A DNA stretch of 64,000 nucleotides from an uncultured Gemmatimonadales bacterium (GCA_963851265.1 CAWKNZ010000002.1:1696001-1760000); one strand, 5' to 3'. Counted from the stretch's first letter, positions 1-64,000 are shown. Translations and numbers: made by a program. Notes: a model not told the origin generated them from the sequence alone.

Positions 1-986
1 AGCAGCAAGGCCGTCCCGAAGAAGCCGAGCAAGAGCGTCCAGACGCCGGCTAGCAGCCCGAACACCAGCCGCCCGACGCCGCCGGCCTGCGCGGCCAGCC
101 ACGCGCCGAGCGCGAAGAGCAGCGCGAGCGCCACCCCCGCGAGCCCGTACGCGACCACGTGCGACGGCGGCCCGGCCGGTTCGGGCGGCCGGGCCGCCGC
201 GAACACGGTGCGCTCCGACGCGACGAGCGGGACGAGGCGGCCGTCGGCGGCGCGCAGGCGCACGCCGCGCAGGTGCGCCATCATCCGCACCGGGAGAAAG
301 CTCTCCTCCCACGCGTCGAGCGGCGCGTCCGCGGGGCGGCCCAGCGCGAGCTGGATGCCCGTGTACGTGGCCGGGTCGCCGTCGGTGAGGCGACGGGTGT
401 GCGAGCGGTACGTGGTCCCGGTCGGCGCCCCGACGAGCGCGGCGCGGAGCGCACCGCCTAACGTGCGGTCGAGCAGGTCGCGCACGCGCGTCGAGCAGTT
501 GTCGCGGTAGTAGTCGTACCGGTAGTAGCGGTTCTCCTCGCGCGAGTTCCAGTCCACGAAGTCGCGCACCGCCGCGCGCTGCGCGGCGGTCAGCGCGAGT
601 TCCTGCAGGTACACGCTCCGATTCTCGACGTGCGCGTAGTGCTCGGCGAGCGCCGGCGCGTCGAACCCCTGCATCCAGTAGCGCGTGTCGCCTGTGAGGA
701 AGCGCCACACGAAATTGGGCTGGTTGAAGTCGAACATGCCCCAGTTGTACGCCACCGCCGACCCGGTCCGCCCGTCGCGCACGACGAGCGCGTTGTGCCC
801 GAACCGCTCCCACACGTCGTCGCCCGCGCCGATGGTCATGAGCGAGACCGTGAGACTGTCGCCGGGTGTGGCGCCGGGCACAGGCGTTGGGCCGCCCGCG
901 ACGCCCTGCGCCCGCGCCGGCGTCGCACGCAGCGCGGCAAGCACGACGCCCAGCACGAGCACGAAGCGCGCGAACGCGGCGGACAT
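1..986 (-). CDS. DUF4105 / Lnb-like (lipoprotein N-acyltransferase-type) membrane protein, 3' end truncated by the window edge
   Basis: Not in the ORF track; translated manually from ATG 986: MSAAFARFVLVLGVV...SLMTIGAGDDVWERFGHNALVV...YNWGMFDF...YYRYDYYRDNCSTRVRD. FGH and DNC motifs, then C-terminal hydrophobic helices. Confidence 0.8.
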   Translation of the reverse strand, partial: MSAAFARFVLVLGVVLAALRATPARAQGVAGGPTPVPGATPGDSLTVSLMTIGAGDDVWERFGHNALVVRDGRTGSAVAYNWGMFDFNQPNFVWRFLTGDTRYWMQGFDAPALAEHYAHVENRSVYLQELALTAAQRAAVRDFVDWNSREENRYYRYDYYRDNCSTRVRDLLDRTLGGALRAALVGAPTGTTYRSHTRRLTDGDPATYTGIQLALGRPADAPLDAWEESFLPVRMMAHLRGVRLRAADGRLVPLVASERTVFAAARPPEPAGPPSHVVAYGLAGVALALLFALGAWLAAQAGGVGRLVFGLLAGVWTLLLGFFGTALL

Positions 987-997
987 GCGGCCCGCTC

Positions 998-1885
998 TCA
1001 CAGCCCGCGCCGCCGCTCGAATACGTAGCTCGCGCCCGCGCGCACCGAACCGTAGCGCGCGCCGTTGAACAGGTCGTACCGCGCTTCGGCACTCACTCGG
1101 AACGCGCGCACCGGCGTGAAGTCGAACCCGACCGCACCGGTCGGCCCGAGCGCGACGCCGTCGAGGGCGCGCGCCACGAACGTGCCGTCGAGCGTGGGAT
1201 TCTGGACGTTGATGAAGTGTGTCGCCGCGCCAACCGCGAGCCACGGGCGCAGCACCCCGGCCGGCCCACCGCGCCCGAACACGCGCGGTCGCCAGCGCGT
1301 CTCGACGCTGAGCGCGACGTCCGAGCTGCGCACCTGCCCCACGTGGACCGAATCGCCGGGCGGTCCGTGGGGCGCCTGCGCGCTGATGGCGCGGCCGAGC
1401 GCCTGCGCGAAGCCGTCCACCGCGTCATCGGTGTACCGCGACGTCCAGTACGTCGCGCCGAACACGACGCGGAAGTCGGGGACGATCTCGCCGTAGTCCG
1501 CGTGGAGCGCGTAGAGGGCGGTGCTGCGCACCTGGTCGGGGAACGCCACGCCGCCGTCGAGTCCGATTTCGCGCAGCCGCAACCGGTCGAGGTTGAGCTG
1601 GTGGAAGATCGAGCGCTCGGGCCGGCGCGCGACGTCGGCGAGTTGGCTCGCGACGACGCTGTCGCGCGCGACCGAGTCGGGCAGCGCGCGGTGGAGCGAG
1701 TCGAACCGCGCGGCGGAATCGCGCGCGCTGCGTTGGGCGGTGTCGGCGCGCGCCGTGTCGCGCGTCGCGGGCCGCTGGGCGCGGGCCGCGCGTGGTCCGA
1801 ACGTGCCGCACGCCAGCAGCACGCCCGCGGTCGCCCACGCACCCGTCGGGCGCCGCAGGCCGACGCGCTCACTCCACCGGATCAA
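998..1885 (-). CDS. Hypothetical exported protein, outer-membrane beta-barrel-like
   Basis: Signal-peptide-like N-terminus, alternating beta-strand pattern and C-terminal ...RAGASYVF. The TTG start at 1885 overlapping the spoIID stop is inferred. Confidence 0.6.
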   Translation of the reverse strand: MIRWSERVGLRRPTGAWATAGVLLACGTFGPRAARAQRPATRDTARADTAQRSARDSAARFDSLHRALPDSVARDSVVASQLADVARRPERSIFHQLNLDRLRLREIGLDGGVAFPDQVRSTALYALHADYGEIVPDFRVVFGATYWTSRYTDDAVDGFAQALGRAISAQAPHGPPGDSVHVGQVRSSDVALSVETRWRPRVFGRGGPAGVLRPWLAVGAATHFINVQNPTLDGTFVARALDGVALGPTGAVGFDFTPVRAFRVSAEARYDLFNGARYGSVRAGASYVFERRRGL

Positions 1886-3299
1886 CGGTCGTTCCCGGGT
1901 AGTAGGTCTGGAGGATGTGGCGGAAGTCCTGCCCGGCGCGCGCCCGCCCGATCGCGCCCCACTGGCACATGCCGACGCCGTGCCCGTTGCCACGGCCGCG
2001 GAGCACGAGGCGCAACACGCGCCCGTCGTCGCCGCCGGTGGCCGCGGCGGAAAAATAGGTACTGGGGAGGATGTCGGTCCCCACGCCGGTCTCGCGGCCG
2101 AGGGGGCTGCGCATGGCGAACCGGATCGCGTTGCCGCGCAGGACGAAGCGGCCCGCGTCGGTGGTGACCGTCACCGACGCGGTGCGTCCCGACGGCGTCC
2201 GCTCGCCCGCCCGCCACTCGCGCACCGCGCCCAGCGGACCGCCTAACGTCGTGCCCGCGCGTCCGTCCGCCGGTGCCGCGTAGCGCCGCAGGTACCGCGC
2301 GAGCACCTCGTCGAGCGCGTCGGCGTCCCACGACCGCTCCCAGTGCGCGCGCGGGGCGATGTCGCAGTACGCGCGGTCCTCGCCCGGCACCGAGTCGCTC
2401 ACGCGCCGCAGGTACGGCGCGCGCTCGGCGCCCCACACCTCGGAGGGGTCGGCGGTGTTCCCGCCGCACGCCGAGTAGTACGGGGCCGACACGACCGCGC
2501 CCTCGTAGCGCAGCACGAGCCCCGTGGTCGCGAGCAGCGCACGGTCCGCGTTGGGCTGCTCGACGTTGACGCCGCCGTAGAGCTGGTCCTCGGTGGTCGC
2601 GCGCACGTCGTAGGGCGCGGCCGCGCGCGCGACCGCCGCCGACCGCGGCAGGAACTCCGCGATGCGGCTGTAGAGATAGCTGCGCGCGGTGACCGCCTGC
2701 GCTTCGAGCGCGGCATGGTCGCCGGCGCGCTCGGTAGGCAATTCCAGCGGCAGCACGCCGCGCAGGTACTCCTCGCCGCCAAGGCGGTTCACCACGGTCA
2801 CGGCGCCGCTCGCCGGATGCAGCCAGAGCGCGCCGCGGTAGCGGTGGCCGGCGTAGCGCACGAACCCGTCGTCGGCGTTCTCGGGGCGCGCGACGAGCGG
2901 GCCGTCGACCCAGGGGGTCGCTGCGCCCGACGCGCCGCGCGCACGCACCCGTCCGTCGCGCACCTCCACCGTCCACGCACTTCCGCCGGGTGCGTGCGCG
3001 AGCACCCCGCCGTTCGCGTCCGCGAACACCCAGGGCGCGGTCGCGCTCACCTCGGGCGCACGTACGGCGAATGCGACGGCCACGCGCACGACGCGCCCGC
3101 CCGTCGGGACGGCGACGCCGCCGTCGGAAGTCGTCGTGCTCGCGTTCGGGCGCGACGCGCCGCCGGCCTGCGCGCTCCGCGCCGGGTCGCGCGTCGCAGC
3201 CTCGTGCGCGGGCGCCGGTCCCGCGTGACACGCGAGCAGCGCCGCGCCCGCGAGAGCCGCCGCGCCGGCCCCGACGCGCGCGGTGCGCGCCCGGGTCAA
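1869..3299 (-). CDS. SpoIID/LytB domain lipoprotein (lytic transglycosylase-like)
   Basis: EEYLRGVLPLE, ALEAQAVTARSY, DQLYGG, GRGNGHGVGMCQWGA, ILQTYYPG. Lipobox LLAC. TTG start overlaps the rimO stop. Confidence 0.9.
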   Translation of the reverse strand: MTRARTARVGAGAAALAGAALLACHAGPAPAHEAATRDPARSAQAGGASRPNASTTTSDGGVAVPTGGRVVRVAVAFAVRAPEVSATAPWVFADANGGVLAHAPGGSAWTVEVRDGRVRARGASGAATPWVDGPLVARPENADDGFVRYAGHRYRGALWLHPASGAVTVVNRLGGEEYLRGVLPLELPTERAGDHAALEAQAVTARSYLYSRIAEFLPRSAAVARAAAPYDVRATTEDQLYGGVNVEQPNADRALLATTGLVLRYEGAVVSAPYYSACGGNTADPSEVWGAERAPYLRRVSDSVPGEDRAYCDIAPRAHWERSWDADALDEVLARYLRRYAAPADGRAGTTLGGPLGAVREWRAGERTPSGRTASVTVTTDAGRFVLRGNAIRFAMRSPLGRETGVGTDILPSTYFSAAATGGDDGRVLRLVLRGRGNGHGVGMCQWGAIGRARAGQDFRHILQTYYPGTTVDPVE

Positions 3300-4705
3300 C
3301 GGCCGTAGCTGCCGATGGTCGTGGCCGCGCCGACTCCGGAGCCGGCCAGGGGCAGCGCGCGCGGCGCGCGCCGCGGCACCACCGGCAGCACGGGTCCGAC
3401 CGCGGTCGCGTGGAAGTCGTAGTCGTCGACCACCTCGTCGACGACGACCTCGACGAAGCTGCCCGGGACCGCGGGGGTGTCGACCCACGTCACGCCGTCC
3501 ACGTCGTCCGCCTGCCACGGCGCGCGGGCCTGCGCCGGCGCGCCGTCGGCCGCGGCGCGGTCGACGAGCACGGTCGCGCGCGTGCCGATGCGCTCCTCGT
3601 ACCGTTCGGCGGTGATGGCGCGCTGCAGCTCGGTCAGCCGCTCCAGCCGGTCGCGCTTGACCACGTCGGGCACGTCGTCGGCGAGGGCGTACGCGCGCGT
3701 GCCCTCCTGCGGCGAGTAGGCGAAGGCGCCGACGCGGTCGAAGCGCGCCTCTTCCAGAAAGTCGCAGAGCGCGAGGAAATCGGACTCGGTCTCGCCGGGG
3801 AATCCGACGATGCACGTGGTCCGGATCGCGACCCCCGCCACCGCGTCGCGAAACCGCGCGAGCTTCTCGCGCATCGTCCGCTGCCGCTCGGGGCGCCGCA
3901 TCCGCGCGAGTACGGCGTCGCTCGCGTGCTGGATCGGCATGTCGAGGTAGCGCAGCACGCGCGGGTTGGCCGCCACGACCTCCAAGAGGCGCGGCGTGAT
4001 CCCGGTCGGGTACAGGTAGAGGTTGCGGTACCATGCGACGTCCGTCTCGGCCAGCAGCGCCTCGAGCAGGTCGGGAAGCCGCGCCCCGTCGGCGCGGTCG
4101 CGCCCGTAATGCGCCAGGTCCTGCGCGACGAGGTTGATCTCGCGCGCGCCCTGCAACTCCAGCAGCTGCGCCTCGCGTACGACGTCGGCCACCGCGAACG
4201 AGCGGTGCCGCCCGCGCATGAGCGGGATCGCGCAGAACGCGCACCCGTGATCGCACCCCTCGCTGATCTTGAGGTAGCGCACGTGCGGCAGGTCGCCGCC
4301 GTAGAGGCGCACGCCCGGGTGCTCGCTCAGCGCGTCGGGTGAGACGAGCCCGCGAGCCGCGAGCTGCGGCACGAGCTGGTCGACGTCGCTCGCGCCGAGG
4401 AACAGGTCGACCTCGGGCAGCGCCTCGGCCAGCTCCTCGCGGTGGCGCTGCACCATGCAGCCCACCGCCACCACCGCCTGACACGCGCCGTCGACCTTGA
4501 GACGCCCGGCGCCGACGAGCGCGTCGATGCTCTCCTGCTTGGCCGCGTCGATGAAGCCGCACGTGTTGACCAGGATCACCTCGGCCTCGCTCGGGTCGCC
4601 CGTCGGCGTGGCGCCGTGCGCGACGAGCTCGGCGAGGTAGCGCTCCGAGTCGACGGTGTTCTTGTCGCAGCCGAGCGTGAGCAGGGCGACCTTGACGCCT
4701 AACAT
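3296..4705 (-). CDS. rimO: Ribosomal protein S12 methylthiotransferase RimO
   Basis: LGCDKNTVDSE, NTCGFI, radical-SAM motif EGCDHGCAFCAIP, IVGFPGET, C-terminal TRAM domain. Confidence 0.93.
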   Translation of the reverse strand: MLGVKVALLTLGCDKNTVDSERYLAELVAHGATPTGDPSEAEVILVNTCGFIDAAKQESIDALVGAGRLKVDGACQAVVAVGCMVQRHREELAEALPEVDLFLGASDVDQLVPQLAARGLVSPDALSEHPGVRLYGGDLPHVRYLKISEGCDHGCAFCAIPLMRGRHRSFAVADVVREAQLLELQGAREINLVAQDLAHYGRDRADGARLPDLLEALLAETDVAWYRNLYLYPTGITPRLLEVVAANPRVLRYLDMPIQHASDAVLARMRRPERQRTMREKLARFRDAVAGVAIRTTCIVGFPGETESDFLALCDFLEEARFDRVGAFAYSPQEGTRAYALADDVPDVVKRDRLERLTELQRAITAERYEERIGTRATVLVDRAAADGAPAQARAPWQADDVDGVTWVDTPAVPGSFVEVVVDEVVDDYDFHATAVGPVLPVVPRRAPRALPLAGSGVGAATTIGSYGR

Positions 4706-4720
4706 TCGCGGGTCCGCGGC

Positions 4721-5221
4721 CTACCGGTAGTTGCCGAACTTCAGCTCGACGCCGAAGTCGCCCTTCCGCAGCAGCTGGATCGCCGCCTGCAGGTCGTCCT
4801 TGTCGGGCGCGGTCACGCGCACCTGCTCGGCCTGGATGCTCGCCTGCACCTTCTTGAGCTTGGCCTCCTTCACCGCGGCCGCCACCTTCTTGGCCGTGTC
4901 GGAGTCGAGCGCGGTCTTGAGCTTGACCTCGCGGCGGACGGTGTCGCCGCCCGCCTGCTCGATCTTGCCGATGTCGAGGTTCTTCACCGGCACGCCGCGC
5001 TTGATGAGCTTGGCCTGCAACACGTCGAACAGCGCGGTCATCTGGAAATCGCTGTCGGCGACGAGCGCGAGCGTGCTCTCCGCGCGCTGGAAGTCGATCG
5101 CGGCCTTCGACCCCTTGAAGTCGTAGCGCTGCGCGATCTCCTTCTGCGCCTGATTGACGGCATTGTCGACTTCCTGCAGGTCGACCCCGGTGGTCACGTC
5201 GAACGAGTACGTCTGGGCCAT
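4721..5221 (-). CDS. yajQ: YajQ family nucleotide/c-di-GMP-binding protein
   Basis: SFDV...QEVDNAVNQA.KEI..RYDFKGS...KVQASIQ...DDLQ...FGNYR. Confidence 0.93.
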   Translation of the reverse strand: MAQTYSFDVTTGVDLQEVDNAVNQAQKEIAQRYDFKGSKAAIDFQRAESTLALVADSDFQMTALFDVLQAKLIKRGVPVKNLDIGKIEQAGGDTVRREVKLKTALDSDTAKKVAAAVKEAKLKKVQASIQAEQVRVTAPDKDDLQAAIQLLRKGDFGVELKFGNYR

Positions 5222-5417
5222 CACGTCGCGGACAGATACGATCGGGCCGCGCGGCATACGCGCACGGCTGCGGCAGCCCACAAGCTAACTCGTTCGGGCG
5301 CGGAGAGTTGGGCGCGCTTTAACATCCGGTCGCGCTGGGGCGTCTACGCTGCACCCCCGAACGACCCCCGGCCGCCGCGCCCCGCGACGCCGCGCCGTTC
5401 GCACGCCCGGACCACAC

Positions 5418-6857
5418 GTGCGTCGCCTCCTCACCCTCGCGGCCGCCGCCGCACTCGCGATCGGCTGCACCGATCGCGCCTCCCCGACGGCGGTCGCACC
5501 CGTCGCGCGCGTGCGTCCCACGGTCGACACCGTCGCTCTGCTTGCTGACGCCAGCAACGCGCTCGAGCTGTGGGTGCACGTCGACGTCACGCGCGCCGAC
5601 TCGGTGCGCGTGCTCTACCGCGTGGGCGCCGGCGGCGAGCAGACCACGCCGATGGTCACCGCCGCGGACACGGCGAACGTTCCGATCCTCGCAGTCCCGC
5701 CTGGCGCCACGGTGCGGGCGCAGGTGGTCGCGATGCGCGCCGGCGTTGCCGACACGTCCGCGCCGGTGACCGCGATCAACACCGCGGCCGTCCCCGACAT
5801 CGTGCGTCGCGTGCGACTCACGACCACGGCAGGCCACGCCAGCCGCGGGTACGTGCTGACCGCGGTCACCCTCGGTGACACGTCCTACGCGGTCGCGTTC
5901 GATTCGACCGGCACCGTGGCGTGGTACCGCGCGTTCCCCGGGCTCGTCGGCGGCAACAACGCATACCAGCAGCCCAACGGCGACATCACCCTGTTTCTCG
6001 GCGGCGCTGCCGGCGCGACGTCTCCGACCGGCTACTTCGCGGAGGTGCAGCCCTCGGGCACGCTCGTCCGGCAGTGGGCGGCGCCGACGGGCTACTCCAC
6101 CGACGTGCACGAACTCCGGCTCGGCGCCGGCGCGGGCGGGTCGTCGTACGTGTTCGGCTTCGACACGGCCACGATGGATCTTTCCGCACGCGGCCGCGCG
6201 ACGAACGCGGCGGTGGCGGGCCATGAGATCTTCCGGCTGAACGCGCAGGGCGTCGCCACGCCGGTGTTCGTCGCGCGTGACCACTTCACCGTCGCCGATT
6301 GGATCGACCCCGAACCCAACGTCCTGGACTTCGACCATCCCAACTCGATCGACGTCGACCGCGACGGCGGCCTGATCGTCTCGTGGCGCAACTTCGACGA
6401 GGTCTCGAAAATCGACCCGGCCACGGGTCAGTTCGTGTGGCGGCTCGGGGGCGCGCACAACCAGTTCACCTTCGTCAACGACCCGCTTGGCGGCTTCGGC
6501 GGGCAGCATTTCGCCCGCATGCTCCCCGATGGCGACTTGCTCCTCTACGACAACGGCACCATTCACGCGCCGCAAGCGACGCGCGCGGCCGAGTATCGGC
6601 TCGACCTCGCCGCGCACACGGCGACGCTCGTGTGGGAATTCCGGCACCAGCCCGCGATCTTCACCCCGCTCGTGGGCTCGGTGCAGCGCCTCGCGAGTGG
6701 GCACACGTTCATCGGGTACGGCTACGTCGGCGTGGCCACCGAGGTCACGCCGACGGGCACGGTCACGTGGGAGGGGCAGCTCACGGTGGACGGTCAGGCG
6801 ACGCTCGCGTACCGTCTGCTCAAGGTCGCCGCGCTCGCGCGATACGCGGCGCCGTAG
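5418..6857 (+). CDS. Aryl-sulfate sulfotransferase (ASST)-like lipoprotein
   Basis: Lipobox LAIGC; DVHE, DFDHPNSI, VSWRN, GQHFAR, YDNG, GSVQRL motifs. Confidence 0.78.
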   Translation: MRRLLTLAAAAALAIGCTDRASPTAVAPVARVRPTVDTVALLADASNALELWVHVDVTRADSVRVLYRVGAGGEQTTPMVTAADTANVPILAVPPGATVRAQVVAMRAGVADTSAPVTAINTAAVPDIVRRVRLTTTAGHASRGYVLTAVTLGDTSYAVAFDSTGTVAWYRAFPGLVGGNNAYQQPNGDITLFLGGAAGATSPTGYFAEVQPSGTLVRQWAAPTGYSTDVHELRLGAGAGGSSYVFGFDTATMDLSARGRATNAAVAGHEIFRLNAQGVATPVFVARDHFTVADWIDPEPNVLDFDHPNSIDVDRDGGLIVSWRNFDEVSKIDPATGQFVWRLGGAHNQFTFVNDPLGGFGGQHFARMLPDGDLLLYDNGTIHAPQATRAAEYRLDLAAHTATLVWEFRHQPAIFTPLVGSVQRLASGHTFIGYGYVGVATEVTPTGTVTWEGQLTVDGQATLAYRLLKVAALARYAAP

Positions 6858-6886
6858 CGCCGCGGCGCGGAACGACGCCGCGGCGG
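6858..6886. terminator. GC-rich hairpin between convergent ASST and sigma-factor genes
   Basis: cgccgcggcg-N8-cgccgcggcg, self-complementary arms, no U-tract. Confidence 0.4.
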
Positions 6887-6893
6887 CCCGGCG

Positions 6894-7757
6894 CTAACCG
6901 AGAAAGCTCGCCAGCCCGCGGGCCTGCGACTGGTGGCGCAGCCGCGAGATCGCCTTCTCCTTGATCTGGCGCACGCGCTCGCGCGTGACGCCGAGCAGGA
7001 CGCCGATGTCCTCGAGGGTCATCGGTTCGCCGCCGTCGAGGCCGAAGTAGAGACGGAGGATCTTCGACTCGCGCTCCTTGAGCGTAGCGAGCGACTCGTC
7101 GACGGCCTCCGTGAGCGCGCGCTCGAACATCTGCTCGTCGGGGCCCGCGCTGTCCTCGTCAGCGAGGTAGTCGAGGAGGCGCGTGTCCTCGCCCGGCGCG
7201 AGTGGCGCGTCGAGCGACAGGTGCCCCTGGGAGATCGCGACCGTCTTCGCGACCTCCTCTTCGGACAGTTCCATCCCTTCGGCGATTTCGGCGTGCGTCG
7301 CCTCGCGCCCGAGCTCCTGCTGGAGCGCGTTGGCGCGGCGGCCGATCCGGTGGAGCGCGCCGGCGCGGTTGAGCGGTACGCGCACGATCCGGCTCTGCTC
7401 GGCGAGCGCCTGGAGGATCGCCTGACGGATCCACCACACGGCGTAGGAGATGAACTTGATCCCTTTCGTCTCGTCGAACTTGTGCGCCGCGCGGATCAGC
7501 CCGAGGTTGCCCTCGTTGATGAGGTCCGAGAGCGACACGCCCTGGTGCTGGTACTTCTTCGCGACCGAAACGACGAAGCGCAGATTCGCGCGCACGAGCG
7601 CGTCGAGTGCGCCCTGGTCGCCGTGTCGGATGCGGCGCGCGAGTTCGGCTTCTCGCTCGCGACTGATCAGCGGATAGACGCTGATGTCGCGCAGGTACTG
7701 ATCGAGGGATCCCTCGTCAGACGTGCGCGCTTTACGGGGTACGGTAGAAACGCCCAT
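6894..7757 (-). CDS. RNA polymerase sigma-70 factor, RpoD/SigA family, short form without region 1.1
   Basis: SLDQYLRDI, ANLRFVVSVAKKY, DLINEGNLGL, KFISYAVWWIRQAI, TRERVRQI. Confidence 0.92.
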   Translation of the reverse strand: MGVSTVPRKARTSDEGSLDQYLRDISVYPLISREREAELARRIRHGDQGALDALVRANLRFVVSVAKKYQHQGVSLSDLINEGNLGLIRAAHKFDETKGIKFISYAVWWIRQAILQALAEQSRIVRVPLNRAGALHRIGRRANALQQELGREATHAEIAEGMELSEEEVAKTVAISQGHLSLDAPLAPGEDTRLLDYLADEDSAGPDEQMFERALTEAVDESLATLKERESKILRLYFGLDGGEPMTLEDIGVLLGVTRERVRQIKEKAISRLRHQSQARGLASFLG

Positions 7758-8021
7758 CTGCTCGCTCCTGACTGCCGCGTTGCTCCGCCCGTGACGCGCG
7801 GGGGGGTGCGCGTTCGGGTGTCGTGCGGGGACGACCCGGTGTTCGGCCGTGGCGGCACCGAACGCCGGCACGCCGCCGGGAAGGGGGACGGCGTGTACGG
7901 CTGGACTACGGGTGAGGCGGTACTGCGAGGTGCGGTCGAACTACGTCGTGGTGCAATCGGCTGCGGCCGCCGGCTCGTCCCACTTAGAGAATGCGGAAAA
8001 GCGCGGCGGAACGGCTCAATC

Positions 8022-8939
8022 TCACTGAACCCGCGTGAAGATCCGTCGCCACCGCACCCGCGTCGCCCAGGCGAGGGACGTCGTGGTGTCGGGCGTATAG
8101 CTGTAGTAGACGAACAGTGGGCGGCCAATCACGAGCGAATCGGCCACGAACCCCCAGTAACGGCTGTCGAGCGAGTTGTCGCGGTTGTCGCCGAGCACGA
8201 AATAGTGGCCGGCGGGCACGATGAGCGGACCCCAGTTGTCGCGCGACGGGTGCGCGGTCGGATCGGAGAGCGGCGCGAGCGGCGTGCGCGGGCCGTCGCG
8301 GAGCGGCGACCGAGCGACAGGCGCCGCGGCGGCCGTCCGCACCGCGAAGTGCGTCTGCCACTCGAAGTCGGCGGCGGCCGGGTCGGATCCGGGCTCGGTG
8401 TGCTCCACGTACGCCTCGGTGCGCGGGACGTTGTTCACGAGCAGCGTCCCGGCGCGCATCGCGAGCGTGTCGCCGGCCACGCCGATGATCCGCTTCACGA
8501 GATTCTTCTCGGGGTCCTTCGGCCAGGTGAACACGATGACCTGGCCGCGTGCGGGCGTTTGGAGGCGCGGCAGGTGGTGCTTGGTGAACGGCACCTCGGC
8601 GCCGTACCCGAGCTTGTTGACGAGCAGGAAGTCGCCGACGAGAATCGTGCGCTCCATGCTCCCGCTCGGAATCTTGTACGCCTCGACGAAGAACGCGCGG
8701 ACGAAGAGGAAGAGCAGGACCGCGAGCGAGCAGACCTTCGCCCACTCCCAGAACCAGCCGAACACGCGCAGGCGCGGCCGGCGGTTCACGCGCTCAAGCG
8801 CGAACGCGCGATCGGCGTCTGAACACCACGCCGCCGCGCTCGGCTGTGAGGCGGGGGACGAAGCGGCGCCCGGATACGGCAAATCGGCCCCGGTCCCGAG
8901 ATCCATTACGGCGAGGTGGGCGGGTGGCAGGCGGGACAC
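8022..8939 (-). CDS. lepB: Signal peptidase I
   Basis: IPSGSM, GDFLLVNK, VKRIIG, GDNRDNSLDSRYWG; start codon uncertain. Confidence 0.92.
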   Translation of the reverse strand: MSRLPPAHLAVMDLGTGADLPYPGAASSPASQPSAAAWCSDADRAFALERVNRRPRLRVFGWFWEWAKVCSLAVLLFLFVRAFFVEAYKIPSGSMERTILVGDFLLVNKLGYGAEVPFTKHHLPRLQTPARGQVIVFTWPKDPEKNLVKRIIGVAGDTLAMRAGTLLVNNVPRTEAYVEHTEPGSDPAAADFEWQTHFAVRTAAAAPVARSPLRDGPRTPLAPLSDPTAHPSRDNWGPLIVPAGHYFVLGDNRDNSLDSRYWGFVADSLVIGRPLFVYYSYTPDTTTSLAWATRVRWRRIFTRVQ

Positions 8940-9044
8940 GCGCGGCCAGCGCGCCGTGGCGCGCGTCGACTACGCATGACGGAAATAAAATCGATCGGCT
9001 TGACAGCGTGCAAGCGGCATCCCGAGACGCGCCATCCGGGACGG

Positions 9045-10556
9045 TCAGTCCGGCGTGCCGAGGTAGTTGTCGATCTGCGCGCGCTGTAGCGTGCCCGAGT
9101 AATCGACGTAGCCGACCTTGGTTTCGGAGTAGAACTCGTACACTTCCCAGCCGCCCTCGCGGTGACCGTTACCAGTTTGTTTCACGCCGCCGAACGGCAG
9201 GTGCGCCTCGGCCCCGATGGTCGGCGCGTTCACGTACGTGATGCCGTTGTCGAGGTCCTGCAGCGCGCGGAAGCCGAGTGCCAGGTCGCGGGTGTAGACG
9301 CTGGACGAGAGGCCGTACTTCACGTCGTTGTTGACCAGGAACGCCTCGTCCGCCGAATCGACGCGCACGACCGAAAGCACCGGCCCGAAGATCTCCTCCT
9401 GCTCGAGTCGGCTCCCCGGCCGCACGCCGGTGAAGATCGTCGGCTCGTAGAACCAGCCGTGGGACAGCGCGTCAGCGTCGGCACGCCGCCCGCCGGTGAC
9501 GAGGGTCGCACCCTCGTCGCGGCCAATCGCGACGTATTCCTCGACTTTCGCGCGCGACGCCTCGTGAATGAGCGGGCCGACGTCGGTGCCCGGCTTGCGA
9601 CCGTCTCCGAGGACGAGGGCCTGCGCCCGCTCGGCGAGCCGCTCGACGAACCGGTCGTGGATACCGCGCTGCAGCACGAGCCGGCTGGTCGCCGTGCAGC
9701 GCTGCCCCGTGGTACCGAACGCGCCCCACAGCACCCCTTCGAGCGCGAGGTCGAGATCCGCGTCGTCGAGCACGATCTGCGCGTTCTTGCCGCCCATCTC
9801 GAGCGACAGACGTTTGTGCGTGCGCCCGCACGCCTCTCCGACGCGGGAGCCGGTCTCGGTCGACCCGGTGAACGACACGGCGTCGACGCCGTCGTGAGCG
9901 ACGATCGCCGCGCCCACGTCGCCTTCCCCGTGGACGAGCTGGATGACCTCGGGCGGGAGCCCCGCCTCGAGTAGCACCTCGACGAACACGTGGCCGGTGT
10001 GCGGCACGTCCTCCGCGGGCTTGAACACGCACGCGTTGCCGCACAGCAGCGCGGGAAAGAGCTTCCAGGTCGGGATCGCGAGCGGGAAGTTGAACGGCGT
10101 GATGATGCCACACACGCCGATCGGTCGCCGGTACGTCATCGCCCACTTGTTCCGCAGCTCGCTCGGCACGGTGTGACCGAACAGGCGCCGGCCCTCGGTC
10201 GCGGCGTAGTACGCGGTGTCGATGCCTTCCTGCACGTCGCCGCGCGTCTCGGTGAGCGGCTTTCCCATTTCGCGTGTCATCAGGTCGGCGATTTCGTCCT
10301 TGCGCGCGACGAGCAGGTCACCCGCACGGCGCAGCACGTCGCCGCGCGCGGGCGCTGGCGTGCGGCGCCATTCCTCAAAGCCTCGGCGCGCGCTTGCCAC
10401 GGCCCGGGCGACGTCGTCCGCTCCGGAGCGGGGGAAGCGCCCGATGAGGTCGCGCGTATCGGCGGGGTTCCGGTTCTCGAAATACTCGCCGGTCGATGGG
10501 GCGACCCACGCGCCCGCGATGAAGTTGTTGAAGAGCTGATCTGGAGAAGCAGGCAT
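9045..10556 (-). CDS. Aldehyde dehydrogenase family protein
   Basis: [38 protein letters not shown]. Confidence 0.92.
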
Positions 10557-10742
10557 GCGCGCGGACGGCAAACGGATCGTGAGCGAGGGGGAGCGGGGCG
10601 GGAATCTACCCGCCGCACCGCGCCGCCCGTTGCACGCGGCGGCCGATTGACGGCACGCACCGGGTCGCCACATTGGAGCGCACCTGCGCGCCACCCGCCC
10701 GGCCCGCCGCCCTTCGCGCTCCACGACCGTCGTGCCCCCGCC

Positions 10743-12260
10743 ATGCCGACGCCTCGCCCCGCCGTTCTCGTTGCACGGTCGTTCGTCGCGATCAGCGCCG
10801 CGACCGCCCGACTCGCGTACGCCCAACCTCCCGCCACCCCGCGCGCCGTGACGCCCGCGTCCGCGGCCTCACCCGCGGTGCCCGTCGCGGTTCGCGGCGT
10901 CGTGTTCGACTCGCTCGCGCGCGCCCCGCTCGCCGGCGCGATCGTCCAGGCCGTTCGTGCCGACAACCCGGCCATCGCGCGGACGACCACGACCGATTCG
11001 GCCGGCGACTTTCAGATCGACTCGCTCGCGCCGGGTCGGTACCTGCTCGGCTTTCTCCATCCCACGCTCGACTTGCTCGCGGTCGAGATCAGGCCGGTGA
11101 CGGTCGTCGCCGATGGGCGACCGCTGCCAGCGGTGACGCTCGCGGTCCCGGGCCCGGGAGCGGTGCGCGCGGCCGTGTGTCCCCCGACGGCGCCGGGCGA
11201 TTCGTCCGGCGCCGTCGCCGGGATCGTGCGCGACGCGTCGACCGGCAACCCGGTCGCGGGCGCGACCGTCGTCCTCTCGTGGCAGGAGCTATCGCTCGGG
11301 CGCGGCGGAGTGCAGCGCGAGACGCGCCGCGTGCCGACGACCGTACGCGCGGACGGCGGCTTCCTCGTGTGCGGCGTGCCATCAGACGGCCCGATCGCGG
11401 CGAGCGCGTCAGCCCCCGGTGCGACGAGCGGCCTGGTCGAGATCACCGCGCCCGCGCACGGCCTCGCCGTCCAGCGGTTCTCGCTCGGACCCGTGGCCTC
11501 CGCACCGGCGTCGGCGCGGGGGACCGCCCCCGACTCGGCGGACGAGGCGGAGCGCGGCGGACTCCCCCGCCCGGCGCCCGGGACGGCGCGCCTCGTGGGC
11601 CGCATACTCGGCCCCGACGCTCAGCCGGTGCGCGGCGCGCGCGTCCGCGTCTGGGGCACCGATGCCAGCACCACGTCCGGCGACGACGGCCGCTACGCGC
11701 TCGCCGACCTGCCGTCGGGCACGTTCACCGTCGACGTGCGCGGTATCGGCCTCGAGCCGTCACACACACCGGTCGACCTCGCCAGCGGGCAGACGGCCGA
11801 GGTGCGCGTGGCGCTCGGCAAGGCCGTCCCGAAGTTGGACCGGATCAACGTGATCGGTTCGGGTACGGCGCGCAGCCGCTTTCTCGAAGCGTTCGCGGCG
11901 CGTCGACGTACCGGGCAGGGGCGCTACTTCACCGCGGCGGAGATCGAGGCGCGACACGCGCTGGAGCTGACCGACGTGGTCCGCGGCACGCCGTCGCTCA
12001 ACGTCATCCCGCGCGGCGCGCGCGGGAACGTGTTGCGCGGGCGGGGAGGATGCATCCCGAATGTCTGGCTCGACGGCAGTCTGATCCGTGGCGGCGCGAA
12101 CGACATCGACGATATCGTCCCGGCGCAGGCGGTCGAGGCGATCGAGGTGTACGGAAGCGGCGCGACGGTTCCCGCGCAGTACAACATCACGGGCACCGGA
12201 GGTTCGTTCACGGGCGGCCCCGTCAGTTGCGGCGCGGTCCTGATCTGGACGATGCGCTGA
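10743..12260 (+). CDS. Secreted protein with repeated carboxypeptidase-regulatory-like domains and a TonB-plug-like C-terminus
   Basis: Three G.V.D...P..GA.V Ig-like repeats; C-terminal G.YFT.AEI...DVVR..P...VWLDG...VEAIEVY...CGAVLIW. Confidence 0.7.
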   Translation: MPTPRPAVLVARSFVAISAATARLAYAQPPATPRAVTPASAASPAVPVAVRGVVFDSLARAPLAGAIVQAVRADNPAIARTTTTDSAGDFQIDSLAPGRYLLGFLHPTLDLLAVEIRPVTVVADGRPLPAVTLAVPGPGAVRAAVCPPTAPGDSSGAVAGIVRDASTGNPVAGATVVLSWQELSLGRGGVQRETRRVPTTVRADGGFLVCGVPSDGPIAASASAPGATSGLVEITAPAHGLAVQRFSLGPVASAPASARGTAPDSADEAERGGLPRPAPGTARLVGRILGPDAQPVRGARVRVWGTDASTTSGDDGRYALADLPSGTFTVDVRGIGLEPSHTPVDLASGQTAEVRVALGKAVPKLDRINVIGSGTARSRFLEAFAARRRTGQGRYFTAAEIEARHALELTDVVRGTPSLNVIPRGARGNVLRGRGGCIPNVWLDGSLIRGGANDIDDIVPAQAVEAIEVYGSGATVPAQYNITGTGGSFTGGPVSCGAVLIWTMR

Positions 12261-12420
12261 GCGCACCAGAGTACCGGGCCGACCGATCGCCGCGCGAGCC
12301 ACCGGCGCCGGGCCTGGCCGGCGCGGGCGTCGGGCGGAACGATTCCGGCCCGCGCCAGTACGGAGAGCGGCACCGCCCGCCCGCCGAGTTCCTCCTCAGC
12401 TTCCTCCCGCTCAGCGCATC

Positions 12421-14121
12421 GTGTTCCGCTTCCCTCGCGCCTCTGTTCGCGTTCCGCAGTCGCGCCCCGTGAGTTGGGCGCGGCGATCGTCGGCACTCGT
12501 CGCCGTGCTCGCCGCAGCCGGGCCCGCACTCGCCCAGGCACGGCCGAAAGCCGGCGCGATCGGCGGCGCGACGACGCAGCCACCGCGCAACACCGGACGT
12601 CCCACGGCGGGCGCGACGGACGATGCGCCGCCGGCCGCTGCGGCCGCGGCCGCGCCACGGGCCGGGCGCACGATGGCCGCGTTCGGCGTCGTCTACGACT
12701 CGCTGTCCGGCGCGCCGCTGGCCGGCGCGACGGTGCAGTTCGTGGGGGAGGCGGACCGGGCTCGGGCGTACTCCGCAGAGACCGACTCGACGGGCCGCTA
12801 CCGGCTTCCCGGGCTGGCGCCGGGCCGGTACGTGGCGGGCTTCCTCCACCCCGACGTCGACGCGCTCGGCATCGAGGTTCGACCGATACTCGTCGATCTC
12901 CTCCCGGATACGGCCGCGCAGGTCGACTTCGGCGTGCCCGGATCGCGGACGTTGCTGCCGGCGCTCTGCGGGGCGAACAACCCGTACGGCCGCGGCGCGA
13001 CGGGGACGACCGACGAGACCCTGATGGCGCTGCTCCAGCCGAAGGCGCCGGGCGCGCTCACCGGGAGCGTCCGCGATGCGGAGAGCGGGATGCCGATTCC
13101 GGGCGCGAAGGTGATCGTGACGTGGAAGGAGGTGAAGAGTTCGGGTGGCGCGCTCATCAATGCGAGCCGGCGCGCGCCGGCCGTGGTGCGCGCGGACGGC
13201 GGATTCACGGTGTGCGGACTGCCCGCCGATGTCGATCTCGTCGCGAGCGCCGAGGCGCGCTCGCGACGAACGGGGCTCGTGGACGTCCGGATCAGCGCGG
13301 GACGCCTGGTCCGGCGCGACTTCCTGCTCGGCGATTCGGCCACGGCGACTGTGGTCACGCTTCCCGACACCGCGGTGCCGCGCGAAGGGCGGCTGACCAT
13401 GCCACTGACCGTCGCGCGCGGAAAGGCGCGGCTCACCGGCGTGGTGCGGACGCCCGACGGCCGCCCGGTCACGGGGGCGACGGTCCTGGTGTACGGTACC
13501 GACGCGAAAGGGCAGACCTCGTCGACCGGCACGTTCTCGCTCAGCGGGCTTCCCGCGGGCACGTACAGCGCCGAGGTGCGCGCGATCGGCTACGCGCCGA
13601 AGCGGGTTCCGGTAAACCTCTCGTCGACGCGCGTCGCCTCGATCGCGATCCCGCTCGACCAGCGCGTGCAGCAGATCGAGGGCGTCGTGGTCAAGGCCGA
13701 CCGGACGAAGCTGGAGAAGGACTACACAGGCTTCCTCGATCGCGTGAAGCACGGCATGGGGCATTACATCACCGAGGAACAGCTCGCCAATCGGCAGGCG
13801 ATCGTCTTCACCGACGTGCTGCGGATGACGCCGGGGATGAACGTCGTGCCGAACGGTTCGATGGGCTACGCGGTCCAGGGCCGCGGCGGGTGCACGCCGG
13901 ACATCTACCTGGACGGCATGCCGATCATCGACGGCGCGTCGAGCCTGAACGACCTCGTGAACCCGAACGACGTGGCGGGGGTCGAGATCTACAACGGCGG
14001 CGCGACCACGCCGGTGCAGTTCCAGTCGACTGCTGGCAGCGGGAGTTGCGGCTCGGTGGTCGTCTGGAGCAAGCGCGGCCGGCCGAACGCGTCGACGCAG
14101 TCGTCCTCTTCACGCGAGTAA
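12421..14121 (+). CDS. Paralog of the preceding carboxypeptidase-regulatory-like / plug-like protein
   Basis: Same architecture: GVVYDSLSGAPLAGA, GFLHP, VCGLP, GRGGC, VEIY, SCGSVVVW. Confidence 0.7.
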   Translation: MFRFPRASVRVPQSRPVSWARRSSALVAVLAAAGPALAQARPKAGAIGGATTQPPRNTGRPTAGATDDAPPAAAAAAAPRAGRTMAAFGVVYDSLSGAPLAGATVQFVGEADRARAYSAETDSTGRYRLPGLAPGRYVAGFLHPDVDALGIEVRPILVDLLPDTAAQVDFGVPGSRTLLPALCGANNPYGRGATGTTDETLMALLQPKAPGALTGSVRDAESGMPIPGAKVIVTWKEVKSSGGALINASRRAPAVVRADGGFTVCGLPADVDLVASAEARSRRTGLVDVRISAGRLVRRDFLLGDSATATVVTLPDTAVPREGRLTMPLTVARGKARLTGVVRTPDGRPVTGATVLVYGTDAKGQTSSTGTFSLSGLPAGTYSAEVRAIGYAPKRVPVNLSSTRVASIAIPLDQRVQQIEGVVVKADRTKLEKDYTGFLDRVKHGMGHYITEEQLANRQAIVFTDVLRMTPGMNVVPNGSMGYAVQGRGGCTPDIYLDGMPIIDGASSLNDLVNPNDVAGVEIYNGGATTPVQFQSTAGSGSCGSVVVWSKRGRPNASTQSSSSRE

Positions 14122-14174
14122 GCGGCGCTCCGTCGCGTGCCACATCGGGGCTGGGTGCCGGTACGCGGGCGCGG

Positions 14175-14696
14175 TTACGGAGTGCAGCTCCACGCCGCGG
14201 GGTGGGCGAGCGACGGAATCGCGTAGCCGACCTTCGGCAGGACTTCGCGGGCGCCGAGCGTGACGGCGCCCGCGAACATCGCGAGGCCGAGGAGGTGGAC
14301 GAATGCCGCGCGGTGTCGCCAGGCGGACGTGGACGTGACGATTCCGACGACGCCGAGCAGCGCGACGAGTCCGAGGTAGTAGCTGAGTTCGATGCCGCAG
14401 CGCGACGTGTAGGGCCAGTAGATCAGCGCCGCGACGACCGCGACGCCCAGAACGATGCGGAAGAGCAGCGCGAATTGCGCGCGCCACGACCGCCGGCCCG
14501 GCGCCGCGGGGACGCCGAGCGCGCGCCCCGACACGATGCCAGGCTCGGCGGGGCGTCGGGGTGGCTCGACGATCGCAGTTGGCGCCGGCGTCCCGCGGGC
14601 GGCCGCGCTCGGCGCCGCGGCGGCTGGCGGATCGGGCACCGCGGCGAGGCGCCGGTCGAGATCGGCGAGTTCGCGGTCCCAGTCGCGGTCGGGCAT
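14175..14696 (-). CDS. Hypothetical membrane protein (about 3 TM helices)
   Basis: MPDRDWDRELADLDRRL, Pro/Ala linker, hydrophobic helices; starts 4 bp after the regulator stop. Confidence 0.7.
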   Translation of the reverse strand: MPDRDWDRELADLDRRLAAVPDPPAAAAPSAAARGTPAPTAIVEPPRRPAEPGIVSGRALGVPAAPGRRSWRAQFALLFRIVLGVAVVAALIYWPYTSRCGIELSYYLGLVALLGVVGIVTSTSAWRHRAAFVHLLGLAMFAGAVTLGAREVLPKVGYAIPSLAHPAAWSCTP

Positions 14697-14700
14697 CGGG

Positions 14701-16077
<1,377 letters not shown>

Positions 16078-16137
16078 GTCAGCGGGAAGCCGAGTGGTGG
16101 GTCGCCGCGCTCCGCACGGCGCCTTCGGCGCGTGCGG

Positions 16138-16797
16138 TCACGGCGTCGCCTTGTAGAGCGTGATGCGGCCGCGCCCGACGCGGACGTCGCCGATGTACGG
16201 CGGCAACTGGACGGGCACGGCGTCGGGGGACACGCCGGACGGGTTGTCGCCTTTGTGAAACCGGGCGACCACGCGGGGGATGAGCGGGGTGGGAACGGGC
16301 ACCGTGCCGATCTGGACGTCGCGCACGCGGAACTGGGCCATTCCCGGCCGGAGGACGTCGAGCGTGCCGCCGAGCCGGAGCGTGTCGCGCTCGTGAAGCA
16401 GGGCGCGGACCGCGGGGCCGAGGATTCCGGCAAAGTCGGCTGGCGAGACGACCGAGCGGAGCTGGATGCGGTCGCCGACGACGCTGGTCTGCGCGTTGCG
16501 GAGGGCGGCGGGGAGCGCGTCCGAGAGCGAGAGGAACGCGTACGACGCGAGCTCGCCGGGTCGCAGGTTGACGTACACCGGGCCGCGCGGCGCCGCGAGG
16601 GTGCGCACCGCGCGTTCGCCGCGTGCGGCGCTGGCCTGGTCGACCGGTTGCCACGTCGCGAGGGTGTCGGCCCGGCGCGCGTCGGCGCGTCCGTCGAGGC
16701 GGGCGACCAGCGGGCGCCAGGTGTCGCGCGTGATGAACAGCGCGGCCAGGATGGCGAGGACGGCGAGGCAGCCAAGTCGGCGCAGGCAGCCGAACAT
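16138..16797 (-). CDS. Hypothetical protein with an N-terminal membrane anchor
   Basis: MFGCLRRLGCLAVLAILAALF anchor; coding-like composition; co-oriented with its neighbours. Confidence 0.7.
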   Translation of the reverse strand: MFGCLRRLGCLAVLAILAALFITRDTWRPLVARLDGRADARRADTLATWQPVDQASAARGERAVRTLAAPRGPVYVNLRPGELASYAFLSLSDALPAALRNAQTSVVGDRIQLRSVVSPADFAGILGPAVRALLHERDTLRLGGTLDVLRPGMAQFRVRDVQIGTVPVPTPLIPRVVARFHKGDNPSGVSPDAVPVQLPPYIGDVRVGRGRITLYKATP

Positions 16798-16871
16798 CAG
16801 CGCGCGCGGCGGGCGGCGGGGCGTGGGTAGATCGCGCGTCGGGACGTCATGCGCTCCAACGTAGCGGTGCG

Positions 16872-16916
16872 GGTCGTAACCGCGCGGCTCGTAACCGCGC
16901 GGGTCGTGGGCGCGCG
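16872..16916. repeat. 15-bp tandem repeat x3 (third copy degenerate)
   Basis: ggtcgtaaccgcgcg / gctcgtaaccgcgcg / ggtcgtgggcgcgcg. Confidence 0.75.
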
Positions 16917-16941
16917 GGGTGGCGGAGCGTCGGCGTGCGGA

Positions 16942-18495
16942 TCACCCAAGTGCGAACGCGGGCTCGCGGGCGCTGGCCGCCGGTCGCGGCGTCGGGGTTC
17001 GGTACCGGAGGGCTTCGGCGACGTGGGCCGGTCCGATCGCGGGCACGTCGTCGAGATCGGCGATGGTGCGCGCGACCTTCAGCACGCGAAAGTAGGCGCG
17101 CGCGGAGAGCCCGAGACGGTCGGCGGCCGCGACGAGCAGTTCGCGGGCGTCGGGGTGTACAGCCGATTCGCGGTCGAGCCAGCGACCGGCGACGCCCGCG
17201 TTGGTCGTGATGCCGGGTAGCGTGCGGTAGCGCGCGCGCTGGCGGATCCGCGCGTCGGCGACGCGTGGGCGGATGGCGCTGGACGGTTCGCCGAGTGTGC
17301 GCACGCCGATGGCGCGCGGGGGCACGGCGCCGACGCGGACGTGCATGTCGATGCGGTCAGCGAGTGGGCCCGAGAGGCGGGCGGCGTAGCGTTCGACGTC
17401 GGCGGGAACGCATGTGCACACCGCGCCTGGCTCGCCGGCGCGGCCGCACGGGCACGGATTCATCGCCGCGACGAGAGTGAATCGCGCCGGGTACGTGACG
17501 GTCGCGGTGGCACGGGAGAGGGCGACAGTGCCGTCCTCGAGTGGCTGGCGGAGGCTGTCGAGGACGTGACGGGGGAACTCGAGCAACTCGTCGAGGAAGA
17601 GGACGCCGAGGTGGGAGAGCGAGACCTCGCCGGGTCGGGGCGGTGATCCGCCGCCGACGAGTCCGGCGGTCGAGATCGTGTGGTGCGGGGAACGGAACGG
17701 GCGTTCGGGCGTCGCGTCGATTGCGCCGGTGAGACCAGCGACGGAGCGGATCGCGAGGACTTCGAGCGCTTCGCGGTCCGTGAGTGGGGGAAGAATTGTG
17801 GGGAGTCGGCGCGCGAGCATCGTCTTCCCCGCCCCGGGCGGACCGACGAGCGCGAGGTTGTGGCCGCCTGCCGCGGCGATCTCGAGGGCGCGTTTGGCGG
17901 TGTCCTGGCCGACGACGTCGGCGAAGTCGTCGCCGTGGGGGGCGCTGCGCGTGGTCGACGCAGCCGGGGGCGTGCTGTGCGGCAGGCGGCCGGCGTCGAG
18001 CGCGGCCAGGAGTTCGCGGAGCGTGGCTGGCGCGTACACCGCGACATTCTCGACGCGTGCGGCCTCCGCGAGGTTGCCCGGCGCAACGATCAGGGAGTGG
18101 CCCGCGTCGGCGGCCCAGAGGGCAACGGGGAGGACGCCCCGGACTGGACGGAGCGAGCCGTCGAGGGCGAGTTCGCCGACTGCCACCACGCCGGCGAGGG
18201 CCGCCGAGTTGAGCAGGCCGGTGGCGGCGAGCGCGCCGAGTGCGATCGGGAGGTCGAAGCCCGAGCCGCTCTTCGGGATGTCGGCCGGGCTCAGGTTGAC
18301 GGTCGTTCGGCGCGGCGGAAGGGGGAGATCGCTGTTCGCGAGGGCGGCGACGACCCGTTCGCGCCCTTCCTTGACGGCGCTGGCCGCGAGGCCGACGACC
18401 GTGAGTTGAGGGAGGCCGAGTGCGGCGTGCACTTCGACGGTGACCTCGAAGGCCTCGATGCCGCGGACGGCGGCGGAGCGGACGGATGCGAGCAC
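16942..18495 (-). CDS. comM: YifB/ComM family Mg-chelatase-like AAA+ ATPase
   Basis: KEGRERV, GPPGAGKT, PFRSPHHT, PGEVSLSH.GVLFLDE, AMNPCPCG, ARTIADL. Confidence 0.92.
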   Translation of the reverse strand: MLASVRSAAVRGIEAFEVTVEVHAALGLPQLTVVGLAASAVKEGRERVVAALANSDLPLPPRRTTVNLSPADIPKSGSGFDLPIALGALAATGLLNSAALAGVVAVGELALDGSLRPVRGVLPVALWAADAGHSLIVAPGNLAEAARVENVAVYAPATLRELLAALDAGRLPHSTPPAASTTRSAPHGDDFADVVGQDTAKRALEIAAAGGHNLALVGPPGAGKTMLARRLPTILPPLTDREALEVLAIRSVAGLTGAIDATPERPFRSPHHTISTAGLVGGGSPPRPGEVSLSHLGVLFLDELLEFPRHVLDSLRQPLEDGTVALSRATATVTYPARFTLVAAMNPCPCGRAGEPGAVCTCVPADVERYAARLSGPLADRIDMHVRVGAVPPRAIGVRTLGEPSSAIRPRVADARIRQRARYRTLPGITTNAGVAGRWLDRESAVHPDARELLVAAADRLGLSARAYFRVLKVARTIADLDDVPAIGPAHVAEALRYRTPTPRPAASAREPAFALG

Positions 18496-18613
18496 GGGCC
18501 GACGGTACAGCCGTGGGCCCGTGCGAGGTGCATCAAAACATTTCGCGGTGGGGCGGCGCGTCGCCGCGCCCGTACAGCGCGGCTGCCTTCGGCCCGCGTG
18601 GTCGGCGTGAACG

Positions 18614-19159
18614 TCAGTTCGGGGTCTTGGACGTCGTAGTCGTCGTCGGGAGCGTGACTACCGGGACGTCGACCTCGAAGATGAGCACCGAGCCGGCGGG
18701 TATGGTGTTGTTGCTCGACTTGTCCCCGTAGCCGAGCGCCGGCGGGATGATGAGGCGTCGGCGGCCGCCCTGGTTGATGCCGATCAGGCCGCGGTCGAAT
18801 CCGCGGACCACCTGTCCTGCGCCGAGCACGAACGTGAGGGGCGACTGCGAGCCCTGGTTCGTTCCGAAGGTGCGGCCGTCGGGGAGCCAGCCGGTGTAGT
18901 AGTAGCTCAGCGTTGCCTTCGGGACCGCCTTGGGGCCGCTGCCGACCGCGACGTCGAGGTAGTAGACGCCCGACGTATCCCGCGTGTACTCGCTCAGGCG
19001 GATGCCGAGCTTGGTCGAGTACGCGACCGTGGTCGGGTCCTGGTCGGGCGACGTAACGTCGCGGCAACTTGCGCCCGCGAGCACCACGCCGGCGGTGGCG
19101 ATGGCGGCGGTGAGGCGCGTGCGGGCCGAGCGGCGGGCGAAAGCGGGCGGTCGGAACAT
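18614..19159 (-). CDS. FKBP-type peptidyl-prolyl isomerase, probable lipoprotein
   Basis: YTGWL.DG, FVLGAGQVVRG, RRLIIPPALGYG, IPAGSVLIFEV; LAGASC lipobox-like motif. Confidence 0.88.
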   Translation of the reverse strand: MFRPPAFARRSARTRLTAAIATAGVVLAGASCRDVTSPDQDPTTVAYSTKLGIRLSEYTRDTSGVYYLDVAVGSGPKAVPKATLSYYYTGWLPDGRTFGTNQGSQSPLTFVLGAGQVVRGFDRGLIGINQGGRRRLIIPPALGYGDKSSNNTIPAGSVLIFEVDVPVVTLPTTTTTSKTPN

Positions 19160-19270
19160 TAGGTACGCTTGGGAGTGCGATGGGGAGCGCGGCATAATGT
19201 AGGATCGCCGGGCGTTCGCGTCCGGCGTCGGTACCCCGCGTGCCGCTATCGGCTCCGCGTGCCCGCCCCG

Positions 19271-19312
19271 GAGCACCGGCCGCGGAGCACCGGCCGCCGA
19301 GCACCGGCCGCC
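19271..19312. repeat. 14-bp tandem repeat x3 in a divergent intergenic region
   Basis: gagcaccggccgc(g/c) at 19271, 19285 and 19299. Confidence 0.85.
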
Positions 19313-19427
19313 GCGCGACGGTCTCGGCATGCCGGGCGCAGTACGCCGACCGGCTGACGGCTGCCGGCGTGTGCCCGTCAGCGTGTGCCCGTGGCCGTCC
19401 GCCCACTCGTCTTCGACCCGTCCGCCC

Positions 19428-19898
19428 GTGACCCTCCCAACACCTTCGACCTCGTCGGACGCGAGTCCGGGCTTCACGTGGCGGGAGTTGCGGATGCGCG
19501 TCGGGTGGGCGCTGCGCCTACGCTGCCCCAATTGCGGCGGCGGGCCCGTGCGCAGCTCGTGGCTCAAGCGTCTCGCCGGGTGTCCGGTGTGCGGGATCCG
19601 GCTCGACCGCGGCGAGAACGATTACTTCATCGGCGCCTACATGGTCAACCTGATCGCGGCGGAGGTACTGCTCGCGGCGGGGCTGCTCGTCGTGCTGCTC
19701 GCAACGTGGCCGGCGCCGCCGTGGGACGCGATCCAATACGGGGGCGTGGCGCTGATGATCGTGCTGCCCGTGGTCACGTACCCCTTCACCGAGCTGCTCT
19801 GGCTCGCGTTCGACCTCGTCTTCCGCCCGCTCACGCCCGCCGAGCTGCAGTGGCATCGCGAAGGGAGTCTGGACGCGCGCGAGCTGCCGCACCGTTAA
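19428..19898 (+). CDS. DUF983 family Zn-ribbon membrane protein
   Basis: RCPNCGGG...CPVCG followed by two TM helices; start uncertain. Confidence 0.78.
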   Translation: MTLPTPSTSSDASPGFTWRELRMRVGWALRLRCPNCGGGPVRSSWLKRLAGCPVCGIRLDRGENDYFIGAYMVNLIAAEVLLAAGLLVVLLATWPAPPWDAIQYGGVALMIVLPVVTYPFTELLWLAFDLVFRPLTPAELQWHREGSLDARELPHR

Positions 19899-19925
19899 TC
19901 TCCGTTAGGCACACTGCGCTCCGCC

Positions 19926-21341
19926 ATGCCCATCGCGACCGTCAACCCGGCCACCCGCGAGGTGGTCCGCACCTTCCCCCCGGACGACGACGCGGCGGTC
20001 GAGCGCGCCCTCGCCGCGGCCTCCGAGACCGCGCGGACGTGGCGCACGGTCCCCGCCGCCGACCGCGCCGCGGTCGTCGCGCGCGCTGGCGACCTGCTCG
20101 ACGCGCGGCGCGACGCGTACGCGCGGCTCATGACGCTCGAGATGGGCAAGCCGATCCGCGCGGCGCGCGACGAGGCGGCGAAGTGTGCGCTCGCCTGCCG
20201 GTTCTACGCGGAGCACGGGCCGCGTTTCGTCGCGCCCGAGACGCTCTTCGACGACGCCTCGGGCAGCGGGCAGGTGCGCTACCAACCGTTAGGCGTCGTG
20301 CTCGCCGTGATGCCGTGGAACTTCCCGTTCTGGCAGGTCATCCGCTTCGCCGCGCCGGCGCTCGTCGCCGGGAATGTCGGGCTGCTGAAGCACGCGTCCA
20401 ACGTGCCGCAGTGCGCGCTCGCCATCGCCGAGCTGTTCCGCGACGCGGGCGCGCCGGCCGGGGCCTTTCAGACCCTGCTGGTCGACGCGCCGCGCGTGGG
20501 GCCGATCATCGCCGACCCGCGCGTCGCGGCCGTGACGCTCACAGGGAGCGAGGGCGCGGGCGCGTCCGTCGGCGCGGCCGCGGGCGCCGCGCTCAAGAAG
20601 ACCGTGCTCGAACTGGGCGGCAGCGACGCGTTCGTCGTCCTCGCCGATGCCGACGTCGAGGCGGCCGCCCGCGCCGCGGTCACCGCGCGGACGATCAACA
20701 ACGGGCAGTCGTGCATCGCGGCCAAACGGTTCGTCGTCGAACAACCGGTGTACGACGCGTTCGTCGACCGGCTCGCGGCGGGAATGCGCGCGCTCCGCGT
20801 AGGAGACCCGTTCGACGAGGAGACGGCGGTCGGTCCGCTCGCCACGGCGCAGATCCGCGACGACATCGCCGACCAGGTCCGCCGGACGCTCGACGCCGGC
20901 GCGCGTCTGGTCTGCGGCGGGGCGGCGCCCGACGGCGCCGCACTCGCCGGCGGGTTCTACTATCTGCCAACCGTGCTCGCCGACGTGCCGCGAGCCTCCC
21001 CGGCGGCCCAGGAAGAGACGTTCGGGCCCGTGGCGGCCGTCCTCCGCGCCGCCGACGCGGACGAGGCGCTCACCATCGCCAACGACACTCCGTACGGCCT
21101 GGGCGCGGCGGTCTGGACGCAAGATCCGGCCGCGGCCGAGCGGTTCGCCGCGGGGCTCGAGGCCGGGTCGGTGTTCGTGAACGGTATGGTCGTCTCGGAC
21201 CCGCGGCTCCCGTTCGGCGGGATCAAACGCTCGGGCTACGGACGCGAGTTGAGCGCGGTCGGACTGCGCGAGTTCACGAACGTGAAGACCGTGCGCGTCG
21301 CCCAAGGTGGCGCCGGCGCGCCGGGCGGCGCGACCGAGTAG
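19926..21341 (+). CDS. NAD(P)-dependent succinate-semialdehyde dehydrogenase (Sad/GabD1-type)
   Basis: VMPWNFPFWQV, LKHASNVP, LELGGSD, NNGQSCIAAKRF, EETFGP. Confidence 0.88.
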   Translation: MPIATVNPATREVVRTFPPDDDAAVERALAAASETARTWRTVPAADRAAVVARAGDLLDARRDAYARLMTLEMGKPIRAARDEAAKCALACRFYAEHGPRFVAPETLFDDASGSGQVRYQPLGVVLAVMPWNFPFWQVIRFAAPALVAGNVGLLKHASNVPQCALAIAELFRDAGAPAGAFQTLLVDAPRVGPIIADPRVAAVTLTGSEGAGASVGAAAGAALKKTVLELGGSDAFVVLADADVEAAARAAVTARTINNGQSCIAAKRFVVEQPVYDAFVDRLAAGMRALRVGDPFDEETAVGPLATAQIRDDIADQVRRTLDAGARLVCGGAAPDGAALAGGFYYLPTVLADVPRASPAAQEETFGPVAAVLRAADADEALTIANDTPYGLGAAVWTQDPAAAERFAAGLEAGSVFVNGMVVSDPRLPFGGIKRSGYGRELSAVGLREFTNVKTVRVAQGGAGAPGGATE

Positions 21342-21372
21342 GCGCGAGTCGCGGCGCCGCGAGGACGCCGCG

Positions 21373-23100
21373 TCAGGAGCGTGCCGGCAATACGGGCCGC
21401 AGCACGCGCCGCCACCAGCGCGCGCGCTGTTCGACGCGCTCCGCCGCCGCGCGGATGCGCCGCCACGCGCCGAGCATCGCCCCCGCGTCCGCGAAGCGCC
21501 GCTCCGGCTCGGGGTCGAGCGCGCGTCGCAGGAACTCGGCGAGCGCGGTCGGGAACCGGTCGAGCGGCGGTGCGCCGCGCATCTGCGACGCGAGCACCGC
21601 GGGTCCGTCGAGCCCGGGGAACGGCGGCTGCGCCTCGAGCGCGTAGTACAGGATCGCGCCCATCGCGAACACGTCCACCGTCGCGCCCTGCGGCTCGCCG
21701 AGCAGCTGCTCGGGCGGGGCGAACGCCGGGGTGCCCGACGCACCGGTGACCTCCTCGCCTAACGCACTCGCGATGCCGAAGTCCGACACGCGCCAGCGGC
21801 GGTAGCGGTCGATGAGCAGGTTCTCGGGCTTGAGGTCGCGGTGCACCACGCCGATCGCGTGCGCCGCGGCGAGCCCCTCGAGCACGAATTCGATCTGCGC
21901 GCCCACGTCGACGAGCGTGCGCGCCCCCGCGCGCCGCACGAGCTCCGCGAGCGAGCCGCCGTCGGCGAGCTCCATCGTGTACCAGCTCACCCCGCCGCGC
22001 GAGTCGAAGTCGAAGATCGGGACGAGCGCCGGGTGCGCGAGCTGCGCGGCGAGCGTCGCCTCGCGCCGGAACCGCGCCACCGCGTCGGCGTCGCGCGCCA
22101 CGTGCGCGTGCAGCATCTTGAGCGCGACCTCGCGTCCCAGCGAGAGGTCGCGCACGCGCCACACCGAGCCGAACGTGCCGGCGCCTAACGGTGCGAGCGT
22201 CTCGTAGTCGTCGCCGGTGGCCCAGCGCAGCCGCGCTTCGGCCGTGAGCGCGACGGTCTCGTCGGTCGCGCCCTCGGTCGCGACGATGGGCGTCGGCCGC
22301 ACCGCGATGCCGCGGTCGAGCGCGCGCACCATCGCCGCGACCGACGCGAACCGGCGCGTCGGGTCGGGGTCGAGCGCCCGCTCGATCACGTCGGCCGCGC
22401 TCGCCGGACACTCGGGACGCAGCAGGCGCACGGGCGGCACGTCGTCCGCCGGCGGCAGTTCGCCGGTGAGCGCGAAGAACGCCACCGCCGCCAGCTGCCA
22501 CTGGTCGGTGCTCACGGTGGGCGCCCACCGGCCACGCTCCTCCGGCGCCCGCGGAATCGTGACCGGGTCGGGCGAGATCGCCGCGGGGACGCGATCGCGC
22601 GGGACGGCCCATTGCCACCCCAACAGCCACAGCCGGCCGGACGAGGTCAGCCACAGGGTGCTCGGCGACACCGCCCCGTGCGGCCCGCCGCTGTCGTGCA
22701 GGTACGACACCACCGCGCCGGCCTCGCGCAGCAGCCGGAGCACCGCCGGGATCCCCTCTGGCCCGTGGCGCCCGACACGCTGGTGGAGCGGCTCTCCGCC
22801 GATCCAGCGGCGCAGGTACCCCGGCCCGCGTCGCGGCTCGCGCGCCGGCACCCAGTAGTGATACGTCGTCGGCACCGTCGGGTGACTGCGGTGCGCCAGC
22901 GCGCGCGCCTCGGCCAGCAGCCACGGCGCGTGCGCCGGATCGGGCGCGGTTACGAGCGACAGCGACCGCCCGAGCGCGTCGATGATCTCCTGGTAGTGCC
23001 GGTACTGCTCCTCGCGCGCGTCACTCCCCCACGCCCAGCCCGGCGGTAACTGCCACGACGCCAGGTGCGGTGGCAAGCGCGGGGAGGGGGCAGGAGGCAT
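21373..23100 (-). CDS. Ser/Thr protein kinase with an N-terminal degenerate kinase domain
   Basis: C-terminal GAGTFG, VALK, HRDLKPEN, DFG, APPE; N-terminal kinase-like region has HGA and GWQ in place of HRD and DFG. Confidence 0.85.
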   Translation of the reverse strand: MPPAPSPRLPPHLASWQLPPGWAWGSDAREEQYRHYQEIIDALGRSLSLVTAPDPAHAPWLLAEARALAHRSHPTVPTTYHYWVPAREPRRGPGYLRRWIGGEPLHQRVGRHGPEGIPAVLRLLREAGAVVSYLHDSGGPHGAVSPSTLWLTSSGRLWLLGWQWAVPRDRVPAAISPDPVTIPRAPEERGRWAPTVSTDQWQLAAVAFFALTGELPPADDVPPVRLLRPECPASAADVIERALDPDPTRRFASVAAMVRALDRGIAVRPTPIVATEGATDETVALTAEARLRWATGDDYETLAPLGAGTFGSVWRVRDLSLGREVALKMLHAHVARDADAVARFRREATLAAQLAHPALVPIFDFDSRGGVSWYTMELADGGSLAELVRRAGARTLVDVGAQIEFVLEGLAAAHAIGVVHRDLKPENLLIDRYRRWRVSDFGIASALGEEVTGASGTPAFAPPEQLLGEPQGATVDVFAMGAILYYALEAQPPFPGLDGPAVLASQMRGAPPLDRFPTALAEFLRRALDPEPERRFADAGAMLGAWRRIRAAAERVEQRARWWRRVLRPVLPARS

Positions 23101-23128
23101 CGTCGTCGCGTGGGTCGGCGCGGGCAGT

Positions 23129-26100
23129 CTAGGCCGGCCCGTCGGCTGCCCGCAACGCCACGGTCACGGTCGTTCCTTCCCCCTCCACGCTCTCGGCCGC
23201 GATCCGCCCACCCCATCCGTCGACGAGCCGGCGCGCGATCGCGAGGCCGAGCCCGCTGCCGCTCGTCCGCGTCGAGAAGTGCGGATCGAAGATGCGCGGC
23301 AGCACGTCGGGCGCTATCCCACAGCCGTCATCGCGAACCGAGAGCACGACGCCGGCGCCGTCGTGGTGGCCGCTGCGCGCGGCCGGTGCGACGGTGACCT
23401 GCACACGCCGTGCGCCGGCCAGCCGCGCGTTCTCGAGCAGGTTGAGCACCACCTCGCGCAGCTCGCCGTCGCGCGCCCACGCCGACGCCCGATCCGGCGC
23501 GTCGAGCTCCCACTGCACGTGACCGCCGTCCACGGCCTCCGCTTGCCCCGCGCCCTCCGCGGTCCCGAGCCGCTCGAGTGCGACCACGTCGCGCGCGATC
23601 GCGGCAACGTCGGCCGGTTCGGGCGCCGGAGCGTGGGCCGGCGTGGTGCCGTAACGGCTGAACGCCCGCGCGATCTCGTCCAGCCGGTCGATTTCCGCCA
23701 ACACCCGCTCGGCGTTCGCCTCGAGCAGCACGCCGAAGTCGCCGCGTCCGTCGCGGTACGCGCGTCGCAGGAGTTGCACGCCCAGCCGGATGGGGGTGAG
23801 CGGGTTTTTGATCTCGTGCGCGACCTGACGCGCCATCTCGCCCCACGCGAGCGCGCGCTGCGCGTGCGCGAGATCGGTCACATCGTCGAGGGTGAGCACC
23901 GCGCCCTGCGCCGCACGCACGAGCTCCACCGCGTCGAGACCCGAAACTCCGGTCGTGCCGGGCACCGCACCGAGCGTGGTGAGCCGAGCCCGGAGTTGTC
24001 GGCCGCGCAGCGTCACCTCGAACGCCACGTCGCGACCGTCCGGGCCCTCCGGAGAGACGCCAGCCGCCGCGTCGGCGAGAAACTCTCGCATCGGCCCGGC
24101 GATCTCGGGCGGGACGAGCAGATCGAGCGGGCGGCCGACCTCGAGCGGGCGGCCGAGCAGGGCCGCGGCGCGCGGGTTCGCGACGGTGACGCAGGCCGCC
24201 GCGTCGACCGCGATGACACCGCTCGCCACGTCGCGTAGTACGGCGCCGGTGCGGCGGCGCGCCGCCTCGAGTTCGACGTGACTCGCGTCGAGTTCCGAGG
24301 CCATGTGCCGGAACGCGCCGAACACCGGGCGGAATTCTGCCGGCGGTTCGCGATGGAGTGCGGCCGCGACCCGGTGCGCCCCGCGCCCGAGGCTCGCCGG
24401 GTCCGACTCGGAGAGTCCCGGCTTGCCGCGGGCCAGCGCGACCGCGGCGCGGCGCAGCGATCCCACCGGTCGCGCGAGTTGGCGCGCCGCGACGCCGCTC
24501 AGCCAGAGGGCCGCGAGCGCACCCGTCATCGCCGCGAGCAGGACGAGGAACCCGAGGTCTCGCCGCCGCTGGTCCAGCAGCACGTCGTCGCTGCGCGCTG
24601 GCGTGGCGAGAATCACCCGCCGACCGTCGGTCGTCAGCCCCGCGCGGAACCCGATGAGCGCGCGGCCGAGCGCGGCCGGACCGTCGATCGTCGCGGTGAG
24701 TTCGTCGCCCACGGCGACGCTCAGCATCTCGGCGACCGGCATGAGGCGACCGAGCGGCGCGAGCGGCACGAGCGCCGGCTCGCTCGCCGCAGTGAGCACG
24801 CCGCGCTCGTAGGCGAGCAGCGGCGCGCCGAGGCGCGCGGCCACCGGCGGCAGCACGCTCGTGCCCGCGCTCAGCGCGCCGTCCGCCATCGCGGCCCGCA
24901 GCGTCTCGCGCACGAGCTGGGTGCGCGCCTCACGGTCGCCCGCCTGCAGCTGCGCGAACGTCCACGCCGCGAAGACGAGCGTCGGGACCGCGAAGAAGCC
25001 GAACAACGCCGCCGTCAGGCGCGCGCGGTAGCTCCGCATCCAGTACTGCCAACCGCGGCGCGGCCGCGGCCAGCGCGCCGCATCGAGTGACGGGAGCCAC
25101 CAGAGCACGCCGATCACGAGCAGGTTGCCGAAGACCAGCAGCGCCGCGCGTTCGGCGAGTACGCCGAGCGACCCGAGCATCACTTCGACGTGCGCGGCCG
25201 CAGGGCCGTCCGGGAGGAGCACCTCGGCTTCGGCGTGCGCGATTTCGTCGCCGCGCGTCCAGCGCAGCGGCACCGGCCGCGCGTTCGGCGGCGGGCGGAC
25301 GCCCTCGGGCCGCGTCGCGCCCATCGGGCTCACGCGCCGCCCCTCGTGCAGGAGCGACAGGAGGTAGGGCGGCTCGTCGACGCGTGTCTGCCCACCGGCG
25401 AGCAGCACGTCGAGCGGGTCGATAGTCACGAACTGCGCGCGCGGGAAGAGCGTGACCGTCGCGATGCGCCCATCACGTTGCGGCACGGCGAGCAGCGTGG
25501 CCGCGCCCGGATCTGCCGCGATCGCGCGCGTCACCGCGGCGTGCGTCGCCGCGGCCTCTCGGATCGCGCCGACGACCGCCGTCGTATCGACGCCCCACAG
25601 GACGAAGCCGACGTGTTCGAGCGGCGACATGGCCCGCCGGGTCGTCGTGTCGGTCGCGGTCGCGTCGCGCACGGACGCCGTGTCCCACCGCGCGATCGAG
25701 ACGGGATAGCCGGCCGCGGCGAGCGCGGAGAGCGCGTAGCGCCGCAGGAGCGCCGCGCCGGCGGGGTCGCCCGCGGGCGCCGGGTCGGTCGCGAGCGTCC
25801 GGCCGAACCGCGCCAGCAGTGTGAGCGCGTCCGCATCGGGCATGGCGAGCGCGCGCACGTCGCGTTCGGCAAGCGCGACCTGACGCTCCATGGTCGCGCC
25901 CCAGACGAGCGTGCTCGCGCCGAGGCCGGCGACCGTGATCGCGGCAGGGATCACTGCGCGATTCGCGCGCGCCAGGACGACCAGCGCCGCCGGGATCGCC
26001 CAGAGCGCGGGATACCACGTCGGCCAGCCGTCGGGCGCGCTCCACTGTGTGGCCCCGACGACGGCGACGACCGCCGCGACGATCGGTCCGGCGAGGACGA

Positions 26101-27559
26101 AAAGCGACGCGTACGGCCCGACTTCGCCGCGCGTGAACCGCTCGCGCAACGGACGCACGAGCCCGACCACCCAGAGCAGGACGGCGGCGATGAGCAGGCA
26201 GAACGCGCCCTGCCACGCGATGAACAGCCCGGGCGTCGCGCCACCCGGGGGCGGGCTGATGCCGCGGGCCAGATCGCGTACGACGTGCGCTCCGAGTACG
26301 AACACCACCGCGCCGGCCAACGCCCCCCCGTACGCGCGCAACGTCCCTCGCCACCGGTCGCGCCCGGCTGCCTCCGTGCCGTGCCAGGCCGTGGCGACCG
26401 CGAGAAGTGCGACCGCACCCGTCGCGGCGAGCGCGCCGACGGTCGACGTGAGCGCGCCTCCAATCGGCGAGAAGTACACGGCGGGATCGAAGAACCGCGT
26501 CGCGTTGGAGAGCGCGCCGAGCGGCGTGAGGGCGAGCACCACCAGCGGGAGTGCGAGGCCGGCGGTCGACGCCGACGCGCGCGACAGGCGGGTGCGCGCG
26601 CCGAGGCGCCAGAGCGCGGCCGCGGCGAGCATCGTCATCAGGGTCACGCCCGGCGCGGCCACGCGACGCGCGTCGTCGAGGAGCTGCGCACGCACGGCGG
26701 CCGGGTCGGGCGGCACGGCACGGAGGGCGAGGCGCGCCGCCGAGCCCGGCACGGTCATTGTCCACCACTCCGGACCCACCGTCGGCGCCCCGTTCGCACT
26801 CGACCCCGACGGCTCGAGCGCGCGCACCTCCAGTCCACGCAACCCGCTCTCCCGCAACACGGCCGCGTCGAGCGCGCGCGCGAGGACGTCTGCCGGCGGC
26901 TCGGCGTGCAGCACGGTCGCAGCCACCGCGCGTCGACCGCCGCCCGATGCGGTCGCGTACAGCACCACGTAGAACGGCGAGCCCACGACACCCGTGCGCA
27001 CGCCCGCGTCGAGCGAATCGGGGCGGACGCGCCACGTTCCCGCCCAGCCCAGCGGCGTGCCGCGCGCGTCGAGCACCGCGACGGCGCGTTCACCGCGCCG
27101 TGCATCGCCCGAATCCGCGAGCGGCGCGAGCGCCTCGAACACCGCGCGCGGACTCCCCCCGGCCCGCGCGGCACGCGTGAGCGCGGTTCGCGCCGTGCGC
27201 TCGAGCGTCGCGAGGGTTGGCGCGACGGCAGCGGCCACGGCGGCCACCGCGGCGTTCTCGGGATGCGTGGCGCGCGCGCGCGCGACCTGCACGGCCGGCG
27301 TGGCGACGAGGAACGAGGCGAGCGCGAACAGCACGGCGGTCCCACGATCGATCTCGCGCTGGTGCACCGCGTCCGGCCCGAACCGCGGCCGTTTCCAACG
27401 CAGGGCGAGCGCGGCGATGCTGGCGACCACGGCGAGGACCGCATAGCGTTCGGAGGCGTTCCGAAACCAGAGCGCCGCCCCCAGCACCGCGACGGCTTGC
27501 AGAACGCCGACGCCGACGTCCGCCAGCTGCCCGCGACGTCCCTCCCGCCGCTCGCTCAT
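23129..27559 (-). CDS. Large multi-TM sensor histidine kinase (NtrY-like HAMP-PAS-HisKA-HATPase C-terminus)
   Basis: WGEMARQVAHEIKNPLTPI, NLLENA, DDGCG, FSTRTSGSGLGL; start uncertain. Confidence 0.88.
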   Translation of the reverse strand: MSERREGRRGQLADVGVGVLQAVAVLGAALWFRNASERYAVLAVVASIAALALRWKRPRFGPDAVHQREIDRGTAVLFALASFLVATPAVQVARARATHPENAAVAAVAAAVAPTLATLERTARTALTRAARAGGSPRAVFEALAPLADSGDARRGERAVAVLDARGTPLGWAGTWRVRPDSLDAGVRTGVVGSPFYVVLYATASGGGRRAVAATVLHAEPPADVLARALDAAVLRESGLRGLEVRALEPSGSSANGAPTVGPEWWTMTVPGSAARLALRAVPPDPAAVRAQLLDDARRVAAPGVTLMTMLAAAALWRLGARTRLSRASASTAGLALPLVVLALTPLGALSNATRFFDPAVYFSPIGGALTSTVGALAATGAVALLAVATAWHGTEAAGRDRWRGTLRAYGGALAGAVVFVLGAHVVRDLARGISPPPGGATPGLFIAWQGAFCLLIAAVLLWVVGLVRPLRERFTRGEVGPYASLFVLAGPIVAAVVAVVGATQWSAPDGWPTWYPALWAIPAALVVLARANRAVIPAAITVAGLGASTLVWGATMERQVALAERDVRALAMPDADALTLLARFGRTLATDPAPAGDPAGAALLRRYALSALAAAGYPVSIARWDTASVRDATATDTTTRRAMSPLEHVGFVLWGVDTTAVVGAIREAAATHAAVTRAIAADPGAATLLAVPQRDGRIATVTLFPRAQFVTIDPLDVLLAGGQTRVDEPPYLLSLLHEGRRVSPMGATRPEGVRPPPNARPVPLRWTRGDEIAHAEAEVLLPDGPAAAHVEVMLGSLGVLAERAALLVFGNLLVIGVLWWLPSLDAARWPRPRRGWQYWMRSYRARLTAALFGFFAVPTLVFAAWTFAQLQAGDREARTQLVRETLRAAMADGALSAGTSVLPPVAARLGAPLLAYERGVLTAASEPALVPLAPLGRLMPVAEMLSVAVGDELTATIDGPAALGRALIGFRAGLTTDGRRVILATPARSDDVLLDQRRRDLGFLVLLAAMTGALAALWLSGVAARQLARPVGSLRRAAVALARGKPGLSESDPASLGRGAHRVAAALHREPPAEFRPVFGAFRHMASELDASHVELEAARRRTGAVLRDVASGVIAVDAAACVTVANPRAAALLGRPLEVGRPLDLLVPPEIAGPMREFLADAAAGVSPEGPDGRDVAFEVTLRGRQLRARLTTLGAVPGTTGVSGLDAVELVRAAQGAVLTLDDVTDLAHAQRALAWGEMARQVAHEIKNPLTPIRLGVQLLRRAYRDGRGDFGVLLEANAERVLAEIDRLDEIARAFSRYGTTPAHAPAPEPADVAAIARDVVALERLGTAEGAGQAEAVDGGHVQWELDAPDRASAWARDGELREVVLNLLENARLAGARRVQVTVAPAARSGHHDGAGVVLSVRDDGCGIAPDVLPRIFDPHFSTRTSGSGLGLAIARRLVDGWGGRIAAESVEGEGTTVTVALRAADGPA

Positions 27560-27570
27560 CCGCCGCTCTG

Positions 27571-29010
27571 ATGGACGCAGGACCGGACGTCGCGCCGGAT
27601 GAGCCGCCGCCCACGTCGGCACGCTCGTCGGTCCGACGCGTCGCAGACTTCACCCCCGGCGCGCTCGCCACCGAATTGCGCGCCGACGCGCGCCTGCTGC
27701 TGCCGGTCGGCGCGCTCACGATGCGCTGGGCACACCTCCCGACCGGCGCCGATACGGTGATCGTCGACCGCCTCGCGGACGACCTTTCCGCGCGTTCCGG
27801 CGTGTTGCGCGCGCCGACCGTCAGCTACGGCACGACGGAGTCGGCCCCCGCCGGCGCCCTCGGCGCCACATCGGTCCGGAAGAAGACACTGCACCGGCTG
27901 TTGAACGACCTGCTCGCCGAATGGGAGTTGCACGGCGTGGATGAGTTCGTCCTCGTGACGGCGCATCGGTACGACGCGCACCTGGAGGCGCTCGCGACGG
28001 TGATCACGGCGCGCGCGCGCGTGCGGGTCGTCGACGCGCTCGCGGTGAATTGTACGGACTTGCTCGTCTCGCCCAGTCCCGACGAGCGCGATGAGGAGAC
28101 CGCGACTTCGCTGCTGCTCCACCTCGCCCCAGAACTGGTGCGGATAGCCGTCCCGGTCGACGATGCCCCCCATCGCACACCGCGCGCCGAGCCCGCGGCG
28201 GTCGGACTCGCCGCAGCCAGCGCCGAGAAGGGGGAGCGCATCTATGCGCGCATTCTCGGCCGCATCGCGACGCGCGTGCTCGGCGTGCCGGTCGCGGACG
28301 CGCCGCGCTTCGCCGTCGCGGCCCTACTCGCGGGCACGCTGGCGGCCGCGCTCGCGCGCCCGAGCGCCGCGCGCGCGCAGGTGGTCGCGGTCGACGAGGG
28401 CAGCTTCGTGGTGACGCGCGCGGGCGCGACGATCGGGCGCGAGCAGTTTCGCATCGTCCGACAGCCCGTCGTCGGCGGAGCCGCGGCGTTCGTCGCCCGC
28501 TCGGTCGCGGCGTACGGGACGCACCGTGTGATCCCTGCCCTCCAAACCGACGAGTCCGGCGCGCCGCTCCGCTACCAGGTCGAGGTGCGCGGCGACGGCA
28601 TCGACGAACGCGTTTCGGCGCAGGCGGGCGCGACGGGCCACTTCGCGGCGCAGGTGCGGCGCCACGGTGCCGAGGGCGCACGCGAGTACCTCCTCGCGCC
28701 GAGCACGGTCATCGTCGACGACGACACGTTCCACCAGCTCTACTTCGTCGCGCGACGCGCGCTCGCCGGCGCGACCGTGGTCCCGGTGCTGGTACCACGT
28801 ACCGACGCGCAGCTCACGGTCGCGGTGACCCGCGTCGGCTCGGAAGCGGTGACGATCGGCGGGACCGCGCTGCCGGCCATCCACTTCGCCCTCACCGACG
28901 CGCGCGCCGCGTGGCGCCGCGACCTGTGGGTCGATCGCAACGCGCGCGTGCTCCGCGTGCTCGTGCCCGCGACCGGCGTCGAGGCCACCCGCGAAGATCC
29001 GCCGCGTTGA
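27571..29010 (+). CDS. Creatininase-like domain fused to a secreted-type beta-rich hypothetical domain
   Basis: LLLPVG...HLPTGAD...APTVSYG resembles the creatininase fold; internal signal-like segment FAVAALLAGTLAAALARPSAARAQ precedes the second domain. Confidence 0.6.
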   Translation: MDAGPDVAPDEPPPTSARSSVRRVADFTPGALATELRADARLLLPVGALTMRWAHLPTGADTVIVDRLADDLSARSGVLRAPTVSYGTTESAPAGALGATSVRKKTLHRLLNDLLAEWELHGVDEFVLVTAHRYDAHLEALATVITARARVRVVDALAVNCTDLLVSPSPDERDEETATSLLLHLAPELVRIAVPVDDAPHRTPRAEPAAVGLAAASAEKGERIYARILGRIATRVLGVPVADAPRFAVAALLAGTLAAALARPSAARAQVVAVDEGSFVVTRAGATIGREQFRIVRQPVVGGAAAFVARSVAAYGTHRVIPALQTDESGAPLRYQVEVRGDGIDERVSAQAGATGHFAAQVRRHGAEGAREYLLAPSTVIVDDDTFHQLYFVARRALAGATVVPVLVPRTDAQLTVAVTRVGSEAVTIGGTALPAIHFALTDARAAWRRDLWVDRNARVLRVLVPATGVEATREDPPR

Positions 29011-29050
29011 CGGCGCGCCGAACACGCGCCGACGACGCGATCGCGACCTC

Positions 29051-30667
29051 ATGAAACCGCGCGCCGGCCCGCGTCGTATGCCCGCACGGTCGTTCCCTCC
29101 CGCCTCTTCCCGCATGCCGTCCTTCCCCGCCCCCGGCCGCGCGGCTGCCGTCCGACGCGGACGTCCCTCGCGCTTTTCCGGCGCGCTCCTCGTCGGCGCG
29201 CTGGTCCTCGGCGTCGCGCCCGCGGCCACACCGGTCGTCGCCCGCGCCCAAAGCATCACCGCCACCCCCGCGGCGCCCTCCGCCCTCTCGCTCGAGGACG
29301 CCATCGCGCTCGCCCGGACCAACGCGCCGGCGTACCTGCAGAGTACCAACCAGCGGCGCCGGGCGGACGCACAGGTACGCAGCGCACGCGGGGCATTGCT
29401 TCCGACGTTCACCACGAGCCTCGGCTCGACGTACCGCGAGGGCGGCCAGCAGCTCATTGCCGGCCAGGCGTTCGGTGCCTCGGCAAGCCAGGTGCAGGGG
29501 AGCTACGCGCTCGACCTCACGGCGTCGTACAGCGTTGCCGCATTGACGGCGCCGCGGCTGCAGCGGGCTGCCCGCGACGCGGTCGATGCCGACATCCTCG
29601 GGTCGGGCCAGCAGCTGCGGACCGGCGTGACGCAGCAGTACCTGACGGCGCTCCAGCAGCAGGCCCGGGCCGAGCTCGCCGACACCCTCGTCGCGACCGC
29701 GCGCACGCAGCTCGAGCTGGCGAAGGCGCGCGTCGCGGTCGGCGCCGCCACCGTGCTCGACGTGCGCCGCGCCGAGGTCGCGCTCGGCCAGCAGCAGGTC
29801 GCAGGTATTCAGGCGCGCAATCAGGCCGAGGTGGAGCGCGTGCGCCTGCTGCAGCAGATCGGCGTCGAGCCGAGCCGACCCGTCACGCTCACCTCGCGCT
29901 TCACGGTGAGCGACCCCGGCCTCACGCTCGACGCGCTGCTGCAGCAGGCGCGGACGTACAACCCCGCGCTCAACGCGCTCCGCTCGCGAGAGCGCGTGGC
30001 CGGTCTCTCGATCCGCCAGGCGCGCGGGGCGTACCTGCCGTCGCTGAACCTGTCGGCCAACGTCAGCGGGTTCAGCAGCCAGTTCACCAACACCGACGCG
30101 CTCGTCGCCGGCGCCCTCGGGTCGCAGGTCGCCCAGTGTCAGCAGCAGGCGGCCGTGCGCGCGATCGCGACCGGCCAGCCGGCCGATGCGTCGAGCTGTA
30201 CGGGCATGACGCTCACGCCGGCGCAGATCGCCAGCGCGCGCGCGGGCAACGGCAACTTCTTCAGCTTCTCGCGCAACCCGTACACGCTTTCGGCGTACCT
30301 GTCGTTCCCGATCTTCAACGGCTTCCAACGCGAGGTCGGCGTGCAGCAGGCGCGGGCCGACCAGTACGACGCCGACGCCCGCACGCGCGCGCAGGAGTTG
30401 CAGCTGACGGCCGACGTGACGGCGGCGTACCGCACGCTCGATTCGCAGCGGCAGGTCGTTGCCCAGCAGGAGCGGAACGTCGCGACCGCGAAGGAAGCGC
30501 TCTACCTGGCGCAGGAGCGGTACCGCGTCGGCGCGGGCGGCTACCTCGACGTGTCGCAGGCGCAGGACGCGTACAACACCGCGCAGACCGACTACATCAA
30601 CGCCGTGTACCAGTACCACAGCGCGTTCGCGACGCTCGAGAGCGCGGTCGGCCGTCCTCTCCGTTGA
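29051..30667 (+). CDS. TolC family outer membrane efflux protein
   Basis: LSLEDAIALA..N, LPSLNLS, PIFNG, ERYRVG...LDV; start may be further downstream. Confidence 0.88.
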   Translation: MKPRAGPRRMPARSFPPASSRMPSFPAPGRAAAVRRGRPSRFSGALLVGALVLGVAPAATPVVARAQSITATPAAPSALSLEDAIALARTNAPAYLQSTNQRRRADAQVRSARGALLPTFTTSLGSTYREGGQQLIAGQAFGASASQVQGSYALDLTASYSVAALTAPRLQRAARDAVDADILGSGQQLRTGVTQQYLTALQQQARAELADTLVATARTQLELAKARVAVGAATVLDVRRAEVALGQQQVAGIQARNQAEVERVRLLQQIGVEPSRPVTLTSRFTVSDPGLTLDALLQQARTYNPALNALRSRERVAGLSIRQARGAYLPSLNLSANVSGFSSQFTNTDALVAGALGSQVAQCQQQAAVRAIATGQPADASSCTGMTLTPAQIASARAGNGNFFSFSRNPYTLSAYLSFPIFNGFQREVGVQQARADQYDADARTRAQELQLTADVTAAYRTLDSQRQVVAQQERNVATAKEALYLAQERYRVGAGGYLDVSQAQDAYNTAQTDYINAVYQYHSAFATLESAVGRPLR

Positions 30668-30698
30668 GCCCCCTCCCCACTCCCGCCCGATCCGCCCC

Positions 30699-31994
30699 AT
30701 GCGCAAGAGCGTCAAACTGACCATCGCCGGCGTGGCCGTCGCCGCACTGGGCGGCGTCGCGGCCGCGGGCGCCAACAACCGGTCCAACAAGGGCGTCGAG
30801 GTCAAGACCGAGCCCGTGCGGCGGCGCGACCTCGTCGCCTCGGTGACTGCGAGCGGTCAGGTCCGCCCGCACACCAAGGTCGACGTCGCCGCCGACATCA
30901 GCGGGCGCATCGTCCGCCTCGCGGTCAAGGAGGGCCAGCTCGTCACGCGGGGCCAGTTCCTGCTGCAGATCGACCCGGCGCAGTACGCCGCCACGGTGCA
31001 GAGCGCGCAGGCGGCGGTGTCACAGGCGCGCGCGCAGCAGGCGCAGGCGCAGGCCAATCTCATCCAGGCCCAGCGCGCGTACGAACGCATGGCGGCCATC
31101 AAGAAGCAGAACCCGCAGCTCGTCTCCGAGTCGGAGCTCGACCAGCTCCACACGCAGGCCGACGCCGCGCGGGCCCTCGCCGACGCGAGCCGGTTCGCCA
31201 TCAACCAGGCACTCGGTCAGCTGCAGAACGCCCAGCAGGCGCTCGACAAGACCACGATCGTCGCGCCGATGAGCGGCCGCGTCACGCGCCTCAACGTCGA
31301 GCAGGGCGAGACGGCCGTGCCGGGCACGTTCAACAAGGACGCCGCCACGCTGCTCACGATCAGCGACATGAGCGTGCTCGAGACCAAGATCAAGGTCGAC
31401 GAGACGGACGTCGCGCGCATCAAGCTCGGCGACTCGGCGGTCGTCCAGATCGACGCGTTCCCGGACTCGACGTTCACGGGCCGCGTGACCGAGATCTCCA
31501 ACAGCGCGCTCAAGGCCGCGACGGGGCAGCAGGCCGCCGACCAGGCCGTGGACTACGAGGTGACCGTCCAGCTCCTCAATCCGCCGGTCGACACGCGCCC
31601 GGACTTCTCGGCGACCGCCAAGGTCGTCACGGCGGCGCGCCAGCGCGCGCTCGCGGTGCCGATCATCGCGCTCACCGTGCGCGAGAACGAGCCCGTCGGC
31701 GGCGACACCGCGCAACAGGGCCTCGGTGCAAAGCGTCCTCAGAAGGAAGTCGGCAAGAAGGACGTCGAAGGCGTCTTCCTCGTCGGCAAGGACAACAAGG
31801 TCCAGTTCCGCCCGGTGCGCGTCGGCATCGCGGGGGACAAGTACTTCGAAGTCGTCGGCGGTCTTCGCGAAGGAGAGACGATCGTGTCGGGAACGTACCA
31901 GGCCATCCGCGAGCTGAAGGACGGCGCGGCGATCCGCATCGCCCGCGACACCACGAAGGGCGCCAAGACGGCCGAGACGGGGGCGCCCAAGTGA
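30699..31994 (+). CDS. Efflux periplasmic adaptor (MacA-like)
   Basis: [32 protein letters not shown]. Confidence 0.9.
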
Positions 31995-32803
31995 GCGCGA
32001 CGCTGACGCCGGCCGCCGAAGCCGCGCTCGGCGTCACGGCCGAGCGGCGCGCCGTGATGAGCGCGGTCGGCGGCGCGCCCGACAGCCAGTGGGTGATCGT
32101 CACGCGCGGCCTCAAGCGCGAGTACGACATGGGCGGCGAGATCGTGCGCGCGCTGCGCGGAGTCGATCTCGCCATCGCCCGCAACGAGTACGTCGCGATC
32201 ATGGGACCGTCGGGCTCGGGCAAGTCGACCCTGATGAACGTCATCGGTTGCCTCGACACGCCCAACGCGGGCGAGTACTGGCTCAACGGGACGCAGGTCT
32301 CGCGGATGAGCGACGACGCGCTCGCCGCGGTGCGCAACCGCGAGATCGGGTTCGTCTTCCAGACGTTCAACCTGCTCCCGCGCTCCACCGCGTTGCAGAA
32401 CGTCGAGCTGCCGCTCGTCTACGCCGGCGTTTCGGCCGGCGAACGCCGGAAGCGCGCCACCGAAGCCCTCGAGCGCGTGCAGCTGGGCCAGCGCGTCGGC
32501 CACCGCCCCAACGAACTCTCCGGCGGCCAGCGGCAGCGCGTCGCGATCGCGCGCGCGCTCGTCAACAACCCGGCCATCCTGCTCGCCGACGAGCCGACGG
32601 GGAACCTCGACTCGCAGACGTCCGAAGAGATCATGCGCGTGTTCGAGGGGCTCGCCGACCAGGGGCAGACCGTGGTCATGGTGACGCACGAGCCCGACAT
32701 CGCCGCGCACGCGCGGCGCGTCGTCGTGCTCCGCGACGGGCTCATCGCGAGCGACGAGAGCCAGGCGCAGTTCGCGGCGCGGCTGGCGACTCCGGCGGCC
32801 TGA
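31991..32803 (+). CDS. ABC transporter ATP-binding protein (MacB/LolD-like)
   Basis: [34 protein letters not shown]. Confidence 0.93.
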
Positions 32804-32815
32804 CGCGCCCGACCG

Positions 32816-34060
32816 GTGTCGTTCCTCGAAGCCGTCCGCCTCGCGCTCCAGCAGATCCGCGTTCAGAAGCTGAAGAGCTTCTTCACGACGCTCGGCGTGC
32901 TGATCGGCGTCATGTTCCTCATCGCCGTCATCTCCATCGTGCAGGGGATGACCAACTACATGGAGAACGACTTCGCCGGGAAGCTCATCGGCGGCAACAC
33001 GTTCACCGTGCGGCGCTTCCCACAGAACAACGTCGGCAACGTGACCGAGGCGATGTGGCGCGCGTGGCAGCGCCGCCCGCGTCTGACGCTCGTCGACGTC
33101 GACGTGCTCCGTACCGCCCTGCCGGCGGGCACGCGGACGGCGATCGACAGCGAGAACCTCGTCTACGCCTCCACGCTCTACGCCCGCCCGCGCCAGGTGT
33201 TCGCCGTCGCCACGGACGGCGACTACTTCCGCATCAAGAAGTACGACATGTCGAACGGGCGCGCGTTCACGGCGCAGGAGGCGCAGCTCGGCCTGCCCGT
33301 GATCGTCATCGGCGACGAGGTGCGGGAGCGCATGTTCCCGGGCATCGACCCGATCGGGCGCGCGCTCAAGATCAACGGCATTCCCTACACCGTCGTGGGC
33401 GTGGTCGAGAAGCAGGGCTCGGTGTTCGGCTTCTCGCTCGACCGGCTCGCCGTGGCGCCGTTCCGGTCGCCGCTCTCGCGCCTCACCAACCCGCGCGCCG
33501 ACGTGGACGGCCTCATCGTCAGCGCCCCGTCGCGCGAGGCGCTGAGCGACCTGGAGGAGCAGGCGCGCGAGATCCTGCGCAGCCGGCGGCGGCTCGCGCC
33601 CACGCAGCCCGACAACTTCGAGTTCGAGACGTCGGAGTCTGCGCTCTCGTTCTTCAACGGGATCAAGAGCAAGATGTACGTGTTCGGCGCCGCACTCCCC
33701 GCGATCGGCCTCATCGTGGGCTCGCTCGTGATCATGAACATCATGCTCGTCGCGGTGGCGGAGCGCACGCGCGAGATCGGCGTCCGCAAGGCGTTAGGCG
33801 CGCGGCGCCGCGACATCATGAGCCAGTTCCTGGTCGAGGCGGCGATGCTCTCCCTGCTCGGCGCGGCGGTCGGCATCGCGCTCGGGCTCGTCGGCGCCAA
33901 GCTCCTCTCGCTCGCCTTCCCGTTCCTCCCGGCGGGCATCGCGCCGTGGTCCATCGGCGTCGCACTCGTGATGGGCGCGGGCGTGGGGATCGTCGCCGGC
34001 GCCTACCCGGCGAGCCGCGCGTCGCGCCTCGACCCGATCGCCGCGCTCCGCGCCGACTGA
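32816..34060 (+). CDS. ABC transporter permease (MacB/FtsX-like)
   Basis: IMNIMLVAVAERTREIGVRKALGA, QFLVEA, LDPIAALR. Confidence 0.92.
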   Translation: MSFLEAVRLALQQIRVQKLKSFFTTLGVLIGVMFLIAVISIVQGMTNYMENDFAGKLIGGNTFTVRRFPQNNVGNVTEAMWRAWQRRPRLTLVDVDVLRTALPAGTRTAIDSENLVYASTLYARPRQVFAVATDGDYFRIKKYDMSNGRAFTAQEAQLGLPVIVIGDEVRERMFPGIDPIGRALKINGIPYTVVGVVEKQGSVFGFSLDRLAVAPFRSPLSRLTNPRADVDGLIVSAPSREALSDLEEQAREILRSRRRLAPTQPDNFEFETSESALSFFNGIKSKMYVFGAALPAIGLIVGSLVIMNIMLVAVAERTREIGVRKALGARRRDIMSQFLVEAAMLSLLGAAVGIALGLVGAKLLSLAFPFLPAGIAPWSIGVALVMGAGVGIVAGAYPASRASRLDPIAALRAD

Positions 34061-34078
34061 CGGCGAGCCACCACGTCC

Positions 34079-35347
34079 ATGCGACTCGTCGACCGCATCG
34101 TCCAACTGTTCGAAGGCGTCGTGATCGCCCTCGAAGCCATCCGCGCCAACCGCGTGCGCGCCGCGCTCACCATCGCGGGCGTCGCGATCGGCGTGTTCGT
34201 CGTCGTCGCGATGTCGGCCGCGGTGCACGGCATCACGACCAGCTTTCAGAGCGACGTCAACGACCTCGGCGCCACGACCTTCCAGGTCAGCCGGCGCGTC
34301 ACCATCGGGCCGAGCGCGTGCGACGGCTCGGACGAGGCGTGCCCCGACCGAAAGAACCCGGCCCTGAGCCCCGACGAGGCCGTCGCGATCCGCCGTCTGC
34401 CGAGCGTCGCCGCCGTGGTCGAGATGCTCGGCGGCCAGAACGCATTCAGCTACCGCGACAAGAACCTGTCGAGCGTGGGCTTCGACGCGATGAGCGCGGA
34501 CTGGCTCGAGACCGACGCCAGCGACGTCGGCCCCGGCCGTAGCTTCACCGCGCAGGAGGCCGCGTCGGGCGCGCGCGTCGCGGTGATCAACGACTCGCTC
34601 AAGGTGCGCCTCTTCGGCGAGTCCGACCCGATTGGGAAGGTGTTCACGATCGGCAACCAGCAGTTCTCCGTGGTCGGCGTCTACCACCCCAAGGGCGGGT
34701 TCCTCAAGTCGCTCGGCGGCCGCGGGCCGGACAACCCGCGCGCGGTGATCCCCATCGAGTCGTTCCGCCGCAACTTCGACTACTGGCGGCGCGGTCTTTG
34801 GCTCGTCGTCAAACCGCGGGAAGGCGTGTCGCAGGCGGACGCGATGGACGAGGTCACCGCGCTCCTGCGTGCGCGCCGCGGCCTGAGGCCGACGCAGCCC
34901 AACAACTTCGGCCTGATCACGCAGGACCGCCTCACCGAGACGTTCGACAAGCTCTTCGGCACGCTGTTCGTGATCGGGATCGCGCTGTCCGCGGTCGGAC
35001 TGCTCGTCGGCGGCGTGGGCGTGGTCGCGATCATGATGATCTCCGTCACCGAGCGCACGCGCGAGATCGGCGTGCGCAAGGCGCTCGGCGCGACGCGCGC
35101 GACGATCCTCTTCCAGTTCCTCGTGGAGGCGGCGACGTTGACGAGCATCGGCGCGGGAATCGGCCTCGTCCTCGGCGCCGGCGCCGCGTGGCTCATCCGG
35201 GCCAACTCGTCGGTGCCCGCCTCCGTGCCGGCGTCCGCGGTGGTCAGCGCGCTCGTCGCCAGCGCGCTCACGGGCGTGCTGTTCGGGATGCTCCCGGCCG
35301 TGCGCGCGTCCCGGCTCGACCCGGTCGAGGCACTCCGCTACGAGTGA
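34079..35347 (+). CDS. ABC transporter permease (MacB/FtsX-like), second paralog
   Basis: IMMISVTERTREIGVRKALGA, LDPVEALRYE. Confidence 0.92.
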   Translation: MRLVDRIVQLFEGVVIALEAIRANRVRAALTIAGVAIGVFVVVAMSAAVHGITTSFQSDVNDLGATTFQVSRRVTIGPSACDGSDEACPDRKNPALSPDEAVAIRRLPSVAAVVEMLGGQNAFSYRDKNLSSVGFDAMSADWLETDASDVGPGRSFTAQEAASGARVAVINDSLKVRLFGESDPIGKVFTIGNQQFSVVGVYHPKGGFLKSLGGRGPDNPRAVIPIESFRRNFDYWRRGLWLVVKPREGVSQADAMDEVTALLRARRGLRPTQPNNFGLITQDRLTETFDKLFGTLFVIGIALSAVGLLVGGVGVVAIMMISVTERTREIGVRKALGATRATILFQFLVEAATLTSIGAGIGLVLGAGAAWLIRANSSVPASVPASAVVSALVASALTGVLFGMLPAVRASRLDPVEALRYE

Positions 35348-35469
35348 GCGCTGGGCCGGGCCGCGTCGGCGTGCCGCCCGGCCCCGGACTTGCGCCGGCG
35401 AACACTGGCGCCGATCGCGGGCCGTCCACGCGACCGGAGCGCCGGACCACAGCCACCGTCGAGGAACCT

Positions 35470-35667
35470 ATGCCACAGACGCTGACGCGCGACACGGTCG
35501 GACTGCTTGGCGCGGCCGGAGTGCTGCTGCTACTCGTGTGGGTCGTTGGATTCGTCGTGCTCGGCGTGCACGGGCGCGGCTGGCACGCGCTCGTCCCGAT
35601 CGGCATCGTGCTCGTCATCGCCCAGGGCATACGCCGCATGAACGCGCGGGGCGACGACCCGGACTGA
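35470..35667 (+). CDS. Small two-TM membrane protein (65 aa)
   Basis: GAGGA RBS then ATG; MPQTLTRDTVGLLGAAGVLLLLVWVVGFVVLG...LVPIGIVLVIAQG. Confidence 0.65.
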   Translation: MPQTLTRDTVGLLGAAGVLLLLVWVVGFVVLGVHGRGWHALVPIGIVLVIAQGIRRMNARGDDPD

Positions 35668-35754
35668 CCGCGCCGCGCGCGGCGCGCCGCGTGCCGCGTG
35701 CTCACGCGCGGCGCGGCCGCGCGGGCGTTGCACCGAGGCGGCTATCTTCGCCGC

Positions 35755-36504
35755 ATGACCAACGGTTCGCTGACCTCGCCGCCCCCGCCGGCGCTCGATC
35801 TGCTCGCGATCGGCCCGCATCGCGACGACGTCGAGCTGCTCTGCGGCGGGACGATTCTCAACGCCGTCGCCCGCGGCCGGCGCGTCGGGATCCTGGACCT
35901 CACGCGCGGCGAGATGGGGACGCGCGGCTCGGCCGAGCTGCGCGAGGAGGAGGCGGCACGCGCGGCCGACGTGCTCGGCGTCGCGACGCGCGAGAACCTC
36001 GGCCTTCCCGACGCCGGCATCACGAACACCGCCGAGACGCGCGCCGCGCTCGTCCAGGTGCTGCGGCGGCTGCGCCCCGCCGTCGTCATCGGACCCGCGC
36101 CGCGCGGCCGCCACCCCGACCACCGCGTCGCCTCGGAGCTCGTGCGCGACGCGTGCTTCCTGGCCGGCATCGTCAGGTTCGCGCCCGGCCTGCCGGCGCA
36201 CCGGCCCCGCAAGCTGCTCTACGCGGTGGCCTACCGTGAAGACGGCGACCGCCCGACGTTCGTCGTCGACGTGAGCGACACCTTCGAGCGGAAGCTGGAG
36301 GCCGTTCGCTGCTACGGCTCGCAGTTCGACGGCCTCACGCAGGCCGGCGAGGTGATGCCCAACGGCGAACCGCTCTACGACATCGTCCGCCACCACGCGG
36401 CCCACTACGGCTCGCTCATCCGCGCCCGCTACGGCGAGCCCTTCGCGACGCTCGAAACGATGCGCGTCGAGGACGTGACCACGCTCGAGGTCTCGACGTT
36501 CTGA
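35755..36504 (+). CDS. bshB1: Bacillithiol biosynthesis deacetylase BshB1 (PIG-L family)
   Basis: PHRDDVEL.CGG, DLTRGEMGTRG, RENLGLPD, HPDH, Y.SQF. Confidence 0.82.
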   Translation: MTNGSLTSPPPPALDLLAIGPHRDDVELLCGGTILNAVARGRRVGILDLTRGEMGTRGSAELREEEAARAADVLGVATRENLGLPDAGITNTAETRAALVQVLRRLRPAVVIGPAPRGRHPDHRVASELVRDACFLAGIVRFAPGLPAHRPRKLLYAVAYREDGDRPTFVVDVSDTFERKLEAVRCYGSQFDGLTQAGEVMPNGEPLYDIVRHHAAHYGSLIRARYGEPFATLETMRVEDVTTLEVSTF

Positions 36505-37211
36505 TGGAGGAGGCGGGACGCTCGGGCGCGCCGGTCACGTACGGCTCGTACCTCGCCCTCGACGACCTGCTCGCGTTGCAGCGTCCGCGGTCGGCCGAGG
36601 GCGGCGCAGAGCACCCGGACGAGCTGCTGTTCATCGTCGTGCACCAGACGAGCGAGCTGTGGTTCAAGGTGATCCTGCACGAACTGGCCGGGTTGGCGGC
36701 GGCGATGCGCGGCGCCCCCGGGACGCCCGGCGATGCCGGCCTCGCCCTCTGGCGCGCGACGCGCGTCAACTCGCTCACCCGCATCGTCTCGACGCAGCTG
36801 TCGTCGCTCGACACGCTGCCACCCCAACGATTCCTGCAGTTCCGGGGCTACCTCGGCTCGTCGAGCGGTGCGCAGAGCGCGCAGTTCCGCGCCATCGAGC
36901 AGCGCTCCACGGAGCTCGAGCCCGCGTTCCTCGCACTACTCGGGGCGGGCGCGACGACTGTCGAGGCGCTCTACACGGGCCCCGGCCCGGGCACGCTGTT
37001 CTTCGTCGCGGAGGCGCTGCTCGAGTACGAGCAGCAGTTCGCGCGGTGGCGGTTCCAGCACGTCCAACTCGTCGAACGGATCATCGGGCCCGCGACGCAG
37101 GGCACCGGCGGCTCGTTAGGCGCGTCGCACCTCATGCGCACCGTCGCGCAGCGGTTCTTCCCGGTGCTGTGGGAGGCCCGCACGCGGCTCTACCGCGGCG
37201 GCGCAGGGTGA
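36504..37211 (+). CDS. kynA: Tryptophan 2,3-dioxygenase family protein
   Basis: YGSYL.LD.LL..Q, DELLFIVVHQTSELWFK, FR..LGSSSG.QS.QFR, ERIIG, GTGGS. Confidence 0.85.
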   Translation: MEEAGRSGAPVTYGSYLALDDLLALQRPRSAEGGAEHPDELLFIVVHQTSELWFKVILHELAGLAAAMRGAPGTPGDAGLALWRATRVNSLTRIVSTQLSSLDTLPPQRFLQFRGYLGSSSGAQSAQFRAIEQRSTELEPAFLALLGAGATTVEALYTGPGPGTLFFVAEALLEYEQQFARWRFQHVQLVERIIGPATQGTGGSLGASHLMRTVAQRFFPVLWEARTRLYRGGAG

Positions 37212-37882
37212 CCGGCGATGACCGCGGCGACGCGCGAGGCCGGATCATCGACGTGAGTGTGCGCGTCGCGGCGGGCACGCCCGAGTGGCCGGGCGACACG
37301 CCCTACGCCTGCGGCTGGACCGCGCGGCTCGCGGACGGCGCGACCGTCAATCTGTCGGCGATCACGCTCAGCCCGCACGTGGGCACGCACGCCGACGCGC
37401 CGCTGCACGTGCGCGACGGCTGGCCGGGATCCGACGCGCTGCCGCCCCACGCGTTCCTCGGGCCCGCGCTCGTCCTCGACCTCGCGATGTTGGACGGCGA
37501 ACTGTCGTACGACGCAGTCGCCGCGGCCGCGCGTACGGCCCGCACCGACCTCGGGGGCACCGAACGCCTGCTGCTGAGCACGGGGCGCACGATCGCGAGC
37601 GGCCGATTCCCCGCCGCGTGGCCGTGGCTCGCGCCCGCGTGCGTCGCCCGCCTGTGCGCCGACGGGCTCGTGCTGTTAGGCGTCGACGCGCCGAGCGTGG
37701 ACGGCCGCGAGAGCAAGGATCTGGCGACGCACCACGCGCTGTTCGGCGCGGGCGCGTGGAACTTGGAGAACCTCGACCTGCGTGCCGTCGCGCCCGGACG
37801 TTACGAGTTGGTCGCGCTGCCGCTCTCGCTCGACGGGCTGGACGCGGCGCCCGCGCGCGCCGTGCTCCGCCCCTTGAGCTGA
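37208..37882 (+). CDS. kynB: Cyclase family / kynurenine formamidase
   Basis: WPGDTP, HVGTHADAPLH, GVDAPSVD, LENL, APARAVL; follows kynA. Confidence 0.82.
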   Translation: MTGDDRGDARGRIIDVSVRVAAGTPEWPGDTPYACGWTARLADGATVNLSAITLSPHVGTHADAPLHVRDGWPGSDALPPHAFLGPALVLDLAMLDGELSYDAVAAAARTARTDLGGTERLLLSTGRTIASGRFPAAWPWLAPACVARLCADGLVLLGVDAPSVDGRESKDLATHHALFGAGAWNLENLDLRAVAPGRYELVALPLSLDGLDAAPARAVLRPLS

Positions 37883-38934
37883 GCGAGGCGTTCGCCGATC
37901 GCGTCGGGCGTCAGCAGGTCATCAGCGATCGCCGCGATTTCCTCGGCGTCGCGCCACGAGCGTTCCAACTCGGCCAGTTCGCCTTGCATTGCGCGGCGCT
38001 CCCGTTCCTCGTGGGCGGCCATCTCCAGCGCGAGGCGCGCCCTCGGTATGAGGGCCTCGAGCGTGCCGTCCGCCCGAGACTCCCCGCCCAGCACAGTCAC
38101 GTTCCACGGACGTCGGTAGCGGGACGGTTCGCGCGCGAGCGCCGCGAAGAGAGCTTCGGAACTGCCAGCGGCATCGAGCAGGTCGACCGCGCCACGAACG
38201 TCCGCGCTCGAACCGCCGCCACGATTCACGTGCGGCAAGAGCCGTGATGCGGCGAGTACCGCCGCCTCGCCCGGCAGGAGTGTCATTTCCGGCACCGTGG
38301 AGGACCAGCTGTCGTGCCGGACACCGCGGAATGTGTCGAGCTGCAGCGCGAATCCGTGCTTCGGATCGGGAACGAGCCGCGCCTGTCCCGCGCCGACGAG
38401 ACTCACGCTGCGCGCCGTCCGCTCCGCGCCCCCGGTCACCGCGATCCGTGTCCGCATCCGCCGCGCTTCATTCGCGAGATTGACGAAGTTGGGCAGGTTC
38501 CAGAGTCCGCCTACGCTGAAGAGCCCCATCGCGGGCCCGGCCACGACGACGATAGACGCAACGGCGACCGCGCCTCCGATCATCAACACGTGTTTCCGTC
38601 GCCGCCGCCCGAACTGGTCGCCGTACCGCCACGCCGCAAACTCCGGGCGGAGCGGTGCCCCGATGCGCACCAACTCCGTTCGGTCGCGCAGCCGCGCGAG
38701 TCCGACGTTCTCGGTCGAGGTCCGTAACCGGGTCCCGCGGAACAGCCGCTCCGCGTCCTCGATCGCCTCCCACCGTTCCTCCTGTGGTGTGAGGTTCCAG
38801 CGCTCGCAGCGTCGGCACACCACCCACAACCGCCCCTTCGCCGCGTCGTAGGCGAGACGACGTCCCACGGGGAAGTGTTCGATCGCCTCGTTCCGCCCGA
38901 GGTCCGCGTGACAGAAGAGGCACGTCGAATACAT
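37801..38934 (-). CDS. Hypothetical protein with an N-terminal Zn-finger (CxxC...CxxC) and one TM helix
   Basis: MYSTCLFC...WVVCRRCERWNL; TM segment IGGAVAVASIVVVAG; C-terminal helix EMAAHEERERRA...EEIAAIADDLL. Confidence 0.75.
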   Translation of the reverse strand: MYSTCLFCHADLGRNEAIEHFPVGRRLAYDAAKGRLWVVCRRCERWNLTPQEERWEAIEDAERLFRGTRLRTSTENVGLARLRDRTELVRIGAPLRPEFAAWRYGDQFGRRRRKHVLMIGGAVAVASIVVVAGPAMGLFSVGGLWNLPNFVNLANEARRMRTRIAVTGGAERTARSVSLVGAGQARLVPDPKHGFALQLDTFRGVRHDSWSSTVPEMTLLPGEAAVLAASRLLPHVNRGGGSSADVRGAVDLLDAAGSSEALFAALAREPSRYRRPWNVTVLGGESRADGTLEALIPRARLALEMAAHEERERRAMQGELAELERSWRDAEEIAAIADDLLTPDAIGERLAQLKGRSTARAGAASSPSSESGSATNS

Positions 38935-39069
38935 GCCCGAAAGATGCCGCACGACGCGCGGCGCTGCGCGGCGCCGGCGACGTCGTCGGGCGCGCTGCCG
39001 TGTCGCTACGCGCTCGTATCGGTCCGCCAGAGAGTGGCTCTCCCCACCCGGCCAGGGGTACCTTGAGCG

Positions 39070-40257
39070 ATGCCCACCCCCGTCTACCTCGACCACGCCG
39101 CGACGACGCCGGTGCGCCCCGAGGTGCGTGCGGCGATGGACCCGTTCTTCGGCCCGACGTTCGGCAACCCGTCGAGCGCGCACCGCTGGGGCCGTGCGGC
39201 GCGCGCGGCCCTCGACGAGGCGCGCGAGCGCGTCGCCCGGACGATGGGCGCCCGCCCCGACGAGGTCGTCTTCACCTCCGGCGGGACCGAGGCCGACAAC
39301 CTCGCCGTGCTCGGCGCCTGGCGGGCCCGCCGCGACCCCACGCGCCGTGCGGTCGTCACCTCGCCCATCGAGCACAAGGCGGTGCTCGCCGCGGTGCATC
39401 ACACCGTCGAGGAGGGCGCGGAGGAGCGCCTGCTCCCCGTCGACGCCGACGGGCGCGTGCGCATCGGCGCGGCCGCTCTCGACCGCGACGTCGCCGTCTG
39501 CTCGGTCATGTGGATCAACAACGAGACCGGCGCCGTGCAGCCCGTCGGCGAACTCGCGGCGCGCGCGCATGAATTCGGCGCGGTGTTCCATACCGACGCC
39601 GTGCAGGCGTTCGGCAAGCTCGCCATCGACACCGCGACGCTGCCGGTCGACCTCCTGACGATCAGCGGCCACAAGATCGGTGCGCCGAAGGGCATCGGCG
39701 CCTTGTACGTGCGCCGGGGCACCCCGCTCGCGCCGATGCTGCACGGCGGAACGCAGGACCGCGGGCGCCGCCCCGGGACCGAGAACGTCGCGTACGCCGT
39801 CGCACTTGCGACGGCGGCGGAGCTCGCCGTCGCCGAGCGCGAGGCAGAGTGCGCGCGGCTGGGCGCGTTGCGCGACGAACTCGAGGCGCGCATCCTGGCC
39901 GCCGTGCCCGACGCGGTCGTCCACGCGTCGACCGCCGCGCGCGCGCCGCACGTGACCAACGTGTCCGTGCCGGGCTGCGACGGCGCCGCGCTGTTGCTCG
40001 CGTTCGACCTCCACGGCGTCGCGGCGTCGGGCGGTTCGGCGTGTCAGACGGGGAACGTGGAGCCCTCGCACGTGCTGCTCGCGATGGGCGTGGCGCCCGA
40101 CCTCGCCGCGAGCGCCGTGCGGATGAGCGTCGGCGCGCTCACCACGCCGGCGTGCGTGGAGCGGGTCGGCACCCTCTTCCCCGCGCTCGTCGCGAAGGCG
40201 CGCGCTGCGGCGGCCGCCGGCGCGGGATCGCCGTCGGACGGGGGGATCGCGTGGTGA
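39070..40257 (+). CDS. iscS: Cysteine desulfurase (IscS/NifS family)
   Basis: YLDHAATTP, GNPSS, FTSGGTEADN, HTDAVQ, SGHKIG, SGGSAC. Confidence 0.9.
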   Translation: MPTPVYLDHAATTPVRPEVRAAMDPFFGPTFGNPSSAHRWGRAARAALDEARERVARTMGARPDEVVFTSGGTEADNLAVLGAWRARRDPTRRAVVTSPIEHKAVLAAVHHTVEEGAEERLLPVDADGRVRIGAAALDRDVAVCSVMWINNETGAVQPVGELAARAHEFGAVFHTDAVQAFGKLAIDTATLPVDLLTISGHKIGAPKGIGALYVRRGTPLAPMLHGGTQDRGRRPGTENVAYAVALATAAELAVAEREAECARLGALRDELEARILAAVPDAVVHASTAARAPHVTNVSVPGCDGAALLLAFDLHGVAASGGSACQTGNVEPSHVLLAMGVAPDLAASAVRMSVGALTTPACVERVGTLFPALVAKARAAAAAGAGSPSDGGIAW

Positions 40258-41369
40258 GCGGGCCCGGCCGGGGCGAGCGCGTGCTCGTCGCCATGAGCGG
40301 CGGCGTCGACTCGTCCGTCGCCGCCGCGATGCTCGTCGAGCAGGGTTACGACGTGGTCGGCGCGACGATGAAGCTGTTCTGCTACGGCGACGACGTGCCG
40401 GACCGCCCGTGCTGCTCGCTCGATTCGATCAACGACGCGCGGCGCGTGTGCGAGCGGCTCGGCGTGCCGCACTACGTGCTCAACCTCGAGGACCGGTTCG
40501 GCCACGACGTTGTGCGCGATTTCGTCGACGAGTACGCGCGCGGCCGCACGCCGATCCCGTGCGTGCGCTGCAACACGTTCACCAAGTTCCGCGACCTGCT
40601 TCGGACCGCCGACCTCGTCGACGCGCGCTGGATCGCCACCGGCCACTACGCGCGCGTGATCGACGGCGCGCTGCACCGCGGCCTCGATCCGGCCAAGGAC
40701 CAGAGCTACTTCCTCTGGGGCATCGACCGTCGCGTGGTCGCCCGCATGCTGCTCCCGGTCGGCGGCCAGACCAAGCCCGAGACGCGCGCGGTCGCGCACC
40801 GGCTCGGTCTCACCGTCGTCGCCGACAAGGTCGAGAGTCAGGACATCTGCTTCGTCCCGGACGGCGACCACACGAAGATCATCCGCCGCACCTTGGGCGC
40901 CGACGCACCGTCGCTCCGCCCGGGCCCGTTCGTCACGAGCGACGGCCGCGTGGTCGGCACGCACGACGGGCACGCGCGCTACACCGTCGGGCAGCGCCGC
41001 GGACTACCGGGCGGCTTCGCCGTTCCGATGTTCGTCGTCGCCATCCGGCCCGCCGACCGCGCCGTCGTGATCGGCCCGCGCGAAGCCCTGCTGGGGCGCG
41101 GCGTCGTGGTGCGCGAGGTGAACTGGCTCGGTGAGGCACCCGCGGGCGGCGCGTTGGTCGCGGTGCAGGTGAGGCACCGCGCGCGCCCCGTGGCCGCGAC
41201 CATCGTGCGCGCCGACATCGACGAGGTCGAGGTCGCGCTCGACGAGCCCGTGGCGGCCATCACGCCCGGTCAGTCGCTCGTGTTCTACGACGGGGCGCGC
41301 GTCCTCGGCGGCGGCGTGATCGAGGCCGCCGTGGGCCACCGCGCAGCTCTGCCCGTGCTGGCTGCCTGA
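40254..41369 (+). CDS. mnmA: tRNA 2-thiouridine(34) synthase MnmA
   Basis: AMSGGVDSSV, TPIPCVRCN, ATGHYA, KDQSYFL, ESQDICF, YTVGQRRG, TPGQ. Confidence 0.95.
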   Translation: MSGPGRGERVLVAMSGGVDSSVAAAMLVEQGYDVVGATMKLFCYGDDVPDRPCCSLDSINDARRVCERLGVPHYVLNLEDRFGHDVVRDFVDEYARGRTPIPCVRCNTFTKFRDLLRTADLVDARWIATGHYARVIDGALHRGLDPAKDQSYFLWGIDRRVVARMLLPVGGQTKPETRAVAHRLGLTVVADKVESQDICFVPDGDHTKIIRRTLGADAPSLRPGPFVTSDGRVVGTHDGHARYTVGQRRGLPGGFAVPMFVVAIRPADRAVVIGPREALLGRGVVVREVNWLGEAPAGGALVAVQVRHRARPVAATIVRADIDEVEVALDEPVAAITPGQSLVFYDGARVLGGGVIEAAVGHRAALPVLAA

Positions 41370-41556
41370 CGCGAGCGCGGCGCCGGTCGACACGCGGCAG
41401 TACCGACGCCCGGCACGTTCCGAGAGGAATGATCCTCGTCGATGGGCATGATTCCCTCTTGCGGCGTCGAAGCAGAGCTGGCCGAAGTACCCGTCCGGAA
41501 CGCCGGGGCGATACCCGGCGGGGCGGTTGCGCACGCAGCCACCCCGCGCGCGGGCG

Positions 41557-42693
41557 TCAGAACTTCAGATCCGCGGCCTCCGCGAATTCGCGCATCTTCG
41601 CCTGCTGCTCCTCCGTGAGCCCCTCGGGCACCGTCACGCGCAACTCGACGATCATGTCGCCGCGCTGCTCGCCCTTGACGATCCCCTGCCCCCGCACCCG
41701 GAGCCGCCGTCCACTCGACGTTCCGGCCGGAATCCGCAGCGCGACCTTGGTCCCGTCGAGCGTCCGCACCTGCATCTTCGAACCCAGGGTTGCCTGCGCC
41801 AGGTTCACCGGAATCGTCGCGATGACGTCCAGCCCCTCGCGCCGGAACAACCGGTCCGGCTGAACCTGGAAGGTGATCACGAGGTCGCCCGGCGGCGCGC
41901 CCTGCTCGCCCCGCCCGCCCTGCCCCTTGAGCCGCACGCGTGAGCCCGAGTCCGCGCCCGCCGGCACCGTCACGTTCACCTGCTTGCGCGTGCGCACCTG
42001 CCCCGCCCCGCTGCACGTCGGACAGCGCTCGCTCGGGATCTGCCCGCGCCCCAGGCACATCGGGCACGGACGGTTCACGGCGAACCCGCCCTGGCCGAAC
42101 GAGATCGTGCCGCGCCCGCTGCACTCCGGGCACGTCTTCAGCGTCGCGCCCGGCGCCGCGCCGCTGCCGTGGCACGTCTCGCACTCCTCGCTCACCTCGA
42201 GTTCGACGGGCAGCTTCCCGCCTAACGCCGCCGTGCGGAACGGCACCTCGACGGTGATCTCGACCGTCTGACCGGGCTCGGGGCCGCGCCTCGCGCCGGC
42301 GCCGCCCGCGCGGTTGGCGCCGAAGATCGAACTGAAGATGTCGCCGAAGCCGCCCATCCCCCCGACGTCGACGTTCGAGAAGTCGAACTGCGCGCCGCCC
42401 GGGAATCCCTGCGCACCGCCGGGGCGGGCGCCCGCCGGACCGCGGCCGCCCGCGCCGAAGCCGCCGAACGCGCCCAGCCGGCGCATCTCGTCGTACTGCT
42501 TCCGCTTATCCGCGTCCCCGATGACGTTGTACGCCTCCGAAATCTCCTTGAAGCGCTCCGCGGCCTTCGGGTCGTTCTTGTTCGCGTCCGGGTGGTGCTG
42601 CTTCGCCAGCCGGCGGTACTGCTTTTTTATGTCAGCCTGCTCGGCCGTGGGCGACACGCCGAGCACCGCGTAGTAGTCGCTGTTCTGCGCCAT
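41557..42693 (-). CDS. dnaJ: Chaperone DnaJ
   Basis: J domain with HPD, G/F region, four CxxCxGxG repeats. Confidence 0.95.
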   Translation of the reverse strand: MAQNSDYYAVLGVSPTAEQADIKKQYRRLAKQHHPDANKNDPKAAERFKEISEAYNVIGDADKRKQYDEMRRLGAFGGFGAGGRGPAGARPGGAQGFPGGAQFDFSNVDVGGMGGFGDIFSSIFGANRAGGAGARRGPEPGQTVEITVEVPFRTAALGGKLPVELEVSEECETCHGSGAAPGATLKTCPECSGRGTISFGQGGFAVNRPCPMCLGRGQIPSERCPTCSGAGQVRTRKQVNVTVPAGADSGSRVRLKGQGGRGEQGAPPGDLVITFQVQPDRLFRREGLDVIATIPVNLAQATLGSKMQVRTLDGTKVALRIPAGTSSGRRLRVRGQGIVKGEQRGDMIVELRVTVPEGLTEEQQAKMREFAEAADLKF

Positions 42694-42696
42694 TCC

Positions 42697-43281
42697 TCAT
42701 CCCTGCCACTGCCGCACGACGACGCGCGCCGGCCGCAGCAGCTGACCGCCGAATCGGTACCCGAGCTGGTAGACGCGCGCGACCTGGTGGTCGTCGTCGC
42801 GACCCGCCGCGGGCTCCGTCCCGACCGCCTCGTGCAGCGCCGGGTCGAACGGCTGCGCCGTGGGATCGATGACCTCGAGCCCCGCGGACCCGAGCGCCTT
42901 GACCAGCTTCTTCTCGACCATGCCCACGCCGTCCACCACGGTCGTCACGTCCGTGGTCGACGGGTCGACGTGCGCGAAACGCGCGAGGTCGTCCATCGCG
43001 TCGAGCAGGTGTTTGACGAGCTCCGCCTGCGCGCGCGAGCCCGCGTCCATGCGCTCCCGTGCCGACCGCCGGCGATGGTTGTCGAACTCGGCCGCGAGCC
43101 GCAGGTAGCGGTCCTGGTGCTCGCTCAGCTGCCGCTGCAGGTCGTCGCCCGAGACCACCCCTCCGGCGGGCAGCGCGTCGGACGCCGGCGAACTTGGCGG
43201 GTTGGTCTCGAAGCCGTCACCCTGCGGGGTGGCCGCAGTCGCGGCGTCGGTAGCGGAAGCGGTCGGGTCGTAGGAAGCCAT
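42697..43281 (-). CDS. grpE: Nucleotide exchange factor GrpE
   Basis: YLRLAAEFDN, FDPALHEAV, GY...LLRPARVVV. Confidence 0.93.
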   Translation of the reverse strand: MASYDPTASATDAATAATPQGDGFETNPPSSPASDALPAGGVVSGDDLQRQLSEHQDRYLRLAAEFDNHRRRSARERMDAGSRAQAELVKHLLDAMDDLARFAHVDPSTTDVTTVVDGVGMVEKKLVKALGSAGLEVIDPTAQPFDPALHEAVGTEPAAGRDDDHQVARVYQLGYRFGGQLLRPARVVVRQWQG

Positions 43282-43374
43282 GGGTCGCAATCAGGAGGAC
43301 ACGATCGTGGGACACGATCCGCGCGGCCCACACGTAGGACGGCACGAGCGGCGGCGCGATCTGCGACAGAGGGT

Positions 43375-43390
43375 TGCAACGCGTATGCCC
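43375..43390 (-). promoter_or_regulatory. Putative sigma-54 (-24/-12) promoter upstream of grpE-dnaJ
   Basis: Minus strand GGGCATACGCGTTGCA has GG-N10-GC spacing, about 95 bp before grpE. Confidence 0.4.
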
Positions 43391-43482
43391 CCCACAGCTG
43401 CCGGGACGGCGCGCGCGCGTCGTCCCGGTGTGCCGAGTGGGCCCACCGGCCTGCCGGTTCAGCGCAGCATGCCGCGCCGGGT

Positions 43483-44796
43483 TCAGCGCGCGACCAGCGC
43501 AGGCGCGTCGTCGAGTGTGGGGAGCGGCCTGGCGTGCGTCGTGAGCGCCCGGCGTACGAGATCCATCGCGTACTGCGCGGCGCGAAACCGAATCTCCTCC
43601 CGGTCGCCGACGAAGACGTTTCGCACCGTCCGGACCTGCCCCGCCACGTCGATCCCCATCCAAACCGTTCCCACCGGCTTCTCGTCCGACCCGCCGCCCG
43701 GCCCCGCCACGCCGGTGAGCGCGATACCGACATCCGCCCCCACCCGAGCGCGCGCGCCGGCCGCCATCTGCGCCGCAACCCGCTCGCTCACGGCGCCGTC
43801 CGCGGCCAGCACCGAGGGGTCGACGCCGAGCTGCGCGACCTTCACGTCGTTGGCGTACGCGATGACTCCGCCCCTGACCACGTCGCTCGACCCCGCGACA
43901 CTCGTCAGCCGTGCGCCGAGCAGACCGCCGGTGCAGCTTTCCGCGGTCGCGATCGTGAATCCGCGCGGGCGACACGCGTCGAGCACCACCGCGGCGAGGT
44001 CGGTGTCCCCTTCGCCGTAGATCCAGTCGGCCACCCGAGCGCGCACGAGGTCGCCCGCCCGGGCGAGCGCGGCGTCGGCCGCATCCGCGCCGAGTCCGCG
44101 CACGGTCAGGCGTAGATCGGTCCCCTCGCGCCCGGGCAGATACGCGAGCGAGCAGCCCTCCGCCCCCCGCGCGAGGTCGCCGAGCCGATCCGCGATCGCG
44201 CTCTCCGCGATGGACGTCGTGCGCAACGTGCGCGACCGAACGACGGTGGGCGCGACGCCGCCCGATGCGGCCCGCGCGCGCTCCGTGATGATCGGGAGCA
44301 GTTCGTCGCCCAGCATGCCACGCATCTCGCGCGGCACGCCCGGGAGCATCGCCACCCAGCGCCCTCGCTCGTCCTCCAGCCACACGCCCGGTGCCGATCC
44401 GTGGCGATTGACGAGGACGCGCGCTCCCTCCGGGAGCATCGCCTGCTGCCGATTGCTCGCGGGCAGGTCCCGCCCGAACCGCGCCTTCCAGCGGGTTTCG
44501 AGCGAGGCGAGGATCTCCTCGTTCAGCACCATCCCGCGCCCGAACAGCGCGGCGATGCTCGGCTTCGAGAGGTCGTCCGCGGTCGGGCCGAGGCCGCCGG
44601 TCGTGATCACCGCGCCGGTGCGCTCGAGGGCTTCGCGGACGGCCTCGGCGATCTCGCTCGCGGCGTCACCGACGCTCGCGCGGCGCACCACGGTCACGCC
44701 GACCGCTGCGAGTTCGCGGGCGAGGTGCGCACCGTTGGTGTCGATGGTGAAGCCGAGGAGCAGCTCGTCCCCGATCGTGATGATCTCGATTTGCAT
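43483..44796 (-). CDS. cinA: Competence/damage-inducible protein CinA (NMN deamidase)
   Basis: IGDELLLG, TGGLGPT.DD, LPGVPREM, TAESCTGG, TGVAGPGG. Confidence 0.93.
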   Translation of the reverse strand: MQIEIITIGDELLLGFTIDTNGAHLARELAAVGVTVVRRASVGDAASEIAEAVREALERTGAVITTGGLGPTADDLSKPSIAALFGRGMVLNEEILASLETRWKARFGRDLPASNRQQAMLPEGARVLVNRHGSAPGVWLEDERGRWVAMLPGVPREMRGMLGDELLPIITERARAASGGVAPTVVRSRTLRTTSIAESAIADRLGDLARGAEGCSLAYLPGREGTDLRLTVRGLGADAADAALARAGDLVRARVADWIYGEGDTDLAAVVLDACRPRGFTIATAESCTGGLLGARLTSVAGSSDVVRGGVIAYANDVKVAQLGVDPSVLAADGAVSERVAAQMAAGARARVGADVGIALTGVAGPGGGSDEKPVGTVWMGIDVAGQVRTVRNVFVGDREEIRFRAAQYAMDLVRRALTTHARPLPTLDDAPALVAR

Positions 44797-45017
44797 GGCG
44801 ACGTGCTATGCCGACGATGTGCCGTCGGGCCTCGTGCGCGTCGGCGAGCCGGAGGTTCGTTCGCGTGACATCGGCGCGCCGACGCCGACACGTCCGGCGT
44901 GACGCTCGAGAGCACCCGACCGTCCATGCCGCGAACCTTCCTTCCCGTTCCGGCCGGTTCGGCATCCCGCGGGCTGCCGCGCAGCCGTCGCTCGCGCCAT
45001 TCGCCCCGCTCGGTCGC

Positions 45018-46148
45018 ATGCTCGCACTCCTGCGCCAATGGTTACGGCGCCGCCCCACCGAGGCGCCCGCCGTTCCGCCGGCCGCTGCCGCCGCGCCCGC
45101 GGTCGCGGCCGTCGTCGCGCCGCCGCCGACACCCGCGCCGGTTCGCCCGGCACTCGCACCCGTGGTGCTCGACACGCATACGATCGAGCTCCTGACCGCC
45201 GTCGTCGGCGCGCGCGTCGAGGAGTTGCACGCCGCCCCGCCGCCGCCCAAGGCCGACGCGGGCTACGGTGCCGGTCTGCGCGCGCTCACGGCGGCGGTGG
45301 TCGGCGCCCCGGCCGACGCGGTTCGCCAGTTGCCGAGCGCGGCGCGAGACGCCCTGGCCGTCTGCGACGACCCGAGCGCCGGCGCGGCCGAGCTCGCGCG
45401 CGTCTGTGAGGGCGATCTCGCCGTCGCGCGCGCGCTCCTTCGCGAGGCGAACTCGATTTTCTACGCGCGCGCTGGCCTCGCACCGGCTGCGTCGCTGCGA
45501 GAGGCCATCGACCGGGTCGGCACCGGCGGCGTGCGCAACGTGCTCGTCGACGTGACGATCTCGGCCCTGCTCTGCGCTCCCGGTTCGAGGTACGCGGCCA
45601 TCACGGCGGCGATCTGGGCGCACGCGCAGCGCACGGCCGCCCTGGCGCGTGCGGCCGCCCCGGCGTTCGGCGTCTCGGCCGAACGGGCGTACGCGGCGGG
45701 ACTCCTCCACGACGTGGGCAAGCTCGTGCTCCTCGACCGGGCGGCGGCGCTCGCCGAGGAACGGGCTGCACCCGCCCTCGCGTGGCCCGCGCTGCGTGCC
45801 GCGCTCGTCGCGCTCCACGAACCGCTCGGCGCACTCGCCGTCCTGCGGTGGGGCATGGGCGCCGAAACGGCCGGCGCGATCGCGACGCATCACCGCGCCC
45901 CCGCGCCGGCCTCGCGCGACGCGATGAGCGAGGTGATCTGCCTCGCCGAGCGGGTGGACCACGCGGCGACGCGTGGCGAGGCGCTGGACTTGGACGCGCT
46001 GTGGAGCGAGTGCGCACTCGGCGGCACGCGTTCGCGCGCCGTGGGGGCTCTCGCCCGACAGCTCGGGCCGATCACGCCGTTCGCGGTCGACGATGCCGGC
46101 GAGCCGGAACACGGCGCATCGCGCCTGAGCCGGCTCGCCGGGCGGTAG
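45018..46148 (+). CDS. HDOD domain protein
   Basis: D..VARALLREANS.FY, SLREAI.RVG, W.HA..TA, AGLLHDVGK. Confidence 0.82.
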   Translation: MLALLRQWLRRRPTEAPAVPPAAAAAPAVAAVVAPPPTPAPVRPALAPVVLDTHTIELLTAVVGARVEELHAAPPPPKADAGYGAGLRALTAAVVGAPADAVRQLPSAARDALAVCDDPSAGAAELARVCEGDLAVARALLREANSIFYARAGLAPAASLREAIDRVGTGGVRNVLVDVTISALLCAPGSRYAAITAAIWAHAQRTAALARAAAPAFGVSAERAYAAGLLHDVGKLVLLDRAAALAEERAAPALAWPALRAALVALHEPLGALAVLRWGMGAETAGAIATHHRAPAPASRDAMSEVICLAERVDHAATRGEALDLDALWSECALGGTRSRAVGALARQLGPITPFAVDDAGEPEHGASRLSRLAGR

Positions 46149-46181
46149 ACCCGACGCGCGCGCCGTGGCGGTGCGACGTCG

Positions 46182-46883
46182 TCAGGCCGTGCCGGACGCG
46201 GGATTCCGCCGCAACACGGCGCCGTAGCGCCGCGCGTAGATCCAGAGCGAGTAGAGCGTGAGCGCGACCGCGATCGCCATCGTCGCCGCGCCCACGACGC
46301 CGTTGAACAGCGCGAACGCGTGCCACCACGCGCCCGCCGCCCACGTGCGCCCCTCCGCGAGTGAGGCGGCGAAGAACCAGAAGTAGGCGGCGCCCACCCA
46401 CGTCGCCTGGAACCCCGTCTTCCACTTTGCCGGGCCGATCGCGGCGATCACGACGCCGCGTCGCGCGGCGACCTGGCGGAACGCGGTCATCAGCGCCTCG
46501 CGGCCGAGCACGACGAGCACGACCCACCAGGGGAGCGTCACGAGGCCTAACGGCGTCACGAACGGCAGCGGCGGGCGCGCCGCGGCGTCGGCGGGAATGA
46601 CGAGCGACCCGACGCGGCCCATGAGCCAGTACATCGGGACGAACGTCGCGACGAGCAGCAGCTTGTCGGCGAGCGGGTCGAGCAGGCGGCCGAGGTCGGT
46701 GACCAGGTTGCGCGTGCGCGCGAGGTGGCCGTCCCAGTAGTCGGTGACGGCGGCCGCGACGTAAAGCAGGAACGCGGCGAGCCGCGTGCCCGGCGTCGGT
46801 GCGAACGGCAACCACGCGATGAGCGGCGCGACCGCGATGCGGGCGACGGTGATCGCGTTCGGGAGGTTCACGGAGCGGGGCAC
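46182..46883 (-). CDS. pgsA: CDP-alcohol phosphatidyltransferase (PgsA-like)
   Basis: NLPNAITVARI, TDYWDGHLAR, GRLLDPLADK. Confidence 0.85.
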   Translation of the reverse strand: MPRSVNLPNAITVARIAVAPLIAWLPFAPTPGTRLAAFLLYVAAAVTDYWDGHLARTRNLVTDLGRLLDPLADKLLLVATFVPMYWLMGRVGSLVIPADAAARPPLPFVTPLGLVTLPWWVVLVVLGREALMTAFRQVAARRGVVIAAIGPAKWKTGFQATWVGAAYFWFFAASLAEGRTWAAGAWWHAFALFNGVVGAATMAIAVALTLYSLWIYARRYGAVLRRNPASGTA

Positions 46884-46942
46884 AAGAACCCGCTAAGCTA
46901 AACCCCCCGCCCGGGTGGCGCGTCGGCGCGCGTGAGGCCGCG

Positions 46943-47620
46943 TCAGCCGATCGCGCGAATCACGAGCTTCGACACGGCCTTGAGGGTGTCGAACACGCCG
47001 GCCCCCGACGACGCGACCGCCTCGAACGTCGGCGCCTTTTCCCACCACTCGCCCGTCGGCAGCTGCTCGACGAGCAGTTCGCCCGGGCGGAAAGGATTCT
47101 CCGCGGGTCGCTGCTTCGCCGGATCGGTGACCTCCCACCCGGGGTTCAGCACGCCGTCCAACTCCGCCGTGGCCGCGGCGTCGGGCAGGTCGCGCTTGTT
47201 GTACTGCACGACGAACGGCAGCTTGGTGAGGTCGTAGCCGTGTTCGGCGAGATTGTCGTACAGGTTCTGCATCGATTCGACGTTGGCCTCGTGCCGGTCG
47301 GCCTGCGAGTCCGCGACGAAGACTACCCCGTCGACGCCGCGCAGGATCAGGCGGCGGCTCGCGTTGTAGTAGACCTGTCCGGGCACCGTGTACAGGTGGA
47401 ACCGGGTGCGGAAGCCGCGGATCGTACCGAGGTCGACCGGCAGGAAGTCGAAGAAGAGTGTGCGCTCGTTCTCGGTCGCGAGCGAGATGAGCTTGCCGCG
47501 CGTGGCCGGGCTCACCTGTTCGTACACGTATTCAAGATTCGTCGTCTTGCCGCCGAGGCCGGGGCCGTAGTAGACGATCTTGCAGTTGATCTCGCGCGAG
47601 GCGTAGTTGACCATCGACAT
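46943..47620 (-). CDS. mglA: MglA family small GTPase
   Basis: [44 protein letters not shown]. Confidence 0.93.
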
Positions 47621-47644
47621 GGGCGTTCTCCGGATGGGTGTGCG

Positions 47645-48223
47645 TTAGGAGAAGAGCCGGTCGATCTCGTCTTCGGCGCCGGCGAGCAGGTCTGTGAGGA
47701 AGGCCGGCAGCGGCGCGGCCGGCGGGCCGGCGGGCGTCGCCCCGGCCGGCGGTGCGGGGTTGGGCGTGGCGTTGGGCGCGGCTCCGGGCGCCACGTTAGG
47801 CCCCGGCGAGCGTTCGAACACGCGCTCGAAGCGCGCGGCGAGCGTGTCGACGACGCCGCGCAGCTTGAGGCGCACGAGGCCGAGCGTGGTCCGGTTGTCG
47901 AAGAGGACGACGAGGATCACGCGGCGCGCGACGTCGGCCAGGTACATCGACTCGCGCTCGCCCTGGTGGAAGAGCGTCGTGAAGTCGCGCTCGCCGATCA
48001 GCCGCGCGAGCTGGTCGTTGGCGCTGAAGTCGGCCGCCGTGAGCGACGCGAACGCGACGGCGTCGAACGCGGGCACCTCGCCCACGGTGGCGACGAGCTG
48101 GCCCGCGCGGTCGACGAGCAGCGCGGAGCGCGCGCCGGTCTCGCGCAGGAAGCTCTGCACGGCCCCGCTGATCGCGTGCGCGTCGTCGTCGGTGAAGGTC
48201 CAGCTAACGGCGCCGGGGGGCAT
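47645..48223 (-). CDS. mglB: MglB roadblock/LC7 protein
   Basis: LLVDRAGQL, FASLTAADF, LFHQGE, TTLGLVRL, C-terminal EDEIDRLFS; adjacent to mglA. Confidence 0.9.
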   Translation of the reverse strand: MPPGAVSWTFTDDDAHAISGAVQSFLRETGARSALLVDRAGQLVATVGEVPAFDAVAFASLTAADFSANDQLARLIGERDFTTLFHQGERESMYLADVARRVILVVLFDNRTTLGLVRLKLRGVVDTLAARFERVFERSPGPNVAPGAAPNATPNPAPPAGATPAGPPAAPLPAFLTDLLAGAEDEIDRLFS

Positions 48224-48286
48224 GGCCGGGGGATGAGGTTCCGCCCCCGGCGCGGCGCGTCTCCGGCCGATCCCCTGTGGGGAACG

Positions 48287-48706
48287 CTAGAGCGACGCTT
48301 CGACCGCCCGGAGGACGCGGCGCGCGCGGCGCCGCAGCAGCGGGTGCGTCTCCCAGCGCAGGTAATCGCGCAGGAGTCTCGCCGTATCTACGCTCGGACG
48401 GGCCGCCAGGTAACTCAGCGCGTGGTAGCGGCTCATCGGGTGCGCCGAGAACAGCCCGCGCCGGCTGCCGGCCATGAGTCGGTCCCACACCGCCGCACCG
48501 ACGGCCAACCCGCCCGCGAACCCCGCCCCGAGCAGGAGGCCGGCGGGCACCGTCCCGAAGGTGCGTCCGGAATCACTCGCGCGTTCCCAATCCACGCGCC
48601 GGCGTCCGCCTCCGCCTCCGCGCCGGTCGGCGGACGCCGCAGCGCGTCGCTCGCCGGTCTGTCCCGCCGTGGACTCGGTGTCCTGCCAGGGCAGCCGCAT
48701 CGTCAC
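48287..48706 (-). CDS. Hypothetical membrane-anchored protein
   Basis: One TM segment and a helical C-terminus (LLRDYLRWE.HP.LRRRA); overlaps the recR stop. Confidence 0.65.
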   Translation of the reverse strand: MTMRLPWQDTESTAGQTGERRAAASADRRGGGGGRRRVDWERASDSGRTFGTVPAGLLLGAGFAGGLAVGAAVWDRLMAGSRRGLFSAHPMSRYHALSYLAARPSVDTARLLRDYLRWETHPLLRRRARRVLRAVEASL

Positions 48707-49296
48707 ATCTCCCGACGCGCCGAGAGCGCCTGCGCGATCGTCACCCCGTCGGCGTACTCCAGATCGCCGCCCACGGGCAGTCCGCGCGCGATGCGCGTGA
48801 CCTGCACGGCGGGAGCCTGCGCGGCGAGCTGGCGCTGCACGTACAGCGCGGTCGCCTCGCCCTCCATACTCGGATTCGTGGCGAGGATGACCTCGCGCAC
48901 GCCCCCGCCCTGCGCCCGCGTCACGAGCTGGTCGATCGCGAGGTCCTCGGGCATCACACCGTCGAGCGGCGAGAGCCGGCCGCCGAGCACGTGGTACACG
49001 CCACGGTACTCGCCCGTGCGCTCGATCGCGCCGATGTCGCTCGCCTCCTCGACCGCGCAGAGCACGGCGGCGTCGCGCCGCGGGTCACGGCACACGGCGC
49101 AGCGGTCCTCCTCGGTGAGGTTTCCGCACTCCGCGCACGGGCGGACCCGCTCCGTGAGCGTGGTGAGCGCGTCGGCCAGGCGCCGGCTCTGCTCCGGGCG
49201 TTGCCGCAGCAGGTGGTAGGTCAGGCGGAGCGCGGTCTTCCGCCCGATGCCGGGCAGCTTCGCGAACTCGCTCGCCAACTCGTCGATCGCGGACAC
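48703..49296 (-). CDS. recR: Recombination protein RecR
   Basis: LPGIGRKTA.RL, C4 Zn finger, YHVLGG.LSPLDG, ATNP..EGEATA. Confidence 0.96.
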   Translation of the reverse strand: MSAIDELASEFAKLPGIGRKTALRLTYHLLRQRPEQSRRLADALTTLTERVRPCAECGNLTEEDRCAVCRDPRRDAAVLCAVEEASDIGAIERTGEYRGVYHVLGGRLSPLDGVMPEDLAIDQLVTRAQGGGVREVILATNPSMEGEATALYVQRQLAAQAPAVQVTRIARGLPVGGDLEYADGVTIAQALSARREM

Positions 49297-49327
49297 GTGC
49301 GGGGGCGGATAGCGGCCGGAAGGGTCG

Positions 49328-49642
49328 TCAGAAAGGCAGGTTGAACGGCAGGTCCATGCCGCCGGTCGCCTTACCCATCTCGGACTCCTGCAGCGCCTGC
49401 GCCTTGCGTTGCGCGTCGGCGACGGCCACGGCGATCAAGTCTTCCAGCATCGCCACGTCCGCCGGGTCGACCACCCGGGGGTCGAGCGTGACCTTGCGCA
49501 CGGTCCCACGCCCATCGGCGTCGACCGTGACCATGCCGCCGCCCGCCGTGCCGGTCACCGTGCGGTCGGCGAGCGCGTCCTGCGCTTCCTGCAGCCGGCT
49601 CTGCATCTGCTGCGCCTGCTGCATGAGTTGGGAGAGGTCCAT
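49328..49642 (-). CDS. ybaB: YbaB/EbfC nucleoid-associated protein
   Basis: MQQAQQMQ, GTAGGGMVTV, MLEDLI..AV; lies between dnaX and recR. Confidence 0.93.
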   Translation of the reverse strand: MDLSQLMQQAQQMQSRLQEAQDALADRTVTGTAGGGMVTVDADGRGTVRKVTLDPRVVDPADVAMLEDLIAVAVADAQRKAQALQESEMGKATGGMDLPFNLPF

Positions 49643-49781
49643 GGGGGCAACCTAACGGGGTGAGATTGGTGCGACGCGTGGCGCGATGTCCGCCGCGGCC
49701 GCATCGCGCGTCATGCGGGTCCGGCTGTTCGCGGTGTGCCGAGTCGGGCACGTCTGCTCGCGCACGCCTACCGGAGGAACG

Positions 49782-51737
49782 CTACTCGAGCAATTCGAGG
49801 TCGAGCGCTTCGATGGCGGCGCCGAGCACACGGTCGCGACGCGCGAGCGTCGCGAGCCGCTCTGCACGTACCCCTTCGGCGGTCAGGCGTTGCGGCGCCG
49901 CGCCGCCCTGGGGTGCCGCCGCGCCGTTCGCCCGCAGCACGACCCGCGCCGCCCCAGGGTGGACGTGCCGCACGGCGCCGATCACGTCGTCGTGGGCCGC
50001 GGAGAGCGCCTGCGCGTACGCGTCGTTCGGCTCGATCAGTTCGACGGTGACGACGCCCGCCGCACTCAGCGCGACGGGGCGCGTTGCGGCGAGTGCACTC
50101 GCGACGAGCGGTCGCACGGCCCGCGCCGCGTCGACCACCGCGGACCACCGCGCCGCGAGCGTGACGACGTCGCCATGCGCGTCGGCGGGCATCGGCGCAC
50201 CGTTCGGCAGCGGTGCCGGGTAGCTCGGCGTCTGGGGCGCATGCGCCGCGTCGACCAGCGGCGCCGGCGCGACGCTCCGCGTTGGCGCGCGCACCGCGGG
50301 TCGCTCCAGCACCGCCGTAATCGGCCCGTTGCCGATCGGCCCGTCACTGATCGACGCCTCGCTGATCGGACCGTCGGGGTGGTCCGGCAGCGGCGCCTCG
50401 CGGTGCCACGCGGGTGGACGCGCGTCGTCGACGGCGCTCTCGTACGCGGCGCGAAGGCTCGCCCCCGCAGACGGACGCGTCGTCGCGCGCCCCGCGTCGG
50501 CGGGAGGCGTGCGACCGGCAGGCCGGGGGGGCGCCGACGACGGGCCGGTAACCGGGGTGCGAGCGGGACCACTCCCCAGCGGACCGCCGTCGAGGCCGCG
50601 GAGCACGGTTTCGAGGTCGACCGCGCGGTCGGCGAGTGCGAAGCGCACGAGCAGCGTCTCGAGCAGGAGTTGCTGTTGCCCGCTCTTGCGGATGCGCGGC
50701 TCGGCTTCGACGAGGATCTGCAGCATGCGCACGAGGTCCGACGCGCCGAGGTGGCCCGGGCGGCCCGCGCGCTCGGCCAGCGCCGCGCGCAGGCGTTCCG
50801 AGACGTCGGGCGCGTCGCCCCCGAGCGTGAGGGCGAGGAGCGCGCGCATCGCGTCGCCGAGCCCGGCCACGAACAGCGCGAAGTCGACGCCACCTTCGGC
50901 GAGGCGCGCGACCTGGGCGAACACGTCGCCCGCACGCCGGTCGGCGACGAGGTCGACGACGGCGACGTACTCCTCCTCGGGCACGAGGCCTAACGCCTCG
51001 CGCACGCGCTCCGCCGTGACGCGCGCGTCCGCGCCGAGCGAGAGCACCTGGTCGGTGAGCGAGAGCGCGTCGCGCAGGCCGCCGTCCGCCGCGCGCGCGA
51101 TCGCGCCGAGCGCGTCGGGCTCGAACGGCACGTGCTCGGCGTCGAGCACGGCGGCCAGTCGCGCGCGGATCTCGCCGGGCCCGATGCGCTTGAGGTCGAA
51201 GCGCTGGAGCCGGCTGAGAATCGGCGCGGCCGCCTGCGCGATTTTTTGCGGCTCCGTGGTGCAGAAGACGAACACCACGCGAGGCGGCGGCTCCTCGAGC
51301 ACCTTGAGGAGCGCGTTCCACGCCTCGCGCGTGAGCATGTGGGCCTCGTCCACGATGTAGACCTTGTACCGGCCCTCGCCCGACGGGGCGTACATCGCAC
51401 GCTCGCGCAGGTCGCGCGCGTCGTCCACCGAGCGGTTGGACGCGGCATCGATCTCGACGACGTCGAGCGACGAGGCCCCGCTCCAGATGCGCCGGCAGCT
51501 TTCGCACGCCCCGCACGGCTCGCCGTCGGGGTGCTCGGCCCGGCGCTCACAGTTGAGTGCCATCGCGAGTACGCGCGCGAGCGTCGTCTTGCCCGTCCCG
51601 CGCGGCCCGCACAGGAGGTAGCCGTGCGCGACGCGGCCGCGCGCGATGGCCCCCTTCAACGTGTTCGAGACGTGCGACTGGACGGCGACGTCGGCGAACG
51701 ACTTGGGGCGGTACTTCCGGGCGAGGGCGAGCGACAT
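49782..51737 (-). CDS. dnaX: DNA polymerase III subunit gamma/tau
   Basis: LARKYRP, GPRGTGKTT, EIDAASN, IVDEAHML, LLKVLEEPP. Confidence 0.96.
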   Translation of the reverse strand: MSLALARKYRPKSFADVAVQSHVSNTLKGAIARGRVAHGYLLCGPRGTGKTTLARVLAMALNCERRAEHPDGEPCGACESCRRIWSGASSLDVVEIDAASNRSVDDARDLRERAMYAPSGEGRYKVYIVDEAHMLTREAWNALLKVLEEPPPRVVFVFCTTEPQKIAQAAAPILSRLQRFDLKRIGPGEIRARLAAVLDAEHVPFEPDALGAIARAADGGLRDALSLTDQVLSLGADARVTAERVREALGLVPEEEYVAVVDLVADRRAGDVFAQVARLAEGGVDFALFVAGLGDAMRALLALTLGGDAPDVSERLRAALAERAGRPGHLGASDLVRMLQILVEAEPRIRKSGQQQLLLETLLVRFALADRAVDLETVLRGLDGGPLGSGPARTPVTGPSSAPPRPAGRTPPADAGRATTRPSAGASLRAAYESAVDDARPPAWHREAPLPDHPDGPISEASISDGPIGNGPITAVLERPAVRAPTRSVAPAPLVDAAHAPQTPSYPAPLPNGAPMPADAHGDVVTLAARWSAVVDAARAVRPLVASALAATRPVALSAAGVVTVELIEPNDAYAQALSAAHDDVIGAVRHVHPGAARVVLRANGAAAPQGGAAPQRLTAEGVRAERLATLARRDRVLGAAIEALDLELLE

Positions 51738-51908
51738 GCGGGCGGCAGGAGCGGGAGGTCACGCGACGGGGGCGCGCGGCCGGCGTAATCTCGCGCGTCG
51801 GCCGGGGGGGTGCCAGCGCACCGCGCGGCGGCCGCGCGTGCGCGCGCGCCGCGCGCCGTGTAGCGTACCGGCGTACGTCCGTCGTCCGCTCGCGTCTCCG
51901 GCTCGCCC

Positions 51909-52910
51909 ATGCGTTGGTTCACGCCGCCCGTCGTCAGATCCCGGCCCGCGTACGCGGTCTCGCGCGCGCTCGCACGCGCGCGCACCGTCGCGCCGGCCAC
52001 GCTCGTGCTGTTCGCGGCCGACGCATGCGACAATCGCGTCGCGGACGCTCCCGGCGTCGGCGGCGTGATCGACCGCCCCGTCGCGGTGCTCGCCGCCTCG
52101 TCGACCGACGTGACGACGACCGAGTTGTACCTCGTCAGCGAGAACGGTGGGACGTCGATCCGGGTCCCCACTTTCACCGGGGCCAAGTGGCAGGTGCGCT
52201 GGTCGGGCGACGGTCGCCGGCTGGCGCTCACCGGGAACACGCTCGACTCGCGCTCCGACCGCGTCGCCTTCACCTCGGACGTGTGGGTAATGAACGCCGA
52301 CGGATCGGGGCTGCGGCAGATCACGCGCGATGGGGTGTCCGGATCGGCCACGTGGCTCGCCGACGGGCGGCTGGTCTACGTCTACGCAGCGCCAAACCAG
52401 GGATTGCAGTGGTTCGCGGTGCCGGCGACGGGCGGGCCAGCCCTACCCCTCACGCTGCGCCAGGGCGCGCCCGTCTACACGCCCGATTGGTCGCGGACGG
52501 CTCCGCAGATGAGCTTCAACGACGACACCACGATCTTCACCGCGGCGGTCGACGGCTCCGCCGAGCGCGCGATCGCCGGCGGGACGCTTCCGCGGTGGTC
52601 GCCGTCGGGCGACCGGATTGCCTACCTGGGACGCCAGGACGGCGGGCCGAAGCTGTTCGTGATCTCGCCCGTCGCGCGGGCGCGTCCCGTGGTCGTCGTG
52701 CCCGACCTCACGGCGTTCGCGGGCGGCTTCACGTGGTCGCCGGACGGCACCCGCATCCTCTGGATCCGGAACACGGCGGCCGGGACGGAGGCGGTGGTCA
52801 GCCAGGCGAACGGATCCGGCGCGCCGACCACGTTCGTCCAGCGCGGGCCTAACGTGACCGCGTACGACGTCGACGTCGACTGGCGTCCGACACCGCTTCC
52901 GGTTCCGTAA
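51909..52910 (+). CDS. TolB-like (PD40 repeat) beta-propeller protein
   Basis: Repeated WSGDG / WSPSG / WSPDG, VWVMNADGSGLRQIT; start uncertain. Confidence 0.75.
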   Translation: MRWFTPPVVRSRPAYAVSRALARARTVAPATLVLFAADACDNRVADAPGVGGVIDRPVAVLAASSTDVTTTELYLVSENGGTSIRVPTFTGAKWQVRWSGDGRRLALTGNTLDSRSDRVAFTSDVWVMNADGSGLRQITRDGVSGSATWLADGRLVYVYAAPNQGLQWFAVPATGGPALPLTLRQGAPVYTPDWSRTAPQMSFNDDTTIFTAAVDGSAERAIAGGTLPRWSPSGDRIAYLGRQDGGPKLFVISPVARARPVVVVPDLTAFAGGFTWSPDGTRILWIRNTAAGTEAVVSQANGSGAPTTFVQRGPNVTAYDVDVDWRPTPLPVP

Positions 52911-53322
52911 CGTCGGTTCGCCGCGGCCCGGCGGTCGCCGCCGGGGCACTCGGCGCCCGGGCACTCGGCGCCCGGACACTGGACGGTCGAGCGGCCGCGG
53001 GTTGGTCGGCCCACCACGCGGCGTACGGCGTGTTGCGCGCGAGGTGACGATTCCAGTCCGGCGCGCCGTCGTCCCACCAGACCGCGCCGCGCTCGCCGAG
53101 TCCGACCTTGGCCGCGTTCACCTCGGCGCGCGCGTTGCGGAGTGCGTCGGCGTCACCACTCCCGAGCGCGGCGCGCACGCCGCGGCGCGCGCGCATCAAC
53201 GCGTCGACGAGTCGGTCGCGTTCGGCGGGCGGCAGCGCGGGGTTGCTCGCCCGCCACAGCCGCCCGCGTACCACGAGGTAGCGACCGTCAGGCGTGAAGA
53301 GAGGCGCGGCGGACGTCGACAC
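52849..53322 (-). CDS. Conserved-type hypothetical protein
   Basis: TPDGRYLVVRGRLWRASNP...LMRARRGV...AKVGLGERG.VWWDDGAPDWNR...NTPYAAWW; GTG start inferred; low-complexity tail. Confidence 0.65.
   Translation of the reverse strand: MSTSAAPLFTPDGRYLVVRGRLWRASNPALPPAERDRLVDALMRARRGVRAALGSGDADALRNARAEVNAAKVGLGERGAVWWDDGAPDWNRHLARNTPYAAWWADQPAAARPSSVRAPSARAPSAPAATAGPRRTDVTEPEAVSDASRRRRRTRSR
52944..52980. repeat. 15-bp tandem repeat x2.5
   Basis: gggcactcggcgccc x2 followed by ggacact. Confidence 0.75.
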
Positions 53323-53420
53323 GAGCTTCGCGCGTGAGCGGAAGGACGGCGCAGAAACGCGAACCGACCGGCGCCTTCCCGCGTGCGCGATGCGCACGTG
53401 CGGGGTGGGCGACCGGTCGG

Positions 53421-53522
53421 GTACTCCAGGTCTGACGGAGCAACGCAAGACACCACACGGCGCTGCTACCTGCGGGGTCCTGACGCGGTTAGCGGGCTTA
53501 CGCCCTCCGGGACCTGGAGCAT
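53421..53522 (-). ncRNA. ffs: Signal recognition particle RNA (4.5S, small bacterial SRP)
   Basis: Minus strand reads CTCCAGGTC...AACCGCGTCAGGACCCCGCAGGTAGCAGCG...GACCTGGAG: closing stem plus the domain-IV TCAGG...AGCAG motif; upstream of dnaX. Confidence 0.85.
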
Positions 53523-53526
53523 TCGT

Positions 53527-53555
53527 ATGATAACGCGCGCTTCCGGCTGGGACAA
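53527..53555 (-). promoter_or_regulatory. Sigma-70 promoter of ffs
   Basis: TTGTCC-N17-TATCAT directly upstream of the SRP stem. Confidence 0.7.
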
Positions 53556-53590
53556 CGGCGCGGGAGCGGACGCGACACGCGTTCCCGGCG

Positions 53591-54670
53591 TCAGACCGCG
53601 TGCAACGCGGCGCCTGCGGCTTCCTCCAGCGCCCGGGCGACGACCTCGCCCGCGCGGCGCGCGCCGGCGTCGTCGACGTCCAGGTGCGTGACCAGCCGCA
53701 CGCGCGTCGGCGACCACACCGACACGCGCACGCCGTCGGCCGCCGCGCGCGCCGCGACGTCTGCCGCGACCGGCGCAGGCAGGTCGATCATCACGATGTT
53801 GCTCTGCGGTGGCACCACGCTCGCACCGCCCGCGCCGTCGACGGCGTCGGCGATGCCACGTGCACGGGCGTGGTCGTCCGCGAGCCCCGCGTAGTGGTGG
53901 TCGAGCCCGTGCAGTGCGGCCGCCGCGAGAATCCCCGCCTGGCGCATGCCACCCCCCATGCGCTTGCGCGTGACCCACGCGTCACGCAGCGCGTCCTCGC
54001 TCCCCGCGAGCACCGCGCCGACGGGGGCGCCGAGCCCCTTGGAGAACGCGACCATCACCGTGTCTGCGTGGCGCGCGAAGTCGGCCGGCTCGGCGTCGCT
54101 CGCGACAGCGGCATTCCACAGGCGCGCGCCGTCGAGGTGTACTGGCAAGCCCGCCGCACGCGCGACCTCGGCGATCGCGCCGAGCGCGTCGGGTGGGGTG
54201 ACGACGCCACCCGCGCCGTTGTGCGTGTCCTCGGCGCAGACGAGCGACGCGCGCGGGGCGTGCTGCGACGGGGGGCGGATGGCCGCCGAGAGCGCGTCCG
54301 CGTCAAAGACGAGGCGACCGGCGGCGGGTGCTACGGGGCGGATCTGCACGCCCGCGAGCGCGGCGAGCCCTGCGTGCTCCCAATGGACGAGGTGCGCGCC
54401 GGCGTCGAGCAGCACCTCGGTGCCACGCTCGGCCAGGAGCCACACCGCGGCCTGGTTGGCCATCGTCCCGCTCGGAAAGAAGAACGCGCGCTCCTTGCCG
54501 AGCAGCTCGCAGGTGCGCGCCTCGAGCCGTCGCACGGTCGGATCGCCGTCTAGCACGTCGTCGCCGACCTCGGCGTCGGCCATCGCGCGGCGCATGGCGG
54601 CCGTGGGCCGCGTGACGGTGTCGCTGCGCAGGTCGACCGGCGCGCTCGTGGGGATCCCGTTGGTGGTCAT
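53591..54670 (-). CDS. ltaE: Low-specificity L-threonine aldolase
   Basis: DLRSDTVTRPT, VGDDV, SGTMANQ, HLDGARLWNA, FSKGLGAPVG, GGGMRQAG. Confidence 0.92.
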   Translation of the reverse strand: MTTNGIPTSAPVDLRSDTVTRPTAAMRRAMADAEVGDDVLDGDPTVRRLEARTCELLGKERAFFFPSGTMANQAAVWLLAERGTEVLLDAGAHLVHWEHAGLAALAGVQIRPVAPAAGRLVFDADALSAAIRPPSQHAPRASLVCAEDTHNGAGGVVTPPDALGAIAEVARAAGLPVHLDGARLWNAAVASDAEPADFARHADTVMVAFSKGLGAPVGAVLAGSEDALRDAWVTRKRMGGGMRQAGILAAAALHGLDHHYAGLADDHARARGIADAVDGAGGASVVPPQSNIVMIDLPAPVAADVAARAAADGVRVSVWSPTRVRLVTHLDVDDAGARRAGEVVARALEEAAGAALHAV

Positions 54671-54675
54671 CCCGG

Positions 54676-54704
54676 AAAACAAAGGGCGCCCACAAGGGGC
54701 GCCC
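54676..54704 (-). terminator. Rho-independent terminator after the small lipoprotein gene
   Basis: Minus strand GGGCGCCC-CTTGT-GGGCGCCC-TTTGTTTT. Confidence 0.75.
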
Positions 54705-54728
54705 GGTGCGGTAATGGTGCGGCCGCGA

Positions 54729-55007
54729 TTACGGCTGCTTGGCAGGGTTGATCGTGGGCACCTTCACCGCCGTCTTTTTCGTGCCCACCACCGGCCGGTT
54801 GACGATCAGCGTGTCGGGCTTCGTGCCGACGACAGGGGTGTTGATCGAGTCGGTCTTGGTTCCGACCGTGGGCGTCGTCACCGTCGTGGTCTTGGTGTCG
54901 ACGCTGACGTCGGGCGTCTTGACCTGGTACTGGCCGTCTCCGGTCTTGGTGCACGCGCCGAGGGCGGCCGTGGCGGCGAGAGTCAGGGCGAGGGCGAGTG
55001 TACGCAT
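54729..55007 (-). CDS. Small Thr/Val-rich lipoprotein with internal repeats
   Basis: GGAGA RBS; lipobox LGAC; three P(T/V)VGTK repeats. Confidence 0.75.
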   Translation of the reverse strand: MRTLALALTLAATAALGACTKTGDGQYQVKTPDVSVDTKTTTVTTPTVGTKTDSINTPVVGTKPDTLIVNRPVVGTKKTAVKVPTINPAKQP

Positions 55008-55053
55008 GATTAGTCTCCGGGGGCTGGACGTTCGTGGTGGCGTCCAACCTAAT

Positions 55054-55070
55054 GGCAACCTCCGAGCCAA
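55054..55070 (-). promoter_or_regulatory. Putative sigma-54 promoter of the small lipoprotein gene
   Basis: Minus strand TTGGCTCGGAGGTTGCC (TGGC-N7-TTGC), about 50 bp before the ATG. Confidence 0.55.
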
Positions 55071-55137
55071 AGGCCCAGCTCCCTTGTGCCTCGCGTCCCG
55101 TCGTACGCCCGCAGCGGCTGGGCCGAGCGCGATGCGC

Positions 55138-55986
55138 TCAGTCCTCCAGCACCGCGCGCTGGATGCGGCGCACGTGCCGCAACTCGAACACCTGCGCTAC
55201 CTCGCCGCCGAGAATAAAAACGATCGACGCATAATACACCCAGAAGACGATGATCACGAACGCGGCGAGCGTGCCCGTATACAGGGACCCCGGGTTGAAC
55301 GACCGCACGTACGCGGAGAACACCATCTTCGCGACCTCCAGGAGCGCGCCGGCGAACGCCGCCGCGAGGAGTGCCGTCTTCCAGCGAATGCCTCGGTTAG
55401 GCAACGTCTTGTACAGACCGAAGAACATCGCCGTGATGAACGAGAACGCGACGAGGCGCCCGACCGAGTATTCGAGGCCGCCCATCACGTCGCCGCGCAC
55501 GCCCATGTTGATGAGCACGCGCACGCCCGACGACGTCGCGAGGCTGAGGTACGCCGACAGCGCGGTGTAGGCGACGACGAGCACCGTCGAGACCACGGTC
55601 ACCTGGACGTCGAACAGCTTGCCGGCCACGATCCCGCGCTCCTGGTCGATGTCGAACACCTCGGCCAGCACCGAGCGCAGTGACCCGAAGAGCCGCGTCG
55701 AGAACCAGATGAACGACACCGCCGACACGAGCCCGACGCGTCCTCGCGTGCGGATCGCGTCGGCGATCACCGAGCGGAGCAGGTCGGTGCCCGTTCCGAG
55801 GCCGCCGGGGAGCAACCGGTCGAGCAGCGCCGACACCTGCGTCGTGGACGCGTCGGCGGTCTGCCCGAGCACGTACGCGATGCCGGTCACGAGCAGGAGC
55901 GCGAACGGGACCACGGCCAGGAGGATGTTGAACGCGATCCCGCCGGCGAGGAAGAAGATGTCGTCGTCGCCGGAGTTGTCCCACAC
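55138..55986 (-). CDS. YihY/virulence factor BrkB family membrane protein
   Basis: AGGIAF..LL...P, LYKTLPN, YTGTLA, WVYY...FILGGE; the true start is probably upstream. Confidence 0.85.
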   Translation of the reverse strand: MWDNSGDDDIFFLAGGIAFNILLAVVPFALLLVTGIAYVLGQTADASTTQVSALLDRLLPGGLGTGTDLLRSVIADAIRTRGRVGLVSAVSFIWFSTRLFGSLRSVLAEVFDIDQERGIVAGKLFDVQVTVVSTVLVVAYTALSAYLSLATSSGVRVLINMGVRGDVMGGLEYSVGRLVAFSFITAMFFGLYKTLPNRGIRWKTALLAAAFAGALLEVAKMVFSAYVRSFNPGSLYTGTLAAFVIIVFWVYYASIVFILGGEVAQVFELRHVRRIQRAVLED

Positions 55987-56045
55987 GCGTCGGACGTAGT
56001 CGCCGAGCGTGCGCCCCGCGCGAACTCGAAGCGGAGGCCGGGCGG

Positions 56046-56513
56046 TCAGCCGTCGAGGCCGTCGTCGTCGGGCGGCTCGTAACCGCCGGGCGCCACGCCG
56101 GCGCCGGCCTGATACGCCGCCTTGGTCTCCGCGATGCGGCGCTCCAGGTCGTCCCGCGCCTGCGCCGCGGCGACGCGCCCGGCCTCGACGGCGCGTTGCA
56201 CCTGTCGCCGCTTGAACTCGACCGCGTCGCGCGCGCGGTCGACGCGGTCGACGACCGCGGTTCGCGCGCGGTCGATCTGTCCGGTCACGCCGGCGGAGAC
56301 GTCGTCGGCGAGGCCCTGCGCGCGCCGGCGCGCCTCGTCACCGGCCGTCTGTGCGCGGCGCGAGAGCTGGCGGCGCGTGTCGCGCCCCGCCTGCGGCGCG
56401 AGGAGGAGCGCGGTGGCCGCGCCGAGGCCGAGCCCGAGGAGGAACGAGCCGACGCCGGCGCTGTGCTTCTCGATGACGACGACGCGCTCGTCGTCGTGCG
56501 GGTAGTGACGCAT
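56046..56513 (-). CDS. YtxH domain protein
   Basis: FLLGLGLGAATALLLAPQAGRDTR followed by coiled coil. Confidence 0.82.
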   Translation of the reverse strand: MRHYPHDDERVVVIEKHSAGVGSFLLGLGLGAATALLLAPQAGRDTRRQLSRRAQTAGDEARRRAQGLADDVSAGVTGQIDRARTAVVDRVDRARDAVEFKRRQVQRAVEAGRVAAAQARDDLERRIAETKAAYQAGAGVAPGGYEPPDDDGLDG

Positions 56514-56537
56514 GGCAGGCAGAGGACGGGAGCGCGG

Positions 56538-58127
56538 TCAGGTCGCCTTACGGCCGCGCGCGACCACGGGGGTCTTGGTCAGCTTTCCGACCGGCGACGA
56601 CGCGTCGACCGGCAGCACGACCGGAGGCGGGAGCGTCGCGGCGCGGGTCTGGGGTGCGTCGTCACGAATGGCCGCGTGCGAAGCGGTGCCGTCGACGGGT
56701 GGCGCATCGTCGGGCGAGTCGACCGCGGGGTCGACCGTCGGTTCGACGGCCGCCGCGCCGCCGCGGCGTTCGAGCATCGACAGCATCTCGGTGCGCACCT
56801 CGGCCACGGTGAGTCCCGCCTCGCGCGCGGCGCGCTCGAGGTCACCGCCCGCGGCGGCCAGCGCCTTGACGACGATCTGGCGGCGCGCCTCGGGCAGGCT
56901 GTTGGGCCCGAGCGTGACCGTGATCGTCGTGCTCGCGTCGGCCGACATGCGGTGGCGACGCGACACGAGGTCGTCCACCGTGACGCGCGGGCCGCGCGTC
57001 ATGATGACGGCCTTCTCTACGGCGTTGCGCAACTCGCGGACGTTGCCGGGCCACGAGTAGCTGTTGATCCAGTCGAGCGCGGCGTCGTCGAAGCCCTCGA
57101 GCTTCTTGCCGTTCTGCTTCGCGAACGTGGCCAGAAACTCCTTCGCGATGAGCTGCACGTCGGCACCGCGCTCGCGCAGCGGCGGCAGATCGATCTCGAC
57201 CACCGCGAGGCGGTAGAACAGGTCCTCGCGAAGTTCGCCGTCGGCGATCGCCTTCTGCAGGTCCTTGTTGGTCGCCGCGACGATCCGGATGTCGACGGGG
57301 ATCTCCTTCTTGCCGCCGAGCCGGCGCACCATGCGCGACTCGAGGGCGCGCAGAAGCTTGACCTGAATGTCGGGCGGCATCTCGGCCACCTCGTCGAGGA
57401 AGATCGTGCCGCCCGATGCCTCCTCGAACGCGCCCGGCTTCTCGTTGGTCGATCCCGTGAACGCGCCCTTCTCGTGCCCGAAGAGCAGGTTCTCGAGAAT
57501 CTCCTTCGGAAGCGCGGCACAGTTGAGCGGGTAGAACACGTTGCGCGCGCGATCACTCTTCTTGTGCAGCGCCTTCGCGACGAGCTCCTTGCCCGTGCCG
57601 CTCTCGCCGAGAATGAGCACGGACGCCATCGACGGAGCGACGCGCTCGATCATCTGGTAGACGGCCTGCATCGGCTCGCTCTGCCCGACCATCTCGCCGA
57701 AGCGCGTGAGCGTCTCGAGCTTGGTCTCCAGCTCCTCGTTCTTCTGCTGCAGCTGCGCGCGTTCGAGCGCCTTCGGGATGAGCGCCTTCAGCTTGGCGAG
57801 GTTGATCGGCTTCTCGAGGAAGTCGTACGCGCCCTGGCGCATGGCCTCGACCGCGAGGTCGACTGACCCCGCGCCCGTGATCATGATGACCTGGGCCTGG
57901 TGCTTGCGCTGCCGGAGTTCGGTGAGCAGCGACATGCCATCGAGCTTGGGCATGTTCTGGTCGGCGAGGACGACGGCGTAGGCGTCGCCCCCAGGCCCGG
58001 TGAGCAGGTCCAAGGCTTTCTGCCCATCCACGGCGCTGTCGACTGTGTAGCCTTCAGCTTCCAGGATCGCGGTGAGCGGAACGACCGACTTCTGCTCGTC
58101 GTCGGCGATTAGGAGTTTGGGCGACAT
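56538..58127 (-). CDS. Sigma-54-dependent response regulator (NtrC family)
   Basis: REC domain (LLIADDE, DQNMP), GESGTGKE, GAFTGS, FLDEVAE, WPGNVREL. Confidence 0.92.
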   Translation of the reverse strand: MSPKLLIADDEQKSVVPLTAILEAEGYTVDSAVDGQKALDLLTGPGGDAYAVVLADQNMPKLDGMSLLTELRQRKHQAQVIMITGAGSVDLAVEAMRQGAYDFLEKPINLAKLKALIPKALERAQLQQKNEELETKLETLTRFGEMVGQSEPMQAVYQMIERVAPSMASVLILGESGTGKELVAKALHKKSDRARNVFYPLNCAALPKEILENLLFGHEKGAFTGSTNEKPGAFEEASGGTIFLDEVAEMPPDIQVKLLRALESRMVRRLGGKKEIPVDIRIVAATNKDLQKAIADGELREDLFYRLAVVEIDLPPLRERGADVQLIAKEFLATFAKQNGKKLEGFDDAALDWINSYSWPGNVRELRNAVEKAVIMTRGPRVTVDDLVSRRHRMSADASTTITVTLGPNSLPEARRQIVVKALAAAGGDLERAAREAGLTVAEVRTEMLSMLERRGGAAAVEPTVDPAVDSPDDAPPVDGTASHAAIRDDAPQTRAATLPPPVVLPVDASSPVGKLTKTPVVARGRKAT

Positions 58128-58198
58128 AGCCGAAGAATAACCGATAGGAGTACGTCGGCGCGCGCGGCGCCCCGAAGTAGTTCGTGTGCTGCGTCGCG

Positions 58199-58774
58199 CT
58201 ACACGGACGGAAACACGAGCGAGTTCGCAACGCGCTCGGAGCGAACGTGGATCCCGACGCGCGCCCACGTGGCCACGGTGGATTCGGCGAACGCGACCGT
58301 GTCCGCGGCAACGACGGTGAGCGTCGGCGTCGGCTCGGCCACGATCACGCATTCGACCGCGGCGGCCTGCGCCACCGTCGCCGCGGCGAGCAGCCCCGCC
58401 ACCGCGGCACGGACGCCCGTGGCAGGAGCGCCCGTCCGCGCCGGCGCATCCCCGGCAACCACGAGCGACCCGCCGCGCGCGCGCACGCCGGGGCCGAGTA
58501 GGGCGGCAACCTGGTCGGTCACTTCGCGGACGTCGCACGCGCCGGCGAGCGGCGCGCGCGCCAGCGCCATCAGCGGTCGCACCAGCGCGATGACCTCGTC
58601 ATGCGCCGAGGCCGCCGCCGACGCGAACGGCGCGACGCGGCCGGCGTCGGAACCGGCCACCGCTCGCAGCCGCGCGACCTCAAGATTCATGGCGACGGCG
58701 TTCAGCGCGTTGTTCACCTCGTGCGCGGCGCGGTGGACGAGCACCTCGTACGCGCGGTGCCAGCACGCCACCAA
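58199..58774 (-). CDS. Histidine-kinase-like protein (H-box present, ATP-binding domain degenerate)
   Basis: RAAHEVNNALNAVAMNLE H-box; no N/G1/F/G2 boxes; start uncertain (58774 TTG or 58828 CTG). Confidence 0.6.
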   Translation of the reverse strand: MVACWHRAYEVLVHRAAHEVNNALNAVAMNLEVARLRAVAGSDAGRVAPFASAAASAHDEVIALVRPLMALARAPLAGACDVREVTDQVAALLGPGVRARGGSLVVAGDAPARTGAPATGVRAAVAGLLAAATVAQAAAVECVIVAEPTPTLTVVAADTVAFAESTVATWARVGIHVRSERVANSLVFPSV

Positions 58775-58824
58775 CTCGGGGTCGGGCGGCGGCGCACTGG
58801 CACTCCCGACGTCGTTGCGCGACG

Positions 58825-60246
58825 TCAGTCGCTCAGGTCCGCGTCGTCCGGCGCGGCCTCGACAGCGGGCCGACCGTCGACCGGCACCTGCCGGTGAAGG
58901 TGCGGCGGCTTCACGAACCGGTCGACGTACCGCTTGGTGTCGCCGACCGCGAGCTGCGTGAAGAGGAAGCCGAATTTCTCGTCGTACATCGCGGCCATCT
59001 CCGCCTTCACCTCGGCCGGAAGGTCCCAGAGGCGGCGCTTGAACGGACCGATCGCCTTCTTCCGCGACTTGTAGTAGAACTGGTCGTCGGTGTCGGTCGG
59101 CTTGCGTTCGTCCTTCGCGTTCACGTCGAGCCACGCGTACATCTCCCGCCGCAGGTCCTCCGGCAGGCGGTCGTACATCATGTTCTGGAAGTTGGTCGCG
59201 AGGTGGATTTCGGCCGTCTCGACCTTCGGGAACTGGTCGAACTCCGCGTCAGGGAGGGTCGACGCGCCGTGCTGTACCGCTCCAGCCATCCCGTACTCGT
59301 CCCGTGCGATCTCGCCAAGGCGGTGCAGCACCTCGAGGTCGAGCTTGACCTCCTTCAGTGAGCCGTCGGGGAGCACCGTGCCGCCGTGCGACGTGCCGCT
59401 CTGCACCGAGATCTTCGCGAGCCCGGCCATCCCGGGCGCCGTCTCGGCCAGCACCTGGTTGAAGCCCTTCATGTAGGCGTGCAGCTCCTCCGGCGTCGAG
59501 TTCTCCGTGCCGACCTCGCCGATCTCGCCGCCCAGGGAGATCGTCACGCCCGGCGGCTGGAGGCCCCGCACGTGCCGCGCGAGCTCGACGGCCGTCTCGT
59601 AGTTCACGCGCTGCTGCTCGTCGAGCGACTGGTACGAGAGGTCGACGAGGGTCGAGGTGTCGATGTCGATGTTGTAGAAGCCGGCGTGCACCGCCTCGGT
59701 GGCGAGTTGCTTGACGCCGTCGACCTCGGTCTTCGGGTCGACCGCGAACTTCTTCGCGTTGACCTGGAAGTGGTCGCCCTGGATGAAGAGCGGCCCGCGG
59801 AACCCCTCGCGCAGCGCGGCGCCGATGAGGACGGACACGTACTCGGCCGGGCGCTGGTCGGTGTAGGCGATCTCGGAGCGGGCGATCTCGAGGATGAACG
59901 CTCCGGCGTTCATCTTCACGGCGGTACGGAAGATGGCGCGCGCGGTGTCGTACGTCGCCACGCGGACGTTGATGGCGGGCACGGTGAAGCCGCGCACCTC
60001 GCCGCGTCCGCGGGCCAGGTACAGGTCGTAGATCGACGCGGGGCGCACGCCCACCGCCTGGCCGATCTCCCAGAGGAGCCAGCGCGCGTACTCGCGCTCC
60101 TGCCCCTCCGAGAACACGGCCGCGCGCACGAGCGCGTCGATGCGGTCGCTCGCGAGTGCCGACTCGTCGGTGACGGTGACGTGCCCGTCGCGGACCGCGA
60201 CGGCGCCCTGCAGGTAGTCCGCCTCGGGGGCGATTTGTGTGGTCAT
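58825..60246 (-). CDS. Class II fructose-bisphosphate aldolase family protein
   Basis: FTVPAIN, QGDHFQ, GEIGEVG, GTSHGG, VQHGAS; glycolytic gene context. Confidence 0.85.
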   Translation of the reverse strand: MTTQIAPEADYLQGAVAVRDGHVTVTDESALASDRIDALVRAAVFSEGQEREYARWLLWEIGQAVGVRPASIYDLYLARGRGEVRGFTVPAINVRVATYDTARAIFRTAVKMNAGAFILEIARSEIAYTDQRPAEYVSVLIGAALREGFRGPLFIQGDHFQVNAKKFAVDPKTEVDGVKQLATEAVHAGFYNIDIDTSTLVDLSYQSLDEQQRVNYETAVELARHVRGLQPPGVTISLGGEIGEVGTENSTPEELHAYMKGFNQVLAETAPGMAGLAKISVQSGTSHGGTVLPDGSLKEVKLDLEVLHRLGEIARDEYGMAGAVQHGASTLPDAEFDQFPKVETAEIHLATNFQNMMYDRLPEDLRREMYAWLDVNAKDERKPTDTDDQFYYKSRKKAIGPFKRRLWDLPAEVKAEMAAMYDEKFGFLFTQLAVGDTKRYVDRFVKPPHLHRQVPVDGRPAVEAAPDDADLSD

Positions 60247-60341
60247 GGCTGAAAAGGGTCGGGGGAGCGCACGGCCGGGCCGAATCCGGAATCTCGGGAC
60301 GCCCCGGCGCGGATGCTAGGCGGGGGCCGGCCGCGACGCGG

Positions 60342-61718
60342 TCAGACGCGACGCTTGGGGTCGGACGCCGGGAGCTGGGCGAACTCCTCGCGCGCCTGCT
60401 CGAATCCCGGCCGTCCGATCATGCCGTAGGTGAAGTGCTTGCCGAGCTCCACGCCCGGCTGATTGAACGCGTCGATGCCGTAGAACTCGCCCGAATACGC
60501 GGTCGCGGCTTCGAGCAGCATGATGAGCCCGCCCACGTGGTGCGCGTCGATGGTGTCGAGCGTGATCGTCATGTTCGGCCGGCCGCGGGCGGCGAGCGCG
60601 CCGGCCGTCGCGCGGCGCTCGACGTCGAGCAGCTCGCCGAGCGTGTGCCCGCCGAGGTAGGCGAGGTCGGGCACGTCCTGGTACAGCGCGGGGATCCGGC
60701 CCCGGTCGGTGCGTCCGTTGACGGCGACGAAGGTCACCGTCTTGTCGGCCGGGCCCTCCATGAACAGCTGCACCTGCGCGTGCTGGTCGGTGGTGCCGAG
60801 CGCGGGCACGGCGGTCGGGCCGACGTGCGTGCCGTCGGGGCGCACCTTGCCTAACGATTCGTCCCACAGCTGGACGAACCACGCGGCCATGTCGCGGAGC
60901 GGGTCGGCGTAGGGCATGAGGACCTGCACCGGCTTGCCGTGGGCGCTCGCGGCGAGGAACTGCAGCGCGGCGTAGACGCCGCCGGGGTTCCGGGCGAGCT
61001 CGGGGGTGTCGCAGCGGGCGCGCATGTCGGCCGCGCCGGCGAGCAGTCCCGCGACGTCGACGCCGAGGAGCGCGGCGGGGAGCAGCCCGACGGGGGTGAG
61101 CACGGAGAACCGCCCCCCGACGTTGGGCGGGATGTCGAGCGCGGTCAGCCCTTCGCTGTTCGCGATCGGCCGGAGCGACCCCTTGGCGGGGTCGGTGATG
61201 AAGACGAGCTGCTCCTTGGCGCGGTCGCCGAGCGCGGCGTCGAGCGCCTCGCGGATGAGGAGGTACTGCGCCATCGTCTCGGCCGTGCCGCCCGACTTGG
61301 AGACCACGAGCACCACGGTGCGCGCGAGGTCGAGGCGCTGGATCGTGGCCGCGATCGTGTCGGGGTCGACGTTGTCGAGCACGTGCAGGCGCGGGTACCC
61401 GTCGCGCTCGGCGTCGGAGAGCGTGTTCCACGCCGGCGGCCGGAGCGCGGTCCGGAGCGCGATCGGGCCCAGCGCCGATCCTCCGATGCCTAACAGCAGG
61501 AGGTCGGTGTAGCGGCCCCGGGCGCGTTCGGCGAAGGCGGTCGTCTGCGCGAGGAGCGCGGTGTCGTCGGGCAGGTCGAGGAACCCCAGCTCGCCGCGGC
61601 CGCGCTTGTCGGCGACGGCGACGTGCGCGACGCGGAAGCGGCCGGTGATCTCCGTCCATTCGGCGTCGGTGACGGCGCCGGGGAGGAACATGTTCGTGTA
61701 GTCGAGCGAGATCGTCAT
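60342..61718 (-). CDS. pgi: Glucose-6-phosphate isomerase
   Basis: GIGGSALG, SKSGGTAET, VGGRFSVL, QLWDESLGK, DQHAQVQL, FNQPGVELGK. Confidence 0.95.
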   Translation of the reverse strand: MTISLDYTNMFLPGAVTDAEWTEITGRFRVAHVAVADKRGRGELGFLDLPDDTALLAQTTAFAERARGRYTDLLLLGIGGSALGPIALRTALRPPAWNTLSDAERDGYPRLHVLDNVDPDTIAATIQRLDLARTVVLVVSKSGGTAETMAQYLLIREALDAALGDRAKEQLVFITDPAKGSLRPIANSEGLTALDIPPNVGGRFSVLTPVGLLPAALLGVDVAGLLAGAADMRARCDTPELARNPGGVYAALQFLAASAHGKPVQVLMPYADPLRDMAAWFVQLWDESLGKVRPDGTHVGPTAVPALGTTDQHAQVQLFMEGPADKTVTFVAVNGRTDRGRIPALYQDVPDLAYLGGHTLGELLDVERRATAGALAARGRPNMTITLDTIDAHHVGGLIMLLEAATAYSGEFYGIDAFNQPGVELGKHFTYGMIGRPGFEQAREEFAQLPASDPKRRV

Positions 61719-61752
61719 GGGCCGACTCGGGGGCGTGGGGAGTTGGGGTGCC

Positions 61753-62541
61753 TCACACGTCGACCTCGAGGCCGTCGTACGCCGGGCGCACGTCGGGCGG
61801 CAGGTCGGCCTCGAGACTTGCGTGCGAGGTGTGGTGCGTGAGGTGCGTGAGGTACGTGCGGCCGGCGCCGACGCGCGCGGCCTCGGCGACCGCCTCGTCG
61901 ATGCTCAGGTGCGTGGGGTGCGGCCGGTGCAGAAACAGCCCGTTGATCACGAGCACGCGCACGCCGCGCAGGATCTCGAGCGCCTCGTCGGGGAGTCGCT
62001 TGGCGTCGGTCACGTAGCCTAACGGGCCGATCCGGTAGCCGAAGACGCGCGCGAAGCCGTGGGGGACGGCGAACGGCGTGACCGGGACGCCCGCGACGTC
62101 GCGCGTCACCCCCGCCTCGAGGATCTCGAGGTGCCCCTCGGGCTTGAAGGTGCCCGGGAGCGGCTTCATCGCGTCGTCGAAGATGTACGGAAACTTGCGC
62201 ACGAGCCCCGCCGCCGTCTCGGCAGAGGCGTACGCCGGGACGGCGCGGCCGGTCGCCGCGCTGAACGCGCGAAGGTCGTCGATGCCGTGCGTGTGGTCGG
62301 CGTGGTCGTGCGTGTACAGCACCGCGTCCACCGCGCCGACGTCGGCGTCCACGAGCTGCAGGCGCAGCTCGGGCGGGGTGTCGACGAGGATGCGGCGCCC
62401 CTCGTCGGTCTCGACGAGCGCGCCGACGCGGGTGCGGCGGTCGCGCGACCCCGGCGCGCGCGCCGACCGGCACACCGCGCAGCCGCACCCGATCTGCGGG
62501 ATCCCGAAGCTCGTCCCCGTGCCGAGGAACCGGAGCCGCAC
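61753..62541 (-). CDS. MBL-fold metallo-hydrolase (PhnP-like)
   Basis: FLGTGTS.G.P..GC.C.VC, THDHADHTHGIDDLR, YLTHLTH. Confidence 0.88.
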   Translation of the reverse strand: MRLRFLGTGTSFGIPQIGCGCAVCRSARAPGSRDRRTRVGALVETDEGRRILVDTPPELRLQLVDADVGAVDAVLYTHDHADHTHGIDDLRAFSAATGRAVPAYASAETAAGLVRKFPYIFDDAMKPLPGTFKPEGHLEILEAGVTRDVAGVPVTPFAVPHGFARVFGYRIGPLGYVTDAKRLPDEALEILRGVRVLVINGLFLHRPHPTHLSIDEAVAEAARVGAGRTYLTHLTHHTSHASLEADLPPDVRPAYDGLEVDV

Positions 62542-62561
62542 GCGCCGGGTCGTCCCGGCCG

Positions 62562-64000
62562 TTAGGCGGGCGCGCCGGTCGCGTCGGCCGGCACGGTCTC
62601 GACCTTCAGCGTGTTCGTCGTCCCGGGCGTGTCGAACGGCACGCCCGCGGTGACGACCACGCGGTCGCCCGGGTTGGCGAGCTCGGACGCGACCGCGATC
62701 CCGAGCCCGAGGTCGACCATCGCCTCGTACGTCGTGACGTGCGGTACCACCTGCGGCACCACGCCCCAGACGAGCGCGAGCTGCCGCGCCGTGCGCGGCT
62801 GGTCGGTGAGCGCGAGGATGGGAACCGGCGGCCGGTGCGCCGACACGATGCGCCCCGTGAAGCCGCTCTTCGAGAAGACGATCACGAGCGGCGCGGCGAG
62901 CTGCCGCGCGGCCGCGACGGTCGCGGCCGCGATCGCCTCCTCGGTCGTCACGAACAGCCCGCGCGCGCGGCGCTCGTCGCGCAGTCCGGCGCCGATCACG
63001 GGGTGCGTCTCGATCTCCTGGATGATGCGCCGCATGGCCTGGACGGCGAGCTGCGGGTACGCACCCGCCGCGGTCTCGGCCGAAAGCATGATCGCGTCGG
63101 TGCCGTCGAGGATCGCGTTGGCCACGTCACTCGCCTCGGCGCGCGTGGGGCGCGGGTGCTCGACCATCGACTCGAGCATCTGCGTGGCCGTGATCACCGG
63201 CCGGCCGAGGCGCTGAGCGAGCGCGATGATCTGCTTCTGCGCCAGCGGCACGCGCTCGAAGGGGAGCTCGACCCCGAGGTCGCCGCGGGCGACCATCACC
63301 GAATCGGACGCGCGCAGGATCTCGTCGATGTTGTCGAGCGCCTGGTCCTTCTCGATCTTCGCGCAGATGAGCGTGCCCTTGGGCACCATCGCGCGCAGCT
63401 CCTCGACGTCGGCCGCGCGCCGCACGAAGCTCAGCGCCAGGTACTCGACTTCCTGCTCCACCGCGAACACCACGTCCGCGCGATCCTTCTCGGTGATGGA
63501 CGGCGCCGACACCGACACCCCGGGGAGGTTCATCCCCTTGTTGCTCTTGATCGGTCCGCCGTGCACCACGCGCACGCCGACGCGGCGCCCCTGGACGTCG
63601 ACCACGACGAGCTCGATGAGGCCGTCGTCGACGAGCACGCGGTCGCCGGCACGGACGTCGTTGGCGAGCGCCTCGTAGGTGATCGGGATCTCGTGCCGCG
63701 CGAGGTCGTGCTCCTCACTTTCGGGGACGAGCGTGATGCTCTGCCCGGGCTCGACCTGGATGGCGCTGGCGAGCGCGCCGATGCGGATGCGGGGGCCCTG
63801 GAGGTCGCCGAGGACGGCGACGTGGCGGCCCAACTCCGCGGCAACCTCGCGCACGATGCGGATGCGCTCGGCGTGCTGCTCGTGCGTGCCGTGCGAGAAG
63901 TTGATGCGTGCCACGTTGAGGCCCGCCTCGATGATCCCGCGAATGGATTCGCGCGAGGTGGTGGCGGGGCCGAGCGTACCGACGATCTTGGTGCGCGGTG
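62562..64000 (-). CDS. pyk: Pyruvate kinase, 5' end beyond the window
   Basis: RTKIVGTLGP, ARINFSHG, DLQGP, MVARGDLGVE, ATQMLESM, MLSAETA. Confidence 0.96.
   Translation of the reverse strand, partial: PRTKIVGTLGPATTSRESIRGIIEAGLNVARINFSHGTHEQHAERIRIVREVAAELGRHVAVLGDLQGPRIRIGALASAIQVEPGQSITLVPESEEHDLARHEIPITYEALANDVRAGDRVLVDDGLIELVVVDVQGRRVGVRVVHGGPIKSNKGMNLPGVSVSAPSITEKDRADVVFAVEQEVEYLALSFVRRAADVEELRAMVPKGTLICAKIEKDQALDNIDEILRASDSVMVARGDLGVELPFERVPLAQKQIIALAQRLGRPVITATQMLESMVEHPRPTRAEASDVANAILDGTDAIMLSAETAAGAYPQLAVQAMRRIIQEIETHPVIGAGLRDERRARGLFVTTEEAIAAATVAAARQLAAPLVIVFSKSGFTGRIVSAHRPPVPILALTDQPRTARQLALVWGVVPQVVPHVTTYEAMVDLGLGIAVASELANPGDRVVVTAGVPFDTPGTTNTLKVETVPADATGAPA

Follow-up and report, generated by a model that had tools for sequence, protein, structure and literature searches.

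The closest described systems to the sequence word considered here are the DNA uptake sequences DUS (Neisseriaceae) and USS (Pasteurellaceae), together termed DUES, which are 9-12 bases long. The comparison sources (PMC2397512, PMC3630211, PMC2346458 and 10.1101/2025.10.24.684340), together with general background, describe short non-palindromic words present in hundreds to thousands of copies, occurring in two orientations, in codon-compatible frames within genes and also in spacers, evenly spread, lineage-specific and common to related genera, with some hairpin-forming inverted pairs and with competence genes in the genome. The DUS receptor of Neisseriaceae, ComP, is a minor type IV pilin, and for Pasteurellaceae another minor pilin, ComN/PpdA, is predicted for this role. 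Apart from the length, all these features of the words, as well as the presence of competence genes, are shared by GTTAGGC, a word of an uncultured Gemmatimonadaceae soil bacterium (4.6 Mb, 73% GC, 94% complete), which belongs to another phylum.

The window, that is, the whole stretch of 64,000 nucleotides analysed, contains 20 exact copies, 8 on the plus and 12 on the minus strand. The original prediction had placed every one of them correctly, and its two near matches, at 47644 (CGTTAGGA) and 49650 (ACCTAACG), are also real. The rough expectation of about 6 copies was too generous, since 100 dinucleotide-preserving shuffles gave a mean of 2.0 and a maximum of 6, none of the 100 attaining 20. 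With 1762 copies across the host genome, GTTAGGC is the most over-represented 7-mer (rank 1 among 6122 frequent 7-mers), exceeding expectation 11-fold under an order-1 and 18-fold under an order-2 Markov model, which is the genome-wide hyper-abundance typical of DUS and USS. The core is sharp (TTAGG, 1925; GTTAGG, 1848; GTTAGGC, 1762), no enrichment of one-mismatch variants being found in the host genome, and the flanking bases are partly specified, 79% of the copies having C and 14% having T as their 5' neighbour. As in DUS and USS, both orientations are used without polarity (885 copies on the plus and 877 on the minus strand), in genes and in spacers, the non-coding fraction being 21% for the word and 18% for random positions. 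Spacing is approximately Poisson (CV 1.07) with a deficiency of gaps below 100 bases (26 observed, 66 expected), and the copies are uniform along gene length, with a per-gene dispersion of 0.86.

Home-made gene calls, which combine ORFs with a GC3 rule and give 2610 genes over about 76% of the host genome, were compared with a codon-aware null, in which the amino-acid sequence is fixed and codons are drawn independently. The called CDS hold 1073 copies against 61.7 expected. Moreover, 764 of 1093 TTA codons genome-wide, and 10 of 12 in the called window genes, lie within the word, and 70% of TTA codons in the host are directly 5' of GGC; the excess over a codon-aware model and the share of TTA codons inside the word, both proposed beforehand as checks, thus came out in favour of the prediction. 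Synonymous opportunities in called CDS are taken up in 764 of 8623 cases in the Leu-Gly frame, 202 of 1304 in xxG-CCT-AAC, 70 of 1599 in xGC-CTA-ACx and 37 of 3309 in GTT-AGG-C, each of these four stop-free frames being 7- to 28-fold above the codon-usage expectation. Both stop-overlapping frames are likewise used and enriched: 92 of 327 TAA stops in the host are spelled GCC-TAA-C, and 61 of 591 TAG stops GT-TAG-GC. The enrichment in all six frames means that the force acts on DNA and not on codons, as had been claimed, although it is worded here as selection or drive. (C)GTTAGGC is written into genes far above chance and contrary to the codon habits of its host, and the same is true of many relatives; in this it resembles the DNA-uptake 'self tags' of Neisseria and Haemophilus.

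Within the window, frames were assigned from local GC phase and gene labels were checked against Pfam (E<=1e-5). Sixteen copies, rather than the 15 first proposed, read as G-TTA-GGC (Leu-Gly), two of them doubtful. Eleven are on the minus strand: 456..462 in a Lnb_N/DUF4105 gene (minus strand); 2241..2247 in a minus-strand ORF without Pfam match, where the phase is doubtful; 4697..4703 at the start of a rimO-type radical SAM gene (3296-4705, minus); 21757..21763 and 22183..22189 in one Ser/Thr protein kinase gene (21373-23100, minus), both retained in the relatives G001 and G004; 42220..42226 in dnaJ, retained in the same two genomes; 46545..46551 in a CDP-alcohol phosphatidyltransferase (pgsA-like) gene; 50988..50994 in dnaX; 60849..60855 and 61488..61494 in pgi; and 62017..62023 in an MBL-fold (Lactamase_B_2) gene. 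The five on the plus strand are 19904..19910, in the frame of an aldehyde dehydrogenase ORF but 7 codons 5' of the ATG used, so that it may be intergenic; 20288..20294 in the aldehyde dehydrogenase gene itself; 33793..33799 in a MacB/FtsX permease, where it reads GCG-TTA-GGC within KALGA, a motif that the paralogue does spell with CTC-GGC, as had been noted; and 37115..37121 and 37675..37681 in the ORF 36659-37882, the former in its N-terminal part without Pfam match and the latter in its cyclase (kynB-like) part, retained in G001 and G004.

Three further copies read CCT-AAC (Pro-Asn) in the gene to which they are antisense, namely 47795..47801 (plus) in a Roadblock/LC7 gene, 52847..52853 (minus) in a PD40-repeat gene (51909-52910, plus) and 55396..55402 (plus) in a BrkB-family membrane gene (55138-55986, minus). 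The last copy, 62561..62567 (plus), covers the TAA stop (GCC-TAA-C) of the pyruvate kinase gene (62562-63914, minus) and, like that in the BrkB-family gene, is retained in G001 and G004. These counts of three and one agree with the original ones, as do the Pfam matches with the names initially given to the Leu-Gly genes and to pyruvate kinase, except for 'spoIID' and 'kynA', which lack a match at E<=1e-5.

Among 151 genomes of the family, representing 77 genera, the distribution of the word is bimodal, with 46 genomes enriched, 88 depleted and 17 between. The same word is found in at least 25 genera, reaching up to 1.33 CGTTAGGC per kb in relatives, and it ranks first in G001, G004, G012 and G008, whose GC content spans 62-74%. 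Conservation at orthologous sites, suggested earlier as a check, was seen within the genus and not between genera. In two within-genus comparisons, the word was kept at 17 of 32 and at 20 of 37 of the aligned sites (53-54%), against 12 of 296 and 18 of 304 (4-6%) control G-CT[CG]-GGC sites carrying it; for the window sites the figures were 10 of 17 and 10 of 15, compared with 9% identity for in-phase 7-mers whose third base is rare. Between genera, positions are independent (3 of 18 vs 11 of 112). Retention within the genus together with independence between genera fits a force on density and not on position.

By analogy with DUES, the explanation that we prefer, and to which we would give nearly even chances, is that GTTAGGC may be an uptake-sequence-like self tag, accumulating by molecular drive and read by a putative protein. 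(C)GTTAGGC would act as a double-strand DNA word for a putative sequence-specific protein and would build up wherever coding sequence tolerates it, through synonymous substitutions as well as across stop codons and within spacers, the favoured quantity being word density rather than particular positions. A DNA-uptake or recombination machinery would prefer word-bearing fragments, so that alleles with the word would spread in the population via transformation, as DUS and USS do in their respective families. The transformation machinery predicted in the host and its enriched relatives is compatible with uptake, but not discriminating. ComEC is present in 45 of the 46 enriched genomes and in 139 of 151 overall, and since it is equally common in genomes without the word it discriminates nothing. 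The host also has 9 prepilin-type and 7 T2SSE ATPase matches; homologues of its two PilA-like pilins occur in enriched as well as in depleted genomes, its minor-pilin cluster lacks conservation even among congeners, and no pilin matching the DUS and USS receptors was found in it. In the literature searched, no competence was reported for the phylum, nor was any paper found combining 'Gemmatimonad' with 'uptake sequence'.

A 45-kb segment more diverged from congeners holds zero copies, and density drops as divergence rises; both observations fit the uptake model, as do the few intergenic inverted pairs of the word that form hairpins. The same word-free stretch apparently entered or persisted, which counts against it. 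Further points against the model are that GTTAGGC comprises 7-8 bases, that its one-mismatch forms are not enriched, that no 'dialect' word was seen in samples of 24-80 kb from five depleted genomes, and that its identity with the R-box of integron attC sites is left unexplained. The use of one word across at least 25 genera is another difference from DUS and USS.

Some of the same observations could be read differently, the copies being bound by a nucleoid-associated or chromosome-organising protein of high abundance and each being kept by weak selection. The sharp word with partly specified flanks, the even, slightly under-dispersed spread in which close pairs are few, and the within-genus retention of sites all speak for such a protein. 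However, the sites number in the thousands, they show no positional conservation between genera, and the selection acting on each of them would be very weak. Furthermore, the 39 word pairs within 150 bases show no periodicity or dimer-like fixed spacing, and the host genome has an origin-region desert of the word that G001, G004 and G012 do not share. On balance, we regard this reading as unlikely.

The likeness to the integron core (GTTRRRY; inverse core RYYYAAC), already pointed out together with the unpaired state of the copies, proved true and even sharper. The host's own attC sites, four at C10:188936-203792 and one at C6:1592-1708, are classical hairpins with ends GCCTAACG...CGTTAGGC, so that the 8-mer CGTTAGGC, flanking base included, is the R-box of its resident integron. 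By our own arithmetic, a chance match of the top 7-mer to GTTRRRY would be expected about 16 times in 8192. G005, G006, G007 and G062, all of them depleted, carry the same R-box pairs next to intI, and in G015 and G017 such pairs occur in arrays; an integron integrase is common in the family (98 of 151 genomes), and integrons have been reported in Gemmatimonadota (PMC8618304). The word might thus be read as a double-strand R-box by the integron integrase or a related tyrosine recombinase, its spread being tied to integron biology through secondary or attI-like sites, cassette capture or cassette genesis. Yet the integrase, whose co-occurrence had been proposed as a check, does not track word status (32 of 46 enriched vs 55 of 88 depleted genomes, Fisher p=0.45), and intI is split by about 2 kb in the host, while the only copy found in G001 is partial and contains a stop. 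Over 99% of the copies of the word stand unpaired, without L-boxes and hairpins, lying in frame in housekeeping genes rather than in arrays beside intI: none of the 20 window copies shows attC-type R''/R' pairing at 50-150 bases, and the -/+ ordered pairs at that distance number 8 genome-wide, 5 of which fold as attC. In addition, IntI recognises folded single-strand attC by structure, and we know of no mechanism by which an integrase makes a word accumulate. We therefore hold an integrase-driven spread to be doubtful.

A still less probable reading would make GTTAGGC the target of an asymmetric-site adenine methylase with an epigenetic or self-marking role, possibly in methylation-dependent DNA uptake. 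The host does carry an intact 1141-aa Eco57I/MmeI-type enzyme (G000:C7:582089-585511; PADLOC matches REase_MTase_IIG and DrmMI-like), adjoining a SNF2 helicase, and enzymes of this type read asymmetric sites of 6-7 bases. Its type IIG-like homologues, however, are spread over 144 of the 151 genomes, all 109 of high quality among them, enriched or depleted, and their identity to the query is not sorted by word status; PF00145 and PF01555 methylases were not found in the host, its remaining N6_Mtase loci are frame-broken at contig ends, and restriction-linked sites are usually avoided, not enriched. The HIP1-like, methylation-linked role first suggested is not supported either. Like HIP1 in cyanobacteria, GTTAGGC is a hyper-abundant short word written into genes, but HIP1 is palindromic and has cognate methylases linked to it, whereas GTTAGGC is asymmetric and a word-specific methylase was not found.

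Very improbable is a polar recombination or translocation signal, be it Chi for RecBCD/AddAB or KOPS for FtsK, even though the Chi of E. coli, too, is short, sharp and highly over-represented. With gene strand taken into account, no replication polarity appears over 18 regions of the host genome, the sense fraction being equal in plus and minus genes (Fisher combined p=0.89); the replichore bias proposed as a check was not seen, whole-genome strand totals are symmetric in the enriched genomes, and the word runs contrary to codon usage. RecC (PF04257), the component through which RecBCD was searched for, was not found in the host (94% complete), and in the family it was found in 17 of 151 genomes, 4 of these enriched. 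The Chi/KOPS reading is largely refuted, and the original conclusion against it stands, resting now on polarity and RecC rather than on the 12:8 strand split.

Finally, next to no credence can be given to a codon- or translation-level effect, either TTA-GGC codon-pair use or bldA-like control by a rare tRNA, which would suit the preference of TTA for a following GGC and the single tRNA-Leu(UAA) gene of the genome but is refuted by the frame analysis, since antisense CCT-AAC and CTA-AC, the GTT-AGG frame, stop codons and spacers are likewise enriched, the bases 5' of the codon are specified as well, and the effect is not tied to sense-frame TTA.

A pattern search of the window recovered the same 20 exact copies of the heptamer GTTAGGC/GCCTAAC that had first been listed by eye, 8 on the plus strand and 12 on the minus strand, against a mean of 2.0 and a maximum of 6 in dinucleotide-preserving shuffles. 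The window corresponds to G000:C2:1696001-1760000, G000 being the source genome (4.60 Mb, 73% GC, 12 contigs, C1, C2 and so on), and the named sequences closest to its DnaJ locus come from uncultured Gemmatimonadaceae MAGs. Over the whole assembly the word occurs 1762 times, 885 on the plus strand and 877 on the minus strand, and it ranks first in over-representation under order-1 and order-2 Markov models (observed/expected 11 and 18) among the 6122 7-mers with 300 or more occurrences; under an order-3 model the sole 7-mer ranked above it is the overlapping TTAGGCA. The core is sharp, counts passing from 1925 for TTAGG to 1848 for GTTAGG and 1762 for GTTAGGC. The base on the 5' side is C for 79% of the copies (8-mer form CGTTAGGC) and T for another 14%, and the 21 one-mismatch neighbours tested in this genome are not enriched, save for a 2-fold excess of GTTGGGC. 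A sequencing artefact is ruled out, since the word is also top-ranked in MAGs from different pipelines and the orthologues encode the same amino acids. The finding itself is real and strong; a literature search on the bare word returned primers only.

The original prediction, that selection acts on DNA rather than on codons, was borne out at the genome scale, using 2610 genes called by a simple ORF and GC3 rule and covering about 76% of the genome. Of the 1093 TTA codons, 764 lie within G-TTA-GGC, and codon usage is distorted by the word to the extent of 70% of these codons, in a genome where a tRNA-Leu(UAA) gene is present. Enrichment extends to all four stop-free frames, for which a null model with fixed protein sequences and independently drawn codons gave 27.5, 22.4, 9.5 and 2.3 expected copies, against 764, 202, 70 and 37 observed. 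Moreover, the stop-containing frames are used at gene ends, GCC-TAA-C accounting for 92 of 327 TAA stops and GT-TAG-GC for 61 of 591 TAG stops, and 373 of the 1762 copies (21%) fall in sequence that is non-coding or unclear by local GC phase, compared with 18% of random positions. Within the window, 16 copies read as Leu-Gly, three as antisense Pro-Asn and one lies over the pyruvate kinase stop; most of the gene labels initially given there were confirmed by Pfam, with the exception of 'spoIID' and 'kynA'.

A replication-polar signal of the Chi or KOPS type, already argued against on the strand split in the window, is contradicted by the whole genome. Local orientation tracks gene strand (rho 0.63) rather than the very weak GC skew of this genome, and with gene strand controlled the sense fraction is equal in plus and minus genes in 18 of 18 regions (Fisher combined p=0.89), so that no replication polarity is left. 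The spacing of the copies is near-Poisson (CV 1.07), with 26 gaps shorter than 100 bases against 66 expected; the number of copies per gene shows slight under-dispersion (0.86), and where a copy lies within a gene tracks the opportunities for Leu-Gly. Among the 39 pairs lying at most 150 bases apart, a few are intergenic, inverted and hairpin-forming. Perfect or near-perfect examples at G000:C2:11210-11230, G000:C2:116117-116147 and G000:C7:567606-567639 could be terminators or proto-attC sites.

Conservation at orthologous sites was followed in two congeners whose orthologous regions are about 79-84% identical to the source genome. In the window, one congener retains the word at 10 of 17 aligned sites and the other at 10 of 15, against 9% identity for in-phase 7-mers with a rare central third base; over about 150 kb per congener, retention is 17/32 and 20/37, against 12/296 and 18/304 for ordinary G-CT[CG]-GGC sites. 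Where the word has been lost, the orthologue mostly carries CTC-GGC, which is two changes away. Between genera, the corresponding values are 3 of 18 sites in G012 (control 11/112) and 1 of 15 in G008 (control 1/75). The word, kept within the genus but at independent positions between genera, is therefore actively kept or regained, and single positions are irrelevant in the long term. In a sample restricted to two regions and including a word-free gap of 45 kb, its density is 0.49-0.51 per kb where identity is at least 84% and 0.05-0.18 per kb below 78%. The force acts on double-stranded DNA, favours density over position, is lineage-specific and has no polarity.

In a set of 20 relatives, strong enrichment is seen in all four congeners and in G012 and moderate enrichment in G008, the 14 others being nearly empty; the word is top-ranked in samples of the congeners G001 and G004, as well as of G012 (62% GC) and G008 (65% GC). 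Across 151 Gemmatimonadaceae genomes (77 genera), CGTTAGGC was scored as a ratio to its reversed control, and the distribution has two modes. With a ratio of at least 2 taken as enriched and of at most 0.35 as depleted, 46 genomes are enriched (25 genera wholly so, the highest density being 1.33 copies per kb); depleted genomes number 88, from 40 genera, and 17 are intermediate. These tallies take in four unpublished genomes (G011 and G045, depleted; G046 and G144, intermediate), on which the conclusions do not depend. In a DnaJ tree of 83 rows built by a quick method, enriched loci make up several clades and the starred branches force at least four changes. The sharpest contrast for finding the putative protein reader of the word is offered by the GTDB genus g54, where CGTTAGGC has about 4000 copies each in G060 and G160 and 66 in G118. 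A syntenic stretch of 17-19 kb holds 13 copies against none in G118, and no relics were found in G118 at the sites of G060; at 74% nucleotide identity, this absence is uninformative on the direction of change. More generally, the family as a whole, with its 46 enriched genomes and 88 depleted, would constitute a natural experiment for identifying the reader by comparative genomics. No alternative dispersed word, or 'dialect', was found in samples of 24-80 kb from five depleted genomes, G005, G006, G007, G009 and G010. The one hit of the k-mer screen, in G005 (loci L121-L124, contigs C1 and C2), only resembled an enriched word, being a tandem repeat of 15 bases (TCAGTTACGC followed by 5 more).

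The longest word-free gap in the source genome spans 45,086 bases outside the window (G000:C1:182876-227962), for which the spacing data give by arithmetic a Poisson expectation of about 5e-5, and contains mnmG, parA, parB and mnmE. Exclusion of the word from the origin was dropped as an explanation, the equivalent region not being word-free in G001, G004 or G012. Since the gap is only 71-81% identical to G001 and G004, against 84-89% for its flanks, and the word is present in the relatives, it is read as a diverged, probably imported core segment, and looks like a replacement from a more distant lineage lacking the word. In those Gemmatimonadaceae genomes which carry it, the word would mark resident versus imported DNA.

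By analogy with known uptake sequences, the best-supported mechanism, still tentative but nearly an even call, is that the word accumulates by an uptake-sequence-like molecular drive. ComEC was detected in 139 of the 151 genomes; 45 of the 46 enriched genomes have it, the one without being 79% complete. Being near-universal, it is compatible with uptake and uninformative as a determinant. Prepilins and T2SSE ATPases are present in the source genome, and pilin profiling with three queries revealed no phyletic pattern. The window itself encodes a ComM/YifB-like Mg-chelatase ATPase (16942-18495) and CinA (43483-44796), two families named for competence, as well as a recR-ybaB-dnaX cluster (48703-51737). 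In the uptake-sequence literature considered here (PMC2397512, PMC3630211, PMC2346458, 10.1101/2025.10.24.684340, PMC12616744), "self tags" of this type are established in two proteobacterial families only, and a literature search found no paper joining 'Gemmatimonad' and 'uptake sequence'. Finding a comparable word in a soil phylum as widespread as this one would show the phenomenon to be more general.

The word may instead be linked to integrases. Integrons have been reported in Gemmatimonadota (PMC8618304), and the source genome carries integron cassette arrays with classical attC hairpins of 97-121 bases ending in the R-boxes GCCTAACG and CGTTAGGC, four of them at G000:C10:188936-203792 and one at G000:C6:1592-1708; Rfam gave no matching attC model. 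An integron integrase match (G000:C6:3005-6044, minus strand) consists of two pieces, covering model positions 2-265 and 260-313 and lying about 2 kb apart around an ORF with no Pfam match, so this intI may be interrupted. Further tyrosine recombinases were located in the genome. The same R-box pairs adjoin intI in the depleted G005, G006, G007 and G062 (G069 has GCCCAAC), and such arrays also contain a large part of the few copies of the word that G015 and G017 possess. The enriched 8-mer is therefore the attC R-box of the family; chance coincidence is unlikely, and that a tag should equal an integron recombination box is the chief fact for which an uptake mechanism does not account. With TIGR02249 at E<=1e-40, integrases are called in 32 of the 46 enriched genomes and in 55 of the 88 depleted ones (p=0.45), so that having an integrase does not account for enrichment. 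It is conceivable, if improbable, that the word serves self-recognition in DNA exchange and that its sequence derives from the R-box or co-evolved with it. Each gene cassette would then carry two tag copies, free-DNA uptake or recombination would be coupled to cassette capture, and the independent uptake-sequence systems would number three, this one in a new phylum and with a mechanistic tie to integrons.

A nucleoid protein may also read the word. Methylation may be involved as well: an intact Eco57I/MmeI-type (type IIG/DrmMI-like) methylase of 1141 aa and the SNF2 helicase that follows it lie on the minus strand at G000:C7:579717-585511 (L210:6717-12511). Homologues of the methylase occur in 144 of the 151 family genomes independently of word status, which rejects it as a determinant and is a degree of conservation unusual in a defence-type gene. 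Searches for C5 and N4/N6 beta-class methylases (PF00145, PF01555) gave no match, and HsdM-like N6_Mtase (PF02384) matches are confined to two contig ends, in loci split among several frames (G000:C7:771474-772495 and G000:C9:923-1858), which may be pseudogenes or assembly errors in a repeated element. A VSP-type repair bias was rejected by reasoning and because no C5 methylase was found, and RecC, without a match in the source genome, is rare (17 of 151 genomes, four of them enriched) and unrelated to the word. Finally, the window encodes a bacterial small SRP RNA on the minus strand (53422-53518, 47.7 bits).
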